Shown here: positions 1-64,000 of the stretch, piece by piece | How positions within the stretch are numbered: position 1 is the stretch's first letter | How the letters are laid out: each line of letters begins with the position of its first letter | NCBI GenBank assembly: GCA_050246815.1 | Contig: JBFWVI010000009.1 | Span: 3,238-67,237, forward strand | DNA from: Bdellovibrionales bacterium | Lineage (GTDB): Bacteria; Bdellovibrionota; Bdellovibrionia; Bdellovibrionales; UBA1609 | Direction of reading: 5' to 3' | DNA length: 64,000 bases | Notes under the pieces: model-generated | The model's input: only the letters and a program-made list of their open reading frames with translations | Told to the model about the DNA's origin: nothing | Databases searched by the model: none | Position numbers and translations under genes: made by a program

Positions 1-208
1 CTGTGTAGTTGACCGCAAACCAAGGCGCTGTGATCTCCACTTCATTGTCGGTGCCTGCATTCAGTGTGAAATCCGACAAAATCACAATGGGAGTTTTGGG
101 GTGAATTTGAAAATTGACCTGCTTGCTGATGGTGTTTTCATCACCACAATTCACAAGGCTCATCATGGCCATCGCGACCAAGCTCAGTCGTAACCCCAGT
201 TGTTTCAT
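1..208 (-). CDS. Small secreted/lipoprotein-like protein, N-terminal part only (gene runs off the window start); paralog of 1715..2224
   Basis: Reverse-strand ATG at 208-206 gives MKQLGLRLSLVAMAMMSLVNCGDEN... (signal peptide ending in Cys). It continues ...PIVILSDFTLNAGTDNEVEITAPWFAVNY, which aligns with PVVILSDFTLNPGKDTEREIRAPWFATTY of the 1715..2224 product. It is absent from the ORF track because no stop lies in the window. Confidence 0.45.
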   Translation of the reverse strand, partial: MKQLGLRLSLVAMAMMSLVNCGDENTISKQVNFQIHPKTPIVILSDFTLNAGTDNEVEITAPWFAVNYT

Positions 209-353
209 CCGGCCCTCCGTGGAAGGTCTTCAATTGCTTAAGGATTTCCATATCCATTATCGGCATAAATCGTCGTTTTTTTGAGATCTTAAGGTCGCCT
301 TGTCTCATTTCTAGACAATGGACAGGGCGTTAAAAGCATAATAAACCAGAGGC

Positions 354-1697
354 ATGGATTTATTCACCCAAAGTGCCAACAATTTCGCAGCACAAATGGG
401 ACCTTTGGCCGAACGCCTAAGGCCCACAACAGCGAAAGATTTGGTTGGTCTGCCGCGTGACACGGGCCCGTGGCGATTGGTGTGGCGCGCCCTTGAGGGC
501 CATGGGCTGTCCACCAATCTGATTTTTTGGGGACCACCCGGAACTGGTAAGACCTCTTTGGCTCGCGTTCTTGCCACGGTCTGCGAAGCCCATTTTGTTG
601 CGGTGAACGCTATCGATTCGGGCGCTAAAGAATTGCGCCAAATTGGGGAACAGGCCCGCTACCGCCGCGGCCAAGACCAACGTCCAACAGTTTTGTTTAT
701 TGATGAAATCCATCGTTTGAACAAAGGTCAGCAAGATGTGCTGTTGCCATTCAGCGAGCGCGGTGATTTTGTTTTAATTGGCGCCACCACCGAAAACCCC
801 TCTTATGAGTTGAACCAGGCCTTGCTCAGCCGCTGCCAAGTGGTGAAGTTTGAACGCTTGGTGGAATCTGATCTGCTCCAATTACTCGAAAAGGCCTCCG
901 CCAAAGAGCAAGCAGACTTGGATCAAATTCTGACTAAGCCGGCACAAGAGCAACTGCTGCGCTCAAGTGACGGCGATGCCCGCCGCCTGCTGACCCAGTT
1001 TGAGTCCATTTTGCTTTTAACCCGTGCCGATGTGAGCATCATCACTCCTTTAACTCCTGAAAGCATGACAACCCTTCTGGACAAACCAACACTGGGTTAT
1101 CAAAAAACCGGTGATGATCACTACGATTGCATTTCGGCCTTTATCAAAAGTGTGCGTGGCAGCGATCCTGATGCTGCTGTTTATTATTTGGTGCGTATGC
1201 TGGAAAGCGGTGAAGACCCGGTGTTCATCGCCCGCCGCCTGGTGATTTTGGCATCGGAAGACATTGGCAACGCGGATCCACGTGGTCTCAGCGTGGCGGT
1301 GGCGGGACTGCAAGCCGTCGAATTGGTCGGTATGCCCGAAGCCTCCATCAGTCTTGCACAAGTGACCACCTACCTCGCTTCTGCGCCAAAATCGAATGCT
1401 TCCTACATGGCGCTTAAAAATGCAGAAAAAGTGGTCCGCGAAACGGGGCGTGAAGAGGTGCCGCTGGCTTTGCGTTCATCAAAAACCCAACTCAACAAGG
1501 GCATGGGCTACGGCAAAGGCTATCTGTATTCGCACGATGGTCCGCGCGGCTTCCAAGCCCAAGAATTTTTACCCGAACGTCTGCGCGGCCAAAAATTTTA
1601 CGAGCCTAAAGAGCTGGGCTTCGAAAAAAACATCCGCCAATATCTGGCCTGGATCCGCGGTCAAAAAAGAACTGGTGCAGAATCGGGCGAATCTTAA
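354..1697 (+). CDS. rarA: Replication-associated recombination protein A (RarA/MgsA AAA+ ATPase)
   Basis: 447-aa ORF with Walker A GPPGTGKTSLARV and Walker B VLFIDEIHRLNK. It has the RarA-type C-terminal helical domain (DPDAAVYYLVRMLESGEDPVFIARRLVILASEDIGNADP). An AGAGG-like RBS precedes the ATG. Confidence 0.9.
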   Translation: MDLFTQSANNFAAQMGPLAERLRPTTAKDLVGLPRDTGPWRLVWRALEGHGLSTNLIFWGPPGTGKTSLARVLATVCEAHFVAVNAIDSGAKELRQIGEQARYRRGQDQRPTVLFIDEIHRLNKGQQDVLLPFSERGDFVLIGATTENPSYELNQALLSRCQVVKFERLVESDLLQLLEKASAKEQADLDQILTKPAQEQLLRSSDGDARRLLTQFESILLLTRADVSIITPLTPESMTTLLDKPTLGYQKTGDDHYDCISAFIKSVRGSDPDAAVYYLVRMLESGEDPVFIARRLVILASEDIGNADPRGLSVAVAGLQAVELVGMPEASISLAQVTTYLASAPKSNASYMALKNAEKVVRETGREEVPLALRSSKTQLNKGMGYGKGYLYSHDGPRGFQAQEFLPERLRGQKFYEPKELGFEKNIRQYLAWIRGQKRTGAESGES

Positions 1698-1714
1698 GTC
1701 TGGCGCGGTGAGTT

Positions 1715-2224
1715 TTATTTCGTCTCGAACGAGTAGCTTTTACTTAGGCGGTCCACCGGCATTTGTGGGGTGCCAAACCAACCCATAATTTCCACGGTCA
1801 CGCGAAATTGAGTGTGGTTGTTTGGATCAAAAAGCCCATCGATAAAGAGGGGCAGGCAGGCCTCCACTTCGGATTCGGCAGGTATAAAATCCAAGTACGC
1901 GGGATTATGTTCGCGGCCGCAAGCGTCCACACCCGCATAATCGCTCGCCTTTAGAATGATTTTAGTTTCCCTTCCCCCTGAATTCACCACGGTGAATTTA
2001 AGCGTTTGCAGGGTGATTGATGTGTTCGAGCCATTTTTAATGGAGTAGGTCGTGGCAAACCAGGGTGCGCGAATTTCTCGTTCGGTGTCTTTGCCTGGAT
2101 TGAGAGTGAAGTCAGACAGAATGACCACAGGCAAACTCGGGTTCATTTTAAAATCGATTTGTTCATTTTGCGCGGCCTGTGCCAACTGACTGGCCAAACA
2201 TAAAGCCAAAATCTGAGCTCGCAT
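1715..2224 (-). CDS. Hypothetical secreted protein (paralog of the partial gene at 1..208)
   Basis: I prefer the ATG at 2224 (MRAQILALCLASQLAQA, signal-peptide-like), which is preceded by a GGGGGGA RBS, over the longer 2254 start in the ORF track. No recognisable catalytic motif. Confidence 0.55.
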   Translation of the reverse strand: MRAQILALCLASQLAQAAQNEQIDFKMNPSLPVVILSDFTLNPGKDTEREIRAPWFATTYSIKNGSNTSITLQTLKFTVVNSGGRETKIILKASDYAGVDACGREHNPAYLDFIPAESEVEACLPLFIDGLFDPNNHTQFRVTVEIMGWFGTPQMPVDRLSKSYSFETK

Positions 2225-2267
2225 AAGTCCCCCCGTGAAGACAGCAGGACTCAAGTGTAAGGAGGAG

Positions 2268-2678
2268 TTAGCCGCGTTGCAAGCGGTTCCAAATACTCTG
2301 CAACTTGGTTTTGATGGTGGATTCGCTGAACGGTTTCACCACATAATCCGAAACCCCTAAGGCCACCGCGCGCAGCACGTAATCGCGCTCGCTTTCGATG
2401 GTGATCATCAAAAAGGGCACATTGACGAAGCGCGGATCCGCATTACGCGCTTCAAGCAAATCCAAACCCGTCATATTGGGCATATTCCAGTCGCAGATGA
2501 TAAACTGAAAAGGGTTTTTTTCGGCGATAGCCGACTTCATCATCGACAGCGCCTGTTGGCCGTCTTCGGCTTCGTGGACATCGTTAAAGCCCAACTTTTC
2601 CAAAATATCGCGCAACATGGTGCGAATGGTTTTGGTGTCGTCGGCAATCAAAAATTTAGTCGAACTATCAAACATCAT
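2268..2678 (-). CDS. Single-domain CheY-like response regulator receiver
   Basis: 136 aa. Acidic pocket LIADD, phospho-acceptor-type Asp in FIICDWNMPNMTGLDLL, conserved Lys in YVVKPF, and no output domain. Confidence 0.85.
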   Translation of the reverse strand: MMFDSSTKFLIADDTKTIRTMLRDILEKLGFNDVHEAEDGQQALSMMKSAIAEKNPFQFIICDWNMPNMTGLDLLEARNADPRFVNVPFLMITIESERDYVLRAVALGVSDYVVKPFSESTIKTKLQSIWNRLQRG

Positions 2679-2768
2679 CCGGCCTTTAAAGAATCCTAAC
2701 GGCGTCGTCCGGATTGCGCAACCCCGACACTGTTAAAATTTTCTCGCGCTTCGAAGTGAAGCAGGCAG

Positions 2769-3074
2769 TCAAAACGTTTTCTGGGCACAGATACATAGAC
2801 AAGGTTGTTCGCCCTCAACATGTTTTGAATGGCGTGTGTTCGATGGAATGATGATTTTATCTCCCGCCCGAAGCAGCAGTCGATTGCCGGCGATGTCCAG
2901 CATCATTTGTCCTTCGGCCACCATGCGCACTTCATCAAATGGATGGCGGTGGTCCGCCACATTGGTCTGTGGCGGGAACAGTTCTTCGTAGGGGGTCAAG
3001 CCCTCCGCTTCGAACATCATTTTGATTTGCTGTTTGGTCGGCACCATGGGTGCCTGCCACCGAGTGACCAACAT
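2769..3074 (-). CDS. Cupin domain protein
   Basis: Cupin metal-site-like motif HRHPFDEVRMVAEGQ...IIIPSNTRHSKHVEG. I prefer the ATG at 3074 (MLVTRWQAP...) because a GAGGAG RBS sits 4 nt upstream. The ORF-track start at 3218 would overlap the divergent gene. Confidence 0.7.
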   Translation of the reverse strand: MLVTRWQAPMVPTKQQIKMMFEAEGLTPYEELFPPQTNVADHRHPFDEVRMVAEGQMMLDIAGNRLLLRAGDKIIIPSNTRHSKHVEGEQPCLCICAQKTF

Positions 3075-3220
3075 CCGACTCTCCTCGCTCTGCTGTCTAA
3101 ACAGTTGACGAATTATGCGCTCATTAGGTTGTGCCACCTCGTCACCCGTCGGGTCAATTTGTCTTGAAGTGAGTCTATCTTCGCCAAAGAGCGATATTGA
3201 TACAGGACAATACTCCAAAA

Positions 3221-3817
3221 ATGGGGCCGTTTCTTAAGTCCGTTGACGAGGGGGTCGAAGAGAGGGTTGTCCAAGGCTCGAGTAGCTTTGCTGGAGGACT
3301 GAACTTGAACAGCGTCAATGACCCAAGCCAAAATGGCCCGAATGTGCGAAAAATCGCCGATTTCGTTGCGCAGAGCGCCGGGCTCAAGTCCTGGTGCCTT
3401 AACGACCGCATTGAAATCCTGCAGAAAACCGATGGCAAGCGACTGGCCTTTCACGACACGGATGTGGACGAAGTCATCCCGCGTTTGGATTCCGATGGTC
3501 AGCCTTTTCTGCAAATTAACTTTAACTCAGGTAAAAAAATTCTTCTGACAGATAACTTTATTGGTTTTAAGCCCGCTCAATGTGTGGGCCTTGATATGGA
3601 CCGCCTGCCGAAGGTCGTCACCACTCCCGATTTGATCAGCGTCGTCGAGGCGATCGAAGAGAGCATGACCACGCAAATCACCAATGAAGAAGTCGATGTT
3701 TTGCGCCGCGTGTTTGACTCCGTCTTAAAGGGGGGCGAATCGATTGGTTTTGATCTCACCTCTGAACGCATGTGGCTTCAGCGCATAACCAAGTCGACAG
3801 GCAAAGCTTCTGCTTAA
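3221..3817 (+). CDS. Hypothetical protein
   Basis: This is the longest ORF in the interval (track: 3197..3817 from a TTG; first ATG at 3221). The C-terminal half (LQINFNSGKKILLTDNFIGFKP...LPKVVTTPDLISVVEAIEESM) looks protein-like. I do not recognise a family. Confidence 0.4.
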   Translation: MGPFLKSVDEGVEERVVQGSSSFAGGLNLNSVNDPSQNGPNVRKIADFVAQSAGLKSWCLNDRIEILQKTDGKRLAFHDTDVDEVIPRLDSDGQPFLQINFNSGKKILLTDNFIGFKPAQCVGLDMDRLPKVVTTPDLISVVEAIEESMTTQITNEEVDVLRRVFDSVLKGGESIGFDLTSERMWLQRITKSTGKASA

Positions 3818-4028
3818 TAAATAAATATAATTTATATTAATCAATTTCGCTCAAGTGGCTTGCCGTTTTAAGCCCTTCTTCGGGCTCCCGTCCCCCAGTT
3901 TTTAAAAACCAACCCCCTCAAACCTCAAATCCCGGTTTTTAGGCCCTAAAACAGCTTTTTTTCGCCGCCGCTTGACTGTCTGCCCGCGATTAAGCATCTT
4001 AGCCCCTCGCGCGATTTGCGAAGCCCGT

Positions 4029-4104
<76 letters not shown>

Positions 4105-4254
4105 CTAAAGCTTCGCCGATTAAGCGATAAGGTGTTGTAAACACTTGAGTTTTTCGCCCACTCGAAACTGCAAAACTTTTCTTCGAAAAAGATTGCGAAT
4201 TGAGATTGACGTGAGCCCCTCAAGTCCATTAGAACCCTTAGCTCTGCAAAAAAC

Positions 4255-4267
4255 TGCTCTTTGAAAA
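4255..4267 (+). promoter_or_regulatory. boxA-like rRNA antitermination element in the 16S leader
   Basis: TGCTCTTTGAAAA compared with the enterobacterial boxA consensus TGCTCTTTAACAA. It lies between tRNA-Ala and the 16S gene. Confidence 0.5.
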
Positions 4268-4305
4268 CTAAATAGCTAGTCAACACAAGAAGGTTTTAGG
4301 TCTCG
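4257..4305 (+). other. 5' half of the 16S precursor processing stem (pairs with 6001..6040)
   Basis: Leader AAAACTAAATAGCTAGTCAA is the reverse complement of spacer TTGACTAGCTGTTTAGTTTT (6014..6033), allowing one U-G pair. Flanking bases extend the complementarity. This is a typical RNase III-type stem enclosing the 16S. Confidence 0.6.
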
Positions 4306-4430
4306 ATCCTTTGAAGACCGCAAGGTCGGCTAAAGGAACGAGTCAATGAATTTTTAGTTTTGTCATGCAATACGTTGAAAAACGATTTGATGCTTAGACA
4401 AACTATTTTGTTTAAAAATTTAAAAGTTTA

Positions 4431-5955
<1,525 letters not shown>

Positions 5956-6096
5956 TTTAGACTGTCGAACGGTGTTCGGCACGTCTCACTTCGTTGGTCA
6001 TCCCTAAGACCTTTTGACTAGCTGTTTAGTTTTGAGAGAGCACAAAGCCACTTTGCGGTACGTTGTTTCTGGTGGCGGTGTAGATAGAAGACCTAG

Positions 6097-6173
<77 letters not shown>

Positions 6174-6241
6174 TCTTTTCAAGCAAGAGTTCGCGGAAGC
6201 GAAAGTTTGCTTGAGAATATGAGAGGCGAAAGCTTTCTCTG

Positions 6242-6254
6242 TGATCTTTGAAAA
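6242..6254 (+). promoter_or_regulatory. Second boxA-like element in the 16S-23S spacer
   Basis: TGATCTTTGAAAA resembles the leader copy at 4255..4267 and lies upstream of the 23S, as in many rRNA operons. Confidence 0.4.
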
Positions 6255-6404
6255 TAGAATATATTTGTTATCGATAGTTAAGTTTTTAACTATCAGCAAA
6301 AAAACCATAAGTTTTTTATTTTTTAGATTAGAGAAAAGATAAGAATTACTACCTAACAAAAATTAGGTTCAAGTAATTCTTAGCAAGGTGAGTTCAAATA
6401 CGAA

Positions 6405-9387
<2,983 letters not shown>

Positions 9388-9434
9388 TTTATTTGAACTC
9401 AATCCTTGCTAAGAATGACTTGTGCTTAATTTTT

Positions 9435-9550
9435 GCTGGTGTCTATAGCGGCGGGGCCACACCTGATCCCATCCCGAACTCAGAAGTTAAGTCCGCCAGC
9501 GGCGATGGTAGTGCAGCGGTAACGCTGTGGGAGAGTAGCACGATGCCAGC
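9435..9550 (+). rRNA. rrf: 5S ribosomal RNA
   Basis: About 116 nt. The terminal helix is GCTGG.../...CCAGC, and the conserved core CCCATCCCGAACTCAGAAGTTAAG is present. Confidence 0.85.
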
Positions 9551-9560
9551 TTTTTTTTGT

Positions 9561-9598
9561 AAAGCCCGTCTTGGGAGACCAAGACGGGCTTTTTTTTT
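9561..9598 (+). terminator. Rho-independent terminator of the rRNA operon
   Basis: A perfect 12-bp stem AGCCCGTCTTGG / CCAAGACGGGCT with a GAGA loop, followed by T8. Confidence 0.8.
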
Positions 9599-9705
9599 GC
9601 CTTTTTGAGGTCATTGCCATGACTTTGCCCGCCTTGATTCGTTTTCGTGATTCCCCGTAGAATTCCAAATGGTTTTTTAGTCCATTCGAAGGCAGTGGGA
9701 AACAT

Positions 9706-11034
9706 TTGAACTGTAGCGCCTATTTCAAATTGCTTGTGGGGCTTTTGCTTGGACTTTGTGCCGAGGCTTGGGCCGCCACTGATGGGCTGGTGGGCATGCG
9801 CTCCCTGCTGAGTTGGGCAAAAGAAAGCCAAGTGGATTGGCGCGAGGCTACTTACGCACGAGAAAAAGCCGGGATGAGTGTCACTTCGGCGCGCTCGGTG
9901 TTCTTGCCGGATTTAGGTCTGCGCTCGACGTATACTTACGACTGGCAACTTGATGATGCGAAAAGTGACTCGGTTTCATCTGAGGCAATGATCGTTTCGA
10001 CCTGGTCGCTTTATGACAATGGGACTTCGTTTCGAACTTTTCGCATTCGCAATTTGGAATTGGAAAAGGCCAAACTTCAGGAAACCACAGCACACAACTC
10101 AGTGAGCTATGAGGTTTTTGATCGTTACTTGCGCCACCTGTTGGCTCGTCGCCAAAAGGAAATCACCACAGGCAAACTGAATCTTTTGGTGGGGCAGTAT
10201 CGCTTGACTCAGCAACAGTATCGTCAAGGTTTGAAGACACGTCGCGATTACCAGCGGCTCGAGTCCGAGACGGAGCGGGCGCGCCTGAATCTGCTTCGCC
10301 AGGAAAACTCGGAGAAAGATTCTTTCGATGAGCTGAAACGCTATTTGGGCGTAAGTGGCGCGGCACTGACTTCGATGGAAAAATTAAAGATTGTACCGGT
10401 CGCGAGTTTTTTACCAGCCATGCAGCGTATGCGGGATTTTAATAAAATCAAAAAGGACCAAGTTCTAACTGTGCGAACTGCCGAGCTGGACAAAGATGTA
10501 CGCCGGTTACAGAGTTTGCAGGCCGACACGCCGCTTTGGCCAATGGTGGATTTGAATGGTCAGGTGGGTTACGGCTCGCAATCCTTTGCGGGATTTGGCG
10601 AAAGCTGGCGTGATCAGGATCGTTTCTATGGTCAGGGGCTGGTTCAATTCAGCTGGAATTTGTGGGATTGGGGCGGGCGGCGCAGTACGGCTCGTGCGGC
10701 TCAGCTTGATGAAAGGCTTTCTCATTTGCGGTTCGATCAAAGTCGTTTGAACGCAGATGCGGAATTTGAAAGATTGTTGCGCGATTATCTGCGGCTTGAA
10801 AAGTCTTTGGCCGTTGTGCGCAAGGTGCACTCCATCGAATTGAGCACATTTCGTGATATTGAAGTCGAATATCGTGAAGGGCGCGCCTCTTACTTGGACT
10901 TGATCACCAGTTTGGATCGGCGTTCGCAGGCCGAGCTGGACGTGGAGCAAGAAACGGTGGCGATGCTTTTGAATATGTCACAGCTCTTGAGAATGACGGG
11001 GGACCTGTATGAAGCTTGCCTGCAGTTGGACTAA
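9706..11034 (+). CDS. TolC-like outer membrane efflux protein
   Basis: 442 aa from a TTG start. It has a signal peptide (...LGLCAEAWA) and an outer-membrane-factor-like N-terminal pattern (ARSVFLPDLGLRSTYTY). It is the first gene of an overlapping three-gene efflux set. Confidence 0.7.
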   Translation: MNCSAYFKLLVGLLLGLCAEAWAATDGLVGMRSLLSWAKESQVDWREATYAREKAGMSVTSARSVFLPDLGLRSTYTYDWQLDDAKSDSVSSEAMIVSTWSLYDNGTSFRTFRIRNLELEKAKLQETTAHNSVSYEVFDRYLRHLLARRQKEITTGKLNLLVGQYRLTQQQYRQGLKTRRDYQRLESETERARLNLLRQENSEKDSFDELKRYLGVSGAALTSMEKLKIVPVASFLPAMQRMRDFNKIKKDQVLTVRTAELDKDVRRLQSLQADTPLWPMVDLNGQVGYGSQSFAGFGESWRDQDRFYGQGLVQFSWNLWDWGGRRSTARAAQLDERLSHLRFDQSRLNADAEFERLLRDYLRLEKSLAVVRKVHSIELSTFRDIEVEYREGRASYLDLITSLDRRSQAELDVEQETVAMLLNMSQLLRMTGDLYEACLQLD

Positions 11035-11860
11035 TTTTAACCTGGTGATGATGGCAGGGGCGCTCGCTGTGAGTTGCACTAAAAAAATCGATTCCACTGT
11101 CAAAACCGGAAAAGTTGAAAAGACCGACGTTATTCAGCGTACCACATTGAATGGCAGCCTACGTGGCAATCGGCAGAGCCAGATCCAGCCGGGGTACTCT
11201 GGTTATGTGGGCAAAGTTTTTGTGAAGGTCGGTGAAGACGTGAAGGCTGGACAGGCTTTGGTGAGCATCACGCAGACGATCAACCAAAACTTGAACGAAG
11301 TATTTCCGATACGTGCGCCGTTTGCGGGAAAGGTGACTCAAATTCTGAAGCAAGAGGGCGAATACATTTCGACGTCGAGCAGCAACAACGCTTTGTTGGT
11401 GCTGGATGATCTGACCTCGATGTGGATTGATGCCAATATCCCCGAGGTCGACATTGCCAAGGTATCTTTAGGGCTTGAGGCGCAAATTCGTGCCAATGCT
11501 TTGCCCGGACGCACTTACAAGGGGGCGGTACAGACCCTGTCACTGTCTTCCAAGGCCGCCACGGATCGTTGGGACCGAGGCCGGGTGGAGTTTCCGGCTG
11601 AAATTCGAGTGCTGGATCCGGATCAAGATCTGAAGCCCGGCATGACGGTTGTGGTGGATGTGATTTCGGCCAAAGTAGAAGGGGTACTGGCGGTGCGACA
11701 TGAATTTGTGCATCGCGAGCGTGGGGATGTTTTTTTGATCGACAAAAATGATCGGCGTTATCCGGTTGAGCTGGGACTTTCAAATGAAGACATGGTGGAA
11801 ATTCGCAGCGGTGTAAGTGAAGGTTTTGAAGTCAAAATGAAGGACTTCACAAAACTTTGA
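11009..11860 (+). CDS. Efflux pump periplasmic adaptor (MacA/HlyD-family membrane fusion lipoprotein)
   Basis: Lipoprotein-type signal (...MMAGALAVSC). Lipoyl-like hairpin halves GYVGKVFVKVGEDVKAGQALVSI and IRAPFAGKVTQI are present. It overlaps both the upstream and downstream genes. Confidence 0.75.
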   Translation: MKLACSWTNFNLVMMAGALAVSCTKKIDSTVKTGKVEKTDVIQRTTLNGSLRGNRQSQIQPGYSGYVGKVFVKVGEDVKAGQALVSITQTINQNLNEVFPIRAPFAGKVTQILKQEGEYISTSSSNNALLVLDDLTSMWIDANIPEVDIAKVSLGLEAQIRANALPGRTYKGAVQTLSLSSKAATDRWDRGRVEFPAEIRVLDPDQDLKPGMTVVVDVISAKVEGVLAVRHEFVHRERGDVFLIDKNDRRYPVELGLSNEDMVEIRSGVSEGFEVKMKDFTKL

Positions 11861-13950
11861 TGGAGCTGCTGCTTGAAACCCGCAATTTGGGCTTTTCTTA
11901 TAAGACAGGGCCGCCTGTTTTAAAGGGTATTTCGTTTGGAATTCGGCATGGCGAATTTGTGGCAATCACAGGTCCATCGGGCTCGGGCAAGTCGACTTTG
12001 TTTTATTTGTTGGGTGCGCTGACTTCTAAATTCAAAGGCGATATTTTTTTTGAAGGCATTTCTTACCGCACCATGAGTGCCGAGAAAGCCGCCGTGTTTC
12101 GCAATCAAAATATCGGCTTTGTATTTCAGCAGTTTTACCTGCTGCCGCGGGCGAATGTTTTGGACAACATATTGTTACCAGCAAATTATCCCTTTGAAAC
12201 TTCGCGCCCCACACTGGTGGACCAAGAACGAGCTAAAAATTTAGCTCATGAGTTGGGAATAGAGCATTTACTAGAGCGCGGACCACAACAGCTTTCGGGC
12301 GGGCAGCAACAACGAGTGGCGATTGCGCGAGCCCTGCTGCGAGACCCAGATTTGATTTTGGCTGATGAACCCACGGGAAATTTGGACAGTCACTCGAGTG
12401 AGGCGGTTTTTGGCTTGCTGCGCGAGATGAATCGCAAAGGAAAAACCGTGGTTTTGATTACTCACAGCCAAGAACTAGCCAATCAGTGCGAGCGAATCAT
12501 TCGCTTTAAAGATGGTGAAATCGAAGAGGATGTGAAAAATGGATCTAAATCGGCAGAGGGTTCTGTTCAAGAGTCAAAGGGGGCGCTTGAAGGACTGAAT
12601 CTTTCGGACATCGCCAAATTTCGTATGCGGGAACCTTTGGCCCCCGGGTCGCGTTGGATGCAGTTTTTGGCCACATGGTCTTTGGTTTCTTATTGGCGAT
12701 CGCTTCGGCCTGCCATAGAAAATATCCGGCGCAGTAAGGCCAAATCTTTTTTGACGATGCTGGGTGTGGTGCTGGGGATCGCGGCGGTTTTGAGTACGAT
12801 GAGTCTGGGCGATTTTACCAAACGGCGGGTGCTGGCCGGCTATGAGTCAATGGGTGTTAATAACTTGAATTTGAATGGTTATCCAAATTGGCGCCGCAGC
12901 TCGCGTGAATATGCCCCAGCTATTTTTCAGGCCTTTGATTGGCGGCGGGACTTGTTACCATTACAAAAAATATTCACTGAAATTGAGGCCATGTCACCCG
13001 TGCTGCAAGTGTGGAGCCCTAAATTTAATTTCGGCGGTAACACTTTGTCAGACGACACGACCTTGCTGGGGGTGAATGAAGACTATTATATGATCACTAA
13101 TCAGCAGCTTAAGGAGGGGCGACGCTTGATGTGGTTGGACGTCGAGAACGCCCATCCGGTGTGCGTGATTGGCTCAGGCGTGCAGAAGAAACTGTTCCGC
13201 CATGATGCTGCCCTGGATCGCATCGTCACCATTTTGCCGCAAAATCAAGAAAGTGAAATTCCGTGTCGCGTGGTGGGCGTATACAAACCTCAGCCGTCGC
13301 AAAATGCCAACAACCAGCCCGATGATATGATTTACGCACCTTACACCTACTTGCAGCGCGGTTTGACCAATCCTTGGGAGCGGGACATGCGCGGAGTTTC
13401 GATCAAAATCAGTTCCGGTTTTGACCCGGATAAAATGGGCAAACAATTTGAAGGGTATTTTAAGTCCCGCTATGGCAACACGGGCCAATTCAATTCCAAT
13501 TCGAATGCGAAGGCCATCGCCGAGATGCGACTTTTTGTGGCCATTTTTTCATCGCTTTTGACTGCGGTGGCGCTGATCGCCTTGATTGTTGGCGGGGTTG
13601 GGATCAACAACATGATGTTGGTGAATTTATCAGAGCGATTAAAGGAGCTGGGCTTACGCAAGGCCTTGGGCGCGACACCACAGCAGATTCGCGCACTGCT
13701 GCTGACCGAGTCTTTGGTTTTGTGTCTGATCGGCGGTGTGGTGGGTTTGATTTTAGGATTTTGTGGATACCACGGCTTGATCTATGCCGCGACGAAGTTA
13801 ATTCCAAACCTTGAGTTTCAGTGGGTTGTGCTATGGGGGGCTGTGCTGCTGTCGGGAGGCGCGGTCATCATCACGGGACTTTTAAGTGGCATGACTCCGG
13901 CGCTCAAAGCGGAACGTCTTCAAGTTATCGATGCGCTAAGACAGGAATAG
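11860..13950 (+). CDS. macB: MacB-type ABC transporter (fused ATPase + FtsX-like permease)
   Basis: Walker [10 protein letters not shown], signature [15 protein letters not shown] and Walker [13 protein letters not shown]. These are followed by a large periplasmic loop and C-terminal TM helices. The ATG at 11860 overlaps the adaptor stop (TGATG). Confidence 0.85.
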
Positions 13951-14123
13951 CATTTTTTTTCGCAGATAAATTTGTCCAAAAAATATTCAGATTCAACCTG
14001 ATCCCGATTTGGTTGGGGTAAGATGTCTCACTTTGAGACCGTTCGTATTTAAATAAATCTGAAGCTTCTCTCCAAGTTTAAATTGGCTGATAATGGGAGC
14101 AGTAGACTTATGCCGGGGTACCC

Positions 14124-14948
14124 GTGAAAAGAAGCAGTCTTCTTCAAAACCTGAGTGTCATCGTGTTTTTTGCCGGCATGATTTTTTTGTTTCAGAATTG
14201 CAATGTGTTAAGCCGGCCTCAGGCGGTCGACATGTCATCACTTTCGTTGCTTTTATTTCATGACAACTTTGATGTGGCGACTTTACAATGTATGGATTGT
14301 CATGAAAGTGATCGAAAAGACGTCGCTCACTTTGCAGGGCAAGACTGTGCCGGTTGCCATGTGCCTGGCCCAGGTTGGGCTGTAAGCGCGGATGCCGCAC
14401 ATAACCCAGTACCAGTTCAATGCAAATCCTGCCATGCTGATGGAGCCACTTACGATCGATATCCTGTTGGTCATATGGCAATTGCAAGTGGCAGTGATTG
14501 TATTGACTGCCATAAGGCGTCCATCAGTGCGGGCTTTATGGATTGGAAGGGTGGTTTATTTGCACACGATGCTACATTAATCGCAGGAAGAAACTGTTCA
14601 AGCTGCCATGCTGCAGATCGCCCCCCGATCGTTAATTCAACGAACATCAACCCCAGTATCAATGATGCCCGTGTCGTGGATAAAACTCACTTTGCGGCCA
14701 AAGATTGCTTTTACTGCCACAATGCACCACCGACAGGAAACTCGTGGCGAGGTGCCAGTGCCAATCAGTATGAACACACCGATGCATCAGGAATCAAACT
14801 CAATTTCTGCCTCTCTTGCCACATGAGAAGTGAGCATGTGGGCGTACACGGCTCGGTCAACTCGGACTTAGACACAGACGGAAAGTGCCAGCAATGTCAC
14901 CAGAAACGAAGAAGCTGGGACAAATCGCCGCGCAATCCAAACTTGTGA
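14124..14948 (+). CDS. Octaheme c-type cytochrome, probable lipoprotein
   Basis: 274 aa from a GTG start. Eight CXXCH motifs: CMDCH, CAGCH, CKSCH, CIDCH, CSSCH, CFYCH, CLSCH, CQQCH. The signal peptide ends ...IFLFQNC. Confidence 0.8.
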   Translation: MKRSSLLQNLSVIVFFAGMIFLFQNCNVLSRPQAVDMSSLSLLLFHDNFDVATLQCMDCHESDRKDVAHFAGQDCAGCHVPGPGWAVSADAAHNPVPVQCKSCHADGATYDRYPVGHMAIASGSDCIDCHKASISAGFMDWKGGLFAHDATLIAGRNCSSCHAADRPPIVNSTNINPSINDARVVDKTHFAAKDCFYCHNAPPTGNSWRGASANQYEHTDASGIKLNFCLSCHMRSEHVGVHGSVNSDLDTDGKCQQCHQKRRSWDKSPRNPNL

Positions 14949-14950
14949 TT

Positions 14951-15541
14951 TTACTCTTTCAAAAGACGCGACATTTCTTGAATCGACGCAGGGCTTTGCC
15001 AATCTCTAAAACCACTAATCTTGCGGTAAAACTTCAAGCCTTTTTTTAAAATATAGCTTTCAGGCAGCGCTGAAGTTCCATAACTATTAGCGGTCTGTCC
15101 GAATGGGTCCAGCAATGTAATGAAATTCGAACTTGGTTTGATTTTTAAGTTTTTAAAAAAATCGAGCACCACGGACGAATTCTTGTCTTGCGAGATCGCG
15201 AGGATAAGAATTTCTTTTTCAAAGCTTCTTGAAAATTGAAGAAGAGAGGGCAGTTCGTCCAAACAGGGTTTGCACCAGGTAGCCCAAAAGTTAACGATCA
15301 CAATCTTATCTGTATGGTCTTGAATGGCAAATGGGCTTCCGTTCAAGTCAAGAAGCGAGAAGTGCGGCGCTTGTTGAAAGGGCGTCTGTAGAGTCGCAAT
15401 ATCAAGGTCCGAGGGATTGATTTCTGGATTCACAACATAGCGATCGACAAGTTTGTAGGTGCCGAAGGCGATGGCCACTACCGCGAGCAAAATCAGCGTT
15501 GTGGTTAAAGTCCGAGATCGAATGTGAACTGGTTGTGACAT
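14951..15541 (-). CDS. Membrane-anchored TlpA/ResA-like thiol-disulfide oxidoreductase
   Basis: 196 aa with an N-terminal TM helix (TLILLAVVAIAFGTY) and a thioredoxin-fold active site, FWATWCKPCLDELP. Its start overlaps the 3' end of the 30-heme gene by 37 nt. Confidence 0.8.
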   Translation of the reverse strand: MSQPVHIRSRTLTTTLILLAVVAIAFGTYKLVDRYVVNPEINPSDLDIATLQTPFQQAPHFSLLDLNGSPFAIQDHTDKIVIVNFWATWCKPCLDELPSLLQFSRSFEKEILILAISQDKNSSVVLDFFKNLKIKPSSNFITLLDPFGQTANSYGTSALPESYILKKGLKFYRKISGFRDWQSPASIQEMSRLLKE

Positions 15542-17985
15542 TTATTACATTCCTGCACGCCTAAAATTGGTGCGTGATTGAAGGTGGAGTTATCGACGTT
15601 GTTGCGATGGCAGTCTGTGCAGCTTGAGTAAGTGCCCTGGTAGACTCCATTGTTGTGGCACGAGAAACAATCCAAAGCTCGATGACTCCCGCGAAGCGGG
15701 AAGGCTGTCATGGAGTGGCGAAATTTTGAATGCTCCCAAAATGTTTGTCGGTGGCATTCGCTGCAATTGGGTAAGGAGCCATTGTGGACGTCGTCTTTTT
15801 GGTGGCAGACAGAGCAGCTTTCGCTGAGGCCCGAAAGTTTACGATCTTCTCGGTGGCACTCCACGCAAGACAGCGTAAAGTGGCTCGCATGCAAAGTGAA
15901 ATTGCGGTGAAAGTCCTTTACGATGGACCAACCTTTGTCGATGTGGCAGCTTTGGCAGCGATTGCCGAATTGCCCCTTATGGGTATCATCTCTTTTGTGG
16001 CAGTCGACGCAATCGGTTGAGAGTGGCCGATAGAGAGTTAATCTGTAGGCCTTCTGGTCGGGGCCAAATTGCACGCGCTTAGTTTCGTGGGGTTTATGGC
16101 AATCGCTGCATTTTGTCTTGACGTGTTTACCCGATAGCGCAAACCGTGTGCCCTTGTTGTGATTGAAGTTGGTCGGCGACCACTTTTTTTCGTTATGACA
16201 ATTTTGGCAGCTGATTCCTAATTGGCCAGCATGAAAATCAGAGTGACAAGTGGTGCAGGATTTTTTTTCCAGATCTGGGAAAAGAAAGCGGTGCCAAACT
16301 ACTTCTTTTTGTCCGTAAGTCGAGCGGTTCAATGGCTTGTGACAATCGGCGCATTTAAGATCTTTGTGCCGCCCTTTAAGGGAAAATGCGGTTCGCTCAT
16401 GGTCAAAGGATTTGAGATCAGAAAAGCGAGTGGTGGTATGGCATTCGGTGCAATTTTTTGCCGAAAATGCGGTGTGGAATTGATCCAAGTGAGGGTTGCG
16501 ATGACAATCGAGACAAAATCCGGATTCAAAGCTTGGAAACTTAAAGACTTGCTTGCCGTTTTGATTGTGGCACGAGGAGCATTTAAGATTTTGATGCTGG
16601 CCGCTGAGCTGGAATCGGGTTTGATTGTGATCGAAAGTTCCTTTTTTGTCATTGGGTTGCAGATGCCAGCCCTCTGTAATATGGCAAGTGCTGCACTTTT
16701 TATTTGTAAAAGCCTTTGATGGAGAGCCCAAGTGAGGGTTTTGGTGGCAGGCGTTGCAGCTGGCGGAGGTTAGGTTGTGCCATAAATATCGGCCTGGCTT
16801 GTTGGCCCTATGCAGTGGCATCAAGAGTCCAGCTTTCTTTTTTTCCGGTAGATGGCAGTCCGCGCAAGACAGTGCGCTGTGTTTGCCATCGATTTCAAAG
16901 CGAGTGTTTGTTGAGTGGTTGAAGTCGTGAGTTTTCTTCCAATCGGATTCGGAATGACAGGATAAGCAGTTGTTTGGATTTTTTATGCGTGGAGATTTGT
17001 AGGCGCCAAACAAATGCTGATCTTTATGACAAGTGAGGCAGGCTTGTGAGAGGCCTTTGTAGTTGAGTTGGGCCGCTTTGGGCCGGCCGGCGTTTTGTTT
17101 ATGACAGTCTGTGCAGCGAAGCTGGGCGTGTTTGCCGCGAAGCGGATAGCCGGTGTTTTGGTGTGGGAAGCTTGTTGTCTTCCAGCTAGTTTGATTGTGG
17201 CATGTGGTGCAATTGCCGTTTTGATATTTAGCCGAAAGATTTTGTCGGTGAGGCGATTCATGACAGCTAAGGCACTTTGAGCTTGAAAGCTGTTTCCAAT
17301 GATAGCGCGCAGGTGACTTGGGGGTGGTCGGCTTCTGAGGGGAGTGACAGTCTTGGCACTTTAACTGAGCGTGCTTTTCTTCAAGCTGAAATCGCGTATC
17401 CCGATTGTGATCAAATTTGGTTACTGTTTTCCAGGCCTGACTGTTGTGGCATGCATCACAGTCCTTTCGGGCCCACTTATCCGTGAACTGATGAATGTCG
17501 TCTTTGCGGTGGCAAGAGATGCAGCTTGAGATCTGCCCAATGTAGCGGACCCCGTCGGGTCGAATAGGCTTTTGTGAGCGCTTTTGTTTGTGGCAGTCCG
17601 TGCACTTGAGTTGAGCGTGTTTGCCCGTCAGCGAAAGGCCTGTGATGTCATGGTTGAACTTGGCTTCGTTCAAAATTGTTGTATCATGTTGGCGACCTTG
17701 GTGGTCGGAATGGCAGTCCTGGCACTTTTTATCTGTGCGTCCGTGCAGTCCGCGTTTTTCATTTACGAACGGCAGGATCTCCTTATGGCATTCAAGGCAT
17801 TTTTGGCTGGGCAGTCCTTTGCCCGCATCGTGGCATTTCATGCAGTCCGTGGCCTCTAAGTCTTTGTGCCCTTCGATAAGGGGGCCTGGTGCAAAGAGTT
17901 TATTGAGCAGGGCTTCCCGACTGGCCTCTTGGGCTTGCAGGACAACAGGTATCAAAACCAGTAGGGTATAGAGCCAACGCTTCAT
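15505..17985 (-). CDS. 30-heme c-type cytochrome (secreted)
   Basis: 826 aa with a signal peptide (LIPVVLQA/QEA). I counted 30 CXXCH motifs. The segment F-x-H-x(2-4)-T-x-F-x-L-x-G-x-H-x2-L-x-C-x2-CH recurs nine times, at hemes 4, 7, 10, 13, 16, 19, 22, 25 and 28. Confidence 0.85.
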   Translation of the reverse strand: MKRWLYTLLVLIPVVLQAQEASREALLNKLFAPGPLIEGHKDLEATDCMKCHDAGKGLPSQKCLECHKEILPFVNEKRGLHGRTDKKCQDCHSDHQGRQHDTTILNEAKFNHDITGLSLTGKHAQLKCTDCHKQKRSQKPIRPDGVRYIGQISSCISCHRKDDIHQFTDKWARKDCDACHNSQAWKTVTKFDHNRDTRFQLEEKHAQLKCQDCHSPQKPTTPKSPARYHWKQLSSSKCLSCHESPHRQNLSAKYQNGNCTTCHNQTSWKTTSFPHQNTGYPLRGKHAQLRCTDCHKQNAGRPKAAQLNYKGLSQACLTCHKDQHLFGAYKSPRIKNPNNCLSCHSESDWKKTHDFNHSTNTRFEIDGKHSALSCADCHLPEKKKAGLLMPLHRANKPGRYLWHNLTSASCNACHQNPHLGSPSKAFTNKKCSTCHITEGWHLQPNDKKGTFDHNQTRFQLSGQHQNLKCSSCHNQNGKQVFKFPSFESGFCLDCHRNPHLDQFHTAFSAKNCTECHTTTRFSDLKSFDHERTAFSLKGRHKDLKCADCHKPLNRSTYGQKEVVWHRFLFPDLEKKSCTTCHSDFHAGQLGISCQNCHNEKKWSPTNFNHNKGTRFALSGKHVKTKCSDCHKPHETKRVQFGPDQKAYRLTLYRPLSTDCVDCHKRDDTHKGQFGNRCQSCHIDKGWSIVKDFHRNFTLHASHFTLSCVECHREDRKLSGLSESCSVCHQKDDVHNGSLPNCSECHRQTFWEHSKFRHSMTAFPLRGSHRALDCFSCHNNGVYQGTYSSCTDCHRNNVDNSTFNHAPILGVQECNKCHNQFTFDLGL

Positions 17986-19313
17986 AAGCGTCCCCGCGGT
18001 GGCGTGCCGTCTCGGAGCGGAGAAATTTTTTGATTGCCGAACAAAAGTGTGACTTGGAAGAGCGCAGAATAGATTTCAACTTTTTCGTCTCGTTGGTACT
18101 GTAGACTGGCGGCGCCAAAAAAACGCCGTGAGACTTGGAAGGCATAAGTGGCTTCACCGATGATCGGGTGCAGGTGTTGACCCGTGGTCTCAGTTTCAGC
18201 GCCAAGGTCAATTGAGAACTCATACTCATCTTTGTCGGTGAAATAGCCAAAGCTGTATCCGCCATAAGTGCCAGTTTTCGTAAATTCCTTTTTTTGTGCA
18301 AGTCGGTAAGACATATCGATGTTTTTGGAGTGTATTCTTGGCGTTTTACATTCGCCAGTGACATTTAAGCGCTCCAAGTCATCCGCGCTTCGTTTTCCGT
18401 AGCGGGTTTGGAGGGTCCAGCGAAGCGTTGGACTAGAGAGCAGGGTGCCACGAAGAGACGCTTCTTTGTATGGGCTGGGCTCTAATTGTTCGCGTAGGTC
18501 CTGGGCACGGCGATATTCGACAACGTCGTAGGCGCTCAGACCTAATTGAGTGAAAAAGCGGGATGTCCATTTTTGGTCATAGAGAGCCAACCCATTTTGA
18601 ACGTAAGTGCGAGGCACAAAATCCAAGTACACCATACTTGAGACTTGGCTCCCCACGGCCCATTGATAGGCGCTTCTTTGGTAGAGGTACTGGCGATCAG
18701 TTTGGCCATCGTATTGTTGTGTGACGTGGGCCACATGAAGTTCTTTGCGTGTAGTCCATGACGGTGTTTTGGGAGTCAGCGAAGCTATCGCGCCGAAGGT
18801 GGTGGCCTTTTCGCGAAACTGGAGATAGCTTTTGTCATATTGTTTTGGGTTAAGGCCGGCAAAGGCTTCGGCGCTAAAACTTTGCGACAGCCGCCATCCA
18901 ATGCTCGCGCCATCGTTGAATGTAGCGCCAGCATCTGGTATCGCATAGCGGCCGACCTCAAAAATAAGACCTTCTGAATTGGGATTTTTTCGTAAGGAGA
19001 GTTGGCGGACTTGGAATGAGTTGTGATCTGTCAGTTCCTGTCTTTCGCGGTCTAGCTTATTGAAAAAATCATGTTTGTCCCTGAGATCCGAGGTGAAGAC
19101 CCACTCGCGCGTGAGCAGGTCCCCCGCACGATAGTAAAACCGGGCCGACGAAGTGGCAAAATCATTGTTGTCGGTGCTGAAGGGCTCGGGCTCATGTTTT
19201 TCATGGGAGAAAAAGGCGCCAAAGCTAAGGCGCCCGTGTTCATCAAAGGCAAAAGTGGGGACCGCAAAGACGGCCCCAAACAACATCGGGATAAGTAAGC
19301 TTTTACTTTTCAT
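17982..19313 (-). CDS. Putative outer-membrane beta-barrel (porin-like) protein
   Basis: 443 aa with a signal peptide (MLFGAVFAVPTFA/FDEH). It shows alternating hydrophobic/polar stretches rich in Y/F/G (for example YEFSIDLGAETE...ATYAFQVSRRFFGAASLQYQ...IYSALFQVTLLF). Its stop overlaps the cytochrome start (ATGA). No family was recognised by eye. Confidence 0.5.
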   Translation of the reverse strand: MKSKSLLIPMLFGAVFAVPTFAFDEHGRLSFGAFFSHEKHEPEPFSTDNNDFATSSARFYYRAGDLLTREWVFTSDLRDKHDFFNKLDRERQELTDHNSFQVRQLSLRKNPNSEGLIFEVGRYAIPDAGATFNDGASIGWRLSQSFSAEAFAGLNPKQYDKSYLQFREKATTFGAIASLTPKTPSWTTRKELHVAHVTQQYDGQTDRQYLYQRSAYQWAVGSQVSSMVYLDFVPRTYVQNGLALYDQKWTSRFFTQLGLSAYDVVEYRRAQDLREQLEPSPYKEASLRGTLLSSPTLRWTLQTRYGKRSADDLERLNVTGECKTPRIHSKNIDMSYRLAQKKEFTKTGTYGGYSFGYFTDKDEYEFSIDLGAETETTGQHLHPIIGEATYAFQVSRRFFGAASLQYQRDEKVEIYSALFQVTLLFGNQKISPLRDGTPPRGRL

Positions 19314-19342
19314 TTCAATCAGGCTCTGTCTAGAATGCTAGC

Positions 19343-21085
19343 GTGGGATGGCTTAAACGTCAGCTTTTGTTCAAAATCTTTTCCTCGGTCAAATTCGCCG
19401 TCCCGTTGCTGTTGGTCATCGCGGCGGTGATCGCGGCCGGGACCTTGGTTGAGAGTCGATACAACGCCAGCTATGCACAAATGCGAGTCTATGAAACCTG
19501 GTGGTTTCGCGCTCTGATGGGCTGTTTGGGGCTTTCTGTTTTCACGGCGGCATTGTCACGCTGGCCATGGCAAAAGCGCCACGTGGGTTTTTTAGTCACG
19601 CATCTAGGTATTTTGATGATGCTGGCGGGAGGCGTGGTCACAAAACTTTGGGGCATTGATGGTCAGTTGCAGATACCCGAAGGAAAGTCGGGGCAGCAGG
19701 TGTTTATTTCGGAGCGTGTCTTTGAGTACTCAGGACCAAGAGATTTTAAGAAAATTCTCATCCCCACAAGCGCGAGTGCGTGGCGTGAAGGGTGGTTGAG
19801 CCCGGTCAGGCAGGAGCCGGATTCACCTGCGCAAGTCGTGGGATTTGAGCCTTTTGTACGACCTCGTGCTCAAAGCGGCCCCCGGGGAGCAGGGGGGAAG
19901 TTCATTGCGTTTCGCCTGCAAAGCCAGTTTTTTGATCAGGAGGAATGGCTGGACTCCGTTGAGCGACCACAAATTCAAATGGGGCCGGCGCTGATTCGCT
20001 TTGGTATGCAAGAAAAGATGCTCGTGCCAAAGCAGGAGCCGCTGCATAAAAAAGACTTTGTGGGACTGTTTATTCGAGACGCCGATGGCGAAGCCGTTGC
20101 CAAACGTCTAGACATTGGTCTTGGGCAGCGCGAAGCCCGCATCGGGGCTGTGAAAATTCAGGTGAAGCAAGTTCTGAAGCGTGCCACTGTGGCGGACAAC
20201 AAGATCGCGGAGGGCGATAGCGGCCCGCTTAACCCAGCACTGGAGATTGAGATCTTAGCGAATGGAAAAACATATCGCGATGTGATTTTCTCGCGCTTCC
20301 CAAGCTTTTCCCTTCTGAAAGAAAATCCAACTCGCTTTCGCTTCGAATACGTGGCTGGAGGTTCGGGAGAATCGCTACAAAATGAGGATGCCGCGCGCAA
20401 TTTAATTGAATTTATTCCTTCGCCTGAGCAATCGGACAAAGCCATTTTGAGGTTGTCCAAGCAAGGCAAAGTCATTTTAGAGAAAGAAGTAAAAGTCGGA
20501 GAGCCAACCGATACTCCATGGATGGGTATGAAAGTGACTTTAGTTTCCTTAACTGCGCCTGAAACCAATACAGCGCAGGCGGAGAAAATTGAGACTATTC
20601 GCCCCACGCCTAAACAGCCCAATTTGCCGCCGAGTGCAATTTTAGTTCGTGTGGCAGGCGAGCAACCTCCTTTTTGGCTGGTGGAGGGCGATATCAAGGA
20701 TGTTCAGGTTCGAGGAGAGCGTTACCAGTTCTATTATGGGCTTAATTCCATTCGCTTGCCGTTTGCGCTTGAGCTCTTAAAATTTACAAAAGTTGACTAT
20801 CCGGGAACTGAGACTGCGATGTCGTTTGCGAGTGACGTTCGCGTCGTAACAGACCAAAGTCGACATACAATTTCGATGAATGAACCATTGAAACGAGATG
20901 GTTACACTCTTTATCAGAGCAGTTATGATCTACAACCGGGACGCCCTGCGCTTTCGATCTTTTCTGTGAATCGGGACCCTGGGCGTTGGATCAAATACAT
21001 GGGCGGATTGGTTTTAGCATTTGGGATTGTCACGCTGACCATAACGAGAAGCCGGATGGCGCGGCGGAGCGGGAAACAAGTATGA
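19343..21085 (+). CDS. ccsB: Cytochrome c biogenesis protein CcsB/ResB (System II)
   Basis: 580 aa from a GTG start. The ResB-like N-terminus is KFAVPLLLVIAAVIAAGTLVESRYN..., followed by a large periplasmic domain and a C-terminal TM. It overlaps ccsA by 4 nt. Confidence 0.8.
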   Translation: MGWLKRQLLFKIFSSVKFAVPLLLVIAAVIAAGTLVESRYNASYAQMRVYETWWFRALMGCLGLSVFTAALSRWPWQKRHVGFLVTHLGILMMLAGGVVTKLWGIDGQLQIPEGKSGQQVFISERVFEYSGPRDFKKILIPTSASAWREGWLSPVRQEPDSPAQVVGFEPFVRPRAQSGPRGAGGKFIAFRLQSQFFDQEEWLDSVERPQIQMGPALIRFGMQEKMLVPKQEPLHKKDFVGLFIRDADGEAVAKRLDIGLGQREARIGAVKIQVKQVLKRATVADNKIAEGDSGPLNPALEIEILANGKTYRDVIFSRFPSFSLLKENPTRFRFEYVAGGSGESLQNEDAARNLIEFIPSPEQSDKAILRLSKQGKVILEKEVKVGEPTDTPWMGMKVTLVSLTAPETNTAQAEKIETIRPTPKQPNLPPSAILVRVAGEQPPFWLVEGDIKDVQVRGERYQFYYGLNSIRLPFALELLKFTKVDYPGTETAMSFASDVRVVTDQSRHTISMNEPLKRDGYTLYQSSYDLQPGRPALSIFSVNRDPGRWIKYMGGLVLAFGIVTLTITRSRMARRSGKQV

Positions 21086-22725
21086 AAAGAAACTGGCTCG
21101 TCTTGATATGTATGCTGTGCATTCCCTCATCGGTCATGGCCCTGACAGATCCGCATGAGGCATTTTTAAGTCATGGCCGACAGATTCGAAGCCAGCTTTT
21201 TGAAACTTTGCCTGTACATGATCGTGGACGTATTAAGCCGGCACATACTTTTATGCGCGAGGCGATTTTATTTGTAACGGGAGGTTATAACTTCAGCGGG
21301 CTGGATGCCGTACAAACTTATCTGAGTCTTATCGGCTTTTCTGAAATTGAGCGGCTCAAAGTATTGAACGTCAGGCATGTGCCTGTGCGCAAAGCCTTGG
21401 GTTTGAACGCGTCAGCGAGATTTTTTTCAACGGCGGATATCGAAAGCAGTAAGTTATTGGAATTTGCTCAGCCGTTGTTGGAAAAGGAAGAGAAAAATTC
21501 GCGAGCGCTTGAGCCCCACGAAAAAAACCTGCTTGAAATCTACAACCAGTATTGGCTGTTAAAAAATATTCATTCAGGCCAACACTTGCTGCGGGCCGTG
21601 GATGCAAATGAGGTGGGACATGCGGCTGAATTCCACCAAGAGCCGACCGGCGAAGCGGTGCAAAAAGTTAGAGATTGGTTACAGGCGACTATCGATGGGA
21701 ATTGGAACTTAGTTTCGGAGTTGCGTTCACTTACATTCGAAGCTGTACGCCAACAACATTGGCCCGAGCTTTTTGCCAAGCAATTTGAGCACCTAGAAAG
21801 AGAAGTTCAGTACAACAAAATTCGCCCATTTTTAATCGCAGGCCTGCTTTTTTTAATTCTTGGCGCGAGCTTGGCGTTTAAGGACCATGTGCCGTTTCTA
21901 TCGAAGGTTAACTTTGGTTATTTACTTGTGCTGCCTTTTTTTCCGCTGGCCTATGGCCTTTATCTAAGAGTGATCATCACCGGGTTTGCGCCTGTGACCA
22001 ATATGTACGGAACCATGATCTGGGTTTCGTTTGGTATAGGGCTGTTCAGTCTAGTTTTATGGTATCTGTATCAAAAGCACCGTTTTGTCGGCGGCCTTTG
22101 GATCGCCGCCGCGGCAACACTTTTTTTAACTGAGAGTATTCCGCTGGTTCTAAGCCCGGATCTTGACCCAATTGTCGCTGTTTTACGGTCGAATCTGTGG
22201 CTGACCATCCATGTGCTCACGATTGTCATTTCTTATGCGGCCTTTGCTATTGCGATGATCCTTGGCAATATCGTTTTGATTCGTACTTTGCGTCGGCCTG
22301 TCTATGATGATCCTGCCATTCGCGATGCCGCCAAATCTTGCTACAGAATGATCCAGCTTGGCGTTTTTTTACTTTCCGGAGGCATTATTTTAGGAGGTGT
22401 CTGGGCGGATTACTCTTGGGGGCGTTTTTGGGGGTGGGATCCGAAAGAAACATGGGCCTTAATCGCAGATCTTGGCTTTTTGGCCATTCTACATGCGAAA
22501 TACGTCGGATGGCTGGGGGCCTATGGTCTGTTGGCGGCCTCGACTGTTGCATTTTTGCTTGTGATCATGGCCTGGTACGGCGTCAATTTTATACTTGCGG
22601 CGGGCCTGCACTCTTATGGCTTTTCGAGCGGCGGAGCGACAATGGTATTGGTTTTCGTGATCATGCAATTGGGGTTGTTGGCCGCCTCTCTTATGCGTTA
22701 TTCGCGGAGTAAAGTGGTAAGGTGA
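21082..22725 (+). CDS. ccsA: Cytochrome c biogenesis protein CcsA/ResC (System II heme handling) with a long N-terminal periplasmic extension
   Basis: Trp-rich WWD-type heme motif WGRFWGWDPKETWALI and multiple TM helices. The ATG at 21082 (MKRNWLVLICML...) overlaps the ccsB stop (ATGA). The ORF-track start at 20986 lies inside ccsB. Confidence 0.85.
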   Translation: MKRNWLVLICMLCIPSSVMALTDPHEAFLSHGRQIRSQLFETLPVHDRGRIKPAHTFMREAILFVTGGYNFSGLDAVQTYLSLIGFSEIERLKVLNVRHVPVRKALGLNASARFFSTADIESSKLLEFAQPLLEKEEKNSRALEPHEKNLLEIYNQYWLLKNIHSGQHLLRAVDANEVGHAAEFHQEPTGEAVQKVRDWLQATIDGNWNLVSELRSLTFEAVRQQHWPELFAKQFEHLEREVQYNKIRPFLIAGLLFLILGASLAFKDHVPFLSKVNFGYLLVLPFFPLAYGLYLRVIITGFAPVTNMYGTMIWVSFGIGLFSLVLWYLYQKHRFVGGLWIAAAATLFLTESIPLVLSPDLDPIVAVLRSNLWLTIHVLTIVISYAAFAIAMILGNIVLIRTLRRPVYDDPAIRDAAKSCYRMIQLGVFLLSGGIILGGVWADYSWGRFWGWDPKETWALIADLGFLAILHAKYVGWLGAYGLLAASTVAFLLVIMAWYGVNFILAAGLHSYGFSSGGATMVLVFVIMQLGLLAASLMRYSRSKVVR

Positions 22726-22729
22726 ACAT

Positions 22730-24073
22730 ATGAAATGGCTGGTGATGTTGTTAGACCATCTTTGGATCTGGGGTTTACTTATTTTTGGTGGACTGGCCTA
22801 TTACGGTGTCGCAAAAAAAAATCGGCAAGAAAATCAGGCAAAAAAAATTTTGCAAAAAGCTGTGGCGACCGGGCTTGATGAGCCGTTGAGTCTGCACCCA
22901 GAGGTCGACCCGGCGAAATGCGCGGGTTGTGGCGCCTGCACGAAGGTTTGCCCCGAAGGTGACATTCTTAAAATGATCAACAGCAAGGCTGTTTTGGTTT
23001 CACCAACGAAGTGTGTGGGCCACGGCGAATGCGAGCGCGCCTGCCCCTTTGGCGCCATTGACTTGGTATTTGGCACTAAAAAACGTGGTGTCGATATTCC
23101 ACGCCTTTCTAAGAACTATGAAACAAATGTACCTGGACTGTATATTGCGGGTGAGTTGGGCGGCATGGGGCTGATCCGCAATGCGATCAAACAAGGCCAT
23201 CAGGCTGCAGATCATGCCTTGAGCAATTTAAATCCCAGCGTGAAATCCGACACGGATGTGCTTGTCGTTGGGGCTGGTCCCGCCGGATTGGCGGTATGCC
23301 TGACGGCGATCGTGCATAAAAAGCGTTATCTATGTATTGAGCAGAATACGGCCGGTGGTACGGTTTATAATTTTCCTCGGCAAAAAGTTGTGATGACCCA
23401 TCCAGCGGATCTGCCGGGTGTAGGGAAAATGAAGTTTCCGCGTAATGTGGTTTCAAAAGAGGAGCTGTTGCACTATTGGAATCAAGTGCGGCAAAAGGTC
23501 GGAATTAAGATTAGAGAAAATGAAAAATTTGAGGGACTTGAAAAGGTCGGAGATCATTTCAAAGTCAAGACCTCAAAGGCGGAGTACATGGCCCAAAAGG
23601 TTGTCTTGGCTATGGGTGTGCGAGGCTCGCCTAGGCGCTTGGGCTTGCCAAATGAAGACACGACAGGTGTGGCTTATAACTTGATTGATCCGGCACAATA
23701 TACGAACAAAAAAATCGCGGTGGTGGGCGGCGGTAATGCCGGTGTGGAAGCTGCGCAGATGCTGGCTAACCCTAAATATAAAAATCAGGTGACTTTGTTG
23801 GTGCGTGGTCCTGCATTTGATCGTTGCAATGAGGACAATAAGCGAATTATTGAGGATATGGCCCAAAAAAAAATGGTCCAAATTTGGTATGAAGCCCAAG
23901 TGAAGGAAATTAAAAAAGACCAGCTGAATATTGAGCGTGCGGGGCAATTGCTGGACATCGAGAATGATCAGCTTTTTGTATTCGCAGGCGCCGAGATGCC
24001 GTTTAAGTTTTTGATGAGCTTAGGAGTCGAAATTAATAAAGCTTTTGGTCAGAAATTGAAGTCGGGTGGATAA
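22730..24073 (+). CDS. Membrane-anchored 2x[Fe-S] ferredoxin-domain / FAD-NAD(P)H oxidoreductase
   Basis: 447 aa. The N-terminal TM helix is followed by a K/R-rich stretch. The first cluster motif is CAGCGACTKVCP; the second is CVGHGECERACP, with His where the second Cys is expected. Two Rossmann motifs are present: VLVVGAGPAGLA and IAVVGGGNAGVEAA. No CXXC dithiol occurs outside the Fe-S domain. Confidence 0.8.
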   Translation: MKWLVMLLDHLWIWGLLIFGGLAYYGVAKKNRQENQAKKILQKAVATGLDEPLSLHPEVDPAKCAGCGACTKVCPEGDILKMINSKAVLVSPTKCVGHGECERACPFGAIDLVFGTKKRGVDIPRLSKNYETNVPGLYIAGELGGMGLIRNAIKQGHQAADHALSNLNPSVKSDTDVLVVGAGPAGLAVCLTAIVHKKRYLCIEQNTAGGTVYNFPRQKVVMTHPADLPGVGKMKFPRNVVSKEELLHYWNQVRQKVGIKIRENEKFEGLEKVGDHFKVKTSKAEYMAQKVVLAMGVRGSPRRLGLPNEDTTGVAYNLIDPAQYTNKKIAVVGGGNAGVEAAQMLANPKYKNQVTLLVRGPAFDRCNEDNKRIIEDMAQKKMVQIWYEAQVKEIKKDQLNIERAGQLLDIENDQLFVFAGAEMPFKFLMSLGVEINKAFGQKLKSGG

Positions 24074-24943
24074 ATGATCGCGTGGTTCGGCCGACAATTG
24101 ATTTTGCTTTGGTTTTTTATCGCGCTGATCCTGTGTTGGGAGTACTTAGCCTTGAACTACAGTCCTGGCTTAAGTCTATTGTTGTTTGCAAAAATAAAGT
24201 GGCCCTATTGGGCAGAAGTCGATTTTTCGACAAAACCTGGAAAGCCGATCAGCTATGCATTGGGTTGGATCGGTTTTGGGTTTATGGTCTCTACAAACTT
24301 TTATATTTTGCGTAAGCGTTTGGGCATTATGCAAAAGTGGGGCAACCCATCGGTCTGGCTGGATTATCATATTTTTTGTGGTTTGATCGGCCCCACTCTT
24401 ATTATTTTTCATACTGACTTTAAAGTTCGTGGCTTGGTCGCAATTAGTTTTTGGTCCATGATGATCGTTGCGGGCAGCGGTATTTTAGGACGATATCTGT
24501 ATATGAAGGTCTTGATTGGCGCAGCCGAATTGAGGGGGCAGATTCAAGAGTGGGATAAAAAAATTTCGACCTTAATCACATCCAGCAAAAAAAATGTGAC
24601 CGAAGCTGAGATCGCGGGCTTAAAAGGGATGGCACTGCAATACGCGGGGGCCACGCCGCTGACGGAAGAGGTCGTGGGGTTGAGTGGATTATTTAAAATC
24701 GTTTGGTTTTCTGTTGTTGGCGATATCAAAATATTTTTTTCGCATGCGGGGATTGGACGCCATCTTCATCCGTTGGCACCTATTGTACTTTTAAATTACG
24801 CCACCACGGTCCGGCGCGAACTCACGCTTGAACCCTTTCGCCGTCTTTTGGGCTACTGGCATGCGTTTCATGTGCCCTTTACGTTCGCGATGTACATCAC
24901 GGCTATCATCCACATCGTGGTCGTCTCGCTGCTGCGGGTCTAA
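24074..24943 (+). CDS. Integral membrane protein with two H-x13-H helices (candidate di-heme b-type cytochrome)
   Basis: 289 aa with about 5 hydrophobic helices. YHIFCGLIGPTLIIFH and FHVPFTFAMYITAIIH each carry two His separated by exactly 13 residues. The start codon abuts the upstream stop with zero gap. Confidence 0.6.
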   Translation: MIAWFGRQLILLWFFIALILCWEYLALNYSPGLSLLLFAKIKWPYWAEVDFSTKPGKPISYALGWIGFGFMVSTNFYILRKRLGIMQKWGNPSVWLDYHIFCGLIGPTLIIFHTDFKVRGLVAISFWSMMIVAGSGILGRYLYMKVLIGAAELRGQIQEWDKKISTLITSSKKNVTEAEIAGLKGMALQYAGATPLTEEVVGLSGLFKIVWFSVVGDIKIFFSHAGIGRHLHPLAPIVLLNYATTVRRELTLEPFRRLLGYWHAFHVPFTFAMYITAIIHIVVVSLLRV

Positions 24944-24951
24944 TGTCGCTT

Positions 24952-26253
24952 TTACTGCGGAACGACCCGCCAAATGGATCCTGAGTCGGTGGCCACGTAC
25001 AAATTGCCGTCGGGACCCTGGACCAAAGAGCGAATGCGCTGCGCGGGTAAACCCACTTGAGTAACGCTGGCCACGCTATTGTTGGCATTGAGGCGCAGGC
25101 GATCTAGTCGTGTGGCAGCCATGACCCCTACCAAAAGACTGCCTTCCCACGCTTTCCACTGTGTGCCGTATAAAAACACGCTGGGGCCCATACCTTGGGA
25201 TTGGCCGTTGTTGGTGTACACCGGCATCATGGCGTTCACGAACTTGCCAGTGTCGGTCATTGGAGTCAGGGCGCCGTTGGTTTTGTTGGAAACATAACCA
25301 CAGTAGTTGTCGTTGCAGGTGACTCCGGCTTCGGGTCTTGGGTCCCAGCCTGAGTTGCCGCCAGCCGCGAGGGGTGTGACTTCATCGGTGTGGCCGGGGC
25401 CGTGCTCAGAGGAAAATGGTTGATTGGAACCAGGGCGAAAGGCGATCCCTTGAACATTTCGATGACCAAAAGTAAAAATGCGCGGATCGGCCCCGGCGGG
25501 AGCGTTGTTGCCAGGAGCGGCGGTGCCGTTACCGGTCACGCGTAAAACTTTGCCCCCCAAGCGGGTCAGATCTTGTGGCAGCGGACCGTTGTGATTGTCG
25601 CCCGTGGTGACATACAAATAGCCGTCAGGTCCGAAGCGCAAACGTCCGCCGCTGTGAGCGCCCGCCCCACCCCAGCTGTTGCCTGCGTTTTTATAAGCAA
25701 TGTCGGTGATGATGTCCGTGCGGTTGGCGACCATTGTGTAGCCGGCATCTACCGTCAGGCGAATCACGCGATTGGTGCGGGGGTTGGTGGACAGATTTGA
25801 GGCCATATAAACATAGATCGTACGGTTTGTGGCGAAGTTGGGGTCCACCGCCACGCCGAGCATGCCGCTTTGGCCCTCACAGAACATATCAGCAGCCACA
25901 AGGGCCGAGCCCGCAGAGCCAAACAAGCGCGTCACTGAACCATCCGCACGGCGAACTGAAAGGCCGTTGCAACGTTCGGTGAACAGCATGGCATTGTCGG
26001 GAGTGAAGGCCAAATCCCAAGGATTGCTCAAGCCTGTCATGAAATCCGTGCGCTGCAAAGTGGGCTCGACATTGCTTGAGGGCTCAAGAGGTGTGCCGCT
26101 GCCAGGGGGGGGAGGGGTGCCACCACCGGGACCGCCACTGCTGCCTTGATTGTTAGCTTGTTGCGAGTCAAAGCCACCGGTGCAGTTTTGAGCAATGACA
26201 ATGGAGCTAGCCAAAATGGCCAGTAACCCCAGCATTTTCACCCGACGACGCAT
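24952..26253 (-). CDS. PQQ-dependent (soluble aldose/sorbosone-type) sugar dehydrogenase, lipoprotein
   Basis: Family-typical motifs FGHRNVQGIAFRP and EHGPGHTDEV. The ATG at 26253 follows an AGGGGGA RBS. The signal is ...LASSIVIAQNC, followed by a Gly/Pro-rich tether. Confidence 0.8.
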   Translation of the reverse strand: MRRRVKMLGLLAILASSIVIAQNCTGGFDSQQANNQGSSGGPGGGTPPPPGSGTPLEPSSNVEPTLQRTDFMTGLSNPWDLAFTPDNAMLFTERCNGLSVRRADGSVTRLFGSAGSALVAADMFCEGQSGMLGVAVDPNFATNRTIYVYMASNLSTNPRTNRVIRLTVDAGYTMVANRTDIITDIAYKNAGNSWGGAGAHSGGRLRFGPDGYLYVTTGDNHNGPLPQDLTRLGGKVLRVTGNGTAAPGNNAPAGADPRIFTFGHRNVQGIAFRPGSNQPFSSEHGPGHTDEVTPLAAGGNSGWDPRPEAGVTCNDNYCGYVSNKTNGALTPMTDTGKFVNAMMPVYTNNGQSQGMGPSVFLYGTQWKAWEGSLLVGVMAATRLDRLRLNANNSVASVTQVGLPAQRIRSLVQGPDGNLYVATDSGSIWRVVPQ

Positions 26254-26436
26254 AATATTCCCCCTGATTGCGGTTTGATCTAAACCTGGTCTCATTGGGA
26301 TCTATTGTGAGATTGTTGGGGCGGGTTTGTCCAGAGCAAGATGGGCATAGGCAGAATACGGTTTAGTTTAACGCGATTGTGTGTAGGTTTGCCGACAATT
26401 TGAAAAGGGAGCGCAAGCAGCTCCCCTTTCGATCAT

Positions 26437-27036
26437 TTATTTTTGAATCGAGCAGACTTGTTTGGTTTGCAGGATGGTCATAACGCCATCTGGCACTTCG
26501 AAAGTTTCTGGTTCGTTGTTGAAGTAGCTTTCGTAGCTGAAGCCGTCAGGGCCCTCGATCGCGAATTCGGTACCCGAGATCGGCAGGCTTTGGCCATCTT
26601 GCATTGCGCTGACGAGTGTTTTGGTGCCGTCGAGTTCACGTTGGTAAACATTTTCTGTACGACTGGTTCGGGTTTTGCTTTCGCTGCCGTTGAAAGTTGT
26701 GGTGGTGGTGATGTCTGAAATTTCTTTGAATTGGCCGCCGTTCAATTCTTGCGAGGTGGTGGTGCGGACCGCGCTGTAGGCGTAAACCACTTGTCCGTTC
26801 TGATCTAACTGTTCGCCGGTGGTGCGGTATTCCGCCGCATGAGCTTGCAATGTTTTGGTGCGAGTGGCGCGAAGCATACTTTTTACGACTTCGATCGGAT
26901 GTTGTTCCCCTTTGTCTGCTGTGAACTGTTGATAGCTGGTGCTTATGCAGCTAATTTTTTCGGTCGTGGTCAGAGACGCGTGAGCAGCGGCGCCGGTGAA
27001 GCTTAGGGCAAGTGCGAGCCCAATCGTTAATTTCAT
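26437..27036 (-). CDS. Hypothetical secreted protein
   Basis: The internal ATG at 27036 gives MKLTIGLALALSFTGAAAHA (signal peptide). The protein is Thr-rich and no family was recognised. Confidence 0.5.
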   Translation of the reverse strand: MKLTIGLALALSFTGAAAHASLTTTEKISCISTSYQQFTADKGEQHPIEVVKSMLRATRTKTLQAHAAEYRTTGEQLDQNGQVVYAYSAVRTTTSQELNGGQFKEISDITTTTTFNGSESKTRTSRTENVYQRELDGTKTLVSAMQDGQSLPISGTEFAIEGPDGFSYESYFNNEPETFEVPDGVMTILQTKQVCSIQK

Positions 27037-27160
27037 CGAGTTCCCCCTCGTCGAATGTTGTGAGCGGCAGATTAAGGGGGGCATCTGCGCGAGTCCAGAT
27101 TCGCGTAAAGAGTGAAACCTTTACAGAACTCAATTGAGGACAAAGCGGCGGATTTTGCCG

Positions 27161-28618
27161 CTACGTCACTTTGATTTTTTCGACTTCAGCCAGATATTTT
27201 TTGGTTCCCTCTGGAAGTTCGCGCCACAGTTTGACGGCAAAGAACAGCCCCAGCAGAGTGAACGGAATTAAAAACGCGGGCCAATAATGCCAAGTATGGG
27301 CCGAAACCAGTGCGCCCAGCACAAATTCTTGAAATGAAGAGCCCAGCTTCGAGAACCCATCCGCAACTCCGGTGGCGGTGGCGGCGCGGCGGCGGCCACC
27401 AAAATCGGCGGTGGCTGTACCCGACATAATCGAGTGAACGCCAATCACCGCCATCATGATCACGAGGGCGCCTGCACCCACAACATGGGGATTGTTGCTG
27501 ATGGTGAGTAGCATGCAAAGAGCCGCGATAAACATCACAACTTGCATCATGCCAGCGACCGGCGCCCGGCGAGAGTGGAAGAACTTATCGGAAACCCAGC
27601 CCGCGAAGAAGGCGCCGATGATACCCGTGACGCAGGCCCACAGACCCCAGTTGTGGGTGATGATATCCACGCCCATATTGGTGTCTTTGACGAACAGGCG
27701 GTACCATTTCATCACACCGTCACGCAAAACACCTGACGTGAACTCGATGATCCCAATCATGAGCAAGACGCGGTTTGAAAGTACCGATTTAATCACTTTC
27801 CACCATGTGCTGAGGTCGGTGTTGTCGTCATGGGAGGCATCATGGGTTTCAAGCCGCCCAAAGCCCGCTTCATCGGGCGAGTCTTTGATCAAAATCAAAT
27901 CGATAAATGCCCACAAAAGCAAAAATCCGGCGGGAATAAAGAACAGCAGCCAAAACGCTGAGACCTCGGCCATGTGAAGGCCAAAGAGGCTTTGCATAAA
28001 TTCACGAAATGGGTAGCTGTCACCTTCAAACTGCACATTGACCGCTCTGACAATGGCTTCGGTCCAGTCAAAGGCAAAATACACTCCCAAAGAAATAAGC
28101 GTGCCGAAGATCGCACCAAAAGTGCCGCGCTCGCGCACATGAAACCAAAAAGATTTCACTTTGATCGTCGAGATCGCACCAAAACTTTGAAAGAACATAT
28201 TGCACGAATAAAGTACCGACAAAACGATCACGATGTTCATGGACACTGAGTCGTGCAAGTAAAGATAAAGTGCCCAGCCCATCAGTATATTGAAAATCGC
28301 AGCACCCAGGCTTGCCAAAATCATCCCCTTTTTGCCGCCCACGCGGTCAATCAGGGGGCCTGTGGTGAAGAGCGCGGCAGCATAGATGAAAAAACCCCAG
28401 CCGGAGATCTGGCTCTTTTGCGCCTTGGTGATGACCTCGGCCGTGGCCAGGGCATCCAGGTTATAACGGGCCATGTACATGAAGGCATAGGTCATACCGA
28501 GCGGGAACCAACTTAAGAATCGGCGCCACATGAATTTCTTGCTGTGATTCATGGGGTTGCGCATGAAATAAAGCGTGATGATGTAAGTGATCAGGCCGCT
28601 GACAATCAACAGCTGCAT
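27161..28618 (-). CDS. MFS transporter (organophosphate:phosphate antiporter-like)
   Basis: 485 aa, about 12 TM helices. The N-terminal region WRRFLSWFPLGMTYAFMYMARYNL resembles GlpT/UhpC-type OPA-family starts. It is the last gene of the phnDCE strand block. Confidence 0.75.
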   Translation of the reverse strand: MQLLIVSGLITYIITLYFMRNPMNHSKKFMWRRFLSWFPLGMTYAFMYMARYNLDALATAEVITKAQKSQISGWGFFIYAAALFTTGPLIDRVGGKKGMILASLGAAIFNILMGWALYLYLHDSVSMNIVIVLSVLYSCNMFFQSFGAISTIKVKSFWFHVRERGTFGAIFGTLISLGVYFAFDWTEAIVRAVNVQFEGDSYPFREFMQSLFGLHMAEVSAFWLLFFIPAGFLLLWAFIDLILIKDSPDEAGFGRLETHDASHDDNTDLSTWWKVIKSVLSNRVLLMIGIIEFTSGVLRDGVMKWYRLFVKDTNMGVDIITHNWGLWACVTGIIGAFFAGWVSDKFFHSRRAPVAGMMQVVMFIAALCMLLTISNNPHVVGAGALVIMMAVIGVHSIMSGTATADFGGRRRAATATGVADGFSKLGSSFQEFVLGALVSAHTWHYWPAFLIPFTLLGLFFAVKLWRELPEGTKKYLAEVEKIKVT

Positions 28619-28700
28619 AGGTCCCCCGGGAAATATTTGGTTACTTTGGAGTATCGGGGGGCTGCAGTTTAGTCAACATAGGGAAGGGCCACACACCGCG

Positions 28701-29726
28701 CTATTTTAGCGCTTCGCGTAGGTAGGCGCTGGAAATATCGAGCAGCCAGACCACGGCAGCAATAACCGCGATCAGACAGCTGACTTGGGGCCACTGCGCG
28801 CGCATGGAATACTGGTACAAAAGCGTGCCAATGCCACCGCCGCCTGCAAAACCGATAATAGTCGCCATTCGCACGTTGGTGTCCCAGCGGTAAATCGTAA
28901 ACGAGATGTAGGGCAAAAGCACTTGTGGCACAACGCCATACCAGATGGTTTGCATCTTATTGGCGCCAGTGGCCGCAATGCTGTCGATTGGGCCGGCCTG
29001 AGCGCTTTCAATCAGCTCAGAGTATTGTTTGGTCAAGGAAGCAATGGATTGCATCATCAGCGCCAACATGCCGGCAAAGGGGCCAACGCCCACCCACACG
29101 GCAAAAATAATGGCCCAGATCACAGGTTCGACAGAGCGGATGATATTAAAGAGCGTGCGCAATGTGCCATAAAGCATAAAAGCCGCAGGATGGCTCATCA
29201 AATTTTTAGCGGCGAAGAAGGCCAAAACAAAGGCTATTGGCACGGCCAACAAGGTGGCGATCAAAGCGATATAAATCGTTTCGATGACTTTTTGCACGGC
29301 AACTGCAAGCAGTGTCCAATCGGGTTGAAGCAAACCAAAAAATAATTTTTGCGCAGAGCCAAAACCATCCGAGTCCATGAGCTCGTAAAACGAGAATTCT
29401 GTCTGGCGAGCCCCCATTAGAATCGCAATTAAAAGAGTTAGCAGGAGCTGCCAGCCCCAGACCGAGCGCCACAGCGGTGCATGCGCCGTCAGCCGACTTT
29501 GCCGAGCAAAAAGCAGTGCGCCTAGAGTGATCACATGAAAACGGTTGGCGATCAGCGACAGTGTTAACCCCAGGATAAAGCCGGCCAAGAGAACCCAGGC
29601 ACCGGCAGCAAGGTCAAAATTTTGATTTTGCTCATGAGGGCCAAAAAGGCCCAGGCTCATGGTCAAAAGGATGGCGCTGTTGCAGCCGTCAAAGACCCAT
29701 GGTTTGAGGTTAATTGATTTGAACAT
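28701..29726 (-). CDS. phnE: Phosphonate ABC transporter permease PhnE
   Basis: Polytopic permease. Its context and order match phnD-phnC-phnE. I prefer the start MFKSINLKPW at 29726, which overlaps the phnC end by 17 nt. Confidence 0.8.
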   Translation of the reverse strand: MFKSINLKPWVFDGCNSAILLTMSLGLFGPHEQNQNFDLAAGAWVLLAGFILGLTLSLIANRFHVITLGALLFARQSRLTAHAPLWRSVWGWQLLLTLLIAILMGARQTEFSFYELMDSDGFGSAQKLFFGLLQPDWTLLAVAVQKVIETIYIALIATLLAVPIAFVLAFFAAKNLMSHPAAFMLYGTLRTLFNIIRSVEPVIWAIIFAVWVGVGPFAGMLALMMQSIASLTKQYSELIESAQAGPIDSIAATGANKMQTIWYGVVPQVLLPYISFTIYRWDTNVRMATIIGFAGGGGIGTLLYQYSMRAQWPQVSCLIAVIAAVVWLLDISSAYLREALK

Positions 29727-30486
29727 CTTTGGCCTCAGCCCCGTAAATTTGTTTGAACCAATCTTGGGTGATTTCTTGTGGTGAGCCAGTGAACACCAGG
29801 CGGCCATCGCGTAGGGCGATCACGCGGCTGGCGTATTGGCGGACCAGGCTTAGGAAGTGCAGATTGCAGATGACTGTCAGACCCATCTCTTGATTTATTT
29901 TTTTTAAATAATCCATGATGGAGTGACTGGTTGCGGGATCAAGGCTGGCAACGGGTTCGTCGGCCAGTAAAACACTGGGCTTTTGAGCCAAGGCGCGAGC
30001 AATGGCCACCCGCTGCTGTTGGCCGCCAGACAATTGATCGGCGCGCACGTAGGCTTTCTCCTCGAGACCTACCATGCGTAGCAGCTCGGTGGCGATTTGC
30101 TGATCTTGACGGCTGAATACGTGCAATAAGCTTTTCATGGTGCTGGTATGGGACAAACGGCCCATTAAGATATTGCTTAAGACGTTTTGGCGAGGCACTA
30201 AGTTGTAGCTTTGAAAGATCATCGCGACCTGCTGACGCAGCTGCCGCACCTGCTGGCCAGTCACATGCGTGACGTCTTGGCCTTTGTAAAGCACTTTGCC
30301 ATCACTTGGGTCCAAAAGGCGATTCAGACTGCGCAACAGCGTTGACTTGCCCGAGCCCGAAAGTCCAATCACCACCAAAAATTCGCCGGGTTGCACTTTG
30401 AAGCTGACATCATTAAGCGCCCGGACCCCGTCGGGGTACTGGTGCGACAGATGTTGAACTTCAATAATGGGTGAGTCGGCGGCCAC
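29710..30486 (-). CDS. phnC: Phosphonate ABC transporter ATP-binding protein PhnC
   Basis: Walker A GLSGSGKST, signature [15 protein letters not shown] and Walker B LLADEPVASLD. The GTG at 30486 sits 8 nt after an AGGAA RBS and just downstream of the phnD stop. The ORF-track N-terminal extension overlaps phnD. Confidence 0.85.
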   Translation of the reverse strand: MAADSPIIEVQHLSHQYPDGVRALNDVSFKVQPGEFLVVIGLSGSGKSTLLRSLNRLLDPSDGKVLYKGQDVTHVTGQQVRQLRQQVAMIFQSYNLVPRQNVLSNILMGRLSHTSTMKSLLHVFSRQDQQIATELLRMVGLEEKAYVRADQLSGGQQQRVAIARALAQKPSVLLADEPVASLDPATSHSIMDYLKKINQEMGLTVICNLHFLSLVRQYASRVIALRDGRLVFTGSPQEITQDWFKQIYGAEAKDVQIN

Positions 30487-30499
30487 TTTTTGTTCCTGT

Positions 30500-31414
30500 T
30501 TATTGAGCTGGGTTATTCTGTTCGCTGGCTTCCAGTTCGGCAAACATTTTTCTTGCGGCTTGATAGTCTTGATCGGTCGCCGGCTTGAAGCCACTGACCG
30601 TGAATGTGCTTTCAAGGGCGGCACGGCCCTGGGGCGTGGCGATGAAATCAATCAAGCCTTGGCTGATCGTTTGTTTTATTTCTTCAGGCAAGTCATGACG
30701 AAAGACGATGGCATCGTTGGGAATGGAGTCTGTTAGCTGCACGATTTTGATTTTCTCAATCACATCCGGGTACTGGGTCAAAACCAAACGTCGCGCATCC
30801 TGGATGTCGTTGCCTTCCGGGGGTGAATAGTAAATCGCCCCGGCATCCACTTGCCCCTGATAGATCATCGAGATCACGTTGTCATGGCGTTGGGCATAGA
30901 TGGTCTGCTTGGGTTTGATTTTATTCTCTTTAAACAGGTGGTTGGGCAAAATGTAGCCCGAAGTCGAAGTCGGATCGACAAAAGCAAAACGCTTGCCGTT
31001 GATATCGCTTAATTTTTTAATGCCGCTTTTAACGTGAGCGATAATCGCGGACTGGTAAGTGCTCTGCCCGTTGCGGATCACCGTGAGGCGAGCCTGAGCC
31101 TTATATTTTTGATGGGCCAATACATAACCGTAGGTGTTCAGTGAAGCTACGTCGGCGCGTTTAGAGCCAAAAGCCTCGACCACCGCAATGTAGCTGGTGG
31201 GAACAGAGACTTTGTATTTATATTTGGTGTGAGCCTCGAGGTAGTCTTTGATGGCCTGACCACTTTCTTCAAGCACATTGTGCTCAACCGAAGGTAGCAA
31301 AAAAAATTTAATGGGATTTTGGGTCGAGCCCAACTCACCTTTGGTTTTTGTGCAGGATGTGACGCCCAAAAGCAGCAGGGCAAGGCCGATTGAAAAGGCT
31401 TGGCGTCGCAGCAT
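30500..31414 (-). CDS. phnD: Phosphonate/phosphite ABC transporter substrate-binding lipoprotein PhnD
   Basis: 304 aa with lipobox LLGVTSC and a PhnD-like body (GKRFAFVDPTSTSGYILP). An AGGAG RBS is present. Confidence 0.85.
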   Translation of the reverse strand: MLRRQAFSIGLALLLLGVTSCTKTKGELGSTQNPIKFFLLPSVEHNVLEESGQAIKDYLEAHTKYKYKVSVPTSYIAVVEAFGSKRADVASLNTYGYVLAHQKYKAQARLTVIRNGQSTYQSAIIAHVKSGIKKLSDINGKRFAFVDPTSTSGYILPNHLFKENKIKPKQTIYAQRHDNVISMIYQGQVDAGAIYYSPPEGNDIQDARRLVLTQYPDVIEKIKIVQLTDSIPNDAIVFRHDLPEEIKQTISQGLIDFIATPQGRAALESTFTVSGFKPATDQDYQAARKMFAELEASEQNNPAQ

Positions 31415-31574
31415 CGATCACTCCTATCAAGGGCGTCATTCGCTCTTAGCAAACTATAGGGGCTGTCATCAGAATTGAAGCACTTCAGGTGTTTACGCTC
31501 CTTGTCATGGGGCTAAGGTTTGGCCTTTTCTGCCTCAGGAGCTAAGCTCGTGAGATCCAATCAGGGGAGGGGTT

Positions 31575-33692
31575 ATGATTCAGCGCCATTTGTGGGCAGT
31601 TTTGCTGCTCTGTTTTGCGGGGAGCTGCGCCTCAGCCCCCAAACAGGATGCATTTTCAAAATCAACGGCTTGGCTGGAGGAAGTGGAGGGCGAAAAGGCG
31701 CTCAATTGGGTAAGGGCCGAAAATCTGCGTACGCAAACGCGTCTTGAGGCCGATCCTCGTTTGGCAAAGTTTCGTGGGCAGTTTGAAAAAGTGTTGATGG
31801 CCAAGGACCGTATCCCTTTTGGATGGTTTGAAGGTTCTCGAATTCACAATTTTTGGCAAGACGATAAAAGCGTACGCGGCATTTGGCGTCGGACCACCCT
31901 GGACGAATACAAAAAAACCAAACCCAGTTGGGAAACTATTTTGGATTTGGACAAATTAGCGACCACCGAAAAAGAAAATTGGGTTTTCAGCAATGTGCAT
32001 TGTTTGCCTCCCGCAGAGGGACGCTGCCTGATGAGCCTGTCACGCGGCGGTAAGGACGCAGACGTGCTGCGCGAATTTGATTTGGCCAACAAAAGTTTTG
32101 TGAGTGACGGGTTTATTTTACCCGAGGCGAAGTCCTCGTTTTCTTGGTGGGACGAAAATACGATTCTGGTCGGCACGGATTGGGGCAAAGGCACACTAAC
32201 CCGCTCAGGTTATCCGCGCCAAGTGCGTGTTTGGCGACGTGGCCAAGATTACCGCAGGCTGCCTGTGTTATTTGAAGTGAAAGAAGAAGATTTGGCGGCG
32301 GGTGCGCTTGTTTATCAGCGCCCCGAAGGTCAATATGTTTTTGTGAATCGTCAGATTGATTTTTATTCGCAAGAATTTTTTTGGGTGCGCCCCGATTTTC
32401 AAGAGCTGCGCAAGATGCCGCTCCCTTTGGACGTAGATGTGATCGGCTTGCACAAAGGTCAGTTTATCATGAGCGTGCGAAAGCCGTGGATTGCGGATAC
32501 GGCGGATGGCGCACGCGCTGTTGCGTCGGGCGAGGTGGTGTCGTTTGATTTTGAAGCGTGGCTAAAAAACGGCAAATTGACTAAGGTCCGAACTATTTTT
32601 AAGGCCACCGAGCAGCAGGCTTTTCAGAGTTTGCGGCAGACCGCATCCGCCGTTTATGTCAGTTATCTTGAAAATGTTCAAGCCCGCGTGAATGAATTGA
32701 AATGGCAAGAGGGTGAATGGACTTCCACCCCAGTGTCCGTTGGCGACGGATTGAATATGAGTCTTTCAACCACCTCGGTCTATCGTGATGACATGATGTT
32801 GCGGGTGGAAAGCTTTTTGGCGCCCACCCAACTTTGGTATCGGGGCGAAAAAGACACCGGCTTTAAAACTCTGCGGAAAATGCCGGACCGTTTTAGTGCC
32901 AAAGGGTTGCAGGTTGAACAATTGTGGGCCACTAGTGCCGACGGCACCAAGATTCCCTATTTTTCAGTCGGCCCTAAAGAAAACAAGGTGACCGCGCGTC
33001 CCACTGTGCTTTCGGCCTATGGCGGTTTTGAAATTCCGCTCACCCCTTACTATTCGGGGGGCCTGGGCAAAGTTTGGATGGAGCGCGGCGGACGCTACAT
33101 CGTGGCGAATATTCGCGGCGGTGGCGAGTTTGGACCGCGTTGGCATCAAGCCGGCATCAAAGAAAATCGACCGCGGGTGTATGAAGACTTTATTGCCGTG
33201 GCCGAAGATTTGATCAGGCGGGGTTTGACCACGCCGAAGCAGCTGGGAATTATGGGTGGAAGCAACGGCGGATTGCTGGTGGGGGTGGCCTTCACCAAAC
33301 GCCCTGACCTTTTTGCAGCGGTGGATTGCCAAGTGCCACTTTTAGATATGATGAACTATCACCGGTGGCTGGCGGGAGCGAGCTGGGTGGGTGAGTATGG
33401 CGATCCAGAGGACTCTAAGATGCGTCAAGTGCTGCTTTCTTATTCGCCGCTGCACAACTTTCACGCGGACCGGACTTATCCAGAAATTCTTTTTGTGACT
33501 TCGACAAAAGATGATCGCGTGCACCCGGCCCACGCTCGCAAGATGGCCTATTTGATGCGTGAAAGTGGCAAGCCTTTTTTGTATTATGAGAACATCGAAG
33601 GTGGTCATGGGGCTGCGGCCAACTTGAAGCAAAGAGCCTATAAGTCGGCGCTCGAATTCACTTATTTCTCACAAAAATTAGGCTTGCCGTAA
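31575..33692 (+). CDS. S9 prolyl oligopeptidase-family serine peptidase, lipoprotein (paralog 1)
   Basis: 705 aa with lipobox CFAGSC and an N-terminal propeller region. The catalytic elements are GGSNGGLL (Ser), STKDDRVHP (Asp) and EGGHGAAA (His). Confidence 0.85.
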   Translation: MIQRHLWAVLLLCFAGSCASAPKQDAFSKSTAWLEEVEGEKALNWVRAENLRTQTRLEADPRLAKFRGQFEKVLMAKDRIPFGWFEGSRIHNFWQDDKSVRGIWRRTTLDEYKKTKPSWETILDLDKLATTEKENWVFSNVHCLPPAEGRCLMSLSRGGKDADVLREFDLANKSFVSDGFILPEAKSSFSWWDENTILVGTDWGKGTLTRSGYPRQVRVWRRGQDYRRLPVLFEVKEEDLAAGALVYQRPEGQYVFVNRQIDFYSQEFFWVRPDFQELRKMPLPLDVDVIGLHKGQFIMSVRKPWIADTADGARAVASGEVVSFDFEAWLKNGKLTKVRTIFKATEQQAFQSLRQTASAVYVSYLENVQARVNELKWQEGEWTSTPVSVGDGLNMSLSTTSVYRDDMMLRVESFLAPTQLWYRGEKDTGFKTLRKMPDRFSAKGLQVEQLWATSADGTKIPYFSVGPKENKVTARPTVLSAYGGFEIPLTPYYSGGLGKVWMERGGRYIVANIRGGGEFGPRWHQAGIKENRPRVYEDFIAVAEDLIRRGLTTPKQLGIMGGSNGGLLVGVAFTKRPDLFAAVDCQVPLLDMMNYHRWLAGASWVGEYGDPEDSKMRQVLLSYSPLHNFHADRTYPEILFVTSTKDDRVHPAHARKMAYLMRESGKPFLYYENIEGGHGAAANLKQRAYKSALEFTYFSQKLGLP

Positions 33693-33699
33693 GGTGGTC

Positions 33700-35772
33700 A
33701 TGTCACGTCTTTGGGTCCTCTTATCGTTTCTGCTTCTGATGGTTGCCTGTGCCAGTTTTCGCTTTGGCAAAGTCGACGAGCCGCCATCTTGGCTAGAAAA
33801 TGGCAAGGCCCCCCAAACCATCGCATGGGTGCAGGCCGAGAACGAGAGGGTGAAGCGGGACTTCGCTGATCACGCCGACTTCAAGGGTGTATATGATCGT
33901 GTGCTTGATTTTTATGAAAGCGGAACCCGCCTACCGCAGGGAATGATCCATGGCGTGCACTTTTACAACTTGATGCAAAATACGGCGCATCCGCGCGGAC
34001 TTTGGCGGCGGGTAAGCACGAAAATTTTTCGACACCACGGTCGTCCAGCTGCCGAGCACTGGGAGATTCTTCTTGATGTGGATCAGCTTGCAGTCTCACA
34101 AGGTAAAAACTGGGTTTTTCAGAACGCGATTTGCTGGAAAATGCAGCGTTGCCTTTTGTTTTTGTCTAATGGCGGCAGCGAAAACATGGAAATGCTGGAG
34201 TTCAGTCTGCTCGAAAAGAAAATCGTAATCAATGGTTTTCAACTGCCTGAGGGGCGGCATCGCGTGGCATGGCTAAGTGGCGACCAGATTGTGTTGGCGA
34301 CTAAGCGCGAAGATAAGTGGTCTATAGGACAGGTGCGAGTGTGGCAACGAGGCCAAACCTTGGCCGAAGCGGAGGTGGTGAGAGGAATTGAGCTGGATAA
34401 GGCGATTTTGACGCCACTGACTCAAGGTTTAAATCCGGGTCAGATTTTTTTCATTCGCAAACACTCACTTTTTGCTCAAGATTATTTGTTGGTGACCAAA
34501 GATCGGCATGTTTTTCCGGTGAAAGTTCCGCCCACCGCGCAACTTTTGGAGGTTGACGCACATCGCGGATATTTTTTCTTGAGGCGTCCCTGGCCGCAGG
34601 CCGGCCCACAGTTCACTGCTGGCGCGGTGGTGGCGGTTTCATGGGACAACTTGGTTGTGCCGCCAGAGTTGGTATGGCCCGGTTCAGAAGGGCAAATGGT
34701 GGTTGGCGCCAAGTCGCTGAAGTCATCGTTGCTGCTGAATGTTTTGAAAAACCTAAAAAGCGAGGTGATCGAGCTTCGCCGCAGTGCCAAAGGGTGGGCG
34801 GGTGAGACGTTGGGTGTGCCAACTCTCGGAAACGTTACGTTTATTGAAGGCGAAGGAAGGCCCGATGAAGCGTGGATAGTAAACGATTCTTATTTAATTC
34901 CGACGCGTCTAATGAGCTGGCGGGTGGGGGAGAAAAAATTTGTCGTGGAAGCAAAATCCAAGCCTTCTTTTGCAACCGAAAACCTGGAGCGAATTTCAGA
35001 TGAGGCGGTAAGTGAAGATGGCACCCGAATTCCGTATGTGGTGATCAAACCTAAAAATTTGCCTATGGGCGCCAGAACTCCCGCTTTGTTGAATGGCTAT
35101 GGTAGCCTTGTCTTTTTGGGGCTTGAAACGTATTTGGGCGCAGTTGGTGCAACATGGCTTAAGGACGGTGGAATTTGGGCTTTCGCCCATGTGCGAGGTG
35201 GGCTGGAGCTTGGTCCTGATTGGACCTTTGCCGCGCACCGTGAAAATCGCGCGAAGGCTTATGCGGATTTGCATGCCGTAGCCAAAGCGATTCATCAAAA
35301 AGGCTGGAGCAGTCCTGCGCACACAGGGTTGTTTGGCAACAGCAAAGGCGGCTTGTTGGCGGCGGCCACGGCGACCACCTATCCGGCCGATTTTGGCGCT
35401 GCTGTTTTGCGTGTCCCAATTTTGGATTTGTTGAATTTTTCACGTTGGCCCAACGGTGCCAGTTGGACAGACGAGCTGGGAGAGCCTCGCTCAGAGAGCG
35501 ATAGAGCTTTTCTTAAAAAGCACTCCCCCGTGCAACCAGAAAAAGTGGTGGGCAAGCTTCCCGCATTCTTGCTGCTTACAGCCACTGACGATGATCGAGT
35601 TGCTCCGGCTCATGCGCGTCGCATGGCGTGGTTGCTGCAAAGAAACGATCAGAAATTTTATTACTTTGAAAGTGAAGAGGGGGGGCATGCACTTTCGAAT
35701 AATCCCCTTCAACGAGCCTTTCGAACGGCTCTGGAATTGACATGGCTTAAACGCGAGCTGTCAAAGCCCTAA
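33700..35772 (+). CDS. S9 prolyl oligopeptidase-family serine peptidase, lipoprotein (paralog 2)
   Basis: The ATG at 33700 follows an AAGGTGG RBS. It has lipobox LLMVAC, and catalytic elements GNSKGGLL, TATDDDRVAP and EEGGHALS. Confidence 0.85.
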   Translation: MSRLWVLLSFLLLMVACASFRFGKVDEPPSWLENGKAPQTIAWVQAENERVKRDFADHADFKGVYDRVLDFYESGTRLPQGMIHGVHFYNLMQNTAHPRGLWRRVSTKIFRHHGRPAAEHWEILLDVDQLAVSQGKNWVFQNAICWKMQRCLLFLSNGGSENMEMLEFSLLEKKIVINGFQLPEGRHRVAWLSGDQIVLATKREDKWSIGQVRVWQRGQTLAEAEVVRGIELDKAILTPLTQGLNPGQIFFIRKHSLFAQDYLLVTKDRHVFPVKVPPTAQLLEVDAHRGYFFLRRPWPQAGPQFTAGAVVAVSWDNLVVPPELVWPGSEGQMVVGAKSLKSSLLLNVLKNLKSEVIELRRSAKGWAGETLGVPTLGNVTFIEGEGRPDEAWIVNDSYLIPTRLMSWRVGEKKFVVEAKSKPSFATENLERISDEAVSEDGTRIPYVVIKPKNLPMGARTPALLNGYGSLVFLGLETYLGAVGATWLKDGGIWAFAHVRGGLELGPDWTFAAHRENRAKAYADLHAVAKAIHQKGWSSPAHTGLFGNSKGGLLAAATATTYPADFGAAVLRVPILDLLNFSRWPNGASWTDELGEPRSESDRAFLKKHSPVQPEKVVGKLPAFLLLTATDDDRVAPAHARRMAWLLQRNDQKFYYFESEEGGHALSNNPLQRAFRTALELTWLKRELSKP

Positions 35773-35871
35773 AATTAAATTTTGGAAACCTTCTCATTTT
35801 CTCAAAAAAGACGCCTCATTTTGAGACCGCGGCTTAAGGTCGAGTTCACTTTATCCGATCATATAGACGAG

Positions 35872-38800
35872 ATGGTTGAACGTGGATTGATAAGCTCAAT
35901 TATAACTGCTTGGAGTCGGCGCTTTGCGCCTGCGGTTTTTTTGCTTTCAGCCATTGCACTTTCGGGCTGTAAACTAGAAACCAATATAAAAGACCTGACT
36001 GAGCCAGCATCCGACATTCCGATTTTATCCACTCAAGACGTGAGCATTACCGAAGGCACAACGGCGGCTTACTTGGTGACCATGAACCGGTCGTCCTCGA
36101 TGCCGGTGGTGGTGGTTTATCAGACGCTGCCGCAAACAGCCACCAGTGGCGCGGACTACACGGCGTTGTTTGGTTTGTTGACTATTCCTGCGGGGCAGAC
36201 TTTTGGTTATCTGCCGCTAGCGGCGCTTGAAGATCCCAACTACGAAGGCAATGAAATTTTTCGTGTTGAGTTGAGTGCGGCGAGCAATGCCGTGATGGCG
36301 TCTGCGACCTTGGCCAAAAACATCACGATCCTGGACAACGAGAACCGCCCGAAAGTTTTCATTTCGGATGCGACGGTTGGAGAAGGCGGCACGCTGACGT
36401 TCAACGTGACGACGGATGTGCCGTCGGAGCTCGAGGTGGCGTTCAACTATGCTTCGGTTGCGGGATTGGATCCGGATCCGCTGATGAGAGCTTCGGCCGG
36501 GGCAGATTTTACGAGTGTGGCGGGTCGGATCACCTTGGCGGCGTTGTCGATGGCGACATCGATCCCTGTTATTTCGCTTCAAGACATTTTGGATGAGAAC
36601 GACGAGCTCTTTCATGTGACTTTGACTTCGCTTTCGAACTCGGATCCGGGTGATGTGTCAGGCCTTGGTGAGATCACGGACGATGATCTTGCACCCGTGC
36701 TGTCGGTTTCGGATTTGAGCATCAATGAAGGCGACACGGGCTCTTTGGCAGTGAGTTTGTCGGTGATCTCGGGATTGCCGGTGGTGTTTGACATCGCGAC
36801 CAGCAACGGCTCCAACGTCGACCCGACGTTGAATGCGCAAGCGCCCGGTGATTACACGGCGAAGAGTTTGGTGTCGGTCACGATTGCGGCGGGGCAAGCG
36901 CAAGTGATCGTGACGTTGGTGACAATCGAAGACCTTGTGGATGAGCAAGACGAAGGGTTTTTTGCCACAGTTTCAAATGTGACCAATGCGGGCACCGGTC
37001 AGTTGATTTCAAATGTCACCATTGTTGACGATGATGGCCCACCCTTGATCTACATCACCGACACTGCGGTTGTGGAAGGTGGAACGTTGGCATTTGTGGT
37101 GTCGTTGACCGCACCATCGGCGCTGGATGTGACCTTTAACTTTCAAAGCTTTGATGGCACGGCCACCACGGCTGACAGCGATTACACCGGCATCAACAGC
37201 GCCGGTACGATCCCCATGGGCTCTTTGACGACCCTAGTCTATGTTATCACTACAGCCGACACCAAGTACGAAGCCAACGAGACCATGACCGTGTCTTTGT
37301 CGGCGGTGGTGAACGCGGGCAATGGTGATTTACTGGCCACAGGTACGATAACCAACGATGATTCACCCCCCGGTCTTTATATTACAGATGCGGCTGTGCT
37401 TGAAGGCGAGACAGCGCACTTTGTGATTTCTTTAAGCGAGATCTCTTCGCAAGATGTGACGGTGAATTGGTTCACAGCCAATGGCACGGCAACCACGTCT
37501 GACAGCGATTACACGGGCGTGGCATCAACACTGGTCACGATTCCAGCCGGCTCTTTGACAGTTGGTGCCGCGGTTATCACCGTTGAAGACACGCGCTACG
37601 AAGCCAATGAAACTTATAACGTCAGTCTGCAAACGGCCACTGGTGCCACCATCGTGGATAACACAGGGGTCGGCACGATCACCAATGACGATGTTTTGCC
37701 AACGATCTACATCGATGACTTGACCATGAGCGAAGGTGAGACCGGGCAGTTTGTGGTGTCGTTGTCGACTGCTGCCGGCCTGCCTGTGGTGTTTGATTGG
37801 CAAACTTTCGCCGCAACCGCCACGGCGCCTGGTGACTTTACGGCCGTGACGACCACCACCAGAACTATCCCCGCGGGCACCTTGTTCGTGAATGTTGCCG
37901 TGATCACCACGGAAGACGCCCTGAACGAAGTGAGTGAAAATTTTCAAGTTTCATTGTCTTCTTTAACCAACGCGGCGGCCGGTGACTTGCTTGCAACCGG
38001 CACCATCACCGATGATGATGCGGCCCCCAGCCTTTATATTGTAGACGCCGCAGCCGTGAGCGAAGGTCAAACCAGCGTCTTTTGGGTGACCATGACTGCG
38101 GCCTCGGGCCTTGACGTGACCTTTAACTATCAAAGCGTCGATGGCACCGCAGTTTCAACCCAGGACTACACGGCCGTGGCCTTGACCATGGGCACGATCC
38201 CAGCGGGCAGCTTGTCGGTGGCCATCAATGTAGTGACCATCGATGACCTGGTCGATGAGACCAGCCCTGAAAACTACACCGTCACCTTAACATCTCCCAC
38301 CAATGCCACCATTTCCGATGGCATCGGCCTTGGCACGATCAATGACAACGACAACCCACCCTTACTTTATGTCCTAGACTCTTCTGTCAACGAAGGTGAA
38401 ACGCTGACCTTTTATGCGACCTTGTCGCAAATTTCGGATTTAGACGTGGTGTTTAACTACACTTCATTAGACGGAACCGGTGGTGATCGGGCCCAAGCTC
38501 CTGGCGATTACACTTCGGTGTCGAACCAAACTATGACGATCCCGGCGGGTAGCCTGTCGGTGGCCATGCAGGTGGTCACAGTTGAAGATGTCACCTTTGA
38601 AGCAGACGAAAAGCTCAATATCACTTTGTCTTCTTTAAGCAACGTCACCTTAGGCGATGACGGTCTAGGCGAAGGCACGATCTTAAATGATGACGCTGGC
38701 CCCTTGATCTTTATCGGCGATGCCAGTGTGACCGAAGGTCAAACAGCGGTGTTTGCGGTGACGATTTCTGCTTTGAGCAGCGTGGATGTGATTTTCACCT

Positions 38801-41800
38801 GGAACACCACAAACGACACGGCGACCGGAGGTTCGGATTACACGGCAGTCGGTGCGACAGTTGTGACGATCCCGGCCGGCAGTTTAACCACGGCCGTGAG
38901 TGTTGTGACAATAGATGATGTGGTGGCGGCAGAGCCGGCCGAGACCTTCAACGTGACGTTGACCGGTTTAACGAACGTGAACTCTGGCGACATCAACGGT
39001 GTTGGCACTATTAACGATAACGACACGTCGACGCTTTATATCGGCGATGCCTCTGTGACCGAAGGTGGCACGCTGATTTTTGCGGTGACTTTATCTTTGG
39101 CCACGGGCGTGGATGTGACATTTAACTTTCAAACGGTGGATGGCACGGCGACGACAGCAGACAGCGATTACACCTCGATTGCATTGACTGCGATGACGAT
39201 CCCAGCGGGAAGTTTGACCAGCTTCTTGGCTGTTGTGACCGCTGCGGACACGAAGTATGAAAACAATGAAACGCTGAACGTGACGTTAACGTCAGCGGTG
39301 AACGCCGGCGCTGGTGACATGAACGGCGTGGGTACGATCAACAATGATGATTCGGTGCCTGGGGTCTATATTAATGATGTCACGGTTATTGAAGGCGGTA
39401 CGGCGAATTTCAGTATCTCTTTAAGCGCGGTCTCTGGTGTGGATGTGACTGTGAACTGGGCAACGATTGACGGCACAGCCACCACCGCAAACAGTGATTA
39501 CACGGGTGTCGGAACGACACTGGTCACGATCCCTGCAGGATCGCTCTCGGTTGTAGGCCCGGTCATCACATTGCAAGACACCCTACATGAGAACAGCGAG
39601 ACCTACACAATCACGCTGACTTCGGCCACGGGTGGCACAATCGTCGATGGCTTGGGGCTTGGCACGATCACCGACGATGACACGGCTCCGCAGTTGTCGA
39701 TCTATGATTTGACGATCTTAGAGGGTGAAACCGGCCAGTTTGTGGTGAGTTTGTCGGCGCTTTCGGGGCTTGAGACCGTGTTCTCATGGCAGACGTTTTT
39801 TGGTACGGCCACGGCGCCTGATTTCACGGCTGTTTCAACCACCGTGATCACGATTCCGGCGCTCACAAGTTCGGTGCAACTGCCCTTGATCACGACTGAA
39901 GATCTTTTAAATGAAGGTGATGAGACCTTCTTGGCTTCTTTGTCGGCGGCAAGCAATGCCACGTTCTTAGATGATCTGGCCACAGGCACAATTACTGATG
40001 ATGATGGTCCGCCGATGCTGTATGTGCTGGATGCGGCAAGTGTGACCGAAGGTCAAACAAGTCTGTTTTGGGTGACGCTCACGGCGGCCTCGGGCCTTGA
40101 TGTGACCTTTAGCTATCGCACTTTTAATGACACGGCTGTTTCGACTCAAGATTACACTGCGGTTGGGCTGACCAGTGCGACGATCCCGGCGGGCTCTTTA
40201 AGTGTCAGCTTTAACGTGGTGACGATCGATGACACTCAAGATGAGGTTTCGCCAGAGTATTTTGATCTTTCGATTTCGGCCCCAAATAACGCGACCATTG
40301 CGGATGCTTTAGGCAAGGGCGGCATTACCGATAACGACAACCCGCCCGAGATCTTTATTGCGGATGTCGCGGTGAGCGAAGGTGGGACGCTTGGTTTTTG
40401 GGTGACCTTGTCGGCGCTTTCAGATTTGAATGTGGATTTTAGCTATGTGACGAACGATGGTTTAGGCACAGACAAGGCCGAGGCTCCTGGCGATTACACC
40501 GCGATCACGCTGACGGCGGGTCAAATCCCGGCGGGCTCTTTAAGTCTGTTGATTAATGTGGTGACGATTCAAGAGAGCATTTTTGAGGTGAACGAGCAGT
40601 TGACCGTCACCTTAAGTGCGCTTTCCAACGCCACTTACGGTGATGACGGCATCGCCACGGGTACGATCACCAATGACGATGCGGGGCCAAGTATTTTCAT
40701 TGGTGATGCCAGCGTGACCGAAGGTCAAACGGCGGTGTTTGCAGTGACGATTTCTGCTTTGAGCAGCGTGGATGTGATTTTCACTTGGAACACCACAAAC
40801 GACACGGCGACCGGTGGTTCGGATTACACCACAGTCGGTGCGACAGTTGTGACGATCCCGGCTGGAAGCTTAACCACGGCCGTGAGTGTTGTGACAATAG
40901 ATGATGTGGTGGCAGCAGAGCCGGCCGAGACCTTCAACGTGACGTTGACCGGTTTAACGAACGTGAACTCTGGCGACATCAACGGTGTTGGCACTATTAA
41001 CGATAACGACACGTCGACGCTTTATATCGGCGATGCCTCTGTGACCGAAGGTGGCACGCTGATTTTTGCGGTGACTTTATCTTTGGCCACGGGCGTGGAT
41101 GTGACATTTAACTTTCAAACGGTGGATGGCACGGCGACGACAGCAGACAGCGATTACACCTCGATTGCATTGACTGCGATGACGATCCCAGCGGGAAGTT
41201 TGACCAGCTTCTTGGCTGTTGTGACCGCTGCGGACACGAAGTATGAAAACAATGAAACGCTGAACGTGACGTTAACGTCAGCGGTGAACGCCGGCGCTGG
41301 TGACATGAACGGCGTGGGTACGATCAACAATGATGATTCGGTGCCTGGGGTCTATATTAATGATGTCACGGTTATTGAAGGCGGTACGGCAAATTTCAGC
41401 ATCTCTTTAAGCGCGGTCTCTGGTGTGGATGTGACTGTGAATTGGGCTACGGTTGACGGCACGGCCACCACCGCAAACAGTGATTACACGGGTGTGGGAA
41501 CAACACTGGTCACGATTCCTGCAGGATCGCTCTCGGTTGTAGGCCCGGTTATCACATTGCAAGACACCCTACATGAGAACAGCGAGACCTACACAATCAC
41601 GCTGACTTCGGCCGCAGGTGGCACAATCGTCGATGGCTTGGGTCTTGGCACGATCACCGACGATGACACGGCTCCGCAGTTGTCGATCTATGATTTGACG
41701 ATCTTAGAGGGTGAAACCGGCCAGTTTGTGGTGAGTTTGTCGGCGCTTTCGGGACTTGAGACCGTGTTCTCATGGCAGACGTTTTTTGGCACGGCCACGG

Positions 41801-44800
41801 CGCCTGATTTCACGGCTGTTTCAACCACTGTGATCACGATCCCGGCGCTCACAAGCTCGGTGCAACTGCCCTTGATCACGAGCGAAGATCTTTTAAATGA
41901 AGGTGATGAGACCTTCTTGGCCTCTTTGTCGGCGGCAAGCAATGCCACGTTCTTAGATGATCTGGCCACAGGCACAATTACCGATGATGATGGTCCACCG
42001 ATGCTGTATGTGCTGGATGCGGCTAGCGTGACCGAGGGGCAAACAAGTCTGTTCTGGGTGACGCTCACGGCGGCCTCGGGCCTTGATGTGACCTTTAGCT
42101 ATCGCACTTTTAATGACACGGCTGTTTCGACTCAAGATTACACCGCGGTTGGGCTGACCAGTGCGACGATCCCGGCGGGCTCTTTAAGTGTCAGCTTTAA
42201 CGTGGTGACGATCGATGACACTCAAGATGAGGTTTCCCCAGAGTATTTTGATCTTTCGATTTCGGCCCCAAATAACGCGACCATTGCTGATGCTTTAGGC
42301 AAGGGCGGCATTGCCGATAACGACAACCCGCCTGAGATCTTTATCGCGGACGTTGCGGTGAGCGAAGGTGGGACGCTTGGTTTTTGGGTGACCTTGTCGG
42401 CAGTTTCAGATCTGAACGTGGATTTTAGCTACGTGACGAACGATGGTTTAGGCACAGACAAGGCCGAGGCTCCTGGCGATTACACGGCGATCACGCTGAC
42501 AGCGGGTCAAATCCCGGCGGGCTCTTTAAGTCTGTTGATTAATGTGGTGACGATTCAAGATGTGGTGGCGGAACCCAGTGAGTTGTTGACTATGACTTTA
42601 AGTGCGCTTTCAAACGCCGCCCATGGTGATGACGGCATCGCCACGGGTACGATCAACGACAATGACGTGGTGCCGTTCACTTGGGTGGGCACGACGGGCG
42701 ATGGTTTGTGGTCGACGGCCGGTAACTGGTCAGGCCTTACGGTTCCGACGGCGGCCAATGTGGCCACATTCACAAACGTTTGTTTGGGGGCAAATTGCAA
42801 TGCCACTGTGGACGTGGCGGTGGATGTACAGGGTCTCAATATGACCTCGGCTTATTCGGGCACGATCACTCAAGCTGCAGGCGTGGCGCTGCGCACAGGA
42901 AATTCAGATTGGCTGATGGCGGGCGGTGCGTTTATCGGTTCAAGTGGTGCGATCACGATCAACCGCGATTTCAATCAATCGGGCGGTACGTTCACGGCAG
43001 GTACGCAAACGATTGAGGTGCAACGCAATTGGACGAGCACAGCCGGTGCTATGAATATGACGGGATCGACGGTGGAATTCAAGGGCGCAAGCGGCACCAC
43101 AATCAATATTGGCGCACAACAATTCTATAATTTGAGTTTATTAAAAGACGCATGGACGGCCGCGGCGGCGACCGGAAGCGTCACTATAGCAAATGATTTT
43201 AGTTTAAATCAGGGGTTTAATGCATTTAACCAGGGACGAGTGACAGGCGGCACATTTGATGTCGTCAATCGTGTCAATCTAGGCCTCAATAATGGTGGCT
43301 ATGGGCCTTGGGCGTTGCGGTTGGTGGGTACGGGAGCTCAAACCATCGCGGGTGGAATCGATAGCGAATCTGCATTAAACCAACTTCATATCGCGAAGCC
43401 GTCAGGCTTGGTCAGCGTCGAAGGCACGATTGGTATTGACTCAGATTTTACATATATGAGTGGCTCAACATTCAATGCCGGAACTAGCGCGATACATTTT
43501 ATTAACGGCTATGGAACGCTAAGCCTAGCCTCGGATTTAGATTTTTACGACGTTAAGATCGCCAAATACCAGTATGCCAATGTGACGATTGTCGGCGCCG
43601 GTACGATGCAGGTGAATCATGACCTCACCTTGGATGCTTCAAACGTGCTATTAGGTGGGGCGCTTTTGGGCGGAAGCATTCGCGCAATGGGCAATGTCTA
43701 TGCCAACAGCACGGGTGGTTACTTGGGTGGTAGCACGACAGTTTTGTATTTGGCGGGTACGGGGGCGCAAACGATCGTGGGTGGCGACGGCGACCTGCCA
43801 AGCGTTGTGATAAATTCAACAGGAACTGTTGATTTGACGGGCACATTTGCAGTGGTTGGGTCGTTTATTCATACCAACTCTGCCGGGCTAAGTGCTGGAA
43901 CTTCAACTGTGTACCTGGAATCCACCGGCACATCCACAGTGAGTATGGGTGCACAGTCTTTGAACAATGTGAATGTCAGTTCGGGCAGCGGACGTTCAAT
44001 GGTGATTGCTGGGGCTTTAACGATTAACGGCAATGCGGAGCTGAGCGGTTCTGCAGGCGGTAACACCCTAGATGGTGGCACGTTGGTGGCCAAGAAGAAC
44101 GTTTCGATTACGTCGGCGGACTTTGATGGTGGCACGGCCTCGATTCTGTTGAATGGAACGGGAGCGCAAACGATCAGCAATCCAGGCGGTGGCGCCTGGA
44201 CATCGGGCAAAAACTACGTGGATAAAGTAAGTGGTGCGGTGGAGCTTGCAGGTAACACCACCTTTGCATTGGCTCAAGACATGGATTTCACGTCCGGCAC
44301 GATCAATATGCGTGGTTATGATTTGGGTATTCGCGACGCATTGACGATGGCCTCGGGCACAACAATCTACACAGATTGTGGCGTCTTAACCTACAACGGT
44401 GGCTCATCCAGTTTAGGCGGCACAATCATTGACGGCACGCCAGGAGCATTATTGTCGGTGAACGACGTGACGGTCAGCGAGTCGGCAGGCAATGCCACCT
44501 TCACGGTGACATTGGCGGCACCCTCTTGCGCACCGACAATCTTTAACTTCGCAACCGTCAACGGCACGGCCGTCCAGCCCGGTGATTACACTTCGACATC
44601 AGGCGTGGGCACAATCCCGGCCGGTCAGCAATCATGGACAACAAACGTGCCGATCATCGACGATACGCTGTATGAAGGTGCCACCGATGAGACCTTCACA
44701 TTCTCGTTGTCGGCGGTGATGGGAGCGCCTGTTTTAGATCCTTTGGGCGTGGGCTCGATCACCGACAACGATGCGCAGCCCAATATTTTCGTTAATGATG

Positions 44801-47800
44801 TGACCGTGACCGAAGGTCAGACGGCGAATTTTGTGATCAGCTTGTCGAACGCAACCACTTCGGATGTGACCTTTACGTGGGAAACGGTGAACGGCACGGC
44901 GACTTCGGGTGCGGATTACACCGGGGTTGGTGCGACCAGCGCCACGATCGCGGCCGGCCAGTTGGCGATCACTGTCGCCGTGGTGACGACGGATGATGTG
45001 GTCTTTAGCGAGGGCGATGAAAACTACAACGTCACGTTAACTTCTATCGCTAATGCCAGTGCGGGCGACACCAACGGCGTGGGCACGATCAATGACAATG
45101 ACAACGCCTTCTTGTTTATTGCGGATGCCGATGTGGTCGAAAGTGGCACGTTGCTATTCGTGGTGACAATGAGCGCTGTCAGTGGGTCTGAAGTGACCTT
45201 TAGCTTCCAATCTTACAGCGGTTTGAACTCGGTGATGGGTGGAGCCGCTGCGACCTCGGGCACGGATTTCACCGCGATCAGCGGCACGGCCACGATCAGC
45301 GCCGGCGTATTGGCAGTGACTTTGCCTGTGGTGACCACGGTGGATGCGACTTACGAAGGCTTGGAAAATTTAAGTGTCACGATCAGCGCACCAGTGGGTG
45401 CGTCGATCACGGATAGCACAGGCCTTGGTTTCATCCACAACGACGACTGCCCAGCCACCGGCTGGTGCCAGCAGGCTTATATCAAGGCGATCAATGCGGA
45501 TGCGGGCGATATCTTCGGCGAGGGCGTTTCTATAATGGATGATACCCTTGTGGTCGGCGCTCCTTACGAATTAAGCAGTCAGACCACGATTACCAATGAT
45601 ACCACGGCTTCATCGGATAACTCGGCCTCACAAAGCGGCGCGGCTTATGTGTACGTGCGCAGTGGCAACACATGGGTGCAGCAAGCTTATATCAAACGCG
45701 GTAAACACGATGGTTACTTTGGTCGCTCTGTTTCAATCAATGGCGACACGCTGGCCATTGGGGCCTTTCTTGACGTGAGCGGCAGCACACAAATTTTTAA
45801 TGGCACGGGCATGGCCTATGATTCACCCGGAGGTGCCGAGTACGGCGCTGTCCACATCTACAAACGAACGGGCAGCACTTGGGTACAAGAGGCCTTTATT
45901 AAAGCATCGAATTCAAGGGCTAACACTGATTTTGGCAATGGATTAAATTTGGCGAAAGACTCCTTGGTCGTGGCATCGGCCTCGGAAAGTAGCAACCAAT
46001 CATATATCACCCAAGGCACAGGAAGTTCCACTGATGCTTCAAGCGCCGCGGCTGGGGCAGTTTACATTTATAGAAGAACTGGCAACACTTGGGTACAAGA
46101 GGCTTACGTCAAGGCCAGCAATCGTAACAACAACGATCGTTTTGGTTTTGGCACGGCTTTTGACGGCCAGACCCTGGCTGTGGGGGCGATCTATGAGGAC
46201 AGCAATGGCACGGGTGTTTATAATGGCACGGGTGCTTCAGCCGATAATAGCTCGGCCGATTCTGGTGCTGTTTACGTGTATGCACGAAGCGGCACATGGG
46301 TTCAGCAAGCGTATATCAAATCTGCGTTGACCGGCGGTTCGGCGTATTTTGGTTATGATGTGGCCTTGTCCGGAGACACCTTGGTTGTCGGTGAACCGCT
46401 TGGCCGTGCCAGTGCTGTATTGATCAACGGCACGCAGGCCCCAGTGGATGAAAACGTCTATGGGACGGCGACTGTTTACAAGCGTACCGGCAGCACATGG
46501 GTACAACAAGCTATATTGAAGCCTCCGGTTCAAAACTACGCCCAAATATTTGGCGCGGCGGTAGCCATCAGTCAGGATCGTGTAGCCGTGGCTGCATACG
46601 CCGAAACAAGTTTAGAAAGCCAGGTCTTCAATGGCACAGCCGTGCCAAATCCCAATGCCGGTACAGACGAAACTGGAGCGGTATTTGTGTATGCGCGCAC
46701 AGGCAGCACGTGGGTGCAGCAGGCCACCTTAAAGCCCAGTAATCCCGATAATGTGTCTAGTTTCGGGGCGCCAGCGTACGATACGGCAACATTTTCACCT
46801 CACCGCAGTTTGGCAATTTCGGGCGATACGATTGTGGTAGGATCAAATGCCGAACGCAGCAATCAACGTGGCATCACCAATGGTCCATGGGCATCCCTTA
46901 ACCGAAGCGCGATAAGTTCTGGCGCAGCCTACGTGTTCCATTACAAGGGCGCACCTCAGGTGACCATCCAGCAGGCCGCCACACAAGTGGATCCGGCATC
47001 CAGCTTGCCGATTGAGTTCAGTGTGGACTTCGGTAAGGCGATAAGCACCGCCACTTTCACCGATGCAGACATCACGCAAAATGGCACAGCGACCGGCATT
47101 ACCTGGTCGATTACGAATCCGTCGGGCGACAATCGCAACTTTGTGTTGCAAGCCACTGGTGGCACGGCGGGCACATACACTCCAAGCGTGGCTGCCGGCT
47201 TAGTGACGGATGTGGATGGCAACACCAACTTGGCGTCTTCAACTGAATACGACAACAGCGTGACGTACAATATTCCGCGCAATTTGTTTATCACCGATGC
47301 CGAAGTTGTTGAAGGCGGCACCATGGTCTTCACTGTGAGTCTTGATGGCACAGCCGGCAGTGATGTGACATTTAACTATCAGTCGTACAGTGGTTTGAGT
47401 ACTCAGTTGGGTGGAGCCGCTGCTGCACAAGGCACAGATTTTACTGCGACTAGTGGTGCTGCAACTATTCCGATGGGCTCATTGACGTTGGCACTTTTGG
47501 TGGTGACGACAGTGGATGCGACTTATGAAGGCATGGAGAACTTAAGCTTGACCTTGAGTTCAGCAAGCGGCGCCACGATCAGCGACTCAACGGGTTTAGG
47601 CTTCATCCACAACGACGATTGCCCAACAACGGGCTGGTGCCAGCAGGCGTATTTAAAGGGCGCCACCGCCGACGCCAATGATCTGTTTGGCTATTGGACA
47701 GCAATTCACCGGGACACCGTGGTGGTCGGTGCGCCGTACGAGTCTGCGGACACGTCCTCTGTGCTAAATGGCACAGGAGGATCTTCAAGCAATGGCCGCA

Positions 47801-50800
47801 GCCGCACAGGTGCAGCCTACGTCTACAAGCGCACCGGTGGCACATGGGTGCAAGAAGCTTATTTGAAGGGTGCCACAACAGATGTAGACGACTTTTTTGG
47901 CGATACTGTGGCGATCCATGAAGACACCATCGTGGTCAGTTCTTACGGCGAGGGTTCAAGCTCAAGCACAATTGTCAACGGCACAGGCGGGTCCAGCAAC
48001 AATTCGCACAGCAATGGTGGTGCAGCCTATGTGTTCAAACGAACCGGTAACACATGGGTCCGAGAAGCTTATTTGAAAGCCGGTACCCCCAAGGATTCTT
48101 CTTATTTTGGAGAAGCCGTGAGTATTCATGGCGACACTATTTTGGTCACTGCACTTTCAGACTCGAGCGGTGTCAGTGGTGTGCTCAATGGCACGGGTGG
48201 CTCGACAGACACCTCGGTGTCTTCAGCCGGTTCGGCCTACATTTTTAAGCGCACAGGCAACACGTGGGTGCGTGAAGCTTACTTAAAGGCAGCCAATCCA
48301 GATGCAAGCGATTATTTTGGCAGTTCTGCGGCATTGGATCGCGACACGGCCGTGATTACGGCCGCGTGGGAGAGCAGTGGCACAAGTACCGTCCTGAATG
48401 GCACAGGAGGCTCTGCAGATAATTCTGTCAACCAAGTTGGCGCGGCTTATGTGTTTAAGCGCACAGGCAACACGTGGGTGCAAGAAGCCTATCTGAAACC
48501 TTATACGGCAATCGTGGCCTACATGTTTGGTCAATATGACACTGCCATCAGCGGTGACACGATTGCCATTGGCGCGAATGGCGACAGCAGCAACGCGACG
48601 GGCATTACTCACGGGACGGGTGGGCCTGCCGACACTTCGGGTTCAAGCTATTCAGGCGCGGTTTATATCTTCAAACGCACGGGCAGTACATGGGCGCGTC
48701 AAGCCTTTATCAAAGCCACAAACGCAGGGTCTTGGGATCAGCTGGGTAGCTGGGTTTCTTTGTCGGGCGATTTGTTGGCGGCGGGTGCTGATAGCGAGGA
48801 CAGCTATCAGAGTCTGGTTTCCAGCGGAACCTTGGCTTCGTCCACCAATGACGGAACAGATATTGGTGCTGCATATATTTTCCGTCGTACGGGCAATACT
48901 TGGGTACAGGATGCATATATTAAACCTTCAAATGGTGATACGGGCGACTTATTCGCGAGTGTTCGAATTGATGGTGACACCTTGGTGGTTGGTGCAAGAG
49001 GGGAATCCTCTAATTTGACGGGTGTGATCAACGGCCCGTACGCTTCGATCAACAACAGTGCCGTCAGTTCTGGCGCAGCCTACGTGTTCCATTACAAGGG
49101 CGCGCCTCAGGTGACCATCCAGCAGGCCGCCACACAAGTGGATCCGGCATCCAGCTTGCCGATTGAGTTCAGTGTGGACTTCGGTAAGGCGATAAGCACC
49201 GCCACTTTCACCGATGCAGACATCACGCAAAATGGCACAGCGACCGGCATTACCTGGTCGATTACGAATCCGTCGGGCGACAATCGCAACTTTGTGTTGC
49301 AAGCCACTGGTGGCACGGCGGGCACATACACTCCAAGCGTGGCTGCCGGCTTAGTGACGGATGTGGATGGCAACACCAACTTGGCGTCTTCAACTGAATA
49401 CGACAACAGCGTGACGTACAATATTCCGCGCAATTTGTTTATCACCGATGCCGAAGTTGTTGAAGGCGGCACCATGGTCTTCACTGTGAGTCTTGATGGC
49501 ACAGCCGGCAGTGATGTGACATTTAACTATCAGTCGTACAGTGGTTTGAGTACTCAGTTGGGTGGAGCCGCTGCTGCACAAGGCACAGATTTTACTGCGA
49601 CTAGTGGTGCTGCAACTATTCCGATGGGCTCATTGACGTTGGCACTTTTGGTGGTGACGACAGTGGATGCGACTTATGAAGGCATGGAGAACTTAAGCTT
49701 GACCTTGAGTTCAGCAAGCGGCGCCACGATCAGCGACTCAACGGGTTTAGGCTTCATCCACAACGACGATTGCCCAACAACGGGCTGGTGCCAGCAAGCC
49801 TATATGAAAGTGCAGTGGGGTAAGCGCCTGGGCGAGTCGACGTCGGTCCATAATGACACGGTTGTTGTGGGTGCGACCACTCACAGCGGCACAGATTCTG
49901 GCGTGATCAATGGTACAGGGATGCCCGGCGACAGTGCACCGCTTAACTCAGGAATGGCTGTTGTGTACGCTCGCAGCGGCAGCACCTGGGTTCGTCAGGC
50001 CACTTTGTTGCCGCCGGCCCCTGACACTTTTGACTATTTCGGTCGAAAAGTCCGAGTGTCTGGCAATACTGCGGTGATGAGCACGGGTGATGAAGACAGT
50101 TTGGCTACTGGCGTGATCAACGGCACGGGCGCGGCGTTTAACGAAGGCGCCAGCGCATCGGGTGCGGCCCTAGTTTACAAAAGAACCGGTAACACTTGGG
50201 TGCAAGAGGCTTATCTAAAAGCCAGCAATGCGGAAGCGGATGACGGCTTTGGTTTTGCCATTGATCTAGACGAAGATACGGTCGTTGTTGGCGCTTACAA
50301 AGAAGACAGCTCCGTGACCGGAATCACGGCCGGCACTGGCGGTTCAAGCGACAACACAGCCGCCGATGCTGGCGCTGTCTATGTCTTTAAACGCACCGGC
50401 AACACTTGGGTGCAAGAAGCTTTCTTGAAGGCCAACAACACGGGGGCAGACGACCAATTTGGTTACAGCGTGGCCGTTTCGCAAAATACGGTTGTGGTGA
50501 CAGCTCCGAATGAGGATTCGAGCTTAACGGGTGTTTCAAATGGCCCCGGCTTCACCGACAACGAATTGGGCGCCAATGACGGTTCTGCCTATGTTTTTCG
50601 AAGAACAGGCAGCACTTGGGTGCAAGAGGCGATTTTGCGTTCTTCTGGTGCAGGTGGGCAGCTCTTCTTTGGTAATGATATCGATATCAGCGCCGATTCG
50701 ATCATTGTTGCCAACTACTTGGATTACAGCGACGAAACCGGTGTTAAAAACGGCACCGACGGTCCGATCAATTCAGATGCCTCAGCTTCTGGCGCGGCCT

Positions 50801-53800
50801 ACATCTTTAAACGAACCGGTCTGACTTGGGTTCAAGAATCTTACCTCAAAGCCGGTAACAGTGAAGCCAACGACGAGTTCGCCCGGGGCGGAGTTGCCAT
50901 TTCGGGTAATTTAGCGGCCGTGGGTTCGATTCGTGAGGATAGTATCAGCAGTCAAGTGATCAACGGCACGGCCTCGGCAACTGATAACGATGGGGTTAAT
51001 TCTGGCGCGGTCTATGTGTATCGGCGCACCGGCAACACCTGGGTGCAAAGCGCCTACTTAAAAGCCAGCAACGGAAAAGCCGGTGATTTATTTGGTAGCA
51101 GTGTCGCAATCGATGGTGACACTTTGATTGTGGGGGCAGAAGAGGAGTCCTCCACCGCCACTCAAGTGGCGAATCAAGCTTGGGCGCCTGCATTCGCGCA
51201 AGGCAGTTCAATCGGTGCGGCCTATGTGTTCTATTACAAGGGTGCGCCCGAGGTGGTTATCCAGCAAGCTTCCACGCAGGCTGATCCAACTTCAAGCCTG
51301 CCCATCGCGTTCAACGTCGCCTTTTCGAAACCAATTTCGGCCGGCACCTTCACCGATGCCGACATCACTCAAGGCGGCACAGCGACGGGCATCACTTGGT
51401 CGATCACCAATCCGTCGGGCGATAATCGCAACTTCGTTTTACAGGCAACGGCGGGCACAGCGGGCACTTACATTCCAAGCGTGGCGGCCGGCCTAGTGAC
51501 AGATGTGGATGGCAACACCAACTTGGCGTCTTCGAGCAGCTTTGATAACAGCGTCACATATGCACCGCCGAGTTATTTATATATTAGTGACGCCTCGGTT
51601 CTTGAAGGGGGCACGCTTGTATTCAATGTGAGCCTTGATGTTACATCCACCAGCGAAGTGACGTTTAACTATCAAACAGTCAATGGTACGGCCACCACCG
51701 CCGACAGTGATTACACCTCAGTGGCATTGACCGCATTTACAATACCCGCCGGCACATTGACCACCAGCTTGTTTGTGGTCAGCACGCCGGATACTCGCTA
51801 CGAAAATGACGAGACTTTGAGTGTCACTTTAACCTCGATTGTGACCGCGATCCCAGGCGATACGGACGGCTTAGGCACTATCCAAAACGACGATGCCGTG
51901 GTTGGCATCAGCGTCTATGATGTGGCGATCAATGAAGGCGAAACCGCACAATTTGTGGCAAGCTTAAGTGCCGTTTCAGGCTTAAATGCAGTCTTCCAGT
52001 GGCAAACCATCAACGGAACCGCGACTTCAGCTAGCGATTACACCGCGGTCAGTTTGACCACTGTGACCATTGTGGCCGGTCAGCTAACCATCTTGCTGCC
52101 GGTCATCAGCACAGAAAATGCGACTGCAGAACCCACGGAGCAGTTCACAGTGAGCCTGAGTTCAGCCACCAACGGGAATTTTGTCGACCCGGTGGCGATT
52201 GGAACTATTTTAGATGATGATGTGGCCGCGTTCACTTGGGTCGGCACCACGGGTGATCAAAAGTGGACCACTGCGGCCAACTGGTCCACCGGCACTGTGC
52301 CGGGAAGTGCGGATATTGCCATCTTTAATAATGTTTGTGCGACTCTTTGCGCTGCCAATATTGATGGCAACATCACGGTGAGCGGTATTCTTTTAGAGTC
52401 CACTTACACGGCGACACTTTCACAAAATACGGGTCAGCCGATCACCGTTGGTTTTGATGATTTGATCATTGCTGGTGGAGCGTTCCAGGCGAGCAATGCG
52501 GATATCCGCTTAAACGATGCGGTTTGGCAGCAAGGTGGCACGGTCAATATGGGTTCGGCCAATTGGTACTTTGATAACTGCCGAATTGACGCCGGCACGT
52601 GGAATGCGCAGACCTCAACAGCTCACATGAATGGGTCGGGATTTTCTGGGTCACTTATCGGGGCGGCCACATTTAACAATTTATCTTTAGTGCGTGATAC
52701 GTCTTTAGGAAATCCAACCGAGGCTCAAGTCAATGGAACGATCACAGTGGCAGGAACACTGTTACTCGATAAGGTCGGCTCCAACGCGCATCAATTGACG
52801 GCGGTTGGCAGTTCGAAAATCGTCGCTCTTGGCAATGTGAACGCGGTTGATTTTGACGGTGGTGACACCGGCTTAATTGAAATCGGCGGCACCGGAGTTC
52901 AGACCCTCACGGGTGGGATCGGTGGACAACTGCCCAATGTCGCTGTGATCAAAACGGGTGGTTCGCTCGATTTGGTGGGCACCATCGACTTTGCGGAAAG
53001 TCTCGGTATGGCTTCGGGAACCGTGAATGCCGGCACATCGACAGTACGATTCGTCAACACGGGTAGCATCACGGTGGTTCAGGGTGGCGTTGATTTTTAC
53101 AATATGGAATTTCGCAAAGACACATCTGCTGGTAATTTGACAGTGACCTTGGGTGCTGGGAGCCATTTGTTTGCGGATGGGGACGTGCTTTTTGAAAGCA
53201 CGGGTTCTAATCGAATGAACGTCGTTCATCCCAGCTCGAGCAGTATTGTTGTTCAAGGGGATATCACTGCGACTAAGGTTTACGATACGCCATCATTGCG
53301 TACTAATAAGCCCAGTGGGACACAAACGATTACGGGGGTCGCGGGGGCACAGCTTGGGGCAATACACCTAGGCAGCGCATCCACGGTTAATTTAGTTGGT
53401 ACCATAGACATCTTGGAAGGCTTCGAGAACTTGAGTACCGCGACAGTTAATCCTGGCACTTCGCTGGTTCGATTTATTAACGCGCCAGATGTGGCCGCCA
53501 ACAGCTCCGCAATTAATTTGGGTGCTGGAAATTACCTCAACCAAGTTGTTTTCAATAAATCGTCTGTATGGAACACAATAAACGGAGTGGTGACCATCAC
53601 CGGGAACTTGACGATCGACAATAGCAACACAGGTAACGGGATTAATTCCGCACCGGTGCAAGTGCAAGGCAATGTAGTGATGTTGGACAACGATGAGGGC
53701 ACCGGCCGCATCGAAATGACAGGGGCCGCCCATACCACCGTCACCATGGTGGCAAGTTCGGCTTGGCCCACGGGCGGCTGGACTGTGAATAAACCCGGAG

Positions 53801-56800
53801 CCAGTGTCAGATTGCTTTCAAACATCACGCTGTCACCCGCAGGAACGGACTTAACTCTGACGGCGGGAACAATCAGCCTATCGGGTTACCACTTAAGCGT
53901 ACGCGATGTTTTGACCATGGCCTCGGGTACCGTGATTGACAAAGGTTGCGGCACCGTGCGTGTCAATGGCACGTTGTTGCCAGATGGCCCCTACAGTTCC
54001 GGAACCATTACCAACACATCTCCATCCATCAACCTTTCCGTCAATGATGTGACCGTTGGTGAGGCCGATGGCAACGCCACATTTACCGTGACTCTCAGTG
54101 GGGCACATTGTGCAGCGGTGACATTTAATTACGCGACCGTCAATGGGACGGCGGCGCAGCCTGGTGATTACACGTCAACTTCTGGGGTGGGCACGATTGC
54201 TGCGGGACAGCTGACGTTGGCGGTGAATGTGCCGATCATCAATGACTCAGATTACGAGGGGTCAACAGATGAGACCTTCACGCTTTCGCTCTCTGGAGTT
54301 TCGGGTGTGGCCGTGCTGGATCCTTATGGTGTGGGTTCCATCACCGACAACGATGCCGCGCCAGTTCTTTTTATCTCTGACGCCACCGCCACAGAAGGCG
54401 GAACACTCGACTTCATAGTGACTTTGGCCAGCAGCAGCGGTAGCGAAATCACATTCAACTTCCAGACCTACAACGGAACCGCCACCACGGCTCAAGATTA
54501 CACGGCACAAAGCGGATCGGCCACCATTGCGATAGGCGCCACTTCGGTGACCATCAGCGTGGTGACACTTGATGACACAACTGATGAGGAGAGCCCTGAA
54601 AGCTTAACCCTCACAATTAGTTCAGCAACCAATGCCGCGATTGTCGACACCACCGGAGTCGGCTCGATCAACGACAACGACAATGCGCCTTTGATTTTTG
54701 TCAATACGGCTTCCGTCAACGAGGGTGGGACGCTTCAATTTGGTGTTTCGCTTTCGCAGAGTTCGGATCGAGAAATCACCTTTCAGTACAGCACAAATGA
54801 TGGCGCTGGTTCAGACAAGGCTGAGGCCCCCGGTGATTACACGGCGGTGACAAATCAAGTTGTGACTATTGCGGCGGGCAGCCTCACCACAAGCCTTGGC
54901 GTTGTCACTGCGCAAGAAACTACTTTCGAAATGAACGAGAAAATGAAAGTGGTGTTGTCTTCTTTAGTCAACGTCACCTCTGGCGACACAGGGGAGGCCG
55001 AGGGTACGATTAGCAATGAAGACACTTTCACGCCTGTGGTTGTCGCAGTTTATCCGACCAATGGTGCGAACTGGAACGACTACGTCAAGTACGACAATGA
55101 TAACGGCGGCACCAATACTTTCAATCAAGACGACATAGCCTGCACGGGTGCCGAAACCGGCCGCTATGGCCAATTGAACGGTTGTATCCACGGTGGTGAA
55201 AGGCGCAAAGTCACTGTCACCGGTTATACTTCGTGCGCGAACTTAACCATGACGGATTCTGTTGGCGCCTTTGATTGGAAGTGTATCGTCTCTGGGGGCA
55301 CAGCCACGTTTTACTCCACAAGCTTTAACTCGGGCAAAGGTTTGGCGGATCTTATTAATGCAACGTCTTGGAAGAACATAACCGTCACGGTTTTAGATGG
55401 TGTGACCACGCTGGGGACTTCGGCCGCCGCCGCATGGGCATCAAATATCGTAGCGGCGTTGCCTGATAATAACAGCACTGGTGCAGTCGTTCAACTTGAC
55501 GGCACTGATGATGACACCAGTGGGCCCGATTTCGGCATTACGGCGGGTTCGATCCTGACGCGCTCGACGGACATGACTGCAAGCCGTGGGTTTAACCTGA
55601 ATGCGGATAGACTTAGCATCGTGACTCTTGGCACGGCCAGAATCACTTACGATCCAAGTGCGGGAGCAGTTTGTGATTGGACGACAGGTGAAACGACCGG
55701 CGCAACTACGTCAGTATTTCTCTGCACCGGAGGTCAAAAATTTATATGGATTGAAGGCAATTTTGCTGGGGATACCTCGTCGACCAATGACTTGCTCATG
55801 ACTCTGGTGAATACAAAGCATTCGCGAGTTCATAAAACACGATTGACTCGATCTGAATACGAAACATTTTATTTGTACAATTCGAACTCAAACATGGTGA
55901 CGGATTTGGCGATCCATACCGGCAGTGCATACTACAACACGTTCGGTGTTGACGCTTCTTCATACAACACATTTGTTGGGGTCAAGGTTTCAAACTCAAT
56001 TGCAGCCAATCCTTATGTCGCGATCTATGTGACGGGAGCTTCGTCTTACAACGTTTTTCACGAGATCGCGCTTTCAAATGCCCCACACTATGGCTTTTTT
56101 CTTGAAAACGGCACCAATAACACGATTTCAAAAGTGGTTTTGGCCAACACCACCGGTCGCGCGTATTATATTAGTGGAGCTCAGGGTTCTGTGGCCCGAA
56201 ATACCACAAGTCACCTGACGATGGCCAACGCCGAAGGGATCATTTTAGAAGGGTATACCTTTGGGGCTGATTACCAGACCCTCAACCAGGCTGTGGTTGC
56301 CAACGGAAGTGACTATGCCGCGCTCTATGTCTATGGTGCGAACAATGCAAAAATATCGCAATTTGTAAGCGGTCATAATTCGGTGGACCTGACCGCGAGC
56401 GGCAGCAATGGATTTTTCACGAACAATATGCTGATTGGCCCGTCGGCATCGGGGGCATGTAATGGCAATACCGGGACAAACACCGGTCTTGGCGCATTTA
56501 CCTGTACAAACCAAGGATCTTCGGACGCCAACTTTGTCATCGGCAGCTCGATTGACCTGACCAACTCATTTGTTGGCAAAGCGACTAGTGATTCGGCCAA
56601 CACATCTGACACATCCGGTACTGCGGCATACAATACGATCACTGACTTTTTGAACTTTGAAAATTTCTATCGTCTATGGGGGCTTGATGGTTCGGGAGCC
56701 TTCCCTCATGCCAGCCAAGAGGGTCGTTGTTCAGGCACCAGCACTTGTCGAATTTGGGATTGGCGTTTGAAATCCACGGATACTGTTCTTCGTAATAAGA

Positions 56801-57111
56801 GCAATGATGGCTCCACTTCGAACGACGCCTTTACGGCCAACAGCACTTGCCCGGCCGCAGTCCATGGCAACAAGGCCCTGGCGGATCAACAGACCTCGGT
56901 CAACACCTTCTTGATCAACGCCCAAGAGATCATGTTGGACGGCGTGGGCGACGACGACGGCCTGTGCGAAAGCAGCGAAGAGTGTATCTATTCACCGAAC
57001 TTCGGGGCCTATCAAGGTGAGGGTAATTATAAAGCGGGTGGCACGTGCACCTTCCAAAACGGCACGATCACCGGCGTGATCATGTATGCTTATCCAACCA
57101 ACGGTGGCTAA
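35872..57111 (+). CDS. Giant modular surface lipoprotein (about 7,080 aa from ATG 35872; ORF open from 35782)
   Basis: A single uninterrupted frame of 21.3 kb. The ATG at 35872 gives MVERGLISSIITAWSRRFAPAVFLLSAIALSGC, a canonical lipobox. I counted 30 Calx-beta-like domains, 21 propeller blades in three groups of 7, three Ig-like segments and two beta-solenoid modules. The protein ends in a Cys-rich beta-helix C-terminal module. Confidence 0.85.
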   Translation: MVERGLISSIITAWSRRFAPAVFLLSAIALSGCKLETNIKDLTEPASDIPILSTQDVSITEGTTAAYLVTMNRSSSMPVVVVYQTLPQTATSGADYTALFGLLTIPAGQTFGYLPLAALEDPNYEGNEIFRVELSAASNAVMASATLAKNITILDNENRPKVFISDATVGEGGTLTFNVTTDVPSELEVAFNYASVAGLDPDPLMRASAGADFTSVAGRITLAALSMATSIPVISLQDILDENDELFHVTLTSLSNSDPGDVSGLGEITDDDLAPVLSVSDLSINEGDTGSLAVSLSVISGLPVVFDIATSNGSNVDPTLNAQAPGDYTAKSLVSVTIAAGQAQVIVTLVTIEDLVDEQDEGFFATVSNVTNAGTGQLISNVTIVDDDGPPLIYITDTAVVEGGTLAFVVSLTAPSALDVTFNFQSFDGTATTADSDYTGINSAGTIPMGSLTTLVYVITTADTKYEANETMTVSLSAVVNAGNGDLLATGTITNDDSPPGLYITDAAVLEGETAHFVISLSEISSQDVTVNWFTANGTATTSDSDYTGVASTLVTIPAGSLTVGAAVITVEDTRYEANETYNVSLQTATGATIVDNTGVGTITNDDVLPTIYIDDLTMSEGETGQFVVSLSTAAGLPVVFDWQTFAATATAPGDFTAVTTTTRTIPAGTLFVNVAVITTEDALNEVSENFQVSLSSLTNAAAGDLLATGTITDDDAAPSLYIVDAAAVSEGQTSVFWVTMTAASGLDVTFNYQSVDGTAVSTQDYTAVALTMGTIPAGSLSVAINVVTIDDLVDETSPENYTVTLTSPTNATISDGIGLGTINDNDNPPLLYVLDSSVNEGETLTFYATLSQISDLDVVFNYTSLDGTGGDRAQAPGDYTSVSNQTMTIPAGSLSVAMQVVTVEDVTFEADEKLNITLSSLSNVTLGDDGLGEGTILNDDAGPLIFIGDASVTEGQTAVFAVTISALSSVDVIFTWNTTNDTATGGSDYTAVGATVVTIPAGSLTTAVSVVTIDDVVAAEPAETFNVTLTGLTNVNSGDINGVGTINDNDTSTLYIGDASVTEGGTLIFAVTLSLATGVDVTFNFQTVDGTATTADSDYTSIALTAMTIPAGSLTSFLAVVTAADTKYENNETLNVTLTSAVNAGAGDMNGVGTINNDDSVPGVYINDVTVIEGGTANFSISLSAVSGVDVTVNWATIDGTATTANSDYTGVGTTLVTIPAGSLSVVGPVITLQDTLHENSETYTITLTSATGGTIVDGLGLGTITDDDTAPQLSIYDLTILEGETGQFVVSLSALSGLETVFSWQTFFGTATAPDFTAVSTTVITIPALTSSVQLPLITTEDLLNEGDETFLASLSAASNATFLDDLATGTITDDDGPPMLYVLDAASVTEGQTSLFWVTLTAASGLDVTFSYRTFNDTAVSTQDYTAVGLTSATIPAGSLSVSFNVVTIDDTQDEVSPEYFDLSISAPNNATIADALGKGGITDNDNPPEIFIADVAVSEGGTLGFWVTLSALSDLNVDFSYVTNDGLGTDKAEAPGDYTAITLTAGQIPAGSLSLLINVVTIQESIFEVNEQLTVTLSALSNATYGDDGIATGTITNDDAGPSIFIGDASVTEGQTAVFAVTISALSSVDVIFTWNTTNDTATGGSDYTTVGATVVTIPAGSLTTAVSVVTIDDVVAAEPAETFNVTLTGLTNVNSGDINGVGTINDNDTSTLYIGDASVTEGGTLIFAVTLSLATGVDVTFNFQTVDGTATTADSDYTSIALTAMTIPAGSLTSFLAVVTAADTKYENNETLNVTLTSAVNAGAGDMNGVGTINNDDSVPGVYINDVTVIEGGTANFSISLSAVSGVDVTVNWATVDGTATTANSDYTGVGTTLVTIPAGSLSVVGPVITLQDTLHENSETYTITLTSAAGGTIVDGLGLGTITDDDTAPQLSIYDLTILEGETGQFVVSLSALSGLETVFSWQTFFGTATAPDFTAVSTTVITIPALTSSVQLPLITSEDLLNEGDETFLASLSAASNATFLDDLATGTITDDDGPPMLYVLDAASVTEGQTSLFWVTLTAASGLDVTFSYRTFNDTAVSTQDYTAVGLTSATIPAGSLSVSFNVVTIDDTQDEVSPEYFDLSISAPNNATIADALGKGGIADNDNPPEIFIADVAVSEGGTLGFWVTLSAVSDLNVDFSYVTNDGLGTDKAEAPGDYTAITLTAGQIPAGSLSLLINVVTIQDVVAEPSELLTMTLSALSNAAHGDDGIATGTINDNDVVPFTWVGTTGDGLWSTAGNWSGLTVPTAANVATFTNVCLGANCNATVDVAVDVQGLNMTSAYSGTITQAAGVALRTGNSDWLMAGGAFIGSSGAITINRDFNQSGGTFTAGTQTIEVQRNWTSTAGAMNMTGSTVEFKGASGTTINIGAQQFYNLSLLKDAWTAAAATGSVTIANDFSLNQGFNAFNQGRVTGGTFDVVNRVNLGLNNGGYGPWALRLVGTGAQTIAGGIDSESALNQLHIAKPSGLVSVEGTIGIDSDFTYMSGSTFNAGTSAIHFINGYGTLSLASDLDFYDVKIAKYQYANVTIVGAGTMQVNHDLTLDASNVLLGGALLGGSIRAMGNVYANSTGGYLGGSTTVLYLAGTGAQTIVGGDGDLPSVVINSTGTVDLTGTFAVVGSFIHTNSAGLSAGTSTVYLESTGTSTVSMGAQSLNNVNVSSGSGRSMVIAGALTINGNAELSGSAGGNTLDGGTLVAKKNVSITSADFDGGTASILLNGTGAQTISNPGGGAWTSGKNYVDKVSGAVELAGNTTFALAQDMDFTSGTINMRGYDLGIRDALTMASGTTIYTDCGVLTYNGGSSSLGGTIIDGTPGALLSVNDVTVSESAGNATFTVTLAAPSCAPTIFNFATVNGTAVQPGDYTSTSGVGTIPAGQQSWTTNVPIIDDTLYEGATDETFTFSLSAVMGAPVLDPLGVGSITDNDAQPNIFVNDVTVTEGQTANFVISLSNATTSDVTFTWETVNGTATSGADYTGVGATSATIAAGQLAITVAVVTTDDVVFSEGDENYNVTLTSIANASAGDTNGVGTINDNDNAFLFIADADVVESGTLLFVVTMSAVSGSEVTFSFQSYSGLNSVMGGAAATSGTDFTAISGTATISAGVLAVTLPVVTTVDATYEGLENLSVTISAPVGASITDSTGLGFIHNDDCPATGWCQQAYIKAINADAGDIFGEGVSIMDDTLVVGAPYELSSQTTITNDTTASSDNSASQSGAAYVYVRSGNTWVQQAYIKRGKHDGYFGRSVSINGDTLAIGAFLDVSGSTQIFNGTGMAYDSPGGAEYGAVHIYKRTGSTWVQEAFIKASNSRANTDFGNGLNLAKDSLVVASASESSNQSYITQGTGSSTDASSAAAGAVYIYRRTGNTWVQEAYVKASNRNNNDRFGFGTAFDGQTLAVGAIYEDSNGTGVYNGTGASADNSSADSGAVYVYARSGTWVQQAYIKSALTGGSAYFGYDVALSGDTLVVGEPLGRASAVLINGTQAPVDENVYGTATVYKRTGSTWVQQAILKPPVQNYAQIFGAAVAISQDRVAVAAYAETSLESQVFNGTAVPNPNAGTDETGAVFVYARTGSTWVQQATLKPSNPDNVSSFGAPAYDTATFSPHRSLAISGDTIVVGSNAERSNQRGITNGPWASLNRSAISSGAAYVFHYKGAPQVTIQQAATQVDPASSLPIEFSVDFGKAISTATFTDADITQNGTATGITWSITNPSGDNRNFVLQATGGTAGTYTPSVAAGLVTDVDGNTNLASSTEYDNSVTYNIPRNLFITDAEVVEGGTMVFTVSLDGTAGSDVTFNYQSYSGLSTQLGGAAAAQGTDFTATSGAATIPMGSLTLALLVVTTVDATYEGMENLSLTLSSASGATISDSTGLGFIHNDDCPTTGWCQQAYLKGATADANDLFGYWTAIHRDTVVVGAPYESADTSSVLNGTGGSSSNGRSRTGAAYVYKRTGGTWVQEAYLKGATTDVDDFFGDTVAIHEDTIVVSSYGEGSSSSTIVNGTGGSSNNSHSNGGAAYVFKRTGNTWVREAYLKAGTPKDSSYFGEAVSIHGDTILVTALSDSSGVSGVLNGTGGSTDTSVSSAGSAYIFKRTGNTWVREAYLKAANPDASDYFGSSAALDRDTAVITAAWESSGTSTVLNGTGGSADNSVNQVGAAYVFKRTGNTWVQEAYLKPYTAIVAYMFGQYDTAISGDTIAIGANGDSSNATGITHGTGGPADTSGSSYSGAVYIFKRTGSTWARQAFIKATNAGSWDQLGSWVSLSGDLLAAGADSEDSYQSLVSSGTLASSTNDGTDIGAAYIFRRTGNTWVQDAYIKPSNGDTGDLFASVRIDGDTLVVGARGESSNLTGVINGPYASINNSAVSSGAAYVFHYKGAPQVTIQQAATQVDPASSLPIEFSVDFGKAISTATFTDADITQNGTATGITWSITNPSGDNRNFVLQATGGTAGTYTPSVAAGLVTDVDGNTNLASSTEYDNSVTYNIPRNLFITDAEVVEGGTMVFTVSLDGTAGSDVTFNYQSYSGLSTQLGGAAAAQGTDFTATSGAATIPMGSLTLALLVVTTVDATYEGMENLSLTLSSASGATISDSTGLGFIHNDDCPTTGWCQQAYMKVQWGKRLGESTSVHNDTVVVGATTHSGTDSGVINGTGMPGDSAPLNSGMAVVYARSGSTWVRQATLLPPAPDTFDYFGRKVRVSGNTAVMSTGDEDSLATGVINGTGAAFNEGASASGAALVYKRTGNTWVQEAYLKASNAEADDGFGFAIDLDEDTVVVGAYKEDSSVTGITAGTGGSSDNTAADAGAVYVFKRTGNTWVQEAFLKANNTGADDQFGYSVAVSQNTVVVTAPNEDSSLTGVSNGPGFTDNELGANDGSAYVFRRTGSTWVQEAILRSSGAGGQLFFGNDIDISADSIIVANYLDYSDETGVKNGTDGPINSDASASGAAYIFKRTGLTWVQESYLKAGNSEANDEFARGGVAISGNLAAVGSIREDSISSQVINGTASATDNDGVNSGAVYVYRRTGNTWVQSAYLKASNGKAGDLFGSSVAIDGDTLIVGAEEESSTATQVANQAWAPAFAQGSSIGAAYVFYYKGAPEVVIQQASTQADPTSSLPIAFNVAFSKPISAGTFTDADITQGGTATGITWSITNPSGDNRNFVLQATAGTAGTYIPSVAAGLVTDVDGNTNLASSSSFDNSVTYAPPSYLYISDASVLEGGTLVFNVSLDVTSTSEVTFNYQTVNGTATTADSDYTSVALTAFTIPAGTLTTSLFVVSTPDTRYENDETLSVTLTSIVTAIPGDTDGLGTIQNDDAVVGISVYDVAINEGETAQFVASLSAVSGLNAVFQWQTINGTATSASDYTAVSLTTVTIVAGQLTILLPVISTENATAEPTEQFTVSLSSATNGNFVDPVAIGTILDDDVAAFTWVGTTGDQKWTTAANWSTGTVPGSADIAIFNNVCATLCAANIDGNITVSGILLESTYTATLSQNTGQPITVGFDDLIIAGGAFQASNADIRLNDAVWQQGGTVNMGSANWYFDNCRIDAGTWNAQTSTAHMNGSGFSGSLIGAATFNNLSLVRDTSLGNPTEAQVNGTITVAGTLLLDKVGSNAHQLTAVGSSKIVALGNVNAVDFDGGDTGLIEIGGTGVQTLTGGIGGQLPNVAVIKTGGSLDLVGTIDFAESLGMASGTVNAGTSTVRFVNTGSITVVQGGVDFYNMEFRKDTSAGNLTVTLGAGSHLFADGDVLFESTGSNRMNVVHPSSSSIVVQGDITATKVYDTPSLRTNKPSGTQTITGVAGAQLGAIHLGSASTVNLVGTIDILEGFENLSTATVNPGTSLVRFINAPDVAANSSAINLGAGNYLNQVVFNKSSVWNTINGVVTITGNLTIDNSNTGNGINSAPVQVQGNVVMLDNDEGTGRIEMTGAAHTTVTMVASSAWPTGGWTVNKPGASVRLLSNITLSPAGTDLTLTAGTISLSGYHLSVRDVLTMASGTVIDKGCGTVRVNGTLLPDGPYSSGTITNTSPSINLSVNDVTVGEADGNATFTVTLSGAHCAAVTFNYATVNGTAAQPGDYTSTSGVGTIAAGQLTLAVNVPIINDSDYEGSTDETFTLSLSGVSGVAVLDPYGVGSITDNDAAPVLFISDATATEGGTLDFIVTLASSSGSEITFNFQTYNGTATTAQDYTAQSGSATIAIGATSVTISVVTLDDTTDEESPESLTLTISSATNAAIVDTTGVGSINDNDNAPLIFVNTASVNEGGTLQFGVSLSQSSDREITFQYSTNDGAGSDKAEAPGDYTAVTNQVVTIAAGSLTTSLGVVTAQETTFEMNEKMKVVLSSLVNVTSGDTGEAEGTISNEDTFTPVVVAVYPTNGANWNDYVKYDNDNGGTNTFNQDDIACTGAETGRYGQLNGCIHGGERRKVTVTGYTSCANLTMTDSVGAFDWKCIVSGGTATFYSTSFNSGKGLADLINATSWKNITVTVLDGVTTLGTSAAAAWASNIVAALPDNNSTGAVVQLDGTDDDTSGPDFGITAGSILTRSTDMTASRGFNLNADRLSIVTLGTARITYDPSAGAVCDWTTGETTGATTSVFLCTGGQKFIWIEGNFAGDTSSTNDLLMTLVNTKHSRVHKTRLTRSEYETFYLYNSNSNMVTDLAIHTGSAYYNTFGVDASSYNTFVGVKVSNSIAANPYVAIYVTGASSYNVFHEIALSNAPHYGFFLENGTNNTISKVVLANTTGRAYYISGAQGSVARNTTSHLTMANAEGIILEGYTFGADYQTLNQAVVANGSDYAALYVYGANNAKISQFVSGHNSVDLTASGSNGFFTNNMLIGPSASGACNGNTGTNTGLGAFTCTNQGSSDANFVIGSSIDLTNSFVGKATSDSANTSDTSGTAAYNTITDFLNFENFYRLWGLDGSGAFPHASQEGRCSGTSTCRIWDWRLKSTDTVLRNKSNDGSTSNDAFTANSTCPAAVHGNKALADQQTSVNTFLINAQEIMLDGVGDDDGLCESSEECIYSPNFGAYQGEGNYKAGGTCTFQNGTITGVIMYAYPTNGG
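36031..42666 (+). other. Array of 20 consecutive Calx-beta-like domains within the giant protein
   Basis: About 110-aa units with the pattern (I/V)xDxxVxEGxxxxFxVxLSxxSxxxVxVxxxTxDGTAxxxxDYTxxxxTxxIPAGxxxxxxxVxxxxDxxxExxExxxVxLxxxxN, each ending G(T/S)IxDDD or xNDN. Confidence 0.75.
38690..42666 (+). repeat. Tandem in-frame duplication, 2 x 1986 bp (6 Calx-beta-like domains per copy)
   Basis: Copy A (about 38690..40675) and copy B (about 40676..42661) align at an offset of exactly 1986 nt (662 codons). Only about 6 aa differences occur over the first 620 aa or so. 38929..39404 and 40915..41390 are identical by eye (476 bp). The copies diverge near 40570/42556. Confidence 0.9.
42667..44444 (+). 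other. Beta-solenoid-like module 1 of the giant protein
   Basis: Begins VPFTWVGTTGDGLWSTAGNWSGLTVPTAANVATFTN. It continues as about 590 aa of Gly/Thr/Asn/Ala-rich, loosely periodic sequence. It is a diverged paralog of 52228..54010. Confidence 0.55.
46915..47645 (+). repeat. Dispersed direct repeat, copy 1 (about 730 bp; Ig-like + Calx-beta-like segment)
   Basis: Nearly identical to 49066..49796 at an offset of 2151 nt (717 codons). I found a single mismatch (GGCGCACCT vs GGCGCGCCT). The encoded 243 aa are identical. Confidence 0.9.
49066..49796 (+). repeat. Dispersed direct repeat, copy 2
   Basis: See 46915..47645. The duplicated antisense ORFs in the track (46956..47351 / 49107..49502 and 47239..47430 / 49390..49581) mirror this repeat. 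Confidence 0.9.
52228..54010 (+). other. Beta-solenoid-like module 2 of the giant protein
   Basis: Begins AAFTWVGTTGDQKWTTAANWSTGTVPGSADIAIFNN. Its length and composition match module 1. Like module 1, it is followed by three Calx-beta-like domains, the first with an internal Cys (GAHCAAV versus APSCAPT). Confidence 0.55.
55024..57111 (+). other. C-terminal Cys-rich module with right-handed beta-helix-like repeats
   Basis: About 695 aa bracketed by AVYPTNGANW at its start and MYAYPTNGG-stop at its end. A central run of roughly 22-25-aa repeats reads ...YNTFVGVKVSNS..., ...YNVFHEIALSNA..., ...NNTISKVVLANT... (pectate-lyase-fold style). Many Cys occur in the flanks. Confidence 0.5.
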
Positions 57112-57263
57112 GAAGTAACCCCAGTCTTTTGGGGCAATTTTCTCGCCATTCGTAACATGTTGAAAATAAAGGTATTTTTTGCCGTCCGTGGAGTTCTTGT
57201 GATGGGCCTGCCTTCCGGCCCAAATTCTCATGGGGCAGGCTTGTCTGGGGCGGGCAAAACTCT

Positions 57264-57291
57264 TTGACTTTATGCGCTTAAGATCTATAAA
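57264..57291 (+). promoter_or_regulatory. Candidate sigma-70 promoter of rpsA
   Basis: TTGACT (57264-57269), a 16-nt spacer, then TATAAA (57286-57291), about 100 nt upstream of the rpsA ATG. Confidence 0.45.
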
Positions 57292-57389
57292 CCTACGCCA
57301 TCACCATGTTCCTTTCATTTAACCAAAAAGGCATAGGTGTACGGTCGTCGTCGCTTAAGACGGTGACCCTGAGGAGGTACGATTTGCGT

Positions 57390-59210
57390 ATGGCAGAAAC
57401 TAGTGGTGGGTCCAAAAAAAGCAAGGCCCAGATCGCGCGCGAGCAGGTGCTGGCGCAGCTGGATGAGGCTGATAAAGAGGTCCCCGCCAATCCCGGATTG
57501 CTTCGTGCAACATCCGGCGGTGAAGAGTTCGCCGCATTGTTTGAAAAATCGTTGGGTGAGCGCGACTCCAAAGTGGGTGACATCGTCACCGGCCGGGTGG
57601 TCGAAGTTCAAAGCGATTACGTCTTAGTCGACATCAATTACAAAAGTGAAGGTTTGATCCCGATTTCAGAATTTCGCGTGGTTGAAGGTCAGCGCATGAT
57701 CGAAGTGGGTCAAGAGGTCGAAGTTTACATCGACCGTGTTGAAAACGAAAACGGCATGGTTGTTTTGTCGAAAGACAAAGCCGACATGATGCGCGCTTGG
57801 AACGATATTTCGCGCGCGGCTGAAAACGAAGAAGTGATCGAGGGCACGATCATCGCCAAGGTCAAAGGCGGTCTCAGCGTGGACATCGGCGTGAAAGCCT
57901 TCTTGCCGGGCAGCCAAATCGATCTGCGTCCGGTCCGCAACATGGATGCCTACATCGGCAAACGTTTCAAATTTAAAGTGATCAAATTCAACAAAAAACG
58001 TGGCAACATCGTATTGTCTCGCCGTGCATTGCTGGAGCAAGAGCGCGAAACCCTTCGCACTCAAACTTTGGACGCGATGAAAGAGGGCTCTATCGTCAAA
58101 GGGATCGTCAAGAACATCACCGACTACGGTGCGTTCATCGACCTGGGCGGCATGGACGGTCTTTTGCACATTACCGACATGAGCTGGGGCCGAGTGAAAC
58201 ATCCTTCGGAAATCCTGCAAGTCGGCGACGAAATCGAAGTCAAAGTTTTGAAGTTCGACAACGAAAAAGAACGCGTCAGCCTGGGCTTGAAACAACTGAA
58301 AGCCGATCCTTGGGAACAAGTGGTCGCTGAGTTTAAAGTCGGTGCCAAAACCAAAGGCAAAGTGGTCTCGTTGGCTGACTACGGCGCGTTTATCGAATTG
58401 GCCGAAGGCATCGAAGGTTTGATCCACGTTTCCGAGATGAGCTGGACCAAACGCGTGAAGCACCCTTCGCAACTGGTGAAAGCCGGTGACGAAGTGGACG
58501 TTCAAGTGCTTGAAATCGACATGGCCAACCGCCGCATCAGCCTTGGCATGAAGCAGCTGGAAGCCAACCCATGGGTGGAGCTGAAAGAAAGCTATGCACC
58601 GGGCACGATCATCGAAGGCGAAGTGAAGTCGGTCACCGATTTCGGCGTGTTTGTAGGTGTAGAAGACGGCATCGATGGTCTGGTTCACATTTCGGATTTC
58701 TCGTGGACCAAACGTATCAACCATCCCTCGGAAATGTTCAAAAAAGGCGACAAAGTTCGTTGCGTGGTTTTGGGCGTGGACATCGAAAACGAGCGTTTCA
58801 GCCTTGGCGTGAAACAGCTTGAGGGTGATCCGTGGTCGAATATCGACGAAAAATATCGCATTGGTAGCCAGCATGACGTGAAAGTCACCAAGACCGCCGA
58901 CTTTGGCGTGTTCGTGGAGCTTGAGGCCGACATCGAGGGTTTGATCCACATCAGCGAGCTCAGCACCAAGCGTGTTGAAAAGCCCGAAGACGTGGTCCAA
59001 GTGGGCGAAACCGTGAAAGCGGAAGTCATCAGCATCGACAAAGACGCGCGCAAGATCGGCTTGAGCGCGAAACTGGTGAAGCTGCGTGAAACTCAAGGCG
59101 ACGTTGAAGATTACGTCAAAAAGGCCACGGCCACTTCAAAAACCAGCCTTGGCGATCTGTTCGGTGACACGCTGAAAGCCTCCCTGGGCGAAGGCGATAA
59201 AAAGAACTAA
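57390..59210 (+). CDS. rpsA: 30S ribosomal protein S1
   Basis: Six S1 (OB-fold) repeats, for example G.IV.G.V......GA.V..G..EGL.H.SE.S. The ATG at 57390 (MAETSGG...) follows a GAGGAGG RBS. The ORF-track start at 57306 is probably too early. Confidence 0.9.
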   Translation: MAETSGGSKKSKAQIAREQVLAQLDEADKEVPANPGLLRATSGGEEFAALFEKSLGERDSKVGDIVTGRVVEVQSDYVLVDINYKSEGLIPISEFRVVEGQRMIEVGQEVEVYIDRVENENGMVVLSKDKADMMRAWNDISRAAENEEVIEGTIIAKVKGGLSVDIGVKAFLPGSQIDLRPVRNMDAYIGKRFKFKVIKFNKKRGNIVLSRRALLEQERETLRTQTLDAMKEGSIVKGIVKNITDYGAFIDLGGMDGLLHITDMSWGRVKHPSEILQVGDEIEVKVLKFDNEKERVSLGLKQLKADPWEQVVAEFKVGAKTKGKVVSLADYGAFIELAEGIEGLIHVSEMSWTKRVKHPSQLVKAGDEVDVQVLEIDMANRRISLGMKQLEANPWVELKESYAPGTIIEGEVKSVTDFGVFVGVEDGIDGLVHISDFSWTKRINHPSEMFKKGDKVRCVVLGVDIENERFSLGVKQLEGDPWSNIDEKYRIGSQHDVKVTKTADFGVFVELEADIEGLIHISELSTKRVEKPEDVVQVGETVKAEVISIDKDARKIGLSAKLVKLRETQGDVEDYVKKATATSKTSLGDLFGDTLKASLGEGDKKN

Positions 59211-59231
59211 TTGGTCCGAAGTTCCATATTG

Positions 59232-59303
59232 ACCCACTGAGTCTCATTGGGTGACTGCCTAAGCAGTCACCCAATATCTGGTCCAGTGGGTTTTTTGTTT
59301 TTG
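59232..59303 (+). terminator. Rho-independent terminator after rpsA (nested hairpins)
   Basis: The inner 13-bp stem is ATTGGGTGACTGC / GCAGTCACCCAAT with loop CTAA. The outer stem is ACCCACTG / CAGTGGGT, followed by TTTTTTGTTTTT. Confidence 0.7.
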
Positions 59304-59357
59304 GCTTACGCCTGAGGGCTTGATAAAACTTCAGGGCTCACTTTGAAAGGGGCCCGC

Positions 59358-60281
59358 ATGCGTAAATTCTTAAGTACTTTCTTCACTGGCGTTGGCATTT
59401 TGGTGGTGGGTGGTTGCCTGCTTGGCATCGGCAGCATGTTCGCGGTGGTTCAACCCACGGAATTGCGAATCAAAAAGAACAGCATTTTATTTTTAAAACT
59501 CGATGGCGTGATCATGGATGGCGAAAAGTTTTTAGAGAAACTGCGCCGCTATCGCAAAGAGGACTCCATTAAAGGCGTATTGGTGCAGATCAATTCGCCC
59601 GGCGGGGCGGTGGGCCCCAGTCAAGAGATCTACGCCGAACTCAAGCGCACGCGGGAAGAGTTTAAGAAACCTGTCGTCGTTTCTTGTTTGAGTGTGGCCG
59701 CAAGTGGCGCCTATTATGCGGCCGCTGCAGCGGATAAGTTTATCACCACCCCGGGCTGCATGGTCGGCTCGATCGGCGTGATCATGGAGTTCGCCAATTT
59801 AGAAAAGCTTTTCGACTGGGCAAAGGTGAGCCGCTATTCGATCAAGACCGGTAAATTCAAAGACACCGGTGCCGAATACCGTGGCATGACCGAAGAAGAG
59901 CGACAGCTGATGCAGGGTTTGGTCAACGATGTGTTGGTGCAATTCAAATCCGACATTGTGAATGGCCGCAAGATGAAGCCAGAGGTGGTGGATTATTATG
60001 CTGATGGACGCGTGTTCACCGGCGCCATGGCGGTCAAGTATGGATTCGCCGATCAAACAGGAACTTTAGACGACGCCAAAAAAGTGGTGGGTGAAATGGT
60101 GGGGCTTGGGGCCCACCCCGAGTTGTTTAAGCCGCGCAGTTGGTCACGAGATGATTGGCGCATGTTTTTTGAAGAAGAGGAAAGCTCTTCGAAAATGCTA
60201 CATCGTTTAATGGATGGCGCGGTGGGCCTGCAGATGCGCGGTCAGCCTTTGTTGATTTGGCCCGGGGCTTTGGGAATTTAG
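59358..60281 (+). CDS. sppA: Signal peptide peptidase SppA (36K type, S49 family)
   Basis: N-terminal TM helix, then INSPGGAVGPSQEIY, the Ser region VAASGAYYAA, and GSIGV. The ATG at 59358 follows a GAAAGGGG RBS. Confidence 0.85.
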   Translation: MRKFLSTFFTGVGILVVGGCLLGIGSMFAVVQPTELRIKKNSILFLKLDGVIMDGEKFLEKLRRYRKEDSIKGVLVQINSPGGAVGPSQEIYAELKRTREEFKKPVVVSCLSVAASGAYYAAAAADKFITTPGCMVGSIGVIMEFANLEKLFDWAKVSRYSIKTGKFKDTGAEYRGMTEEERQLMQGLVNDVLVQFKSDIVNGRKMKPEVVDYYADGRVFTGAMAVKYGFADQTGTLDDAKKVVGEMVGLGAHPELFKPRSWSRDDWRMFFEEEESSSKMLHRLMDGAVGLQMRGQPLLIWPGALGI

Positions 60282-60282
60282 T

Positions 60283-60882
60283 ATGGCAAAATCGGGTGCG
60301 AAGAAAAAAGCCAAGAAGCTCAAGGCGGGCACAAAGGGCAAAAGCGCCGGGCGGCGCACGGGTGTTGTCGCCCTTTCGCACGATATTTGGCCGCAAGAAC
60401 GCGATGTGATGGCGCGCCCTGAACGTTACAAATATGTGCGTCAGCTGATCAAAACTGAAGGCTGTGTGTTTTGTTCGGCACTGAAGAAAGGTCTTGGGGC
60501 CGAAAGTCTGGTGCTTTATAAAAACGACAAGGCCATGGTGATGCTGAACAAATATCCATACAACAGCGGCCATTTGTTGGTGTTGCCCACGCGTCATGTC
60601 GGTAATTTAATGGAACTGAAAGACGAAGAGTATTTGGAGGTCCAGCGTCAATTGCGTCGGGCCGCCAAGGCCGTGATAGACTGCTACCAGTGCACGGGTT
60701 TTAATTTGGGATTGAACCATGGCAAAGTGGCTGGTGCGGGAATCCCGGATCACTTGCATTGGCATGTGGTTCCCCGTTGGGCAGGCGACACTAACTTTTT
60801 TCCGCTGATTGCGGAAACCAAGGTGCTGATCGAAACTTTGGATCAGACGTTTGATCGCCTAAAAAACTTTTTTAAAGAGTGA
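60283..60882 (+). CDS. HIT-family nucleotide hydrolase/transferase (Ap4A-phosphorylase-like) with a Lys-rich N-terminus
   Basis: Histidine triad HLHWHVVPRW, LNKYPYNSGHLLVLPTRH, and an upstream CVFC motif. The N-terminal 25 aa are MAKSGAKKKAKKLKAGTKGKSAGRR. Confidence 0.8.
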   Translation: MAKSGAKKKAKKLKAGTKGKSAGRRTGVVALSHDIWPQERDVMARPERYKYVRQLIKTEGCVFCSALKKGLGAESLVLYKNDKAMVMLNKYPYNSGHLLVLPTRHVGNLMELKDEEYLEVQRQLRRAAKAVIDCYQCTGFNLGLNHGKVAGAGIPDHLHWHVVPRWAGDTNFFPLIAETKVLIETLDQTFDRLKNFFKE

Positions 60883-60887
60883 GTTGA

Positions 60888-61325
60888 ATGGACCCATTTT
60901 CTAACAGCAGCGAATTCAAATTGGATCACATCGGCATTGCCGTACAAAACCTCGAACAGGGCGCAGCCTTTTACAAGGCCCTGGGTTTTTTGGGCATGCA
61001 CATCGAAGTGGTGCCCACCGAAAAAGTGAAAGTGGGCATGTTCGAGTTGGCCAACCAGGCTCGTGTTGAGTTACTTGAGCCGGTGACACCCGATTCTGCG
61101 GTGGGCAAGTTCTTGGAAAAGCGGGGGCCTGGTATTCACCACATCTGCTTTAAAGTGAAAGACATTCGCTCGATCATGCGCCGTTTGGAAGAGGCCGGCA
61201 TGCAGCTAATCAACAAAGAGCCCACCCCTGGCGCCCACAACTGTCTGGTGGCCTTTGTGCACCCAAAATCGACAGGTGGCGTGTTGATTGAGCTCAGTGA
61301 ATCTCAGGCCCAAGGAGACGACTGA
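60888..61325 (+). CDS. mce: Methylmalonyl-CoA epimerase (VOC/glyoxalase fold)
   Basis: 145 aa with LDHIGIAVQNLE...VELLEP...FLEKRGPGIHHICFKV...HPKSTGGVLIEL, the characteristic epimerase pattern. Confidence 0.8.
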   Translation: MDPFSNSSEFKLDHIGIAVQNLEQGAAFYKALGFLGMHIEVVPTEKVKVGMFELANQARVELLEPVTPDSAVGKFLEKRGPGIHHICFKVKDIRSIMRRLEEAGMQLINKEPTPGAHNCLVAFVHPKSTGGVLIELSESQAQGDD

Positions 61326-62086
61326 TGCAGGGGCCCCAACTGCAGTTGGCTGTGCCGATGACCCCCATGGTGAAGCGACTCATCATCGCCAACATGGCGC
61401 TGTGGGTGGGCCTGATTTTAATCCTGCAAAAATGGATATTGAATCAGCCGTATATTTTCAGTTGGTTTGGTTTTGTACCGTCCTCGGTTTTGCTGGATTT
61501 TTGGCTTTGGCAGCCCTTTACATACATGTTCATCCACTCGGACAATGTTTTCCACGTTATCTTCAATATGTTGGTGGTGTGGTGGTTTGGGGCCGACCTT
61601 GAGTCCCGTTGGGGAGGGCGCTTTTTTTTGCTCTACTACCTGGTGTGTGGTGCGGGTGCGGCATTTTTGTATTTAGGCGCGGTGGTGGTTTACAGTCTGG
61701 CGACCGGTGATTCGCTGCCCTTGTCTGCCCCGGTGGTGGGCGCCTCGGGTGCTGTATTTGGCCTGATGTACGCCTATGGTAAGTTGTTTGGCGACCGCAT
61801 GATCTATTTTATGATGATGTTCCCCATGAAGGCGCGCATGTTTGTGATGCTGATCGGGGCTGTGGAGGTTTTGAACCTGCTGAGCAGTGGTCTGCAGTCG
61901 CAAACAGCCAACTTGGCCCATCTGGGGGGGCTCGTAGTGGGTTTTGGATTCTTGAAGTTTTGGGACAATTGGCAGAGCCGTGGCCCACGACGCCGGGCGG
62001 CGCAAAAGCATGGACGAACCCTGAAACTCGTAGTAAATAACGAGACTTCCAGTGGGGATAAAAATCCCCCCCGTTACTGGAATTGA
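61325..62086 (+). CDS. Rhomboid-family intramembrane serine protease
   Basis: Six or more TM helices, the catalytic Ser in VVGASGAVFGL and catalytic His in NLAHLGGLVVG. The ATG overlaps the mce stop (TGATG). Confidence 0.85.
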   Translation: MQGPQLQLAVPMTPMVKRLIIANMALWVGLILILQKWILNQPYIFSWFGFVPSSVLLDFWLWQPFTYMFIHSDNVFHVIFNMLVVWWFGADLESRWGGRFFLLYYLVCGAGAAFLYLGAVVVYSLATGDSLPLSAPVVGASGAVFGLMYAYGKLFGDRMIYFMMMFPMKARMFVMLIGAVEVLNLLSSGLQSQTANLAHLGGLVVGFGFLKFWDNWQSRGPRRRAAQKHGRTLKLVVNNETSSGDKNPPRYWN

Positions 62087-62110
62087 TGATTTTTCTGCGG
62101 AGGTTTTAAG

Positions 62111-62296
62111 ATGGAACTGCATGAGGCTTTACAACTGGTGAAGTTCGATAAGCGTCTGCTGGATTGGCACATCCGCCAAGGCACCATCACGGCCGCGGAT
62201 GTTGAAAAGCACATCAAATCCTTGCCGGATTCATCCGCACAAGCCATGCAAATCGAGCTGGATAGCGACAACAACAGCTCCGATTTCGAACAGTAA
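62111..62296 (+). CDS. Small hypothetical protein (61 aa)
   Basis: The ATG is preceded by GGAGG at about 8 nt. The C-terminus is acidic and no family was recognised. Confidence 0.4.
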   Translation: MELHEALQLVKFDKRLLDWHIRQGTITAADVEKHIKSLPDSSAQAMQIELDSDNNSSDFEQ

Positions 62297-62514
62297 TTCA
62301 GAAGCAGAGACCCCTGAGACTGGGGCCTGTCGGCTGAGGCCGAGAACTGTTACGGTTAGATCCAATTTTCGTTTCAAGTTGAGACAGTCCAACGTTTGAG
62401 GACGCTGTTGATTTCCTGCTCATGTATAAGCCTTGGCGCGCCAGATCCATCAAGTGCAATTTAAAAGAGACCCTATTTTGCATCACTTAAAACGGTTACA
62501 AACGGGGGACGTGT

Positions 62515-64000
62515 ATGCGCATTTCAATCAACAAAATTGTCAAACTTCTATGCGGTATTGGTGCCGCGAGTTTGTTAATCGTAGGATTTCAAAACTGTTC
62601 GCAGGGATTTAATACACCAACATCTTCAACCTCGGGTGCATCAGGGCTTCCTGGCGGTTCTTTGCCGCCACCGCCCAATGTGACCGACGGGTTGAAACTG
62701 AATGTTTCATATGTCGACCAGACTTCTGCCCAATTCGTCACTTTCAAAGGGGTCGTCGACGCGGCTATGGCGGGTAACCCCGACTATGGTTTTGAACCTC
62801 AACACGCGGCCCTGATGTTTCGAATCACGGGTGAAACTCGCTATTGCGATTACGCAATTGAGTTCGCAGAAACCTGTCCGTCTCGTTACGAAGACGCCAC
62901 CTGTGGCGTGCGCGGCGCCGAGGCCGCGATTGCCGCAGGCAATCGACCACGAGTCAGCGGAGATTCTTATCTGGAGGTCGGTCCCATTGTCGGCTCTTTG
63001 GCCTTGACCTACAGTTGGTGCGGCAATCGGATGAGCAACGAGCAAAAAGCGCGTTGGGCCAACTATATCAATCAGGCGATTTTCAATGTTTGGCACCCCG
63101 AGGAGGCCACTTGGGGTGGCCGTGCCGCCACGTGGTCGGGATGGTCGATCAACAACCCGGGCAACAACTACTACTACAGTTTTTTAGAAGCGACGATGTA
63201 CTGGGCCTTGGCGACCAATGACACCGCGCTATTGAACTTCCTGCGCGACAACAAACTTAAAGCTTTGACTGATTACTATGCGTTGATTCCCGGCGGTGGC
63301 AGTCTTGAAGGCACCGGCTACGGTGCCGCGCACATGCGGCTCTTTCATCTTTATCAAGTTTGGAAAGATTCAACAGGTCAGGATTTAAGCCAAGTGAGCA
63401 GTCATTTGAATGACAGCATTCGCTATTGGGTTCACGCGACAACTCCGAATCGCGCCTATTACGCGCCGATAGGTGATTTGGCGCGGTCGTCGTTCCCGGA
63501 TCTGTTCGATTACCATCGTCGGATTGTGCTGGAAGCTCGTCACCTGACACCCAACGTGGAGTTGCAAAACTTAGCTTCATGGTGGCTGAATCATATTTCA
63601 GTTCCGCGCATGAGTCGTCGTATTGATTCACAGTGGGATCTTTTGCCGGCAGGCACGAATATGGCGGCCGCACCCAATGAACCTTTGGTTTATCGTGCGA
63701 CGGGTGTGGGTCGAATCTTTGCACGTACCGGCTGGGACACGGGCGCCTTATGGATGACTTTTGGCGCGGGCCCTTACAATGAAAGTCACGCTCACCAAGA
63801 TCAGGGCTCTTTTGAACTGGCCAACAACAACTGGCTGGCCGTGACCAATAATATTTATTCGGCCAGTGGAATAGAGCAAGCCACAGATTATCAAAACATC
63901 GTGAGGTTCGTCCAAAATGGCAACCTTGTTCCACAGAGGGAAGGCACAACCTCCACGATGGTGGTCAATCAGATGGCGCCGACTGGTGAATTGGATGTCA
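62515..64000 (+). CDS. Heparinase II/III-like (polysaccharide-lyase-fold) lipoprotein, partial (runs off the window end)
   Basis: Not in the ORF track because no stop lies in the window. The ATG at 62515 follows a GGGGGA RBS. The signal MRISINKIVKLLCGIGAASLLIVGFQNC is followed by a Pro-rich tether. The frame stays open for 495 codons and contains PYNESHAHQDQGSFEL, the H-x-H-x-D-x-G-S-F pattern typical of heparinase II/III-family proteins. Confidence 0.6.
   Translation, partial: MRISINKIVKLLCGIGAASLLIVGFQNCSQGFNTPTSSTSGASGLPGGSLPPPPNVTDGLKLNVSYVDQTSAQFVTFKGVVDAAMAGNPDYGFEPQHAALMFRITGETRYCDYAIEFAETCPSRYEDATCGVRGAEAAIAAGNRPRVSGDSYLEVGPIVGSLALTYSWCGNRMSNEQKARWANYINQAIFNVWHPEEATWGGRAATWSGWSINNPGNNYYYSFLEATMYWALATNDTALLNFLRDNKLKALTDYYALIPGGGSLEGTGYGAAHMRLFHLYQVWKDSTGQDLSQVSSHLNDSIRYWVHATTPNRAYYAPIGDLARSSFPDLFDYHRRIVLEARHLTPNVELQNLASWWLNHISVPRMSRRIDSQWDLLPAGTNMAAAPNEPLVYRATGVGRIFARTGWDTGALWMTFGAGPYNESHAHQDQGSFELANNNWLAVTNNIYSASGIEQATDYQNIVRFVQNGNLVPQREGTTSTMVVNQMAPTGELDV

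Follow-up and report, generated by a model that had tools for sequence, protein, structure and literature searches.

A 7,079-residue lipobox-bearing Calx-beta/propeller protein of an uncultured Bdellovibrionales bacterium and its predicted beta-helix head

Introduction

Among bacterial adhesins of great length, LapA of Pseudomonas, MpIBP of Marinomonas and SiiE of Salmonella are very acidic proteins of thousands of residues. In each, a rod of Ca2+-binding beta-sandwich extenders (ca. 100 aa apiece) carries distal ligand modules, and the outer membrane retains one end of the protein by means of an N-terminal plug. An ABC/MFP/OMP system encoded next to the adhesin gene exports the chain with its C-terminus leading; the proteins lack an N-terminal Sec signal, bear a C-terminal one together with GGxGxD repeats, and are poor in Cys or devoid of it. 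Display of a lipoprotein at the surface is exemplified by PulA, a ca. 1,100-aa enzyme that is processed by Sec/Lsp, held at the surface by its lipid and moved by type II secretion; the secretion genes need not adjoin that of the cargo, and this route is a candidate for the protein described here. In animals, ADGRV1/VLGR1 and FRAS1/FREM are long extracellular proteins in which tens of Calx-beta domains form Ca2+-dependent fibres or links. These are eukaryotic and transmembrane or matrix anchored, and only the domain family is common to them and the present protein.

A smaller relative in design is BapP of Pseudoalteromonas tunicata, a Ca2+-dependent adhesin needed for surface attachment that joins a beta-propeller to Calx-beta-type repeats and is predicted to begin with a Sec signal (PMC12153261). 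It is far smaller than the protein studied here (12 repeats, one propeller, an SPI signal), lacks a lipobox, a solenoid and a beta-helix head, and has a MacB-like export system encoded beside it (PMC12153261). Bdellovibrio bacteriovorus displays mosaic adhesive trimer (MAT) fibres on its surface; their tips are diversified, and one is specific for prey glycans (PMC10769870). Giant genes have also been described in Omnitrophota, putatively predatory uncultured bacteria, and were proposed to act on other cells (bioRxiv 10.1101/2023.11.21.568195). Their products are much larger, with C39/S8 peptidase and SecA-like domains and conserved type II secretion/pilus neighbours; that paper makes no mention of Calx, FG-GAP or lipoprotein (bioRxiv 10.1101/2023.11.21.568195).

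The present study concerns a 64,000-nucleotide stretch of DNA, the whole of which is called "the window" below. The organism is uncultured, known as a MAG from a landfill community, and bears the GenBank label Bdellovibrionales. The product of one giant gene in the window appears to be a variant type of giant Ca2+-dependent adhesin. The class to which it belongs recurs, but the module order was found in this species alone. It resembles LapA, MpIBP and SiiE in the respects of length, acidity and build given above, and differs from them in having an N-terminal lipobox, 30 Cys residues and a Cys-rich beta-helix end, and in having neither GGxGxD repeats nor an adjacent T1SS. The reading toward which we lean is that of a giant fibre of the cell envelope, stiffened by calcium, anchored by a lipid at its N-terminus and ending in a sugar-recognising head.

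Results

Reading frame, start codon and internal duplication

The window's longest ORF by far (35782..57111, forward strand) comprises 7,109 codons plus a stop codon and is open throughout, as had been claimed in the original prediction, which was of one uninterrupted 21.3-kb frame encoding about 7,100 aa. The start preferred there, ATG 35872, is followed by a lipobox signal and was also chosen in an independent Prodigal-type gene call (gene 11886) on a short-read contig, L086. The GenBank entry for the same gene (MGE3385866.1, 7,056 aa) begins at TTG 35941, which removes the signal peptide; between the two gene callers, the start codon is not settled. No clear match to a Shine-Dalgarno sequence was found upstream of the start. 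A promoter scan of the upstream region located no sigma-70-like site, an outcome that neither supports co-transcription with the S9 peptidase genes nor excludes it. The net charge of the protein was calculated to be about -503 (pI 4.05), and 29 of its 30 Cys residues, i.e. all but the putative anchor, occur mostly as close pairs.

The two copies of a tandem 1,986-nt block (Table 1) share 97-98% of their DNA sequence and 99% of their protein sequence. In a sister MAG, the gene (MGE0762764.1, 6,394 aa) has a single, mosaic copy of this block, and contig L086 stops at 38787, where the repeat starts. It might be supposed that a frame of this size arose through misassembly, or that it belongs to a decaying, unexpressed pseudogene, given that two public assemblies differ in length (7,056 vs 6,394 aa) and that repeats of this sort are prone to error in metagenome assembly. 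We regard this as highly improbable. The length gap is exactly one in-frame 1,986-nt block, and over the first 11.8 kb (to window position 47758), where the assemblies were compared, nearly all differences lie inside the block; together with the mosaic copy in the sister MAG, this confinement points to a collapse in the shorter assembly. Further, the window's two copies differ at ca. 50 sites, mostly synonymous (43 synonymous and 6 non-synonymous codon differences), and 7,109 codons run without a stop. Two MAGs contain the gene, as do short-read contigs, the latter being 99.99% identical. It is a genuine 7,079-aa coding sequence under purifying selection, and it has grown by nested in-frame duplications: six Calx domains three times, propeller-linker-Calx three times, and solenoid plus three Calx twice.

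The 99%-identical internal duplication of 662 aa had gone unremarked in the original description. The gene is a clear example of a short-read assembly silently collapsing an in-frame 2-kb repeat.

Domain architecture

Searches of the protein against Pfam returned Calx-beta and FG-GAP_2 far over threshold and no other family. Calx-beta (PF03160) scored 87-134 bits per 800-aa segment (cut-off 27), with E 1e-35 to 1e-39 for the segments of the array of 20, and FG-GAP_2 (PF14312) scored 122-146 bits in the three best segments (cut-off 23). An HMM made from the protein itself located 20 + 3 + 1 + 1 + 2 + 3 = 30 Calx domains, and a blade HMM yielded 21 abutting FG-GAP_2 blades, arranged as 3 x 7. 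Both totals equal those originally given by eye, and the HMM-derived module string, c20-S-c3-[b7-i-c]x2-b7-i-c2-S-c3-H, reproduces the predicted order exactly. Acidic, Ca2+-type motifs (a terminal D/N-D-D and E/D positions) are in register in nearly all 30 Calx repeats. Self-BLAST and the register of the repeats resolve the array of 20 into three six-domain super-repeats.

As to the folds that had been named, those of the Calx domains and propellers were borne out by HMMs, and those of the solenoid and the beta-helix by AF2 models; for the Ig-like domains, only weak Big_5 matches were obtained, in 3 of 10 family members. The ca. 110-aa linker is probably Ig-like, this being the weakest domain assignment of the architecture. 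The second linker is identical in sequence to the first, and the wider stretch is 98% identical. In all, the protein holds 30 Calx-beta domains, three seven-blade propellers, two uncurated solenoids and a beta-helix head.

Table 1. Features of the giant gene and its product, in window coordinates
Feature	Position	Strand	Evidence
Probable CDS (7,079 aa; mature protein ~721 kDa, pI ~4.05)	35872-57111	+	
Type II (lipoprotein) signal peptide ending in lipobox LSGC	35872..35970	+	Sequence; L086 gene call; homologue N-termini
20 Calx-beta domains, ~110 aa each, acidic DDD/E motifs	35977..42708	+	Pfam PF03160, own HMM, self-BLAST
Tandem 1,986-nt block (662 aa, six Calx), copies A ~38761-40560 and B ~40747-42546	38761..42546	+	Self-comparison
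Beta-solenoid module 1, ~560 aa	42679..44382	+	AF2 model; Pfam/NCBIfam/PDB sequence searches without match
Three Calx-beta domains	44380..45501	+	Pfam, own HMM
Seven-blade FG-GAP_2 propeller 1	45463..46956	+	Pfam PF14312, 7 stretches; blade HMM
~110-aa linker (probably Ig-like) and one Calx-beta domain	46957..47679	+	Own HMM; weak Big_5 hints
Seven-blade FG-GAP_2 propeller 2	47635..49107	+	Pfam, blade HMM
Linker domain and one Calx-beta domain	49108..49824	+	Self-BLAST, own HMM
Seven-blade FG-GAP_2 propeller 3	49786..51249	+	Pfam, blade HMM
Linker domain and two Calx-beta domains	51250..52281	+	Own HMM
Beta-solenoid module 2, paralogue of module 1	52237..53835	+	Self-BLAST
Three Calx-beta domains	53833..55077	+	Paralogous to 44380-45501, ~58% identity
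C-terminal head, 678 aa, 14 Cys	55075..57108	+	Homologues, AF2, Foldseek, family profile, conservation profile
Terminator-like GC hairpin, then T-rich tail (8 nt past stop)	57119..57134	+	Consensus scan only

Lipoprotein signal

From ATG 35872, the N-terminus reads MVERGLISSIITAWSRRFAPAVFLLSAIALSGC, in which a positively charged n-region leads into a hydrophobic core of 12 residues, and the core into the L-S-G-C lipobox. All of the elements of an SPII-type signal were found in the sequence (...SRRFAPAVFLLSAIALSGC), namely n-region charge (with RR), an h-region, and a lipobox of the form [LVI][ASTVI][GAS]C; the canonical lipoprotein signal of the original prediction is therefore present. The lipobox Cys is residue 63 of the ORF and residue 33 from the ATG, making for a long signal peptide (33 aa). 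A Tat signal (S-R-R-F) was considered and rejected: the F-A-P that succeeds RR departs from the RR-x-[FGAVML]-[LITMVF] rule, and Tat would hardly be expected to carry a multidomain, Ca2+-binding cargo of 7,000 aa.

Beta-solenoid modules

Solenoid module 1 begins FTWVGTTGDGLWSTAGNWS and contains three inner super-repeats of ca. 125 aa; it is 30-38% identical to module 2 by self-BLAST. The AF2 model of the solenoid consists entirely of short beta-strands (pLDDT 83, pTM 0.80). When its fold was compared to the PDB, the best matches were beta-helix adhesins at non-significant scores (EtpA, E=0.095), and sequence searches of Pfam, NCBIfam (at permissive E-values) and the PDB gave no family or useful match. 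The FTWxG...W...NW start and the GTGxQTI motifs are features that resemble those of PATR repeats; PATR models (Pfam PF12951/TIGR02601) had no match to the modules even at E up to 1-5. Only 20 homologues were found, and four of these, of Bacteroidota type, carry a T9SS C-terminal sorting domain (PF18962 or similar).

The C-terminal head and its family

The head has two conserved caps, of which the C-terminal one is rich in Cys (...GLCESSEECIYSPNFGAYQGEG...); between them is a variable core, for which the model is a right-handed parallel beta-helix. The AF2 model (pLDDT 72, pTM 0.84) was submitted to Foldseek, which returned 7w1c, 2uvf, 7xz9 and 6k0s (probability 1.00, E 1.5e-4 to 1e-3) as matches at the level of the fold (TM 0.27-0.47, identity 7-12%). 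Its top structural neighbours are the K1 capsule lyase 7w1c, the GH28 exopolygalacturonase 2uvf and the fucoidan lyase FdlA, with a GH87 glucanase, RbmB and tailspike depolymerases also represented. Pectin-lyase-fold enzymes and tailspikes (7w1c, 2uvf, FdlA, HK620 TSP) have a right-handed helix of similar length, a variable helix being set between conserved attachment or capping parts; the likeness of the tailspike and depolymerase hits is fold-level, and they have no counterpart of the head's Cys-rich N- and C-caps.

By sequence, a search of the head against the PDB gave nothing useful, and a profile of its family matched AlgG marginally (E 7e-4). The window's head scores 18.3 bits against Pfam Beta_helix (PF13229; E 0.0018), under the cut-off of 25.9. 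Of its homologues, 5 of 13 match PF13229 and/or PF05048 (NosD), and 3 of 12 match TIGR03804. No family in NCBIfam or Pfam was matched by the head caps or the linker domain, even with permissive E-values. From the model, the head may be described as a pectin-lyase-fold beta-helix, and it marks out a widespread family of otherwise short lipoproteins.

Eleven of the 13 homologous proteins found are 27-47% identical to the head over 92-100% of the module. In GTDB species genomes, 221 loci of the family were confirmed by tblastn, mostly in Bdellovibrionota, Myxococcota and Leptospiraceae, and also in Gammaproteobacteria and MAGs labelled Nitrospirae. The module (ca. 680 aa) is marked by an N-cap NWNDYVK...C..H.GE.RKV... 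and a C-cap GLCE..E.C.Y.PN.G.YQG.G, and nearly all members are lipoproteins of 600-1,300 aa as judged by their N-termini. In 5'-complete head-bearing ORFs, a signal peptide ending in Cys is the rule; about half have the strict lipobox pattern, and most of the rest have boxes that are near-canonical by eye. The head stands at the end of the ORF in most members, whether Calx, fn3, TIG or Ig domains precede it, and there are several paralogues per genome. The family is uncurated, and the 7,079-aa protein is its extreme member. Membership in this family was missed in the first reading of the sequence; it anchors interpretation better than do the repeats.

Across 52 head sequences, mean conservation is 0.45-0.61 in the caps and 0.24-0.31 in the helix core. 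The invariant residues are located in the caps and not on the helix, and no catalytic site can thus be named in the head. These data bear on the notion that the head is an active polysaccharide depolymerase (a lyase or hydrolase) tethered on a long stalk, where it would go beyond binding and strip distant capsule or exopolysaccharide. The foremost structural neighbours are indeed enzymes (7w1c, 2uvf, FdlA, the GH87 glucanase, RbmB and tailspike depolymerases), but the resemblance is one of fold, conservation is lowest in the helix core, which has no conserved cluster of acidic or basic residues, and there is no CAZy-type family among the Pfam/NCBIfam matches of the head. We consider an active enzyme of this kind unlikely, and retain the lipid-anchored fibre with a sugar-recognising head as the preferred reading.

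Like the MAT fibres, which belong to the same phylum (PMC10769870), the head family pairs a scaffold that is conserved with a tip that varies, and does so in several paralogues. The MAT proteins are phage-like trimeric fibres, some having S74 chaperone domains (PMC10769870), whereas no S74 or other MAT-type domain was detected in the giant protein by Pfam. More speculatively, and in our judgment rather improbably, the head might typify a hitherto undescribed class of modules that are anchored by lipid, resemble tailspikes and serve predatory and surface-gliding bacteria in recognition (or as depolymerases). Cys-rich caps would then serve as a folding and attachment scaffold, the hypervariable helix face would confer ligand specificity, the paralogues would constitute a recognition repertoire, and the 7,079-aa protein would be a long-reach prey catcher of ca. 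0.2 micrometres, having passed the outer membrane by a further route. The groups named for such a class are Bdellovibrionota, Myxococcota and also Leptospirales.

Other giant proteins

Representative genomes were searched exhaustively with a 1,200-aa propeller-linker-Calx query. Lipobox-bearing giants with Calx-beta arrays and/or seven-blade FG-GAP_2 propellers were found at lengths of 7,842, 7,304, 4,628, 4,241 and 3,823 aa; five giants (P0037, P0039, P0048, P0079 and P0094) have N-termini of the signal-plus-lipobox type. A 5,868-aa giant with an N-terminus that looks truncated probably belongs to the same set, and P0038 has VSGC at an N-terminus that is probably truncated. Cultured Bacteriovorax sp. 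BSW11_IV encodes a 4,314-aa, six-propeller protein of this set, WP_369795332.1, the called N-terminus of which has no lipobox.

The exact module order of the giant protein was found in this species' two MAGs alone, as emerged when the representative genomes were searched for relatives with the same order, a check that the original prediction had proposed. Its description of the domain combination as unusual thus holds for the exact order but not for the general design, which recurs in lipobox giants of 3,823-7,842 aa. No description of this architecture was found in searches of the literature on Bdellovibrio Calx-beta/FG-GAP proteins and Leptospira beta-helix lipoproteins.

Export

No match to GG.G.D or a looser RTX pattern occurs in the 7,109 aa, and a sequence scan revealed neither LPXTG nor a PEP motif. 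No hydrophobic stretch of at least nine residues was seen in the protein, and when hydropathy was averaged over 19 residues, the ten top-scoring positions (maximum 1.84) all fell within Calx domains; thus, no membrane-spanning segment is evident. With regard to type V secretion, by an autotransporter barrel or a two-partner (TPS) domain, Pfam detects no family in the last 800 aa and only Calx-beta in the first 800 aa, and the C-terminus is modeled as a capped beta-helix, not a barrel. No T9SS sorting domain (PF18962 or similar) was found with Pfam/NCBIfam. Pfam LapA matches on the Calx repeats were sub-threshold (26.8 and 17.6 bits vs a cut-off of 27). The gene is flanked by two S9 peptidase genes upstream and by rpsA, SppA, a HIT protein and a rhomboid downstream; a phosphonate ABC importer and an MFS transporter are also nearby, and the neighbourhood contains no adjacent set of ABC transporter, membrane-fusion and outer-membrane factor genes. 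Hence, the absence of RTX nonapeptides, of a C-terminal T1SS signal, of an autotransporter barrel and of secretion components among the flanking genes, all stated in the original prediction, was upheld by pattern, Pfam and model.

To our knowledge, the Sec/Lsp/Lol pathways are never encoded beside their cargo. As a substrate of these pathways, the giant protein would be expected to have no adjacent secretion genes, and the puzzle of its export, as first posed, narrows to the crossing of the outer membrane; we know of no characterised route for surface exposure of such a large lipoprotein in this phylum.

The window's only cluster of an OEP, an HlyD-family adaptor and a MacB-type ABC protein lies at 9706-13950, 22 kb upstream. 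Export by this system was weighed, since the three components do form one cluster and BapP offers a precedent, having a Sec-type signal and being encoded beside a MacB-like tripartite system for which such a role was proposed (PMC12153261). However, unrelated cytochrome, transporter and peptidase genes intervene over the 22 kb, MacB-type pumps are common housekeeping systems, and two head-family loci with called genes (L003 and L004) have no such neighbours, nor any in common with the window or with each other. This route is accordingly judged very unlikely, and a general route encoded elsewhere is preferred for the lipid-anchored fibre.

Discussion

The favoured reading would entail the following steps. 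The precursor would cross the inner membrane via Sec, be lipidated at Cys33 (numbered from the ATG), and be passed by Lol to the outer membrane; the surface would be reached by the general route, e.g. one for surface lipoproteins or PulA-like type II secretion. Once exposed, the Calx-beta rod would be stiffened by Ca2+ into a fibre estimated at ca. 0.15-0.2 micrometres (from ca. 4-5 nm per beta-sandwich domain). The lipid would keep the N-terminus at the membrane while the rod holds the head, at its far end, and the propellers at a distance from the cell. There, the variable helix face of the head may bind, and possibly cleave, a surface polysaccharide, be it that of a matrix or that of a different cell, in the manner of a tailspike. 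In a Bdellovibrionales cell, the likeliest use would be long-range attachment to prey or surfaces. The paired Cys residues, the acidity and the Calx motifs would fit an oxidising compartment and Ca2+ binding, and the terminal position of the head, its conserved caps with a variable core, and its paralogues suggest that it is the functional tip. We infer surface exposure, the mode in which the outer membrane is crossed, and the ligand.

A matrix, coat or biofilm scaffold is a less probable alternative to a prey adhesin, and the more serious of those that we weighed. Such a protein, kept on the cell's own envelope or shed, would cross-link cells, exopolysaccharide or mineral via Ca2+, with the head bound to the cell's own exopolysaccharide. 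The landfill community from which the MAG derives is a setting in which biofilms are expected; the head's nearest sequence-profile match, AlgG, acts on the cell's own alginate; and the head family extends to lineages that are not predatory (Leptospiraceae, Gammaproteobacteria and MAGs labelled Nitrospirae). In addition, Calx-beta/propeller adhesins with a tested role (BapP) serve in biofilm formation or surface attachment, not in predation (PMC12153261). Against this, it is in Bdellovibrionota and Myxococcota that the head family and the Calx/propeller giants alike are most strongly enriched, and a core that is hypervariable and present as several paralogues in a genome is better suited to a range of foreign ligands than to a single self polymer. 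The label Bdellovibrionales makes a predatory lineage plausible for the host, predation being assumed from taxonomy; the earlier hint of a predator stands to that degree, for a host known as a MAG only.

Were the protein a generic matrix protein, the finding would be an ordinary one. If it is a lipid-anchored fibre, giant Ca2+-dependent fibre adhesins would not be bound to type I secretion, the same design having been placed on a lipoprotein chassis, and the question would arise as to how a Gram-negative cell displays a 720-kDa lipoprotein. The lipobox-bearing giants (4-8 kaa) of Bdellovibrionota could be candidates for prey or surface recognition beside the MAT fibres. Two uncurated modules deserve description: the Cys-capped beta-helix head (221 loci) and the ca. 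560-aa solenoid (ca. 20 proteins).

Reading Frame and Start Codon

The giant gene was listed as an ORF of 7,109 codons, the second-longest ORF of the window encoding 826 aa. Its translation contained only one stop, the terminal one, bearing out the single uninterrupted 21.3-kb frame of the original prediction. GC content was slightly raised over the gene (0.51–0.55 vs. ca. 0.50 in the surroundings), which fits the Thr/Ala/Gly/Ser/Val-rich composition of the product. By exact look-up, the product is GenBank MGE3385866.1 (7,056 aa, 72,975-bp contig), annotated as [quoted passage not shown]; the version in the sister MAG, a second assembly of the same species, is MGE0762764.1 (6,394 aa). Other assemblies carry the gene too: together with the upstream S9 peptidase, it was found in NCBI MAG GCA_050187745.1 (contig JBFWXE010000018.1) and in Logan short-read contigs. 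SRR27751815, to which a landfill-metagenome paper refers, is among the runs carrying the locus.

The sole in-frame ATG 5' of the lipobox, at 35872, is the probable start. It yields the N-terminus MVERGLISSIITAWSRRFAPAVFLLSAIALSGC, a signal peptide with positive charges and a 12-residue hydrophobic core followed by L-S-G-C, and the Prodigal-type gene call on short-read contig L086 begins there as well (L086 position 11886). The GenBank/PGAP start of both the 7,056-aa and the 6,394-aa versions, TTG 35941 ("MLSAIALSGC..."), is regarded as a mis-call; it drops the n-region and most of the h-region of the signal peptide. No clear Shine-Dalgarno sequence was found before any candidate start; the assignment of ATG 35872 is therefore probable, not proven.

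Coordinates of features in the giant protein and in the window
Feature	Residues (aa)	Nucleotides (window)	Strand	Remark
Giant ORF		35782-57111	+	
Copy A, six-Calx block		about 38761-40560	+	
Copy B, six-Calx block		about 40747-42546	+	
Solenoid module 1	2300-2867		+	
Solenoid module 2	5486-6018		+	
Propeller 1	3228-3725		+	blade HMM
Propeller 2	3952-4442		+	blade HMM
Propeller 3	4669-5156		+	blade HMM
Junction Cys 1	3223/3229	about 45448-45468	+	DDCPxTGWCQQAY
Junction Cys 2	3947/3953	about 47620-47640	+	DDCPxTGWCQQAY
Junction Cys 3	4664/4670	about 49771-49791	+	DDCPxTGWCQQAY
Head	6432-7109		+	
S9 prolyl-oligopeptidase genes		31575-35772	+	two tandem paralogs, directly upstream of giant gene
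rRNA operon		4029-9551		
OEP/HlyD/MacB cluster		9706-13950		
Multi-heme cytochrome, cytochrome c assembly and oxidoreductase set		14124-14948, 15505-17985, 19343-22725	+, -, +	
Pfam-less ORFs		17982-19313, 24074-24943, 26437-27084, 63257-63949	-, +, -, -	

Module Anatomy

Against Pfam, the giant protein matched only Calx-beta (PF03160) and FG-GAP_2 (PF14312), each far over threshold, and its last 800 aa had no match. With an HMM built iteratively from the repeats of the protein itself, 30 Calx domains were detected in arrays of 20, 3, 1, 1, 2 and 3; the blade HMM detected 21 abutting FG-GAP_2 blades of ca. 70 aa in three sets of seven. Applying an HMM for each of the five module kinds (c, Calx-beta; S, beta-solenoid; b7, seven-blade propeller; i, linker; H, head) gave the string c20-S-c3-(b7-i-c)-(b7-i-c)-(b7-i-c2)-S-c3-H, exactly the order and counts originally listed. 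The in-register Calx repeats carry the acidic positions typical of Calx-beta, and D/N-D-D closes nearly every unit. The mature protein (ca. 721 kDa) has a pI of 4.05 and a net charge of about -503. A sequence scan found no GGxGxD, LPXTG or PEP motifs, in agreement with the original prediction, in which RTX nonapeptides had not been noticed, and there was no sign of a further membrane-spanning segment. The 29 non-anchor Cys residues, 14 of them within the head, occur mostly in close pairs, which fits folding in an oxidizing compartment. The motif DDCPxTGWCQQAY stands at every Calx-to-propeller junction; its two Cys are spaced by six residues and probably form a disulfide that closes a small loop and so locks the junction.

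The linker of ca. 110 aa after each propeller gave a weak Big_5 signal and nothing else, and it occurs in tandem, in up to 20 copies, in other giants. The earlier label "Ig-like" is thus plausible but not established.

Growth by Duplication and Probable Repeat Collapse

Self-comparison of the giant gene revealed nested block duplications. There are three copies of a six-Calx block (662 aa): the first shares ca. 60% identity with the later two, which are ca. 99% identical to each other; a propeller-linker-Calx block is also present three times (60–98% identity), and a solenoid plus three-Calx block twice (30–58%). The youngest copies, A and B, differ at ca. 50 sites. Over 600 codons, 43 differ synonymously and 6 non-synonymously; A and B are therefore both genuine, and purifying selection acts on them.

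The 6,394-aa version is shorter by exactly one 1,986-nt block. The assemblies were compared over the first 11.8 kb of the gene (to window position 47758), where nearly all differences fell inside the repeat (38761-42546 in the window; 15011-16982 in locus L085); three more lay at 45145-45235, close to where propeller 1 begins. The single copy in the sister MAG combines A and B sequence in mosaic fashion, and contig L086 stops at 38787, the start of the repeat. The simplest reading of these sequences is that the shorter version represents a silent in-frame repeat collapse in the public assembly.

Solenoid Modules

The solenoid modules matched nothing in Pfam, NCBIfam or PDB sequences, even at permissive thresholds, and only 20 homologs were found among 5.8 billion clusters, some from Bdellovibrionales and some with a T9SS sorting domain. 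An AlphaFold2 model built on the alignment of homologs was confident (pLDDT 83, pTM 0.80) and contained short beta-strands only. Foldseek returned nothing significant for it; the best matches were EtpA (E=0.095), SepA and Hbp, which are beta-helical adhesins or passengers, and the MpIBP beta-helix. The modeling therefore supports the proposed "beta-solenoid" as a shape, but not membership in PATR or any curated family, for which no profile matched.

The Head Module and Its Family

No direct family match was found for the head, the core of which gave a sub-threshold Beta_helix match. Its AF2 model (pLDDT 72, pTM 0.84) matched pectin-lyase-fold proteins with a Foldseek probability of 1.0 (E 1e-4 to 1e-3), among them K1 capsule lyase, GH28 exopolygalacturonase, fucoidan lyase FdlA, GH87 glucanase, alginate epimerases and phage tailspikes. 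The head-family profile reached AlgG (E 7e-4). These fold matches and the 14 Cys support the predicted Cys-rich C-terminal beta-helix.

Thirteen homologs of 665–1,115 aa (27–47% identity, most full-length) were found in the protein database, some of them Bdellovibrionales or Bdellovibrionia entries under the name "right-handed parallel beta-helix repeat-containing protein". In a scan of GTDB with each species represented by a single genome, 221 head loci were confirmed. The best 80 of these, often several per genome, were mostly from Bdellovibrionota (Bdellovibrionales, Bacteriovoracaceae, Oligoflexia, Pseudobdellovibrionaceae), Myxococcota and Leptospiraceae, with a few Gammaproteobacteria; in them the head usually ends the ORF, and the ORFs are mostly 600–1,300 aa, the largest being 2,431 aa and at least 2,588 aa. 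Where the 5' end is complete, a signal peptide ending in Cys is the usual N-terminus; about half of these ORFs fit a strict lipobox pattern, and most others are near-canonical by eye. The stalk is made of different domains from member to member (fn3, TIG, Ig or Calx), Calx occurring in 5 of 81 head-family ORFs and a propeller or solenoid in none of the 81. Among 52 full-length members, mean top-residue frequency was 0.45–0.61 in the N-cap and Cys-rich C-cap and 0.24–0.31 in the helix core, the most variable part. The head is the key to classifying the giant protein, which is thus the extreme member of a family that combines a lipid anchor, a variable stalk and a capped beta-helix head.

Two head loci (CALQIT020000053.1, CALQIT020000016.1) come from a MAG labeled "Streptomyces griseus", and others from MAGs labeled Nitrospirae or Nitrospiraceae; the labels or binning are doubtful because the proteins look like Gram-negative lipoproteins.

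Other Giants

An exhaustive HMMER search with a 1,200-aa Calx-propeller-linker-Calx-propeller stretch matched 51,543 proteins at E<1e-3; the Calx and propeller domains themselves are therefore common. Other giants were taken from the best 150 of these matches.

Giant proteins among the best 150 of 51,543 matches
Protein	Length (aa)	Modules	N-terminus	Source
P0037	7,842	nine 7-blade propellers	...LLVAC	
P0038	5,868	nine linker domains, seven propellers	MVSGC..., probably truncated	
P0039	4,241	eight Calx, then four propeller modules	...LLFSAC	
P0048	3,823	28 Calx, one propeller	...GLVAC	
P0079	4,628	33 tandem Calx, one more	...LLTVSC	
P0094	7,304	27 tandem Calx, six more	...LVLNNC	
P0040	4,314	six propellers	no lipobox as called	Bacteriovorax sp. 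BSW11_IV, cultured marine predator

Within those 150, solenoid and head occurred together only in the window's protein, in both of its versions; to the extent that these databases show, the exact architecture is therefore species-specific. The combination is unusual, as originally proposed, only in its exact module order; its domains are common and similar giants recur. Giant lipobox-bearing Calx/propeller proteins form a recurrent, uncharacterized class, already in public data but unremarked; members include Bdellovibrionales and Bacteriovorax, the other giants being on metagenome contigs. The longest Logan contig was 42,188 bp for both P0039 and P0094, which may be adjacent genes on one contig, i.e., a locus of tandem giant lipoproteins.

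Gene Surroundings and Export

The S9 genes are separated by 1 nt and lie 100 nt before the giant-gene ATG. No convincing terminator or promoter was found in that 100-nt gap, and the three genes may be co-transcribed. At the two head-family loci with listed genes, the S9 linkage was absent, and no neighbor was shared with the window. A hairpin with a T-rich tail lies just 3' of the giant-gene stop, followed by rpsA, SppA, a HIT protein and a rhomboid. None of these flanking genes is a secretion component, as had been noted; secretion genes are not expected beside the gene of a Sec/Lsp/Lol cargo, so their absence is as predicted for such a substrate. PulA-like type II secretion or surface-lipoprotein export would be candidate routes if the protein crosses the outer membrane.

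The sole tripartite system in the window (OEP, HlyD-family adaptor, MacB-type ABC (FtsX)) directly follows the rRNA operon and precedes the giant gene by 22 kb, with cytochrome and transporter genes between. A similar MacB-like system adjoins the P. tunicata adhesin gene for BapP (PMC12153261), and by this analogy the cluster may be a weak export lead.

Predicted Function

The closest tested analogs are RTX giant adhesins, which share the rod and distal-ligand design but differ in export and anchoring; BapP, a Ca2+-dependent adhesin likewise combining propeller and Calx-beta (PMC12153261); and Bdellovibrio MAT fibers, surface fibers with diversified glycan-binding tips (PMC10769870). By analogy, the protein of this uncultured bacterium is predicted to be a giant Ca2+-dependent repeat adhesin on a lipoprotein chassis, with a head from an uncurated family. 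It would be lipid-anchored at its N-terminus; Ca2+ would stiffen the Calx rod, giving an estimated reach of roughly 0.15–0.2 μm (4–5 nm per beta-sandwich); the propellers and head would be displayed distally, and the head would bind or cleave glycan. The observation underlying the original prediction, i.e., the ORF and its architecture, was confirmed by ORF, translation and HMM analysis, whereas its interpretation finds partial support. The system does not belong to a categorically new kind; its striking anatomy draws attention to two modules not described before and raises a genuine question of export.

Other Features of the Window

Two multi-heme c-type cytochromes are encoded in the window, one of 826 aa with MtrC/MtrF-like domain matches and one of 274 aa with sub-threshold matches of that kind, beside ResB/CcsA-type cytochrome c assembly genes and an Fe-S/FAD oxidoreductase. 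Such an extracellular-electron-transfer-like set is unexpected for a Bdellovibrionales genome. In the rRNA operon, tRNA-Ala(TGC) lies upstream of the 16S gene and the 16S-23S spacer holds tRNA-Ile(GAT) only; usually both tRNAs lie together in the spacer. Four ORFs of 215–443 aa had no Pfam match, and all except the one at 63257-63949 coincide in position and strand with sister-MAG gene calls.

Follow-up and report, generated by a model that had tools for sequence, protein, structure and literature searches.

Concerted evolution by gene conversion occurs in bacteria, for example between tufA and tufB and among rRNA operons, where tracts hundreds of bases long are transferred non-reciprocally. 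Repeat-containing surface-type proteins are familiar for changing length when in-frame blocks are gained or lost. The Periscope Proteins (SasG/Aap, Rib, Sgo_0707, Esp and CdrA; Whelan et al. 2021, PMC8201768) carry repeats between the anchor and the distal functional domains, and intragenic recombination has been proposed to alter their projection length. These proteins presumably pay a misfolding cost for adjacent identical domains. Here, a giant gene was analysed in a 64,000-nt stretch of DNA (the window) from an uncultured Bdellovibrionales lineage. Its array of Calx-beta domains probably contains an old in-frame duplication, units A and B, homogenised by nested intragenic conversion in a manner that would allow unequal exchange of 662 aa.

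The ATG at 35872 is the likely start of the giant gene, and the Logan gene call begins there too. From this codon the N-terminus reads MVERGLISSIITAWSRRFAPAVFLLSAIALSG followed by Cys (codon 35968-35970), a lipoprotein signal with the lipobox LSGC. The NCBI start call is the TTG at 35941, from which the signal peptide would be truncated. The lipobox signal is followed by the Calx-beta array, and distal to this lie propellers, solenoid modules and a C-terminal domain that is conserved; Pfam detected Calx-beta and FG-GAP_2 in the protein, and FG-GAP propellers were present. Two S9 peptidases are encoded upstream and rpsA downstream, and exact look-up of a 692-aa GTG-start version of the second peptidase found it not on record. 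Judged from sequence, the product is a lipoprotein that may be surface-exposed, and its 20-domain Calx-beta array may serve as an anchor-proximal stalk or rod.

Table 1. Positions in the window of the giant gene and its repeated segments.
Feature	Position	Strand	Remark
Giant gene	35872..57111	+	ORF open from 35782; 21 kb, product 7,109 aa
N-terminal array, 20 consecutive Calx-beta domains (D1-D20)	36058..42702	+	Self-built HMM, domain E-values 1e-35 to 1e-46
Old copy 0, domains D4-D8	37081..38742	+	Same domain order as its homologues D10-D14 and D16-D20
Unit A, domains D9-D14, 1986 nt	38743..40728	+	38690-40675 in the register of the earlier note
Identical core in A, end of D9 and D10	38929..39404	+	476 nt
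Junction J1: D14 tail, linker, D15 start	40575..40742	+	Unique sequence; missing from the one-unit MAG
Unit B, domains D15-D20, 1986 nt	40729..42714	+	Beta-solenoid-like module directly after
Identical core in B, end of D15 and D16	40915..41390	+	476 nt
R1: Ig-like segment and Calx-beta D24	46915..47645	+	Partner 2151 nt (717 codons) downstream
R2: Ig-like segment and D25	49066..49796	+	Partner of R1

The self-built HMM identified 30 Calx-beta domains in the whole protein, and Pfam PF03160 was matched in each half of the gene (388 and 160 bits; cut-off 27). An AlphaFold model of the D9-D10 pair (pLDDT 92.8) was used in a Foldseek search, which placed NCX1/CALX CBD12 at the top (E 6e-11), the best PDB matches being 3us9, 3rb7, 2dpk, 3e9t and 3fq4. 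Single Calx-beta domains compared with CBD12 structures gave TM scores of 0.81-0.85 with an rmsd of about 2 A. A phmmer search of unit A against PDB sequences returned no match, whereas the fold search did. In the model, the repeat domains have the seven-stranded beta-sandwich fold of NCX1 CBD1/CBD2. Seven acidic columns were invariant (D33, E68, E108, D143, E174, E177 and D204) and represent putative Ca2+ ligands.

The earlier note, made from the sequence alone, had described A and B as an in-frame 2 x 1986-bp duplication with six Calx-beta-like domains per copy. The copies aligned at an offset of 1986 nt, or 662 codons, which keeps the frame of ORF 35782..57111, and each unit did contain six domains. 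The period was exact, but the highly similar tract covered only about 1830 nt, less than a full period. In the domain identity matrix, pairs at i/i+6 were 98-100% identical with the exception of D14/D20 (81%), adjacent domains shared 44-52% identity, and over all non-partner pairs no exact DNA match exceeded 21 nt. An older five-domain copy in the same order, also claimed previously, was found immediately upstream; its amino acid identity to the units was 60-65% for D4-D7 and for D8 against D14, and 51% for D8 against D20, with a nucleotide identity of about 63%. The first domain of the unit (D9/D15) had no upstream partner in this copy. Tandem Repeats Finder, whose limit of 500 nt is below the 1986-nt period, reported nothing.

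Junction J1 is a unique sequence with unit sequence to either side of it, which places at least two units head to tail. Logan contig SRR27751816_178093, which is 99.993% identical to the window, ends at 38787, exactly at the final unique 31-mer ahead of the first one common to A and B. Therefore, both the A-left and the B-left contexts are present in SRR27751816.

Divergence between the units was mosaic. Over 38743-40574 versus 40729-42560, A and B differed at 53 of 1830 nt (97.1% identity). Mismatches affected 10/184 nt of the left flank (38745-38928; 5.4%) and 43/1170 nt of the right flank (39405-40574; 3.7%), while the core contained none (0/474 differences), in agreement with the pattern of about 5%, zero and a scattered few percent reported before. 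The core was the longest identical run, at exactly 476 nt as previously counted, and the only exact A-B match longer than 127 nt. Strong divergence, formerly placed after about 40570/42556, set in at 40575/42561. At the flank rate, about 18 differences would be expected in 476 nt. An identical run of this length was obtained in 1 of 200,000 permutations over all sites (P 5e-6) and in 11 of 200,000 when only third codon positions were permuted (P 5.5e-5). A Sawyer-type test of the three copies gave 0/20,000, and the differences were not evenly spread.

The synonymous divergence separated the same regions. The flanks of the core had a dS of 0.14-0.21 and a dN of 0.006-0.007. The dN/dS between A and B was about 0.04, which shows strong purifying selection on both units; both should therefore be translated and needed. 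Junction J1 differed from the end of B at 32 of 108 nt (dS about 1.0, dN 0.26) and from the start of A at 13 of 54 nt, so that it was 20-40% diverged from both of its homologues (J0 and J2). The junction has reached synonymous saturation, which shows the duplication of A and B to be old. The three layers of divergence (junction, flanks and core) fit the earlier proposal of expansion followed by homogenisation.

A second near-identical tract was found farther along the gene. R1 and R2 differed by one mismatch (46953) in 731 nt, with a longest exact repeat of 692 nt. The edges of the tract were sharp, its flanks carried 40-50 mismatches per 60 nt, and it sits between diverged propellers. The R1/R2 tract is independent evidence for conversion within the giant gene.

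In the history that we consider probable, the six-domain, 1986-nt unit would first have been duplicated, long ago, with the older five-domain copy preceding it. Conversion over about 1.83 kb would then have homogenised the units, which have since grown apart to a dS of about 0.15. A very recent conversion tract would have left 476 nt identical, making at least two rounds of conversion overall. Homologous (RecA-type) unequal exchange in the core should add or delete 662-aa units with the frame intact. Whole-unit exchange is expected because the array offers no long substrate for recombination other than the core. Gene conversion is the likely homogenising process given these sequence patterns, and exchange of units would presumably depend on RecA. 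We rejected the reading in which one unequal crossover accounts for the entire history; it would give a full 1986-nt tract of uniform age, which was not seen.

The earlier note had also proposed that unequal crossover would change the protein by 662 aa without loss of frame. GCA_050187745.1, a MAG from the same landfill that is 99.96% identical, carries one unit, and its protein equals the two-unit protein minus exactly 662 aa; assembly collapse may also account for this difference. Beyond the missing unit, the protein differed by 3 substitutions, in its start residue and in having its start called later; counted from the same start, the lengths are 7,109 aa (two-unit) and 6,447 aa (one-unit). 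To the left of the core, the single unit was A-like at all 10 diagnostic sites; to the right, it was B-like at 42 of 43, site 40347 having a private base. The sole switch from A to B falls inside the identical core, and just 9 other differences were found in 22 kb. The one-unit sequence is the product expected of unequal exchange in the core, and the one-unit allele is a candidate for a real length variant. Clustered T-to-G differences resembling low-coverage errors were also observed in this MAG, and no donors for its clustered private substitutions were found within the window.

Both genomes are MAGs assembled with metaSPAdes from 2x150-bp reads with k up to 127. Neither k nor the read length spans the 476 nt of the core; the number of passes through the loop, and with it the copy number in the window (at least two), was therefore the choice of the assembler, and bulge removal may have erased up to 2-3 isolated true differences inside the core. 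The copy-number difference could accordingly reflect collapse, with both populations carrying at least two units and metaSPAdes passing from A-left through the core to B-right and dropping a 1.5-kb loop (A-right, J1 and B-left), and we regard this as a serious possibility that stops short of being probable. It would explain the position of the switch, which coincides with the sole identical stretch to exceed k=127 and the 150-nt reads in length. No diagnostic k-mer marks the one-unit path, and the contig, being without unique k-mers, may equally be a path past the loop. The T-to-G clusters look like low-coverage errors, and a dropped 1.5-kb loop would fall under the 2.5-kb scaffold cut-off. 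Against collapse, the same contig retains both R1 and R2, a longer and topologically identical loop (692-nt exact repeat) that the assembly resolved. Assemblers normally break at or traverse well-covered loops rather than skip them, and this was also counted against collapse.

It is very unlikely that the two-unit arrangement is itself an artefact, such as two strain alleles of one unit stitched in tandem, although strains are mixed in the source metagenome and the assembly was made from short reads. Junction J1 is distinct from J0 and J2 and joins a unit end to a unit start, which the joining of alleles cannot make. Moreover, the Logan k=31 contig ties J0 only to the A-type bases 38745 and 38757 before it branches in a paralogue-like manner, the frame stays open, and the dN/dS is 0.04. 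An allelic origin of the A/B differences was rejected, as the branching fits paralogous and not allelic differences.

One recent tandem duplication, with the core a chance gap between mutations and no conversion, would account for two units that are 97% identical and exactly in register. This reading is highly improbable given the absence of the differences expected in the core (P 5e-6 to 5.5e-5). It also predicts a 1986-nt tract of uniform age, whereas the observed tract extends over about 1830 nt and the junction shows saturation against both homologues. Selection at the nucleotide level, for example on an embedded RNA or an overlapping gene, is barely credible as the cause of the core identity: no point in its support was found, the core contains no ORF of at least 100 aa on either strand, the homologous D4 of copy 0 is only 62% protein-identical to D10, and the sharp-edged R1/R2 tract in another part of the gene speaks for recombination and not for a site-specific constraint.

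Relatives of the locus were sparse. A DNA search of 40 related genomes gave no match beyond the genome of the window itself, and the unit protein found relatives among genome and metagenome contigs at 31-44% identity only. No protein fragments carrying J1 were found, from Logan or otherwise. When the partial products predicted for Logan were looked up by exact match, the result was one known contig for 35872-38787 and nothing for 42628-46944. In the collections searched, the one-unit MAG was the only close relative.

Collectively, the analysis provides a clean, quantified case of concerted evolution inside one gene, with divergence in three age layers, a test of significance and a candidate recombination product whose breakpoint lies where predicted. 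The idea of a variable-length repeat stalk is extended to an uncultured lineage of the Bdellovibrionales, in which the protein is a Calx-beta lipoprotein. The analysis also carries a practical warning, that short-read MAGs do not reliably fix the repeat number, and hence the protein length, of such genes. More speculatively, the super-repeat, with its recombinable identity spaced six domains apart, might be more than a recombination by-product, namely a selected design in which the stalk changes length by 662-aa steps (on the order of 20-25 nm) without the misfolding cost of adjacent identity, with one- and two-unit alleles coexisting in one landfill population; we hold this view only tentatively and think it rather unlikely.

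Among known systems, the giant RTX adhesins (MpIBP/MpAFP region II, SiiE and LapA; PMC4083281, PMC7493085, PMC5466336) are likewise very large and consist mostly of tandem beta-sandwich domains. Conserved acidic residues at the domain ends are a further likeness to their Ca2+-stiffened extender regions, and the repeats of MpAFP are likewise DNA-identical. The giant protein differs in its N-terminal lipoprotein signal and in having Calx-beta rather than BIg domains. Pfam detected no RTX repeats (HemolysinCabind), either in the whole protein or in a search with the C-terminal 681 aa, and none of the genes for type I secretion (for an ABC exporter, a membrane fusion protein or TolC) adjoins the gene; the nearby ABC ATPase is part of a phosphonate-type importer. 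The domains are modelled with the same fold as the Calx-beta domains of NCX1/CALX CBD12 and integrin beta4. The sequence identity is about 17-24%, and there a pair acts as a regulatory Ca2+ sensor, whereas the 20 domains here would form a structural array.

As in tufA/tufB and the rRNA operons, the paralogous copies are more alike than their age implies and show mosaic identity. Unlike in those cases, a single gene holds both copies as neighbouring in-frame segments, so that reciprocal exchange also alters protein length. The closest parallel is with the Periscope Proteins (PMC8201768), which also have tandem folded domains of high DNA identity (here 97.1% over 1.83 kb) between the anchor and the distal domains. 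Natural length variation by exactly one repeat unit would be a further likeness, for which one short-read MAG provides a candidate here. The differences are that the repeat is a six-domain super-repeat and not a single domain, with two young copies only; that neighbouring domains are at most 52% identical, while the paper stresses adjacent identical domains; that the anchor is an N-terminal lipid (lipobox) and not a C-terminal LPXTG; and that the domains are Calx-beta and the host an uncultured Bdellovibrionales MAG. We place the giant protein among the variable-length repeat surface proteins ("Periscope"-like) as an ordinary member, with the six-domain super-repeat as a modest twist.

An HMM trained on repeats taken from the giant protein itself detected 30 Calx-beta domains, of which 20 form one uninterrupted series. 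In Pfam, the Calx-beta matches scored 388 and 160 bits (cut-off 27), and propeller repeats of the FG-GAP_2 family were identified as well. An AlphaFold model of D9-D10, using an alignment of the gene's own domain pairs, had a pLDDT of 92.8. The closest PDB structures to this predicted fold were the tandem Ca2+-binding domains of NCX1 and CALX, with TM values of 0.81-0.85 on single-domain superposition. Distal to the Calx array lie two beta-solenoid-like modules, three propellers and a 681-aa C-terminal domain. Both solenoid-like modules, each of about 600 aa and Gly/Thr/Asn-rich, begin with the motif FTWVGTTGD..W..A.NWS; neither matched Pfam at E <=0.1, and the C-terminal domain was likewise without a Pfam match. 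In 11 of 40 relatives, much shorter open frames (about 800-1500 aa) end in a version of the C-terminal domain with 33-39% identity. The domain may thus be a conserved functional module that, in this species, would have been extended by some 6,400 aa of repeats.

The best candidate start is ATG 35872, which yields MVERGLISSIITAWSRRFAPAVFLLSAIALSG ahead of C, a predicted lipoprotein signal with a standard lipobox, and so places the Calx array directly after the predicted lipid anchor. The complete signal has 32 residues. For both MAGs, the NCBI start is TTG 35941 (MLSAIALSGC...), just 9 residues ahead of the lipobox Cys; this deposited start is probably too far 3'. Directly upstream, two genes of the S9 prolyl-oligopeptidase family lie head to tail, separated by 1 nt; from the second of them to the giant-gene ATG the distance is about 100 nt, and both may be co-transcribed with the giant gene. 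The adjoining RpsA shared 84-86% identity with proteins that carry the name 'Bdellovibrionales bacterium'. Elsewhere in the window, a region of about 4.8 kb, the length of an rRNA operon, holds no ORF of at least 100 aa on either strand.

Coordinates of the giant gene, its repeats and surroundings, and the matching locus of the sister MAG (window positions unless stated)
Feature	Location	Strand	Remarks
Region free of ORFs >=100 aa	3817-8629
Two S9-family genes	31575-35772
Giant ORF	35782..57111	+	7,109 codons
Lipoprotein signal	35872-35970	+
D1-D20 array	36058-42702 (residues 93-2307)	+	self-built HMM
Copy 0	37081..38742	+	D4-D8
Unit A	38743..40728	+	D9-D14
Unit B	40729..42714	+	D15-D20
Solenoid-like module, first	42700-44490	+
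Solenoid-like module, second	52258-54072	+
C-terminal domain	55066-57108	+
P0005 DNA	GCA_050187745.1, contig JBFWXE010000018.1		L012
Cluster 1	L012 14117/14211/14256 = window 35691/35785/35830
Cluster 2	L012 18773/18809/18817 = window 42333/42369/42377		sister MAG G, window T
Cluster 3	L012 21587/21605/21677 = window 45147/45165/45237

The two six-domain copies, units A and B, align over 38743-40574 and 40729-42560 at an offset of 1986 nt (662 codons), with 53 mismatches in 1830 sites (97.1% identity), 46 of them at third codon positions. The longest identical run, the core, comprises 476 nt (38929-39404 = 40915-41390), exactly the tract and offset claimed in the earlier note; the next runs measure 110, 92 and 89 nt. 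Mismatches numbered 10 in 184 nt to the left of the core and 43 in 1170 nt to its right, and sharp divergence starts at 40575/42561. Self-BLAST extended the register upstream (37075-38690 aligning with 39061-40676). The older upstream copy of five domains in the same order, also claimed there, was borne out: D4-D8 (copy 0) correspond one by one, in the same sequence, to their homologues D10-D14 and D16-D20, with 60-65% amino-acid identity in most domain pairs and 51% for D8-D20. D9 and D15 have no counterpart in copy 0, and their best match elsewhere is D22 (57%). Tandem Repeats Finder did not report the repeat, the 1986-nt period being above its limit.

At the flank difference rate of 3.9%, about 18 differences would be expected in the core, and none was observed. 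When the 53 differences were randomised over the 1830 sites, 1 of 200,000 trials produced a gap of at least 476 nt, as did 11 of 200,000 when randomisation was limited to third codon positions. In a Sawyer-type permutation with all three copies in a codon alignment, the A-B pair gave 0 of 20,000. Evenly spread mismatches, named in the earlier note as the outcome that would refute a conversion tract, were not what was observed. The exactly perfect identity of the core is slightly uncertain, as bulge popping could have erased a few isolated differences, at most two or three; the shortage of differences is strong regardless.

In a protein search, P0005 (6,394 aa), the product of the sister MAG, shared a 90% cluster with the window's own product P0122 (7,056 aa); both belong to NCBI genomes. 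Besides its start residue and three substitutions, P0005 equals P0001, the giant-gene product in the window, minus exactly 662 residues; its start lies 53 codons later. The in-frame loss of 662 aa predicted in the earlier note was thus matched, in a short-read MAG. The missing unit aside, 22 kb of the sister locus L012 showed just 9 differences from the window. These sit in three tight clusters of 45 to 140 nt each; no donor sequence for the L012-specific clusters was found within the window, and they may reflect either sequencing errors at low coverage or patches of micro-recombination. To the left of the core, the single unit of L012 is A-type at 10 of 10 diagnostic sites; to the right it is B-type at 42 of 43, with a private base at 40347. 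Its sole A-to-B switch falls inside the 476-nt core, and the A/B junction, J1, is absent. Judged by these sites, the unit is exactly the product expected of unequal exchange in the core. Divergence between A and B is about a hundred times that between the two genomes, so the one-unit form, if real, would have been derived by deletion.

The organism's runs (SRR27751815 and SRR27751816, CA_2019 landfill metagenomes, 2x150 bp HiSeq) were assembled with metaSPAdes at k = 33-127, with scaffolds of at least 2.5 kb retained; the MAG to which the window belongs comprises 149 contigs, the shortest being 2,506 nt. At k = 127, the two copies merge in the core only, and the graph consists of in-edge, core, loop (A-right, J1, B-left), core and out-edge. 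Because the loop edge is contiguous and unique sequence, the real DNA should hold at least two units head to tail, in a forced order. The loop traversal count would be the assembler's decision, and the true number of units at least two. The one-unit contig holds no unique k-mer and so could be a skipped loop, but the same sister contig correctly retains the longer loop of the second repeat pair, R1/R2, with a 692-nt exact repeat. We regard assembly collapse as a tentative though appreciable possibility, and lean towards a real polymorphism between one-unit and two-unit forms.

Divergence fell into three layers: J1 is saturated at synonymous sites, the flanks show dS of 0.14-0.21 and dN of 0.006-0.007, and the core holds no differences. 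Compared with the end of B, J1 (40575-40742) was mismatched at 32 of 108 nt (dN 0.26, dS about 1.0); compared with the start of A, it was mismatched at 13 of 54 nt, nearly all synonymous. One tandem duplication or one unequal crossover, acting alone, predicts 1986 nt of even age and was rejected: the young tract covers only about 1830 nt, and J1, old on both sides, also contradicts a single-event history. On the simplest reading, an old tandem duplication would have produced A and B, a conversion tract of about 1.8 kb would have overwritten its interior, and a later tract of about 0.5 kb would have followed. These layers support the proposal, made in the earlier note, of repeated expansion followed by homogenisation. 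A dN/dS of about 0.04 indicates that both copies are translated and constrained. An allelic origin of the A/B differences was ruled out by Logan contig SRR27751816_178093 (99.993% identical to the window), which terminates at 38787, the final unique 31-mer before the first 31-mer common to A and B, and runs unbranched through the A-specific bases 38745 and 38757; the differences are therefore paralogous, and the contig supports the presence of at least two head-to-tail units in real DNA.

Homologous recombination requires a few tens of identical bases, and mismatches strongly reduce its rate. Partner domains of A and B, six apart, are 98-100% identical (D14/D20, 81%), with exact matches of up to 330 nt inside one domain and 476 nt across D9-D10. 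Neighbouring domains of D1-D20 are 44-52% identical and share exact DNA matches of 9-21 nt, and the longest match among non-partner pairs is 21 nt. Because exact matches are needed and non-partners share at most 21 nt, exchange would be expected in the six-domain register alone, preferentially in the core. The array appears to retain a recombination substrate without near-identical domains side by side.

R1 (46915-47645) and R2 (49066-49796), 2151 nt (717 codons) apart and in frame, match at all but one (46953) of 731 nt. The two tracts have sharp edges and bracket propeller 2; the flanking propellers at the same offset show 40-50 differences per 60 nt. R1 and R2 are both present in both MAGs. 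The pair looks like a clean conversion tract, which by its sequence is an independent case of the conversion pattern within the giant gene, and is a possible second site for length change.

Collectively, an old duplication whose copies A and B were homogenised by conversion is the explanation that we hold with good confidence; unequal exchange in the core would then add or delete whole units. The feature is a real but ordinary case of concerted evolution in a giant repeat protein, whose length probably varies. In architecture, this protein is similar to giant Ca2+-stiffened RTX adhesins such as MpAFP, SiiE and LapA (PMC4083281, PMC7493085, PMC5466336). Unlike these, it has no RTX repeats by Pfam and no type I secretion genes adjoining its gene, and a lipoprotein signal is present. 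The closest described class is that of the Periscope Proteins, surface proteins whose stalks are tandem domain arrays of high DNA identity and whose repeat number shifts by intragenic recombination (PMC8201768); the one modest difference is the six-domain super-repeat of the giant protein, in which neighbours are 44-52% identical.
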